From NCBI GenBank assembly GCA_965195285.1, contig CBDAFS010000056.1, positions 1 to 23,174 of the forward strand: a DNA stretch of 23,174 nt, written 5' to 3'. This document shows, in pieces, positions 1-23,174 of the stretch (positions within the stretch are counted from its first letter, which is position 1; every line of letters starts with the position of its first letter). Position numbers and translations under genes: made by a program. This DNA is from an uncultured Aminicenantes bacterium. Lineage in GTDB: Bacteria > Acidobacteriota > Aminicenantia > UBA2199. The notes under the pieces are model-generated. The model saw nothing but the letters and a program-made list of their open reading frames with translations. It did not search any database and was not told the DNA's origin.

Positions 1-315
1 ATCAGGAACAACTGCAATCCCCAATTCAGGAGTTGCCTGGTTCACAAAACCGAATGAATGATTCTCTTTTGTCCAAAACCGATACCATGCAGCACCTAAT
101 TTATTCTCAGAATTCTCAGCTATTATGGCAGTATCTCCGTCTCTCATACCCCAATTTTGCATGATCTTATAAACATCAGGTCTCCGCAAACCATCATGCA
201 AGTTCGGTCTATCCTTAGATACTCGCCAATAGGCGGCTTCAAAAAGCATTTCTTTCAGAAAATGAAGATCGCTATTTGTGGCCTTACGTATTTTGTTGTT
301 CTTATTTTGATGCAT
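1..315 (-). CDS. GNAT family N-acetyltransferase (3' end runs off the window)
   Basis: Not in ORF track. Manual translation from ATG at 315: MHQNKNNKIRKATNSDLHFLKEMLFEAAYW...WGMRDGDTAIIAENSENKLGAAWYRFWTKENHSFGFVNQATPELGIAVVPD, open to position 1. IR.AT..D start and GAAWYR...PELGIAV are typical of this GNAT subfamily. The ATG lies inside a GTTATGC core-like heptamer. Confidence 0.8.
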   Translation of the reverse strand, partial: MHQNKNNKIRKATNSDLHFLKEMLFEAAYWRVSKDRPNLHDGLRRPDVYKIMQNWGMRDGDTAIIAENSENKLGAAWYRFWTKENHSFGFVNQATPELGIAVVPD

Positions 316-459
316 AACGTGACCTGCCCCCATTTATTGTACCACTTTTAAAGTTAGTGATCCGCTATTTTTATATGTTCATTGTTTTAATATTAGCAAA
401 CGTTTGTGTATATTCAATTGTGTTTATTCCTTATTCTATCTCGCATTTATTCTTCCGAC

Positions 460-550
460 ACATGACTATTAATAAACATTCAGTATATATTTTATTAAAA
501 TAAAAGCTAAATATCAAAAAAATTGATTGTTTATACCGCTCGCTTTTCGC
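460..550 (-). repeat. Promoter + attI-like platform, copy A
   Basis: About 75/85 identical by hand alignment to 3030-3113. TTGATA (517-512), 17 nt, TAAAAT (494-489), then AATGTTTATTAATA-GTCATGT (core at 466-460, GTC instead of GTT). Confidence 0.65.
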
Positions 551-614
551 TGGATTTTTTAAAAGAATAAACAAACCAATTCTTTTTGTTGAGAATATAA
601 TATTGTTTTATGTA

Positions 615-1475
615 TTATTTTAAATATGTTAATAATTTTTCCAGATAATCAAGGAAAAAATGTCGGTTCCACAAATCTAGAGCTATGAGGTCCTGAGATT
701 TCAAAAAACGTCGGACATCTTCTTTTACAAAATCCCAGTTGAGCTGGTTGATTTTTTCCCTCATCCGGATTTCATACCACTCTTTGGTAACAGTGATCTT
801 TTCATTTTTCCAGGGCCCCATCTGGTTAATTGCATTGGATAAGAGAGTAAAATTAACGTCAAACTTCCGGGTAATAAGCCATATAAAATCATACCAGTCC
901 CTGCCTTTTGTATATTGTCGGCAAAGAAGTGCATGATTTTTTAATGCAAATGCACTGGCTGGCTCCTGGATGGTGATGGAATAAGGTAGGGGAAAGTCAA
1001 GAAATTTTGTCTCCCATACAGAACCTTCAGGTGGATTGGTATCGATTTCCAGGCGAATTTTTACTTTAGGCAATCTCCCGGTTTTGGATTCTGTATGAAA
1101 TTGAATTAACTTTCCAATGGAATCATCCTTTAAAAATACTTTTTTAACAGGTTCTTCAAGCTCGGATTTATCAAGGACTTCCAGCCGGTACCCATAAGTC
1201 TGAAATTCCAATGATAAATTTTTTATAAATGGATCCCATTTAAAATTTGAATTAGGTTTGATTAATAAAAAATCAAGATCCTCTGAAAACCTGTTCATCC
1301 CGTAAAGTACCCTTAAACAGGTTCCCCCATGGAATGCTGCATAATTAAAGAACCTGTTTCTTGACAAACTCATAAGAGCAATCTCCTGGATAATCTCCCG
1401 AATGGCCTGCTCCTCTTCTTGAATATTTTGACAATGATACTCTTTTAATCTTTCCTGAATAATTTTAATGCTCAT
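615..1475 (-). CDS. abiEii: AbiEii/AbiGii family nucleotidyltransferase toxin (type IV TA)
   Basis: FHGGTCLR and RFSEDLDF nucleotidyltransferase motifs, KGRDWYD C-terminal motif; start overlaps the end of the upstream antitoxin-like ORF. Confidence 0.9.
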   Translation of the reverse strand: MSIKIIQERLKEYHCQNIQEEEQAIREIIQEIALMSLSRNRFFNYAAFHGGTCLRVLYGMNRFSEDLDFLLIKPNSNFKWDPFIKNLSLEFQTYGYRLEVLDKSELEEPVKKVFLKDDSIGKLIQFHTESKTGRLPKVKIRLEIDTNPPEGSVWETKFLDFPLPYSITIQEPASAFALKNHALLCRQYTKGRDWYDFIWLITRKFDVNFTLLSNAINQMGPWKNEKITVTKEWYEIRMREKINQLNWDFVKEDVRRFLKSQDLIALDLWNRHFFLDYLEKLLTYLK

Positions 1476-2106
1476 TTTTCAACTCCATCTTAATCCCTTG
1501 AACAAAATTATCAATCCGCCTGTTTTTGTATTTTAAAGCTAGAATCTCAAGCTGATTGAAAGAAATTTTGCTTATTACATTTCGTTCAATTCTCAGATCA
1601 CTGAACAATGGATCAATACTGTTCCATTCTTTTTTATAAACAAAAATAAAATCCAAAAGAGCCTTTACAGGAGAAGCAATAAAAAAAGATCCATTGGATT
1701 CGCTCTTCCTATTCACATCAAAAAAAGCATCTTTTGCTGGAATCTTCAAATATGAAAACATGCCGACAGGAGTTTTAAATGTTTTTGATCGTTTCACACA
1801 TGCACTTGTGATAGTATAAACAGCCTCTGGAATCCAGCCATAATAAAACAGGGCGGATAAAAAACTGATATATGATGGTCCATATATTTTTTCCGCTACT
1901 TCAAATAAGTTCAACGGTTTTTTGCGATATTTTTCATTTAAACAATACAAACCCCTCCGGATTCGAATCAACCTTCCACTGGCCATAGCCCTTTTTACAA
2001 TCCCATAACGCTGATAATCACTGAATTCCTGCAGGATGATCTTGATTTCATTTTCTGTAATCAGTTCACCTGCTTTTTTTTCCAGAATACAATCAATAAT
2101 ATCCAT
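1465..2106 (-). CDS. abiEi: AbiEi family antitoxin / transcriptional regulator (type IV TA)
   Basis: LIRIRRGLY wHTH motif, PSYISFLSALFYYGWIPE and ASPVKALLD motifs. ATG at 2106 with GGTGA upstream is preferred over GTG at 2124. Confidence 0.85.
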   Translation of the reverse strand: MDIIDCILEKKAGELITENEIKIILQEFSDYQRYGIVKRAMASGRLIRIRRGLYCLNEKYRKKPLNLFEVAEKIYGPSYISFLSALFYYGWIPEAVYTITSACVKRSKTFKTPVGMFSYLKIPAKDAFFDVNRKSESNGSFFIASPVKALLDFIFVYKKEWNSIDPLFSDLRIERNVISKISFNQLEILALKYKNRRIDNFVQGIKMELKNEH

Positions 2107-2130
2107 ATAATCACCAACCAGCACTTAATA

Positions 2131-2171
2131 TATTGCACGAAACTGTCTAAAAACAACAGTTTTGTACAATA
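2131..2171. promoter_or_regulatory. Inverted-repeat operator of the abiE operon
   Basis: TATTGCACGAAACTGT (2131-2146), 9-nt spacer, ACAGTTTTGTACAATA (2156-2171); arms match 14/16. Lies between a candidate promoter (TTGAAA 2200-2195, N17, TAATAT) and the start codon. AbiEi proteins are known to autorepress via promoter inverted repeats. Confidence 0.7.
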
Positions 2172-2364
2172 ATATTACTATAATAAAAAAAATTTTTCAA
2201 GCCCACTGGCGAAAATTTCCCCAACACATAAAAGGAACACGGGAGGAGGAGAATTGAGTTACAAACCCGACAGCTATTAGGACAATAGCGACTATCCCTA
2301 AAGTGGTTGCACTGATAAAACTGTTCCTTTCAGGTTGATTTATTATGCAGTATTTTTTGAAATG

Positions 2365-2437
2365 CTATAACGGCCAAACTCACCTGCCGCTATGGAACGC
2401 CAGCGGAATTGTGGTCAGGTGCAGCGTCTTGTTAACC
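2365..2437 (-). mobile_element. Integron attC recombination site (73 bp)
   Basis: Minus strand: GGTTAAC (R'', contains stop codon of the upstream ORF)-AAGAC-GCTGCACCTGACCAC...GCGGCAGGTGAGT-TTGGCC-GTTATAG (R'). Shows 5/6-nt spacers, L''/L' pairing with two extrahelical bases, and a variable central region. Confidence 0.85.
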
Positions 2438-2980
2438 GTTCTCATCTTTCCCTTGCTTTTTAAGCAATTCCTCAATCCGAACAAAGAACTCATTTCGAAT
2501 CTTCTCTATATGCAATGCTTCCCTGTAATCAAGTATTGCCTTGTCCTTACGCTTAAACCTGTCCGGTTCTACTTGCAACGCATAAGAATTGACCTGTCTT
2601 TTCCAGAACCACTCTGCACAACAAAACTGGACGTTTTCCGGATCAATGGCCGGAATTACTTTTAAAACCTCAAACAATCCTCTTCCCGAAGCACTGTTTT
2701 CAACGCAGAAGGCAATGTAGGCGATCCGGTACTCCACTTTGGCGATTGTATCTTTAACCGGCAGGGGCTCAAGGTTATGAAGATCTTTCTGGCCGTTGTA
2801 AACAAAGTGTCCATGGCAGCTTTGCAGAGTGAAACAACAAGGCAATTTGTTAAAACCGTTGATGATCTTAATAATGGGTACATCAATCATATCATCGGTG
2901 AGACCGCACAGGCTTTTCTGCTTTTGAACTTGATAATACGGATTTTCCGCTAATTCTTTTAGTTCAGTGAAGGTTTCCAA
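2432..2980 (-). CDS. Hypothetical gene-cassette protein with TYW3-like N-terminal motif
   Basis: 182 aa, TTG start; bounded by GTTAGGC (3030-3024) and the attC. IDVPIIKIINGFNKLPCCFTLQSCHGH resembles the D.PI..L...IN......T.SSC.G motif of TYW3-type proteins. Confidence 0.7.
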   Translation of the reverse strand: METFTELKELAENPYYQVQKQKSLCGLTDDMIDVPIIKIINGFNKLPCCFTLQSCHGHFVYNGQKDLHNLEPLPVKDTIAKVEYRIAYIAFCVENSASGRGLFEVLKVIPAIDPENVQFCCAEWFWKRQVNSYALQVEPDRFKRKDKAILDYREALHIEKIRNEFFVRIEELLKKQGKDENG

Positions 2981-3023
2981 CTTTGACAGCCCTGCCCATA
3001 CAGAGATAAATTACGTTATCTTC

Positions 3024-3113
3024 GCCTAACTATTATCAAACATCAGTTTATATTTTATTAAAATAAAGAGTAAATATCAAATAAATTGATTATTTATACC
3101 GCTCGTTTTTCGC
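3024..3113 (-). promoter_or_regulatory. Promoter + attI-like platform, copy B
   Basis: TTGATA (3080-3075), 17 nt, TAAAAT (3057-3052), then GATGTTTGATAATA-GTTAGGC (perfect GTTRRRY at 3030-3024), directly upstream of an attC-terminated cassette. Confidence 0.7.
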
Positions 3114-3588
3114 CTGGGAAGTTTGTTTTACCAAATCGATCATAGGCAAAGGGCGACAGATCAAAATCTGTCTTTCCTTCCAATATGAGCTCGCTCAAAA
3201 CTTGCCCCACTACCGGTCCATCCCCTTATCATTTTGGAATCAGCCATGACCGGAGCCCGTTGAACCAGTGCCTCCACCACCTTAATCATGAAGGCCTGAT
3301 CAACCTGAAGATTAAAGCTGGATGGTTCTTCCAGATCACTCATTCCGGTCAGAATCATCGAATTCTCGCCCCGGAAATAATGACGCATGTCCATATCAAT
3401 GACCATTGGTACTGGCCGGGGAATGTCTTTGGTACAGGTGATGACAAAAACCTGGCGGCGATAGGGCAGAACCGGGAGGTCAAGCCCAATCATTCGGGCC
3501 ACTTTTTGGCCAGGTTATAGGCAACCGAAGTACCCAGTATTCCTCCGCCAATAATGATTATTTCAGCAATACTATTCCAGTTTTTCAC
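3094..3588 (-). pseudogene. FAD-dependent oxidoreductase (DAO/sarcosine oxidase beta-like), two internal deletions
   Basis: Three segments joined out of frame: N-terminus MKNWNSIAEIIIIGGGILGTSVAYNLAKK (GTG 3588, GxGxxG), middle VARMIGLDLPVLPYRRQVF...IRGWTG, and C-terminus PVVGQVLSELILEGKTDFDLSPFAYDRFGKTNFPGEKRAV* (stop 3094). About 165 codons in total versus roughly 380 typical. Confidence 0.85.
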
Positions 3589-4982
3589 TTTCTCTTCCAA
3601 ATATAATAGACCGGAATCCCGATAATTGTCAATCCAATACCTGCAAGTGATTCCACTGGCTTTTCAATCAATGTATTAAAAAGAATCCCACTGGAGGCTA
3701 AAATGAAGATAATGGGTACAACCGGATATCCCCAGGTTTTGTACGGCCTGGAAAGGTTGGGATATTTTCCTCTCAATTTAAAAACAGAGGCGGCGGCAGC
3801 AATCCAAAAAACAATAGAGATAAACATGGCAAAGGTAATAATCTGTTCAAATGATCCGCTGAGTACCAAAACACAAGACCAGAGAGCCTGTATGAATATG
3901 GCGAATCCAGGTGTTTTGAAACGCGGGTGAATCCTGGCAGCCCGACTAAAAAAGATTCCGTCCCTGGCCATGGCATAATAAACCCGGGGACCGGTTAAAA
4001 TTGAACCGTTGAGTGATCCGAAAGTGGAGAGGACCACGGCAATGGCAACAATCACCCCCCAGGAACCTCCAAAAAGAGCGGTTGCGGATTTTTCGGCAAC
4101 TCTGATTACTCCGGTAATTTTCTCAATGGGAAGACTGTACAGATAAATATAATTGACCAAAACATAGAGTGAGGTGACACCAATGGTTCCCAAGAAGAGG
4201 GCGCGAGGGATATTGTATGCTGGTTTTTTTATTTCTCCGGCAACAAAATTGACATTATTCCACCCGTCAAAAGCCCAGGTAACGGCAATCAAAGCCAGGC
4301 CAAAACCGACCATCAATTGACTCAAATCCAGGCCAGCCGGATTCAACTCGAAAGAGACAGAATGGCCCCGGCCAAAAAGAAAACCCATTAAAACAAAACC
4401 AACCAGAGTGGCAATTTTGATAACCGTTATGATGTTTTGAATGGATTTTCCAAAAATTAGCCCCAAATAATTAGCAACCGACAAAAAGACAATGACCAGA
4501 ACCGCTACCAGCTGAGCCATGGAAAACGAATAAGAAAATGATTGACCCATAGCCCTAAGATTAATTGCAAAGCAACTATTTTCTGTGGATAAAACCGGAA
4601 TCAGATAGCCAAAATACTCGGCAAAGGCAATAGCCAGAGCAGCAATCCCGCCGGTCATATAAACCAGAAAAGTAATCCAGCCGTACAGAAATCCCACCAG
4701 TGGCCCATACGCCTCTTTCAGATAAACGTATTGGCCCCCGGCTCTGGGCATGGATGCCCCCAGTTCAGCATAAGTAAGGGCACCGGCCAGGGTTAAAACG
4801 CCACCGATAAACCAGGCCAGAAGAATCAGCCCCGGAGACGGAATGGCTTTGGCCATTATTCCGGTGGTGAGAAATATACCGGATCCAATAATAATGCCCA
4901 TCATAACCATGATGGAATCAAATAGATTAAGCTGCCGGTTTAAACCGAATCCGGAATCAGGCAAACTATTGGGTTTTTGCAT
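3585..4982 (-). CDS. APC family amino acid permease
   Basis: IIGSGIF, YAELG...P.AGG.Y.YL, FDGW...AGEIK.P..N.PRA and RPYKTWGYP motifs; about 12 hydrophobic segments. Confidence 0.93.
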   Translation of the reverse strand: MQKPNSLPDSGFGLNRQLNLFDSIMVMMGIIIGSGIFLTTGIMAKAIPSPGLILLAWFIGGVLTLAGALTYAELGASMPRAGGQYVYLKEAYGPLVGFLYGWITFLVYMTGGIAALAIAFAEYFGYLIPVLSTENSCFAINLRAMGQSFSYSFSMAQLVAVLVIVFLSVANYLGLIFGKSIQNIITVIKIATLVGFVLMGFLFGRGHSVSFELNPAGLDLSQLMVGFGLALIAVTWAFDGWNNVNFVAGEIKKPAYNIPRALFLGTIGVTSLYVLVNYIYLYSLPIEKITGVIRVAEKSATALFGGSWGVIVAIAVVLSTFGSLNGSILTGPRVYYAMARDGIFFSRAARIHPRFKTPGFAIFIQALWSCVLVLSGSFEQIITFAMFISIVFWIAAAASVFKLRGKYPNLSRPYKTWGYPVVPIIFILASSGILFNTLIEKPVESLAGIGLTIIGIPVYYIWKRK

Positions 4983-5164
4983 TCGTTGAATCCCGGATTA
5001 TAAACCCAGGTATGGATAAATAATGATCGTCCATTAGATTTATATCAGTCAGCATTCCTATAACATACAACCAATAGTAAGTCAAAGTTGTTCGTTTTCA
5101 ATACGATTGTCTATATATGATAATAGGTTACTCATATTTATTTGATAATAATATTATTAGATTG

Positions 5165-5193
5165 TTGACATAACTCAATTTTTATACTATATT
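5165..5193 (+). promoter_or_regulatory. sigma70-type promoter of hsp20
   Basis: TTGACA (5165-5170), 17 nt, TATATT (5188-5193); AAGGAGG RBS before ATG 5233. Confidence 0.55.
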
Positions 5194-5232
5194 GTTAATG
5201 TAAAACGAAAAAAATAAACAAGGAGGTTTAAA

Positions 5233-5679
5233 ATGAATTTAGTAAGATGGAGTCCTTTCAGGGACTTTACTGATCTGCAAGAGCGATTCAATCAACTCTT
5301 GAAAACTGACATGTGGAAAGAGAATGATTCCAACGATTTCGCCATGAACTCATGGTCGCCTTCAACAGATATCTATAAAACCAAGGATGACTACGTATTT
5401 AAACTTGAGATTCCGGGAATGAATAAGGATGATATCCAGATCGAATTCAATAACGATACCCTGACCATAAAGGGCGACAGAAAAGAGGAAAAAGAAATCA
5501 ATAAGGAAGACTATCACAGAACTGAAAGATGTTGCGGATCTTTCTCACGTTCATTCAATTTACCGAAAAATGTTGATGAAAAAAATATCGATGCATCCAT
5601 GAAGGATGGAATTCTGGAACTTCGTATTCCCAAAAAAGAAGAAGCCAAAATCAAAGCAATTCCAATTAAAATCAAATAA
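5233..5679 (+). CDS. Hsp20/alpha-crystallin small heat shock protein
   Basis: WSPSTDIY...EIPGM.K.DI, ER..GSFSRSF.LP and A.MKDGILEL.IPK motifs. Confidence 0.95.
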   Translation: MNLVRWSPFRDFTDLQERFNQLLKTDMWKENDSNDFAMNSWSPSTDIYKTKDDYVFKLEIPGMNKDDIQIEFNNDTLTIKGDRKEEKEINKEDYHRTERCCGSFSRSFNLPKNVDEKNIDASMKDGILELRIPKKEEAKIKAIPIKIK

Positions 5680-5692
5680 AAGGTTCTTGCAG

Positions 5693-5732
5693 AAAAAAAA
5701 AGGGCAGCCTGTTTTCAGGCTGCCCTTTTTTT
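5693..5732. terminator. Bidirectional intrinsic terminator
   Basis: A-run, GGGCAGCCTG-TTTT-CAGGCTGCCC perfect 10-bp stem, T-run; lies between convergent hsp20 and fumarase beta genes. Confidence 0.92.
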
Positions 5733-5755
5733 ATCCGATAATTTTTAAGCTTATA

Positions 5756-6337
5756 TTATAGTGATAAAATATCTTTGGCAATCTGAGTGGACTTTTCTAA
5801 AATTTCCTTATGCAGGCTTCCACCATGGGAATCCATGGTGACCACCAGAGGAAAATCCTCTACTTCGATCACCCAAAATGCTTCCGGAGTTCCAAATTCT
5901 TCCAATTTATAAACTGTTTTTACATTTTTTACCGCAAAGGCAATCAGGGTTCCGGCCCCGCCAATCGCATGAAAATATACGGCCCCGCACTTTTTCAGAC
6001 CATCAGCTGTTTTAGCCCCCATTCCCCCTTTACCGATCACCCCTCGAACACCGTATTCACTGATCACATCTGCCTGATAGGGTTCCTCCCGGATGGATGT
6101 GGTAGGGCCTGCCGACACGAAACTCCATTTTCCACTGTCATCCTTTTTTACTACAGGGCCGCAGTGGTAGATAACCGACTCTTTCAAATCGTCGCGGATA
6201 AAATCCGGTTTCTCATCCACCATCAATTTATGGGCCTGGTCTCGGGCGGTAACAATAACACCGGATAACAGAACTTCGTCACCGACTTTTAATTTTCTAA
6301 TATCATCTTCTGAAATCGGAGTTTTAAGCTTAATCAT
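5756..6337 (-). CDS. Class I fumarate hydratase / tartrate dehydratase, beta (C-terminal) subunit
   Basis: TARDQAH, IYHCGP, AGPTTS.R, IGKGG and EVEDFP..V..D..G motifs. Confidence 0.93.
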   Translation of the reverse strand: MIKLKTPISEDDIRKLKVGDEVLLSGVIVTARDQAHKLMVDEKPDFIRDDLKESVIYHCGPVVKKDDSGKWSFVSAGPTTSIREEPYQADVISEYGVRGVIGKGGMGAKTADGLKKCGAVYFHAIGGAGTLIAFAVKNVKTVYKLEEFGTPEAFWVIEVEDFPLVVTMDSHGGSLHKEILEKSTQIAKDILSL

Positions 6338-7196
6338 AAGTCACCTCATCGTTTATTATGGTCATGGATTTTCTTCTGAAAGCCCAGCAGGTATATGAAA
6401 CTGAGACAAAATAGGAAGCGGGATGTCGATGCTGGGTGGCAGCAAACACATCCAAAACAGTGGTTTTCCCCCCAAATCCCATGGGTCCGATTCCCAGTTT
6501 ATTTAACTCTTTATAAAGATTGATCTCCAAATCCGACAATTCCGGTTGAGTATTCCGCTGACCGATTTTTCTGAAAAACTGCTGCTTGGAAAGGGCATAT
6601 GACGTGACACGATCCCCCCCGATTCCCACTCCGATGACGCCGGGTGCACAACCCAGTCCCTGGGCTTTTAGGACTGCATCAATAATCAAATTCCGGACCC
6701 CCTGCAAGTCCCTTCCCGCTTTCAACTCGGCATTGGGAAGCTTGTATTGGGTGCCCACATTCTCGCTTCCCCCGCCCTTCAACATCAAACGAATACGAAC
6801 TTCATCTTTATCCCATTGATGAAACTGGAGGTAGGGGGCATTCATTCCGATGTTGTTGCCGGAATTTTTTCCACTAATAGAGTCCACAGCATTTGGTCTT
6901 AAATACTGCAGGTTTGTGGCTTCAACAGCAGACCAATTTACTGCTTCGCGATAGGTTTTTTCCGAAAATCCTTCGGGGAAATCAATATAAACAACCAGAG
7001 ATCCGGTATCCTGGCAAATTGGGGTACTGTTTTCTCTGGCTAACCGAACATTTTCCAAAATGGTGTTAAACACACTCTTGGCCGGGGAACCCTCATCTTC
7101 CCTTTGGAAAGCATCTTCCAGTGCTTTTCCCACATCCGGGGAAAGATCGGTGGCTGCCCTGCGAATCAACTCAAGAATAGCACTTTTCAATTCCAT
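6330..7196 (-). CDS. Class I fumarate hydratase / tartrate dehydratase, alpha (Fe-S) subunit
   Basis: PICQDTG, KGGGSEN, GCAPG and LGIGPMGFGGKTT motifs plus C-terminal CWA; overlaps the beta subunit gene. Confidence 0.93.
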   Translation of the reverse strand: MELKSAILELIRRAATDLSPDVGKALEDAFQREDEGSPAKSVFNTILENVRLARENSTPICQDTGSLVVYIDFPEGFSEKTYREAVNWSAVEATNLQYLRPNAVDSISGKNSGNNIGMNAPYLQFHQWDKDEVRIRLMLKGGGSENVGTQYKLPNAELKAGRDLQGVRNLIIDAVLKAQGLGCAPGVIGVGIGGDRVTSYALSKQQFFRKIGQRNTQPELSDLEINLYKELNKLGIGPMGFGGKTTVLDVFAATQHRHPASYFVSVSYTCWAFRRKSMTIINDEVTYD

Positions 7197-7299
7197 TGGT
7201 TCATCTCCTAAAATTTAGTATTTCATTATACAAAAAAACAAAAGCCCAAACAACAGAATATGAAGAAATAATATACTTTAGCAAAACTGGGGCTGATCT

Positions 7300-9477
7300 T
7301 TACAGATGTTTTTTAATCACTTCTATAACGTCGGGAAGATTCATTCCGATTTTATTGAGATGTTCAATGGTAGGGATTCCTTCCGGGGTCCAGCCTTTTC
7401 TTTTATAGGCAGCATCTTTCAGGCGTTCATATTCCGCTTCTCGAAACTCTCTCAACTTTATTAATTTTTCTTCACTGGTTTTGCCTGCGACGTCAATTCC
7501 CAAATTCTCTTTCAGTTGCTGATCATAACGCTCCTGACGGGATTCATACTCTTCAACAGTAACCGGGCCAGCTGATCTGAAGGGTATATCGTCATCCTTT
7601 CTTTTGCCATGCCCCATTCGAAGGTTGAAGATCTTCTGAAAATTATATACCCTTTCGGACTGAAGGATCAATTCATGCTTGTCGATTTTCCGACCGGTTA
7701 TAGCATTGTAGATATCCACATAATTCTGGACATGTTCCGGTACTTTGTTGGGTTCATCGGTTTCTGCATTTCCCTCCGGTTCAATATCATTCCAGGGCAA
7801 TTTGCACAAACCCTGCAGCCCGAACCAGGTTCTAAACATGGGAAAATAGTGAAGGGCTTCCGCTTTATCCTCAAAAGTCGGGATCTGGTTGTTTACCATG
7901 TCCATAAAAATCAACCAGGCCTCATCATGCTGGGGACCTTTGAGGGCAAAACCAAAACCACCCTGCTGGGCCAGTGATTCCTTGGAAACATATTCGGAAT
8001 ATTCCAGGCCTTTGGTTTCCATACCGATATCATCCATCATTTTCCGGTCAGCCCCAAAATGTTTTTCAAAATAGTGCTTCATCCATCGGACACCTTTACC
8101 AGCAATCAGTCCAAATCCCTCACCTCTGGAAATCCGGTGAAGCAATTCGAGCACATCATCGGAATTACCCCAGGAAAAATCCAGTCCTCCGGTTTTTTCC
8201 CGATCCAGATAACCTTTCTCCCAGCACTCCATGATGAATGCAGTTGAGGTTCCAAAAGAAATGGTATCCAGCCCGTAAGTGTCACAGTAAAAATTGATTT
8301 CCAATACAGCTCTGGGATCGAATATTCCCGTATTTGATCCCACACCGGCAACGGTTTCATATTCCGGTCCGTCTACCGTAACCAAATCTCCTTCATAGGG
8401 ACCGGTTTCCAGTTTAAAATTGTCAACAGCATGAGAACAGGCCATCGTACAACCAAACCAGCACCCATCAGGATAGTTATGGGTTAGATATTCGTCATAA
8501 AACACATTGGCTGATAAATTTTTAGCCTTTTCATGGCTTCCAAATTTGTAATTCATGGTGGGCAACAAATCATATTCATTCATTACATCCACCAGGTTGG
8601 CGGTTCCCAGTTTTCGCATCTTGCACATCTGGTCATCCCGTTCCAGGATTTCATTGTGAAGTTTTAAGCCTGTTTTTTGCAGTTTTTCCAGATCTACAGG
8701 ATTGGTGCTGTTTCCCTTCACCCCGGAATACTTGACAACCAGGGCTTTAATTTTTTTATCCCTGAAAACGGTTCCGATTCCACCTCTGCCGGCTTGTTTT
8801 ACCCGGGGAAGTTTTCGTCTTTTATCATAAAGTGAAAAATTCAGACAGCCGATATAGGCATGTTCGGATCCGGTTCCGGCTGATACCGAAGAGATATGTT
8901 GTTTTTCAATCTCTTTTTCCGCAAACATCTCGACCATTTGTTCAGCCAGAACATGGGTATCCACAGCTTCACCTGGAGCCTCAAAGATTCTTACCATTCC
9001 GATATTGCCATCAATATAAATAATGATATCGTTACTGGCCTTTCCCTGTATCTCCAGTGCGTCAAACCCGGAAAATTTTAAATAAGGACCGAAATAACCC
9101 CCGACATTACTGTCAATGGGAATACCGGTGAGGGGTGAAATTGAAGTGACAATTGATTTCCCAGAGCCCGGATAACTGGTATTTCCTCCAATCGGGCCGG
9201 TGGCAATATTTATTTCATTCTCTGGATCATCCCAACGGGTGTCATCATTTACGGCATCCCACAGAAGTTTTAAATCAAAGCCTTTACCTCCGGTAAACTT
9301 TTCCTTCATTTCCTCGCTGACCGCTTTCTCTTTGATTTCATTGGTTGAAATATTGATATAAAGGGTTCTGTTGGCATAGCCCTTTTTAATCTCCCCCAAT
9401 TCATACTTATATTCCTTGAGTATTTTGTGCCGGGCTTTAAGCATTGTTATGTCATGCTTTTTATTGGTTTCACTCAT
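7300..9477 (-). CDS. aor: Aldehyde:ferredoxin oxidoreductase (AOR/WOR family, tungstopterin)
   Basis: QAGRGGIG, C.GC...C (GCWFGCTMACSH), GPEYET and GLDTIS motifs. Likely start ATG 9477 (MSETNKK), just after the Fe-S gene stop, with GGAGGAG upstream. Confidence 0.9.
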   Translation of the reverse strand: MSETNKKHDITMLKARHKILKEYKYELGEIKKGYANRTLYINISTNEIKEKAVSEEMKEKFTGGKGFDLKLLWDAVNDDTRWDDPENEINIATGPIGGNTSYPGSGKSIVTSISPLTGIPIDSNVGGYFGPYLKFSGFDALEIQGKASNDIIIYIDGNIGMVRIFEAPGEAVDTHVLAEQMVEMFAEKEIEKQHISSVSAGTGSEHAYIGCLNFSLYDKRRKLPRVKQAGRGGIGTVFRDKKIKALVVKYSGVKGNSTNPVDLEKLQKTGLKLHNEILERDDQMCKMRKLGTANLVDVMNEYDLLPTMNYKFGSHEKAKNLSANVFYDEYLTHNYPDGCWFGCTMACSHAVDNFKLETGPYEGDLVTVDGPEYETVAGVGSNTGIFDPRAVLEINFYCDTYGLDTISFGTSTAFIMECWEKGYLDREKTGGLDFSWGNSDDVLELLHRISRGEGFGLIAGKGVRWMKHYFEKHFGADRKMMDDIGMETKGLEYSEYVSKESLAQQGGFGFALKGPQHDEAWLIFMDMVNNQIPTFEDKAEALHYFPMFRTWFGLQGLCKLPWNDIEPEGNAETDEPNKVPEHVQNYVDIYNAITGRKIDKHELILQSERVYNFQKIFNLRMGHGKRKDDDIPFRSAGPVTVEEYESRQERYDQQLKENLGIDVAGKTSEEKLIKLREFREAEYERLKDAAYKRKGWTPEGIPTIEHLNKIGMNLPDVIEVIKKHL

Positions 9478-9479
9478 GA

Positions 9480-9869
9480 TTACTCCTCCTCCACAATTTC
9501 CAAGGCTTTTTCCGGGCATTCATCTGCACAGGATCCGCAGGCAATACACTTAAAAGGAACGATTAATCCGTGATAGCGTCTCATGCTATCGGTTGGACAA
9601 ATCGACACGCAAGCATAACAGCCGATACACAGGTTCTTGTTAAGCATAACCACTCCTTTTTTATTGATGGTTAAAGCCATGGTGGGACATTCTGCCACAC
9701 AGGTCCCGCATTGGTTACACACATTCATATCAAAAGCTTCATTTAGAGCGGTAATTTTAATGCAGGAAAGTTCAGGATTGTCTTCTTTGAAATAAAGCTT
9801 GGAGCAAACACTTATGCATATATTGCATCCATTACACCGTTCCGGATAGGTTTTTAAATATTTCTTCAT
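9480..9869 (-). CDS. 4Fe-4S dicluster electron-transfer subunit (AOR partner)
   Basis: Four CxxCxxCxxxC-type clusters; likely start ATG 9869 (MKKYLK) with AGGAGG upstream. Confidence 0.9.
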   Translation of the reverse strand: MKKYLKTYPERCNGCNICISVCSKLYFKEDNPELSCIKITALNEAFDMNVCNQCGTCVAECPTMALTINKKGVVMLNKNLCIGCYACVSICPTDSMRRYHGLIVPFKCIACGSCADECPEKALEIVEEE

Positions 9870-9988
9870 GATAAAATCTACCAACCTCCTGTTGTCATTT
9901 AAAGAATTCATTATACCATTTACCGGCATTTAAGCAAAACAAAATTGATGGTATTACCGTCGACATGTTATAATGTTGTTATTACAAA

Positions 9989-10192
9989 ATGATCATCACC
10001 TTGAACAATAGAAAAACCACCTTTGAGGCTGAAATCCTTACTGTCCGTGAGTTGTTTACCCTGATGAAATACAACTTTCCCATGATCGTGGTCAAAATAA
10101 ATGGAATTTTGATTAAAAAGGATCAGTATAACCAAACCACTATAAAGGATGGGGACAGGGTAGAAGCCATTCATCTGATCAGCGGCGGTTAA
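9989..10192 (+). CDS. ThiS/MoaD family sulfur carrier protein
   Basis: 67 aa ubiquitin-like protein ending DGDRVEAIHLISGG; divergent from the AOR operon; extended -10 TGTTATAAT at 9966-9974. Confidence 0.88.
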   Translation: MIITLNNRKTTFEAEILTVRELFTLMKYNFPMIVVKINGILIKKDQYNQTTIKDGDRVEAIHLISGG

Positions 10193-10231
10193 ACCGTTAT
10201 ATATTGTGGGATTGGAAAAAGGAGTTTATAA

Positions 10232-11419
10232 ATGATATTGAAAAAAGGTTTCTTGATAATTTTTTTTACATTCATATTCCTGACCTTCAGTTTTTACGGC
10301 CTAGCAAAAACCAAGGCTGTCACCAATATTATTTTCATGGTACCGGATGGTTTGGCCATATCCAATGTGACAGCGGCCCGTGTTTATGCTTTTGGTACCG
10401 ATAAACAGAGACTTTACCTTGAAACCCTGGACCAGATCGGCTACCAGAGTACCCATTCATTAAATAGCATGGTCACCGATTCGGCTGCCGCGGCCTCGGC
10501 CTGGGCCTGTGGAGAAAAATTTAATAACGGAGAAATTTCTTTCCACTGCAAAACCAGAACTTCACCCAGAACCATTCTGGAACTGGCCCGGGAAATGGGA
10601 AAAAAATCAGGACTGGTCGCCACATCATCCATTACCCATGCAACACCGGCTGCATTTGGTGCCCATGTCGGTAACCGAAACTGTGAAAACGAGATCGCCC
10701 GGCAATATATTGTCAAAAACGGAATAGACATTCTATTGGGCGCAGGAAAGGGTATATTTCAGTCATCCGAAATGGGAGCGGATCCCTGTGGCACCTATGG
10801 AGACTTTATAGAATTGGCCAAAGAAAGAGACTATACAATAGTGAATACCCGAGAAGAGATGTTCCGATCTCATAAAACAGCAAAAAAATTACTGGGATTG
10901 TTTCGGCATGTTTCACTTACCCCGGCCCATCGAAGATCCGAGGTAAAAAACTCACAGGATGAACCCCGCCTGGCTGAGATGACCCGGGTTGCACTTCAAT
11001 TTTTGGAAACCCATCAAAAAGGTTTCTTTTTACTGGTTGAAGGATCCCAGATCGATTGGGCCAACCATGCCAATAATTTGGAATACCAGATCAGTGAAAC
11101 CCTTGAATTCGACCAGGCAGTCAAGGTTGTCCTGGACTGGGTAAATCAGGACAGGAAGCGAAAAAAAGGTACACTGATTGTTATTGTTTCCGATCATGAC
11201 TGTGGAGGCTTCGCCATCAAGGGTCCCTGGGGGGAAACATTGACCCGGCCCGGACAGTATGTCGAAGCAGGATGGATCTGGGGAAGTCATACCGGTGAAG
11301 ATACCATGATCTGGAGCCAGGGCCCATATTCAAATCATCTGGGAAAAGCCATTGACAATACCGATATTTTCCACATTATGAAAGCGGCGCTCTACGGTAA
11401 AGAATATCAAAAGCAATAA
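10232..11419 (+). CDS. phoA: Alkaline phosphatase, secreted
   Basis: Signal peptide; MVPDG, VTDSAAAASA (catalytic Ser), THATPA, VEGSQIDWANH, SDH and HTGED metal-ligand motifs. Confidence 0.92.
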   Translation: MILKKGFLIIFFTFIFLTFSFYGLAKTKAVTNIIFMVPDGLAISNVTAARVYAFGTDKQRLYLETLDQIGYQSTHSLNSMVTDSAAAASAWACGEKFNNGEISFHCKTRTSPRTILELAREMGKKSGLVATSSITHATPAAFGAHVGNRNCENEIARQYIVKNGIDILLGAGKGIFQSSEMGADPCGTYGDFIELAKERDYTIVNTREEMFRSHKTAKKLLGLFRHVSLTPAHRRSEVKNSQDEPRLAEMTRVALQFLETHQKGFFLLVEGSQIDWANHANNLEYQISETLEFDQAVKVVLDWVNQDRKRKKGTLIVIVSDHDCGGFAIKGPWGETLTRPGQYVEAGWIWGSHTGEDTMIWSQGPYSNHLGKAIDNTDIFHIMKAALYGKEYQKQ

Positions 11420-11449
11420 TCAAACCCGGATTTTCACCTCGGTTTTTTA

Positions 11450-11478
11450 TTGACAGGTCGTTTCTGATAATATATAAT
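11450..11478 (+). promoter_or_regulatory. Consensus sigma70 promoter of the fabF operon
   Basis: TTGACA (11450-11455), 17 nt, TATAAT (11473-11478). Confidence 0.8.
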
Positions 11479-11556
11479 TTATTCTCGATTAGAATTATAT
11501 ATTAATCGACACATAAAACAATTCTTCCTAAAGTATGAATGAAATAATCATAAATC

Positions 11557-12807
11557 ATGAAAGAGCATAGGGTTGTTATAACCGGATTGGGCGCAGTAAC
11601 CCCTATAGGAACAGGCATCGATAATTTCTTTAATGAAATGAATTCCGGGAGTAATGGCATATCCAAAATCACCAGTTTCGATCCTACTGATTTCCCCTCC
11701 CATATGGCGGCAGAAGTAAAAGATTTTAATCCGGATGCATTTATCGAATCAAAATTATCCAAACGCATGGACCGCTTCACCCACTTTGGTGTGGCTTCAG
11801 CAGATATGGCATTTAAAGATGCAGGCCTCGTCAATTCCGGATTTGATGGAAAAAGGGCCGGAGTTATCATCGGTTCCGGAATCGGAGGCTCCGACACCAT
11901 TGGGAATGGTTATTCCCTGCTTAATAAGAATGGACCCAAATCCCTGAGTCCTTTCTTCGTATCGAAGTTGCTTATCAATATGGCGGCCTGCATGGTCTCT
12001 ATCATATATGGCCTGAAAGGCCCGCTTTCTGCTCCGTCTGTTGCCTGTTCAACCGGTGCAAATGCCATCGGAGATGCATTTCGAATCATTCAGAGGGGAG
12101 ATGCCGATATCATGCTGGCAGGCGGTTCGGAAGCCAGTATTACCCCTCTGGCTTATGCCGGCTTTTGTGCAACCCGCTCCATGTCCAGGAGAAATGATTT
12201 TCCCGAAAAAGCCAGCCGGCCATTTGACAAGAACCGGGATGGTTTTATCATGGGAGAAGGTTCCGGCATCGTGGTTCTGGAGGAACTCGAGCATGCCCTA
12301 AAGCGCAATGCCCGAATTTATGCCGAACTCGCCGGTTATGGAAATACTGCTGACGCTTATCATTTTACCGCTCCCGATCCTTCCGGTGATGGTATGGTCA
12401 GGGTCATGAAACAAGCCATCCGGGATGCCGGTATTGACGTGCATCAAGTAGACTATATCAATGCCCACGGTACCTCAACCGTATTAAACGACAAAATCGA
12501 AAATACAGCTATTTTAAAACTCTTTGGCCAGTACGCAACAAACCTGAAGATCAGTTCAATAAAATCAATGATCGGACATCTCCTGGCAGCCGCAGGTGCC
12601 GTTGAATTTGTGTCAACCGTTCTGAGTATCCATACGGGGATATTGCCCCCGACCATTAATCATGAGGAACCGGACCCGGAATGTTCCCTGAATATCATTA
12701 CTGAAAGTACCGATGCCGGTAATCTTGAAATTGCCATCAGTAATTCCTTTGGATTTGGCGGGGGAAACGCCTGTCTGGTTGTAAATAAATATCGAGGTAA
12801 AACATGA
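11557..12807 (+). CDS. fabF: Beta-ketoacyl-ACP synthase II
   Basis: RVVITGLG, ACSTG (Cys), NAHGTST and KSMIGH (His-His), SNSFGFGG. Confidence 0.95.
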   Translation: MKEHRVVITGLGAVTPIGTGIDNFFNEMNSGSNGISKITSFDPTDFPSHMAAEVKDFNPDAFIESKLSKRMDRFTHFGVASADMAFKDAGLVNSGFDGKRAGVIIGSGIGGSDTIGNGYSLLNKNGPKSLSPFFVSKLLINMAACMVSIIYGLKGPLSAPSVACSTGANAIGDAFRIIQRGDADIMLAGGSEASITPLAYAGFCATRSMSRRNDFPEKASRPFDKNRDGFIMGEGSGIVVLEELEHALKRNARIYAELAGYGNTADAYHFTAPDPSGDGMVRVMKQAIRDAGIDVHQVDYINAHGTSTVLNDKIENTAILKLFGQYATNLKISSIKSMIGHLLAAAGAVEFVSTVLSIHTGILPPTINHEEPDPECSLNIITESTDAGNLEIAISNSFGFGGGNACLVVNKYRGKT

Positions 12808-13871
12808 AAATACCAAAACTTAAAATTGGAAACTTGACTGCTGAGATACCGATTGTTCAGGGCGGAATGGGCGTCCGGGTTTCACTCGCCTCCCTGGCTT
12901 CTTCAGTGGCCAATCAGGGCGGAATCGGAACCATTGCCAGCGTAGGCCTGGGAGATGCCGAAAAAGCAAAACAGGATTTTGAAAAACAATGCCGGGAAGC
13001 ACTGGAAGAAGAAATTTTCAAGGCACAAAGCATGACAGACGGACATCTGGCAGTCAATGTCATGGGCGTACTCAGTAATTCGGAGGATCTGGTAAAAGCC
13101 TCAGTGAGAGCAGGAATCAAGATCATCGTGTTTGGTGCCGGTCTACCCGGAAAACTTCCTGAAACAGTGGATGACGATTCCGTAAATCTTGTTCTTATTG
13201 TCAGTTCTGCCCGGGCTGCCTCATTAATTCTGAGGGTCTGGGATAAACGTTACCAGAAAATCCCTGATGCATTTATCCTCGAAGGTCCGCTGGCAGGCGG
13301 ACATCTCGGTTTTTCAGAAGATCAGCTCAGGGAACCGGACAAATATTCTCTGGATATTCTGCTTCCTCAAGTACTCGAAACCATAAAAGAATACGAAGAT
13401 AAATCCGGAAAAAAGATCCCCGTTATTACCGCCGGCGGTATATTCACCGGCAAAGACATCGCCCGCATGTTGAACATGGGTGCTTCCGGTGTTCAAATGG
13501 CCACGAGATTCGTTTGCACCCCGGAATGTGGTGTATCCCCGGAATTCAAACAGGCCTATCTTGATGCCGGAGAAGAGGATACTGTTATCATCAAAAGCCC
13601 GGCCGGATTACCCGGGCGGGCCATCTACAACAAATTTCTAAAAGATCTCGAAATCAAGGGAAAACTGAAGATCAAATGCCCCTGGCGTTGCCTCTCAACT
13701 TGCAAAATCGAAGTGGCCAGATACTGTATTGCCGATGCTCTTTTAAATTCTTATTTCGGGAATGTTGATCAGGGTCTGATCTTTGCCGGAAAAAACGCCT
13801 ATCGGGTCAATAAAATCCAACCCGTAAAAGAAATCATTGATGAACTCATGACAGAACTTGAATCGGCATAA
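12804..13871 (+). CDS. Nitronate monooxygenase-family flavoprotein, FabX/FabK-like, with Cys cluster
   Basis: PIVQGGMG, EGPLAGGHLG, AGGI and GVQMATRF motifs; C-terminal CPWRCLSTC...YCIADAL; ATGA overlap with fabF. Confidence 0.85.
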   Translation: MKIPKLKIGNLTAEIPIVQGGMGVRVSLASLASSVANQGGIGTIASVGLGDAEKAKQDFEKQCREALEEEIFKAQSMTDGHLAVNVMGVLSNSEDLVKASVRAGIKIIVFGAGLPGKLPETVDDDSVNLVLIVSSARAASLILRVWDKRYQKIPDAFILEGPLAGGHLGFSEDQLREPDKYSLDILLPQVLETIKEYEDKSGKKIPVITAGGIFTGKDIARMLNMGASGVQMATRFVCTPECGVSPEFKQAYLDAGEEDTVIIKSPAGLPGRAIYNKFLKDLEIKGKLKIKCPWRCLSTCKIEVARYCIADALLNSYFGNVDQGLIFAGKNAYRVNKIQPVKEIIDELMTELESA

Positions 13872-14020
13872 ACATACCACATACTTTTTCATTAACAGGA
13901 ATAAATCTTAAAAACAGGAACGACATCCTTTTTATTTCATATTATATGCCAATAGGGGATCAAAACGCTAAAACAAAAAAGAAGTGATTATCGTACCAAG
14001 AAGGGAAGAGGGAGTAAATT

Positions 14021-15040
14021 ATGAAAAAAATTATTTTAATATCAATTGTCCTTGTTTTTCTAAACAGTTTAATGTTTGGCGCCAAAGTAATACCTTTGCC
14101 GGATTTATTAAATCCTACATCCATAAGTTTGGATAAAGATCAAATATATATCACCGAGGGTATTCACATTTACATCTATTCAAAAAAGGATTTCAGCCTG
14201 ATAAAGAAATTTGGCAAAGAGGGAGAGGGGCCCAAAGAATTCAAACTGCTCCAGCCCGGGGGATTTCCTCTCATAATCGATGTGCAGACAGGCAATATCA
14301 TTGTGAACAGTTTGTCCAAAATCTCCTTTTTTAGCAAAAAGGGTGAATACCAGAGAGAAATGAAGGTGGCTGTGGGAGTTTTTAGCGGTGCTCATCAGCC
14401 TTTGGGGAGCGGATTTGCCGGTATCGGATTCACTCAAGAAAACAAAACCTTATATAGAACTATCCATTTAACCGATGAGAAAATGGGTAAAGTCAAAGAT
14501 GTATACCGTATTGAACATGACTTTCAACAGGGAAAAGGATTTAAAGTGGTTACCAATCCCTATGCTTTCCAGACTTATCAAAACAAATTATTCATTGGCT
14601 GGGAAAACGAGTTTGTTATTCACCTATTTAATGAGAAAGGAACAAAACTCAATACCATTAATCAAAAATACAGACGTTTTCCAGTTACGGAAAACCATAA
14701 AAAAAAGATATTGGAATACTATAAAACTGACCCCAATACCAAACTGATCTACGAAGCCCTGAAGGACCAGATGTATTTTCCCAAACTTTTTCCTGCTATT
14801 CGCAACATGATTATTGTTGATCAAAAAATTTATATCCAGACTTTCAAACAAAAAGACAACATTGCTGAATTCTATATACTTGATCTTAAAGGAAAATTAT
14901 TAAAAAAACTATTGCTCCCAGTGAAAGAACAGAACCCTATCCTAATTTATCCCTACACAATTGCAGACGGAAAAATTTACCAACTAATAGAAAACATCGA
15001 TGAGGAAGAGTGGGAACTCCACATCAATAATATAAAATAA
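14021..15040 (+). CDS. Secreted hypothetical protein, probable 6-bladed beta-propeller
   Basis: Signal peptide MKKIILISIVLVFLNSLMFG; FGKEGEGPKEF motif and repeated beta-strand blades. Confidence 0.7.
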   Translation: MKKIILISIVLVFLNSLMFGAKVIPLPDLLNPTSISLDKDQIYITEGIHIYIYSKKDFSLIKKFGKEGEGPKEFKLLQPGGFPLIIDVQTGNIIVNSLSKISFFSKKGEYQREMKVAVGVFSGAHQPLGSGFAGIGFTQENKTLYRTIHLTDEKMGKVKDVYRIEHDFQQGKGFKVVTNPYAFQTYQNKLFIGWENEFVIHLFNEKGTKLNTINQKYRRFPVTENHKKKILEYYKTDPNTKLIYEALKDQMYFPKLFPAIRNMIIVDQKIYIQTFKQKDNIAEFYILDLKGKLLKKLLLPVKEQNPILIYPYTIADGKIYQLIENIDEEEWELHINNIK

Positions 15041-15087
15041 ACTTTATTTATTCTTGATTCAGGGAAGATTAAAATTGAGTTGAAACC

Positions 15088-16080
15088 ATGCCAACACAAA
15101 ACAATATGATTTCAGATGTACGGAGTTTTATGAAAAGCAGGATTATCCTCACAGCCGCCGAGTTAGATTTGTTTACCACATTAGATCAACATTCTATTTC
15201 TGCCAAAGACCTGGCTGCAATGCTTGACCTGAATGAAAGGGCTACGACAAGAATACTCGATTGCTTGATTACTTTCGAGCTCCTTGAAAAGCAAAACAAC
15301 TGTTATCGGACTACGGATAAGGGGTCAACCCTTTCGTCCATGCACCCGCATTCGATTCTTCCTTCGTTGAAACATTCCATTAGACTCTGGAACAACTGGA
15401 ACCATCTTACTGTAGCCATAAGAGAAGGCACTAATCCGCACCTGCAGCCCTGGAGCAGTAAAACTGTATCTGACGAAGAAAGGAAAGCTTTTATCGGCTC
15501 CATGCATATTGGAGCCAGGAAACACTTGAGCAAGATAAGCGATGCATATGATTCACGTCCATTCAAAAAGTTGCTTGATATTGGTGGTGGTTCCGGTGCT
15601 TACACAATTGCTTTCCTTCAAAAAAACCCACAATTGCAAGCTATCATTTATGATTTGGAAGGTGTCATTCCCATTGCGGAAGAAAAGATCAGGGAAGTAC
15701 AACTTCAAAATCGAGTCAGTTTTGTCGCAGGAGATTATAATAGGGATGAACTTCCTGGTGGATGTGACCTCGCTCTGTTGTCAGCTGTCATACACCAGAA
15801 CAACCTTGAACAGAATCTCAGTCTTTTTCAGAAAGTATATCGTGCCCTCGAATTGGGCGGTGCGCTTTTAATCCGTGATCATGTTATGGATACGACCCGG
15901 ACAAAACCACCTATGGGGGCGATTTTTGCCCTGAATATGCTGGTCAGCACATCAGCCGGTGATACGTATACTTTCGATGAGATTAAAGATAGTCTGGAAA
16001 TGGCCGGTTTTGAAAAAGTAGAAACCTTAATGACAGGGGAAAAGATGGACTGTCTGATAGAAGCTAAAAAATTGAAGTAG
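15088..16080 (+). CDS. SAM-dependent O-methyltransferase (dimerisation domain + Methyltransf_2)
   Basis: AAELDLFT N-terminal dimerisation helix; LLDIGGGSG motif I, YDL, VAGD and LSAVIH. Confidence 0.9.
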   Translation: MPTQNNMISDVRSFMKSRIILTAAELDLFTTLDQHSISAKDLAAMLDLNERATTRILDCLITFELLEKQNNCYRTTDKGSTLSSMHPHSILPSLKHSIRLWNNWNHLTVAIREGTNPHLQPWSSKTVSDEERKAFIGSMHIGARKHLSKISDAYDSRPFKKLLDIGGGSGAYTIAFLQKNPQLQAIIYDLEGVIPIAEEKIREVQLQNRVSFVAGDYNRDELPGGCDLALLSAVIHQNNLEQNLSLFQKVYRALELGGALLIRDHVMDTTRTKPPMGAIFALNMLVSTSAGDTYTFDEIKDSLEMAGFEKVETLMTGEKMDCLIEAKKLK

Positions 16081-16230
16081 AATCTATTTCTTTTTTCTTT
16101 AGACCTGACTCCAATTGCCTTTCTGAAAATATACCGGGTTGAATAAAAATCTTGGTTATGTAAAATGTTAAGGTTAGCATTTAAGAAGGGTCTTACGATT
16201 AAGTTGATTAAAAAAAGGAGGATTTTAGAA

Positions 16231-17298
16231 ATGAACCGAAAAGCAAACAAGCATATTCTAAATCAAACCATTCCCAGAAGAAAATTCCTGAAACAGGCAA
16301 CAATCAGCACCCTGGGAATAGCAATAACCCACCCTTTATTGAACAACCGATTGTTCAGTCAGCAAATAAAGAAAAAAAGCAAAGTCATTCTGGTGCAACA
16401 TCCTCAGGTAATTGATGCCAGTGGAAAAGTCCAATATCCCATTTTAAAAGAAATGCTCACCAGGGCAATCATTGAATTTACAGAGAAAACCAATTTAAAA
16501 GAGGCCTGGAGTAAATTTATTTCTTATGGCCGACCGATTGGAATCAAACTCAACACATTGGGATTGTCCAGGATAAAAAACTCCCCATTGACTAATCACT
16601 ATTCTGCCATCACATCAATACTGGTGGATGATTTAAAACAGGCTGGAGTTGATGAGAAAGATTTAATCATCTGGGATCGTAGTGACCAGGAACTGGTAAA
16701 TGCCGGTTTAACTGTGCAGAAAAGTCCAGAGAAGGTTCGAGTCATTGGGGTTAAAGCCAGTAGAGGAAGCAATGAAACTGCAGAGGAATTCGACCCTAAA
16801 TATTATCCCATTGGGAACAAGAAAGTAAGACTCAGTCGGATATTAACCGATCAATGTAACACTCTTATCAGTATCCCTATACTCAAACACCATCAGTTGG
16901 CCGGAATTACCGGCAGCTTAAAAAGCCATTTTGGCTCCATTGACAATCCCGGGCAATTTCACTCCACCCGCTGTGTTAATCCTGGAATTCCTGAATTGAA
17001 TGCCATTCCGGTTATAAGAAAAAAACAGAAGTTGATTATTGCCGACTGTTTGCTGGGTTTATACCATGGTGGACCCTGGTGGAATCCCCGGTATGTCTGG
17101 CCTTACGGTGGAATCGTTGTGGGAACAGACCCGGTGGCTGTGGATACAATTCTTTTAAATATTATGGATGAAAAAAGAAAATCCCAGAACATGGTACCCA
17201 TTGAGCAGAGTATTCAGCAGCTGAAGCTATCAGAAAAATTGGGCCTAGGGACTTGTGACACCAATCAGATAGATTTGAAAGTCATTAAGCTGAGCTAA
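16231..17298 (+). CDS. DUF362 domain protein with Tat signal
   Basis: RRKFLK twin-arginine motif; IKLN, P.LK.H..AGITGSLK..FG and DPVAVD motifs. ATG 16231 follows GGAGG. Confidence 0.8.
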   Translation: MNRKANKHILNQTIPRRKFLKQATISTLGIAITHPLLNNRLFSQQIKKKSKVILVQHPQVIDASGKVQYPILKEMLTRAIIEFTEKTNLKEAWSKFISYGRPIGIKLNTLGLSRIKNSPLTNHYSAITSILVDDLKQAGVDEKDLIIWDRSDQELVNAGLTVQKSPEKVRVIGVKASRGSNETAEEFDPKYYPIGNKKVRLSRILTDQCNTLISIPILKHHQLAGITGSLKSHFGSIDNPGQFHSTRCVNPGIPELNAIPVIRKKQKLIIADCLLGLYHGGPWWNPRYVWPYGGIVVGTDPVAVDTILLNIMDEKRKSQNMVPIEQSIQQLKLSEKLGLGTCDTNQIDLKVIKLS

Positions 17299-17319
17299 AA
17301 TACCTGATCTTCTTCAACT

Positions 17320-18003
17320 TTAGGCGGGATAACCTACTGATTGAGCAAAGAGTACCCGCTGATGAGGCTTTAACTTAAACTCCTTGGGAGTGTTCCTTTT
17401 ATCGCAGTTGTGAAACCATGCTGCCAGACCATGGGCAGCGGCAAACAAGTAAACATTCTGGGCAATAAAACCGGTATCCGTATAATAATAGGATTTCTGC
17501 ACTTCCGGGTCCCCAATAGACCGGTCCGGTTGTCTAGGGCCTAAATCATAGCGAGTGAGGTCGGCAACGTAGAAAATATTCAGTGGAGCTTTGGCTGCAC
17601 CACGCCGGCCGGCCCTAGCCCGAAAATCCCCCTGCACTACTGGAGTGAGCTGGTGAGGAACCGCTTCGTATAAATAGATTCCCTTGGCCATGGCCACATA
17701 CAGATCTATCTCTTGGGAATTGCTGGCCGAAGGAGCTGTCCTTCCCGTTTTGCCAAAAGAGGCTCTCTCCCGATTCACACCGAAAGCCGCCCAGAGAAGG
17801 TTGGAGAGTACCTGGGCAGGAATTTTTCGGGTACTGATATTGCGGTTCGTCCATCTCTCCTGCAGGGCTTCCAACACAGACTTGCCGCCCTCCTTTTCAG
17901 GCTTCGGTAAAATGATAGGCTGTAATTCTTCAGAGGATCCATAAACAGTACCCGCCAGAACAGTAAGACCCGGTAATGCCTTTACAAAAGTTCTGCGATT
18001 CAT
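17320..18003 (-). CDS. Nitroreductase family (SagB/ThcOx-like) protein with Tat signal
   Basis: MNRRTFVK start at ATG 18003 after AAGGAGG; LSNLLWAA.G, RTAPSA.N and DTG.IAQNVYL.A motifs. Confidence 0.87.
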   Translation of the reverse strand: MNRRTFVKALPGLTVLAGTVYGSSEELQPIILPKPEKEGGKSVLEALQERWTNRNISTRKIPAQVLSNLLWAAFGVNRERASFGKTGRTAPSASNSQEIDLYVAMAKGIYLYEAVPHQLTPVVQGDFRARAGRRGAAKAPLNIFYVADLTRYDLGPRQPDRSIGDPEVQKSYYYTDTGFIAQNVYLFAAAHGLAAWFHNCDKRNTPKEFKLKPHQRVLFAQSVGYPA

Positions 18004-18156
18004 TTTGACCTCCTTTTTATAAATGGAATTCAAGCGCCAAAAGCACCTAAAATCATATAATACCCAAGTAAAATTATTTTTCAAGACCATTTAATAATAA
18101 TAGAATATATATGTTTTTTAAAATTTGGTTGCGTTGAAAATACTTTTTGCTCAAAA

Positions 18157-18226
18157 AATCGATTTTTTCTTGAAATTCCTTAGATAACAAAATAAAATAT
18201 GTACCGATGTTTATTAATAGTTAGAT
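18157..18226 (+). promoter_or_regulatory. Promoter + attI-like platform, copy C
   Basis: TTGAAA (18170-18175), 17 nt, TAAAAT (18193-18198), then GATGTTTATTAATA-GTTAGAT (GTTRRRY at 18220-18226). Same spacing and near-identical core-proximal sequence as copies A and B. Confidence 0.6.
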
Positions 18227-18250
18227 GCTGAAATACCAAGGAGGATTCAT

Positions 18251-18574
18251 ATGGCAATCAAACGTGTATGGCATGGTTGGGCCACGCCAGAAAACGCCGA
18301 TAAATACCAAAATCTTCTTCATAATGAAGTGTTTCTTGGAATAGAAGCCAAGAAAATACCAGGTTATCAGAGTATTGAACTGCTCCGACGGGATCTAGGC
18401 GATGAAGTTGAGTTCGTCACCATTATGACATTTGATTCATTGCAGAACGTCATCGACTTTCAGGGGGAAGACTACACACGCTGCTATGTTCCCGATGCTG
18501 CAAAATTGGTATTAAAGCGCTGGGATCAGGTATCAGCACATTATGAAACAATAGAATATAGAAAATATCGGTAA
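18251..18574 (+). CDS. Antibiotic biosynthesis monooxygenase (ABM)-like dimeric alpha/beta barrel protein
   Basis: IKRVWHGW, IPGY..IELLRR and EF.TIM.FDS...V..F.GEDY...YVP..A motifs; AAGGAGG RBS. Confidence 0.82.
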   Translation: MAIKRVWHGWATPENADKYQNLLHNEVFLGIEAKKIPGYQSIELLRRDLGDEVEFVTIMTFDSLQNVIDFQGEDYTRCYVPDAAKLVLKRWDQVSAHYETIEYRKYR

Positions 18575-18627
18575 ACAATTACTAATTAGAAAAAGAAACT
18601 CCGGCAAAGATAAAATCTTTTATCGGG

Positions 18628-18840
18628 AATTTGGGGTTGGAATCGGTAGCGGGGGAATTTTGACAGAGCGAAGCGTTAGGGTCAAAATTTGGGTGGACGC
18701 GTCAGCGTCCCTCCTTATGTGAACATTCAAGCATAACAAAATAGGCGCAATTTGGGAAACGCGAAAGCGTCCACTTTATAAACAGTTACCCAATCACCAA
18801 ATAAGTGTAATTTGGGAGGCGCACTGCGCCATCCACTGTT
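18628..18840. repeat. Degenerate ~60-bp repeat array with GC hairpins
   Basis: AATTTGGG at 18628, 18686, 18749 and 18809 (spacing 58/63/60). The last three are followed by hairpins GGACGC-GTCA-GCGTCC, ACGC-GAAA-GCGT and GGCGCA-C-TGCGCC. Confidence 0.6.
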
Positions 18841-18922
18841 TCCATATATGAGGGTTCAAATCCTACCCCAAAGTAGAATTATCAATCAAAATTGAATGGG
18901 TTTTGGTTGAAGGAAAAAAAGA

Positions 18923-18999
18923 TGGTAGCGGGGGTAGGATTTGAACCTACGACCTTTGGGTTATGAGCCCAATGAGCTACCAGACTGCTCCACCCCGCG
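18923..18999 (-). tRNA. tRNA-Met(CAT), initiator type
   Basis: CGCGGGGTGGAGCAGTCTGGTAGCTCATTGGGCTCATAACCCAAAGGTCGTAGGTTCAAATCCTACCCCCGCTACCA: 77 nt, CAT anticodon, three G-C pairs in the anticodon stem, C1:A72 mismatch, encoded CCA. Confidence 0.97.
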
Positions 19000-19012
19000 G
19001 TACCAAGCAAAA

Positions 19013-19041
19013 AGTATAAACGATTTCCCCGGGCTTGTCAA
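19013..19041 (-). promoter_or_regulatory. sigma70 promoter of tRNA-Met
   Basis: TTGACA (19041-19036), 17 nt, TATACT (19018-19013). Confidence 0.8.
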
Positions 19042-19062
19042 CAATAGAAACCAGGCTGATTT

Positions 19063-20759
19063 TCAATATCCAATGGCACAGCCGTCCTTCCGGGATTCAC
19101 TGGCCCCAATCAGTATCCCCTTTTTTACATCAATCCATATGCCCTGATATCCGCCAAATCCCCCCCGGGTTTTTAATATCTTATGCTTCATTGCCAGCAA
19201 TTCCCTTATCACCTGCGGGGTGATACCTTTTTCAAGATAAACCACTCCCCCGTCTACCATCATCCCAAAATCCGGCTGAGAGGAACCCGAATGCCTGAAA
19301 CGAGGGGCATCACCTGCTTCCTGAATATTCATTCCAAAGTCAATAATATTCAGAAGTATCTGGATATGACCCTGGGGCTGCATGGCCCCGCCCATTACTC
19401 CGAAACCAAACACCGGCTCATTGTCCCGGGTAACAAATGCAGGTATTATGGTATGAAAAGGCCGCTTCCCAGGTGCAAAAACATTGGGGTGACCCTCCTC
19501 AAGACTGAATAATGCACCCCGGTCCTGGATACAGAATCCCAGCCCATCGGGCACCATACCGGAACCAAATCCATAATAGTTGCTCTGAATCAAGGAAACT
19601 GCATTAAAATCCTTATCCACAATCGTCATGAACACGGTATCTCCCTTTTCCGACAGAACCTGTCCGACAGGTATTTCCGACTCGCTCTGGCTGGATTCAG
19701 TAATGACAGTCTTTTTCTGGCATATTCAGTTGATAACAATTCGGTCAGGGGAATTTGAAAAAATTTCGGATCGGCATAAAACCGGGATCGGTCTTCATAG
19801 ACTATTTTCTTGGTTTCAATCAAGGTATGTAGATATTGAGCGGAATTGTGCCCCATGGATTTCAAATCCAACTCTTTCAGTATTTGCAGCATCTGTAAGA
19901 CGGCAATACCCTGGCCATTGGGGGGCAGTTCCCACACATCATAGCCACGATAATTAACCTTAAGCGGATTTACCCATTCTGAGCGGAATTCTGAAAAATC
20001 TCTTAACTCGAAAAAACCACCTACTTTCCGGGAATAATCAACAATCGTTTTGGCAATTTTCCCCTTATAAAAGGCATCCCGGCCCTTTTCTGCGATTAGG
20101 GAATAGGTTGTTGCCAGCTCGGGATTTTTAAAAATATCACCTTTCTGAAGTAGTTTGCCATCCGGAGCATACAATTTTTGAAAATTTTCGTATTCCTTGA
20201 AACGTTCAACTGAACTTCTCCAGTAGTAGGAAATTAATTCAGAAAGGGGAAATCCTTTTTTTGCATAAGAGATGGCGGGTGCCAAAATAGCTTTCATGGG
20301 TAGTTTCCCAAACTTTTCATGCAAGGCAAACCAGCCATCCACACAACCGGGCACTGTCCAGGGTAAGGGACCATCATGAGGAATACGCTGATATCCCTTT
20401 TCTTTAAAAAAACCCGGTGATAGTGACTGCGGAGAGGTACCACTGGCATTTAGTCCATAGATTTTTTTTTCTGAATTGTCCCATACAATGGCAAAAAGAT
20501 CGCCTCCGATTCCGGAACCGGTGGGTTCCATGAGACCAAGTGCCGCATTAACCGCAATTGCCGCATCTACTGCCGTTCCCCCTTTTTTCAATATATCAAT
20601 GCCGATCTGGGCTGCCAGGGGCTGACTGGTGGCTACCATTCCCCTGGTGGAAATCACTTCTGACCGGGTGACAAACATTTTACCGGTTATTCTGTCCGCA
20701 GCCCTAATAATATTAAAAAGCACAAAAACCGATAGACAAATAAAAACTGTTTTTAGCAT
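19063..20759 (-). pseudogene. ggt: Gamma-glutamyltransferase, frameshifted (or sequencing error)
   Basis: ATG 20759 with signal peptide; GGTAVDAAIA and GIGGDLF motifs. The frame shifts near 19665; the other frame reads SEKGDTVFMTIVD...SLIQSNY.GFGSG...KRPFHTIIP...GVMGG.MQPQGH...RKDGCAIGY. Confidence 0.85.
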
Positions 20760-20776
20760 TTTACCCTCTTGAACAC

Positions 20777-22297
20777 TCACCTGTCATAAAGCGCACAAAT
20801 TTTTTTTAATTTTAACATGACATTGGTGGTCAGTTTTCCGGGTTCCAATTTCCAGGTCCAGTTTCCTTTAGACTTTCCAGGCAAATTCAATCGACTTTCA
20901 TCCTCGAATCCCAGGATATCCTGCACCGGAAACAAGGTCAGACATGCAATTGAACCCGAAGCCAGCTGAATAAACTTCCAATGAAACTCATCCCAATTAT
21001 CCGTACCTAAATAATTCATGATATCTTTTCTCTTATCATCATCCATCTCAGGTCCATAAAACCATCCATTGGCTGTATGGCTATCCTGAGTGCTGGTAAA
21101 AACCACAACCCTTGAATTGACAAAATTATGGGGCAGGGAATGATTTTCCTTATTGGTTCCAAAGGCATACTGAAGTACTTTGATACCGGGGATATTCAGT
21201 TCATCCCTGAGCTTTTCTGCCTGACTTGAATCATACATCCAGTCATCTGCTATTAAGGATAAATCCTTGATTTTTTCAAACAGTTTATTGAAAAATTTTA
21301 TACCCGGGCCTTTGATCCACTTCCCCTTTTCAGCAGATTTCTCGTTGAACGGAATAGCCCAGCTGGATTCAAACCCAATAAAGTGATTAAGCTTGATCAT
21401 ATCAACGAACTGTAAATGATTGGAAAACCGATCAACCCACCATTTCAAGGTTCTCTCACTCAATTTTTTGCCTTCAAACCACTTGTACAACGGATTTCCC
21501 CATTTTTGAGCCCTCAAGTTCCGATGATTGACCGGTATACCTGATACCTGAACAGGAACAAGATTCTTTTTATCCAATAGAAAAATGTCCGGGTGAGACC
21601 AGACATCTGAACTGTACAAATTGACATAGAATGGGGTCTCGCCGATTATTTTTATCCCTTTGTTATTGGCATATTTTTTCAAGGCAAACCATTGTTTTAA
21701 AAAAATAAATTGGAGGAACTTCTGAAATTCTATTTCAGAATTTAACTTTTCACGCCATTTTTTCATGACTTTGGCTTTTCTGGTCACAATATCTGGATCC
21801 CAATTCATCCAGTTGAAATTTCCATAATGGACCGCAAGCGAGGCAAATAATGCATAATCATCGAGCCAGTATTTTTGATCCTGACAAAAATAATTAAAAT
21901 AATTTTTTGCATCCTCAGCAGCATATTTGATGAAATTCTCGAATGCTTTCCGCAAAAATGGCATTTTGGTGGCAATGACCTCACCAAAATCAATGGTGTT
22001 TTTCTCTTTGTTTTGGGGAAGTCCAGATAATATATCATCCATCATCCATTCTTCTTTCTCGATGATTTCCAGATTTATCATCAATGGATTCCCGGCAAAA
22101 ATTGAGACCGGTGAATAGGGAGAATAATCAAAACGAGAAGAAACAGGATTAAAGGGAAGTATATGCCAGTATTTTTGTGCTCCTACCCCCAACAAATCTA
22201 CGAATTCATAAGCTTCATTGCCAAGCGTGCCAATACCATACTGGCCCGGCAGAGAAGTGACAGGTAATATCACACCACTGCTCCTCGGTATATTCAT
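20777..22297 (-). CDS. malQ: 4-alpha-glucanotransferase (GH77) homologue with substituted catalytic residues
   Basis: R.SGV.LP.TSLPG..GIG.LG, SPYS..S.FAGNP, WLDDYALF, WGNPLY and N.PG...GNW.W motifs; the catalytic motifs read KLNHFIGF, IADDW and STQDS. Confidence 0.85.
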   Translation of the reverse strand: MNIPRSSGVILPVTSLPGQYGIGTLGNEAYEFVDLLGVGAQKYWHILPFNPVSSRFDYSPYSPVSIFAGNPLMINLEIIEKEEWMMDDILSGLPQNKEKNTIDFGEVIATKMPFLRKAFENFIKYAAEDAKNYFNYFCQDQKYWLDDYALFASLAVHYGNFNWMNWDPDIVTRKAKVMKKWREKLNSEIEFQKFLQFIFLKQWFALKKYANNKGIKIIGETPFYVNLYSSDVWSHPDIFLLDKKNLVPVQVSGIPVNHRNLRAQKWGNPLYKWFEGKKLSERTLKWWVDRFSNHLQFVDMIKLNHFIGFESSWAIPFNEKSAEKGKWIKGPGIKFFNKLFEKIKDLSLIADDWMYDSSQAEKLRDELNIPGIKVLQYAFGTNKENHSLPHNFVNSRVVVFTSTQDSHTANGWFYGPEMDDDKRKDIMNYLGTDNWDEFHWKFIQLASGSIACLTLFPVQDILGFEDESRLNLPGKSKGNWTWKLEPGKLTTNVMLKLKKICALYDR

Positions 22298-22601
22298 TTA
22301 ACCTCCTTTAGATATTACCATCAATTATTTTAATCATTCTAAAAAAAAAAATCCACCATATAATAATTTACTGCCCAACATCCATAAGATCCGGGATCAA
22401 TCCCATTTCGTTATAAAAAAAAACCACAATTCTGATTTAAAATAGCCCAATCCAAATCAACAGGTCATTAAAAAACATGCCGAAATTGGCTGGTTAATTT
22501 TTGATTTGATGGGAACCTTATTTTTTCTTGATTGATAACCTTTAAAAAAATTGTACAAAAAAAATCAAACAGAATAAAATATTAAACTTGGAGGGTATCT
22601 T

Positions 22602-22988
22602 TTGTACCAATTTTTGGATAAATTTTTTTTTGCTTTTCATACTCTCATCATTTTTTTTATACTTTTGGGATGGATCTGGAAAAAAACCCGTAAATTAAAT
22701 CTTATTCTTCAATCATTAACCGCCTTTTCCTGGTTTATTCTGGGTATCTGGTATGGGTTTGGGTTTTGCCCCAGTACTGAATGGCACTGGCAGGTTAGAA
22801 TAAAGTTGGGTTTTTATGACATGCCCTCATCCTATTTGAAATTCTTTATTGACTCATTAACCGGTTTCAAAGTCAATGCCCAACTGATTGACATGTTAAC
22901 CCTTATATTCTTCCTGGCAGCATTTTTAAGTTCTGTTGTATTAAATGTAAAGGATTTTATAAAAAAAAGGGGGGGAGTCATCAAATGA
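22602..22988 (+). CDS. DUF2784 family membrane protein
   Basis: TTG start after GGAGGG; FH...I.F...GW, WYG.G.CP.T.W.W.VR motif; three hydrophobic segments. Confidence 0.7.
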   Translation: MYQFLDKFFFAFHTLIIFFILLGWIWKKTRKLNLILQSLTAFSWFILGIWYGFGFCPSTEWHWQVRIKLGFYDMPSSYLKFFIDSLTGFKVNAQLIDMLTLIFFLAAFLSSVVLNVKDFIKKRGGVIK

Positions 22989-23154
22989 ACTTTCTGTCTC
23001 ATCTGGAATGCAGTTACTGTAATAAACGGCAGGATGCGGAAAAAATATGGAATTTATGCCCGGATTGTGGGAAACGGATTGGATAAAAGATGATGAAACC
23101 GTGGTCTTATTCAATACCGGCAGCGGTCACAAGTATTACCATTTATGGGATTAA
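22985..23154 (+). pseudogene. thrC: Threonine synthase remnant (N- and C-terminal stubs fused by deletion)
   Basis: Not in ORF track. ATG 22985 gives MNFLSHLECSYCNKRQDAEKIWNLCPDCGK (zinc-ribbon-like N-terminus); a second frame gives DWIKDDETVVLFNTGSGHKYYHLWD* (TG.G.K C-terminal motif). The PLP-lysine core is absent. Confidence 0.8.
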
Positions 23155-23174
23155 GATCCAATTCAATATGAATG

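Follow-up and report, generated by a model that had tools for sequence, protein, structure and literature searches.

An integron in its textbook form has a single attI site beside its integrase gene intI, and good expression is limited to the first few cassettes. The window, which is the whole stretch of 23,174 nucleotides analyzed here, raises the question why copies of a promoter-like module ending in an integron recombination core are found at three separate positions. The sequence-only reading had explained them as distributed capture platforms that use an integrase in trans. Of this proposal, the crossover edge, the attC-ended cassettes and the exchange of cargo could be supported, whereas an intact intI was not detected in the genus and one of the three copies (A) was found to be rearranged.

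The host is a sediment bacterium, represented by a Candidatus Aminicenantes MAG of 3.28 Mb with a completeness of 94.9% (G000). The genus set consisted of four genomes (G000, G001, G002 and G003), and all genomes compared were MAGs.

Copies A, B and C and their neighborhoods

The three sites are real. By direct reading and a consensus scan, the G of the core was located at positions 466 (−), 3030 (−) and 18220 (+), with the motifs as first described. The −35 and −10 hexamers were TTGAWA and TAAAAT with a 17-nt spacer in all three copies, each of which reached 10 of 12 matches in the consensus promoter scan. Copy A (461–535, − strand; nhmmer E-value 8.8e-12) carries TTGATA-17-TAAAAT and ends in ATGTTTATTAATAG|TCATGT, copy B (3024–3097, −; 1.2e-11) ends in TTTGATAATAG|TTAGGC, and copy C (18152–18224, +; 4.9e-12) carries TTGAAA-17-TAAAAT and ends in ATGTTTATTAATAG|TTAGAT. 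The identity was 90% over 71 nt between A and B and 85% over 34 nt between B and C (alignment, repeat finder). The proposed core at G|TT was recovered for B (GTTAGGC) and C (GTTAGAT) but not for A, where the heptamer GTCATGT deviates from both GTT and GTTRRRY and a remnant from the end of an IS3-family element follows.

This remnant (317–379, −) lies between copy A and its gene and overlaps the first ATG of the ORF at 333, the true start probably being located at about position 315. The gene itself (1–333, −) reaches the end of the contig, which lies 466 nt past copy A and limits the attC search there. It had been labeled GNAT and the gene behind copy C ABM, yet no Pfam match was obtained for either at E ≤ 0.01, and the former is GNAT-like by eye only. 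Directly upstream of A, a 3′-end remnant of a DAO-family gene was found (about 23 nt; 531–553, −), with a match to the genuine 3′ end of DAO that precedes copy B. As a correction to the earlier description, these 23 nt upstream of the module are thus also common to A and B.

Copy B begins immediately 3′ of the DAO stop codon. The DAO-family gene (FAD oxidoreductase) is a pseudogene consisting of three ORF pieces (3094–3600, −) and is shorter than the G003 copy by about 540 and 107 nt. The cassette gene behind copy B (2432–2980, −; 182 aa, no significant family) closes with a canonical attC, as had been claimed (2363–2438, −; R″ GGTTAAC, R′ G|TTATAG), with a score of 78.7 bits and a genome-wide E-value of 1.9e-17. 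A profile search confirmed that an integrase is absent from the window, and since no other attC or intI is present there, the copy-B unit qualifies as a SALIN. A toxin-antitoxin pair of AbiEi (1465–2124) and AbiEii (615–1475) is located in the interval that separates copy A from the cassette-B attC (615–2124, −); the search of the window with the attC model revealed no attC belonging to this pair. The interval between B and C contains ordinary metabolic genes.

The gene behind copy C (18251–18574, +; 107 aa) is preceded by a strong Shine-Dalgarno sequence and had no Pfam match, and no attC was found downstream of it using the attC models with filters off. In contigs from two other studies (runs X2 and X5), which are otherwise about 99.6% like the window, 19 other letters stand in place of a 532-nt stretch with copy C and its gene (18093–18624, +). 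These near-identical contigs lack both the copy and the gene behind it, and hence pad and cargo form one unit there. Other contigs of run X2 match the window only in 18191–18223/5 and are unlike it beyond that.

The module family in the genome and its relatives

The module comprises about 70 bases, is promoter-like, has the integron recombination core at its 3′ end and is dispersed over the chromosome. Rather than the three copies first reported, 13 were found in G000 on 9 contigs by genome-wide motif and profile scans; for each copy, the profile search of the 3.28-Mb genome gave an E-value between about 1e-11 and 1e-14. Together with 16 non-redundant copies in loci of relatives, a total number of 29 copies was identified by profile and pattern scans. 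The reversed module pattern gave no match in 41 genomes and none in 72 genomes; the family is not a product of chance.

In the alignment of the 29 copies, conservation extends over the −35 and −10 columns, the promoter spacer and the leader. Positions −56 to −1 have a high information content and positions +1 to +4 (TTAG) a moderate one; from +6 it is close to zero. The core was G|TT in 23, G|TTA in 20 and strict GTTRRRY in 9 of the 29 copies, which bears out the earlier statement that the similarity stops near G|TT. Some sub-families share additional 5′ flank, namely the DAO remnant of copy A and some 30 nt that C60:892, G002 C246 and G002 C220 have in common. Tandem arrangements were observed on C40 (module-gene-module-gene), from B to A in the window, and on G002 C220 and G001 C29. 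Reading of the 29 aligned copies for the criteria of MITEs and insertion sequences showed neither terminal inverted repeats nor a target-site duplication. In the one RNA run, three contigs were obtained, none of them on the module.

Cargo, attC sites and integrase genes

The genes behind the modules are accessory or defense-type and belong to no single pathway. The expectation that the motif is followed by an ORF and an attC was borne out for 7 of the 29 copies, B among them, where one or more genes and a canonical attC follow; 2 further copies have a weak site, and 5 others end at contig ends within 500 nt. At C60:28261, three genes precede an attC of 85.6 bits, and on C2 an RRM gene precedes an attC of 29.1 bits (E-value 1.3e-5), a site on which the attC model was not trained. 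AttC-ended cassettes behind modules were also found in relatives (G002 C166, C246 and C220; G003 C121). On the other hand, no attC was found downstream of 7 of the 13 G000 copies, including C, when these loci were searched with filters off. The module at C60:892 lies inside an array, with an attC at 210–282 on one side and a weak attC-like site at 2077–2203 on the other.

Different genes after the same G|TT at orthologous loci, which the sequence-only reading had suggested looking for, were found at the DAO and smc loci. At the DAO locus, G003 is 89–96% identical to the window until 6 nt past the G, where an unrelated gene of 271 aa begins. The modules of G000 and G003 at this locus are mutual nearest relatives with an identity of 0.92, which indicates that they are orthologous and were not delivered independently; G002 has the DAO gene and lacks the module. 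At the smc locus, the upstream identity among G000, G001 and G002 is 77–83%, and the downstream DNA is unrelated. Cargo is not exchanged everywhere, however, since module and gene were kept together between species for RRM (G000, G002, G003), ADH (G000, G001) and a methyltransferase (G024 and G082). Synteny of the RRM locus in three species shows that this unit has not moved. Such stable pairs look like an ordinary fixed promoter with its gene.

An intact intI, defined by a TIGR02249 score above 265 bits, was found in none of the four genus genomes and in 5 of the 72 family genomes, and the module occurs in none of these five. The best TIGR02249 hit in G000 has 98.3 bits and covers model positions 254–315 only. 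The C-terminal IntI fragment of this genome scored 101.4 bits, compared to 75.8 bits for XerD. It adjoins an array of at least five attC-ended cassettes, whose own junction is AATAG|TTAGG. The module at the smc locus of G000 is located 3.7 kb from this fragment. The predicted adjacency of one copy to intI was found in another genus (G013), with a remnant only, and no module lies beside an intact intI. In G013, the module is about 200 nt from an integron-integrase gene fragment and divergent from it, which is the position of an attI. The fragment scored 76.5 bits with TIGR02249 compared to 34.5 bits for XerA, the best non-integron family. It is truncated, frameshifted and located at a contig end, no attC is visible there, and it is the only intI adjacency of any module.

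Explanations and comparison with known systems

The explanation that we favor somewhat is that the copies are solo modules of the Pc-attI type, which formerly took up cassettes and whose present role is mainly that of fixed promoters. It starts from what was directly observed, namely a family whose similarity breaks off sharply at the 3′ side, cassettes behind it that close with an attC, orthologous loci that differ in their cargo, and one adjacency to an intI remnant. Each module would consist of a sigma-70-type promoter (TTGAYA-17-TAAAAT), whose activity is predicted from the hexamers, and, about 22 nt further on, a double-stranded attI recombination core ending in TTATTAATAG|TTAGGY. It may represent the attI and cassette-promoter region of an Aminicenantes integron lineage. 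In several copies, a past integron integrase would have acted at this core and joined cassette circles with an attC to the G|TT, so that a captured gene, with the likely transcription start about 15 nt upstream of it, could be expressed immediately. Cargo would have been swapped at the DAO and smc loci at least. As the integrase of G000 is now only a fragment, the modules would today serve mainly as fixed promoters, and its long absence could have led to decay of attC sites and, in some copies, of the GTT core as well. The module itself may have spread by attI × attI exchange or in cassettes with a module as their 3′ site, either of which would fit the tandem layouts.

A stronger version, the distributed integron in which a promoter-bearing attI was copied around the chromosome to give many landing pads for one integrase in trans, is possible but appears doubtful. 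Copying would occur by the same two routes; capture would extend beyond a single platform, and every captured gene would enjoy first-position expression.

It is rather unlikely that the module is a portable promoter owned by the downstream gene, with module and gene (and attC) moving or being lost together and G|TT marking the end of a leader without any crossover. The joint absence of copy C and its gene in the X2 and X5 contigs, the C60:892 copy flanked within its array, the RRM, ADH and methyltransferase genes that retain their module, and the shared 5′ flanks of the sub-families are consistent with such a promoter. At the DAO and smc loci, however, the module is kept together with its upstream flank and the gene behind it differs; the break at DAO is 6 nt past the G. 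The orthology of the DAO-locus copies also argues against separate deliveries, and the syntenic RRM unit is unmoved.

Less probable still is a host promoter or operator of a lineage-specific regulon, whose leader by chance holds GTTAGG in AT-rich DNA, so that an integrase used it as a secondary target of the attG type, G013 being one such use. Two palindromes, ATCAAT-N-ATTGAT over the −35 region and TATTAATA before the G (by reading), would suit an operator, as would the situation in genus g8, and perhaps g9, where single conserved copies precede one orthologous methyltransferase gene. Insertion of cassettes into genomic sites close to promoters has been described by Loot et al. (bioRxiv 10.1101/2022.09.11.507474). 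A common operator does not require a conserved spacer and leader, though, and modules of different genomes are 77–94% alike compared to 66–77% for orthologous genes of these genomes. The varied cargo and the exact attI position in G013 do not fit a regulon either. An interpretation of the module as an atypical, AT-rich attC, with the copies as simple borders of ordinary cassette arrays, is highly improbable: it has a GTTRRRY end and sometimes lies between tandem genes (C40; B to A in the window), but alignment and reading revealed neither an RYYYAAC inverse core on the 5′ side nor R″/R′ pairing, none of the copies was matched by either attC model (R1, R2) with filters off, and the genuine attC sites of G000, with about 50% G+C, are quite different.

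The favored Pc-attI-type module is similar to a known attI/Pc platform in its double-stranded site of about 56–70 bp, whose conservation is confined to the left side of a GTTRRRY core, in the attC-ended cassettes downstream with a putative promoter reading into them, and in the one homologous copy next to an intI remnant. It differs in its number (13 copies per genome, spread over 9 contigs, none beside an intact intI) and in the promoter lying within the site; no inverted L box or DR1/DR2 pattern was recognized by reading, and the IntI site is putative. The attI1 site of class 1 integrons measures 65 bp, 56 bp of which precede the G of the crossover (Gonzales Machuca et al., 2026; PMC12901181). 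In delta-attI-type cassettes and attI1-ORF-attI1 architectures of mobile integrons (PMC12901181), attI-type sequences recur in arrays as cassette recombination sites, and the tandems described above resemble them; those are short attI fragments in one clinical integron beside intI1, whereas here full-length, promoter-bearing copies occur chromosome-wide.

Isolated single-attC cassettes (SALINs; also CALINs) and their attG insertion sites are recent descriptions; such cassettes lie far from an integrase at GWT/GTT and are expressed near a promoter (bioRxiv 10.1101/2022.09.11.507474), and the copy-B unit would be named a SALIN. The attG sites are described there as mutually dissimilar and unlike attI (Loot et al.), in contrast to the left junctions found here, which form one conserved family with its own promoter that matches an intI-adjacent site. 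On balance, the solo module family is probably a variant within known integron biology (SALIN/attG, delta-attI cassettes) and new as such a variant.

If a conserved, promoter-carrying module of the attI type indeed exists in many chromosomal copies and cassettes turn over at some of them, the capture-and-express function of integrons can be multiplied over a genome, and some isolated cassettes would occupy dedicated rather than random sites. The module would also provide a concrete candidate attI for an uncultivated phylum, and its copies a natural decay series after integrase loss, from attC present to attC decayed to GTT core decayed. Putative mobile promoters, in which identical upstream regions precede unrelated genes, were reportedly described by Matus-Garcia et al. 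in 2012. The modules resemble them, as one promoter sequence precedes unrelated genes within one genome, but differ in the specific recombination core, the attC-ended cargo and the link to intI, which suggest a mechanism.

Promoter-like modules and their edge at G|TT

The window is the entire contig C56 of the genome under study (G000; 3.28 Mb in 62 contigs), and the metagenome runs that contain it are recorded as sediment and cold-seep samples, one of which may be its source. The three sites described in the sequence-only reading were confirmed. Each consists of TTGAWA, 17 nt, TAAAAT and then 21–22 nt that end in ATGTTT(AT/GA)TAATA, with the first G of the heptamer at 466 (−; copy A), 3030 (−; copy B) and 18220 (+; copy C). 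By alignment and repeat search, copies A and B are 90% identical over 71 nt and copies B and C 85% identical over 34 nt. A simple consensus scan gave a promoter-like call at all three (10 of 12 matches each), which is evidence of consensus and not of function.

The heptamer of copy A begins with GTC, not GTT. Since approximately 23 nt of the 3′ end of the DAO-family gene beside copy B are also present at copy A, the latter duplicates the junction of the DAO locus at the DNA level and does not count as an independent site. The copy-A gene is preceded by 63 nt (317–379) from an IS3-family element, a solo insertion sequence end. The same end lies 3′ of a transposase C-terminus on contig C87 of G001, another genome of the genus (rve/IS3 type, judged by eye from reading alone), and further copies were found on G001 C274 and G003 C85. 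Contig C6, which has an attC at its start (183–255), was rejected as the continuation of gene A, as neither an end overlap nor an open frame was found.

For the G000 genome, a search with the 15-nt core (up to 2 mismatches) gave 25 matches, which were read through for full copies together with short-word BLAST matches. This left 13 copies, spread over 9 contigs, in which the promoter-like context is complete, and a profile built from them recovered exactly these 13 and none further at E ≤ 1e-3. A 29-nt pattern (up to 3 mismatches) was present in 9 of 72 family genomes, belonging to 5 of 18 genera, and in all three other genomes of the genus (G001 to G003); among the 72 genomes the module is multi-copy in this genus only. 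The reversed pattern had no match anywhere it was searched, the 72 family genomes included, and chance was rejected as the origin of the module. Exact matches were found in four genome-contig records, titled as Candidatus Aminicenantes MAGs, and one metagenome contig, on which no IntI-like ORF was found.

With the loci of the relatives added, 29 non-redundant copies were aligned on the G. As noted from the sequence, similarity ends within a few bases of the G|TT: the information content stays high between about −56 and −1, with its peak in the last 30 nt before the G, is moderate at +1 to +4 (TTAG) and close to zero from +6. The bases 3′ of the G are TT in 23 of the 29 copies and TTA in 20, and strict GTTRRRY is found in 9. 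The copies group by sub-family or locus and not by genome, as in the clusters of copies A and B with the DAO-locus copy of G003 and of C60:892 with G002 C246 (0.94 identity). A reading of the module itself as an attC site was rejected.

Cassettes and attC sites behind the modules

The attC sites were scored with two covariance models (R1 and R2) built from sites of this lineage; an earlier hairpin-plus-TAAC/GTTA script had missed known sites and returned unrelated hairpins. The attC ending the copy-B gene (2363–2438, −) is canonical by reading and scored 78.7 bits with a model built from this site and three sites near the integrase remnant. On G000 C2, a module is followed by an RRM RNA-binding gene and an attC that scored 29.1 bits (E 1.3e-5) with a model not trained on this site, and on G003 C121 by the same RRM gene and a clean RYYYAAC...GTT site. 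The module at the smc locus of G000 (C60) is followed by genes for a methyltransferase, a 432-aa protein without assignment and an N-formylglutamate amidohydrolase, and then by an attC of 85.6 bits. The order of module, gene(s) and attC was also found on G002 C166, C246 and C220. The R2 scores of four attC sites from relatives are inflated, as R2 was trained on them; R1 gave 31.5, 20.3, 20.0 and 15.9 bits, and the sequences were also read directly.

The proposed order of module, cassette and attC was found at 7 of the 29 copies and weakly at two more (C60:892, with only a weak attC-like site downstream, and G001 C29); five copies have less than 500 nt downstream. The sequence behind copy A is cut by the contig end. 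In a filters-off search no attC was found behind the two C40 copies, C15, C20, C43, C46, C53 and window copy C. At least 3 of the 13 G000 modules have a same-strand attC in the 3.5 kb behind them, whereas rough arithmetic from the approximately 14 attC sites known in this 3.28-Mb genome predicts about 0.1. The number of attC sites counted genome-wide is a minimum, since that run scored only 150 first-look candidates and the filters-off search recovered sites that it had missed.

Apart from any module or integrase, attC sites of CALIN or SALIN type were found on G000 C13 (575–696, 1422–1495, 19574–19646 and 21866–21925, all −), C6 (183–255, +) and C40 (58387–58460, −). Behind the C15 module (L062 3938–4132), a 65-aa ORF matches the SMODS nucleotidyltransferase domain at positions 1–65 only (E 1.3e-20) and is a truncated CBASS-type gene.

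Orthologous loci and integrase remnants

The proposed comparison of orthologous loci showed different genes behind the same G|TT at two of them. At the DAO locus, G003 and the window share 96, 95 and 89% identity through 6 nt past the copy-B G, beyond which G003 has an unrelated, G+C-richer gene of 271 aa. In G002 the DAO gene has no module and is followed by a hairpin and a convergent gene. At the smc locus, G000, G001 and G002 are 77–83% identical over the 740–940 nt that precede the module, but no relationship is seen behind it. The RRM locus is syntenic in three species, where the module-RRM-attC block is kept with variable DNA on either side; this variable DNA includes, in G002, an additional unit made up of a module, a TIR-like gene and an attC. 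Every genome used is a MAG, and some of the loci run into a contig end. In the window, the DAO-family FAD oxidoreductase gene directly upstream of module B (3094–3600) is present in three ORF pieces and lacks approximately 540 and 107 nt found in G003, and is therefore a pseudogene.

No intact intI was found in any of the four genomes of the genus (70–95% complete MAGs); in G000 the best TIGR02249 match (98.3 bits) covers model positions 254–315 only. The 62-aa G000 fragment scored 101.4 bits as an integron integrase and 75.8 bits as XerD. A genuine array of five or more cassettes, all ending in an attC, is located upstream of this fragment in divergent orientation. The last ten letters of its first junction, ...GTAATAG|TTAGG, are identical to the module, which taken alone is weak evidence for a link to integrons. 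The full module adjoining smc stands 3.7 kb from this region. Directly 3′ of the IntI fragment and at the contig end, C60 contains an AT-rich stretch of approximately 100–150 nt (...aaaatttgcaata..., then GGCGGTAGCCTATTTGAA; L009 5860–6000 and 10377–10473), and in G001 and G003 its relative sits immediately 5′ of a module copy. This repeat may account for the C60 contig break and may indicate where the ancestral integron locus lay.

As to whether a copy adjoins an intI, one case was found. In G013, from another genus, some 200 nt separate a module from a divergent fragment whose best family is integron integrase (76.5 bits; best non-integron family XerA, 34.5 bits), and the module reads away from it. 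The fragment is frameshifted and truncated, being broken off after about 110 codons; the contig stops 185 nt beyond the module G. The five family genomes with an intact intI have other attI regions and lack the module, and an AT-rich run before GTTAGAC in two of the five has a loose likeness to it only. No IntI-like fragment was found near the single module copy of G024, G082, G042 and G014.

Probable past integrase action, its alternatives and accompanying features

Past integrase action at the module core is the best explanation of these data taken together: the sharp G|TT edge, cargo that ends in an attC, the exchange of cargo behind a conserved pad at two loci and a module in the place of an attI in G013. 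The module is therefore best called a solo Pc-attI-type site; that it is active as a promoter, that IntI binds it and how it spread are inferred. Its left arm of about 56–70 nt is similar in length to that of attI1, which extends 56 bp left of the G (PMC12901181).

Several results speak against the simple picture of landing pads capturing single cassettes: no intact intI was found in the genus, there are copies without attC, a module and its gene can be absent together, some module-gene pairs are stable, and copy A has a GTC core, an IS3-family end and the mark of a duplicate. Contigs of runs X2 and X5, from two other studies, differ from window 15500–18092 at 10 of 2,593 letters and join 18092 to 18625 via 19 other letters; module C and its gene are therefore absent together. 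Short AATTTGG repeats stand at both ends of this difference, so it may be either a deletion or an insertion. Window parts without cover in X5 and X6 were excluded. An ADH gene (in G000 C46 and G001 C10) and one methyltransferase gene (in G024 and G082) retain their module across species but have no attC. A live alternative is that the module is a portable promoter and moves as one with the gene that follows it, for which this joint absence and the kept RRM block are to be weighed against the DAO and smc loci, where the gene changed behind the module. Also live is the reading that the module is the promoter of a host regulon and served as a secondary target. The metatranscriptome run X20 gave three contigs, none over a module, and is uninformative either way.

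Under the preferred reading of past integrase action, the modules of G000 are today most likely fixed promoters, since the integrase is present as a fragment only. The RRM cassette attC of G000 is decayed (TAAC to TAAT) and the C46 copy has lost its GTT core, both of which fit decay after loss of the integrase. Tandems of module, gene and module (C40, window B...A, G001 C29 and G002 C220) hint at how the module could be copied and bring to mind two features of mobile integrons, attI-ORF-attI and delta-attI cassettes (PMC12901181). Current tools would list the module-cassette units as SALINs. The process is similar to attG insertion (Loot et al., preprint), whereas the target here is one conserved promoter-bearing family. 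Within the limited literature searched, no published description of dispersed attI copies was found, nor any paper on integrons of Aminicenantes by title or abstract.

Between the copy-C gene and tRNA-Met (18923–18999, −), the window contains three to four hairpin units in tandem (18620–18840), which are roughly 60 nt long, start with AATTTGGG, have a GCG...CGC stem and look like REP-type repeats. A RAYT-like gene (N-terminus MSRPLRIEYPGAWYHVMNRG) lies next to the C46 module in divergent orientation; in the relatives, numerous short multi-copy repeats are found near it. A contig of run X6, from a more distant relative, joins 16083 straight to tRNA-Met at 18923; the DUF362 gene, the nitroreductase gene and module C with its gene therefore form a variable island by the tRNA (16084–18922). 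The gamma-glutamyltranspeptidase gene (19063–20780) is split into two ORFs of 190 and 384 aa. A near-identical X2 contig has one additional T after 19673 in this gene, so that the split is either a frameshift in G000 or an assembly error.
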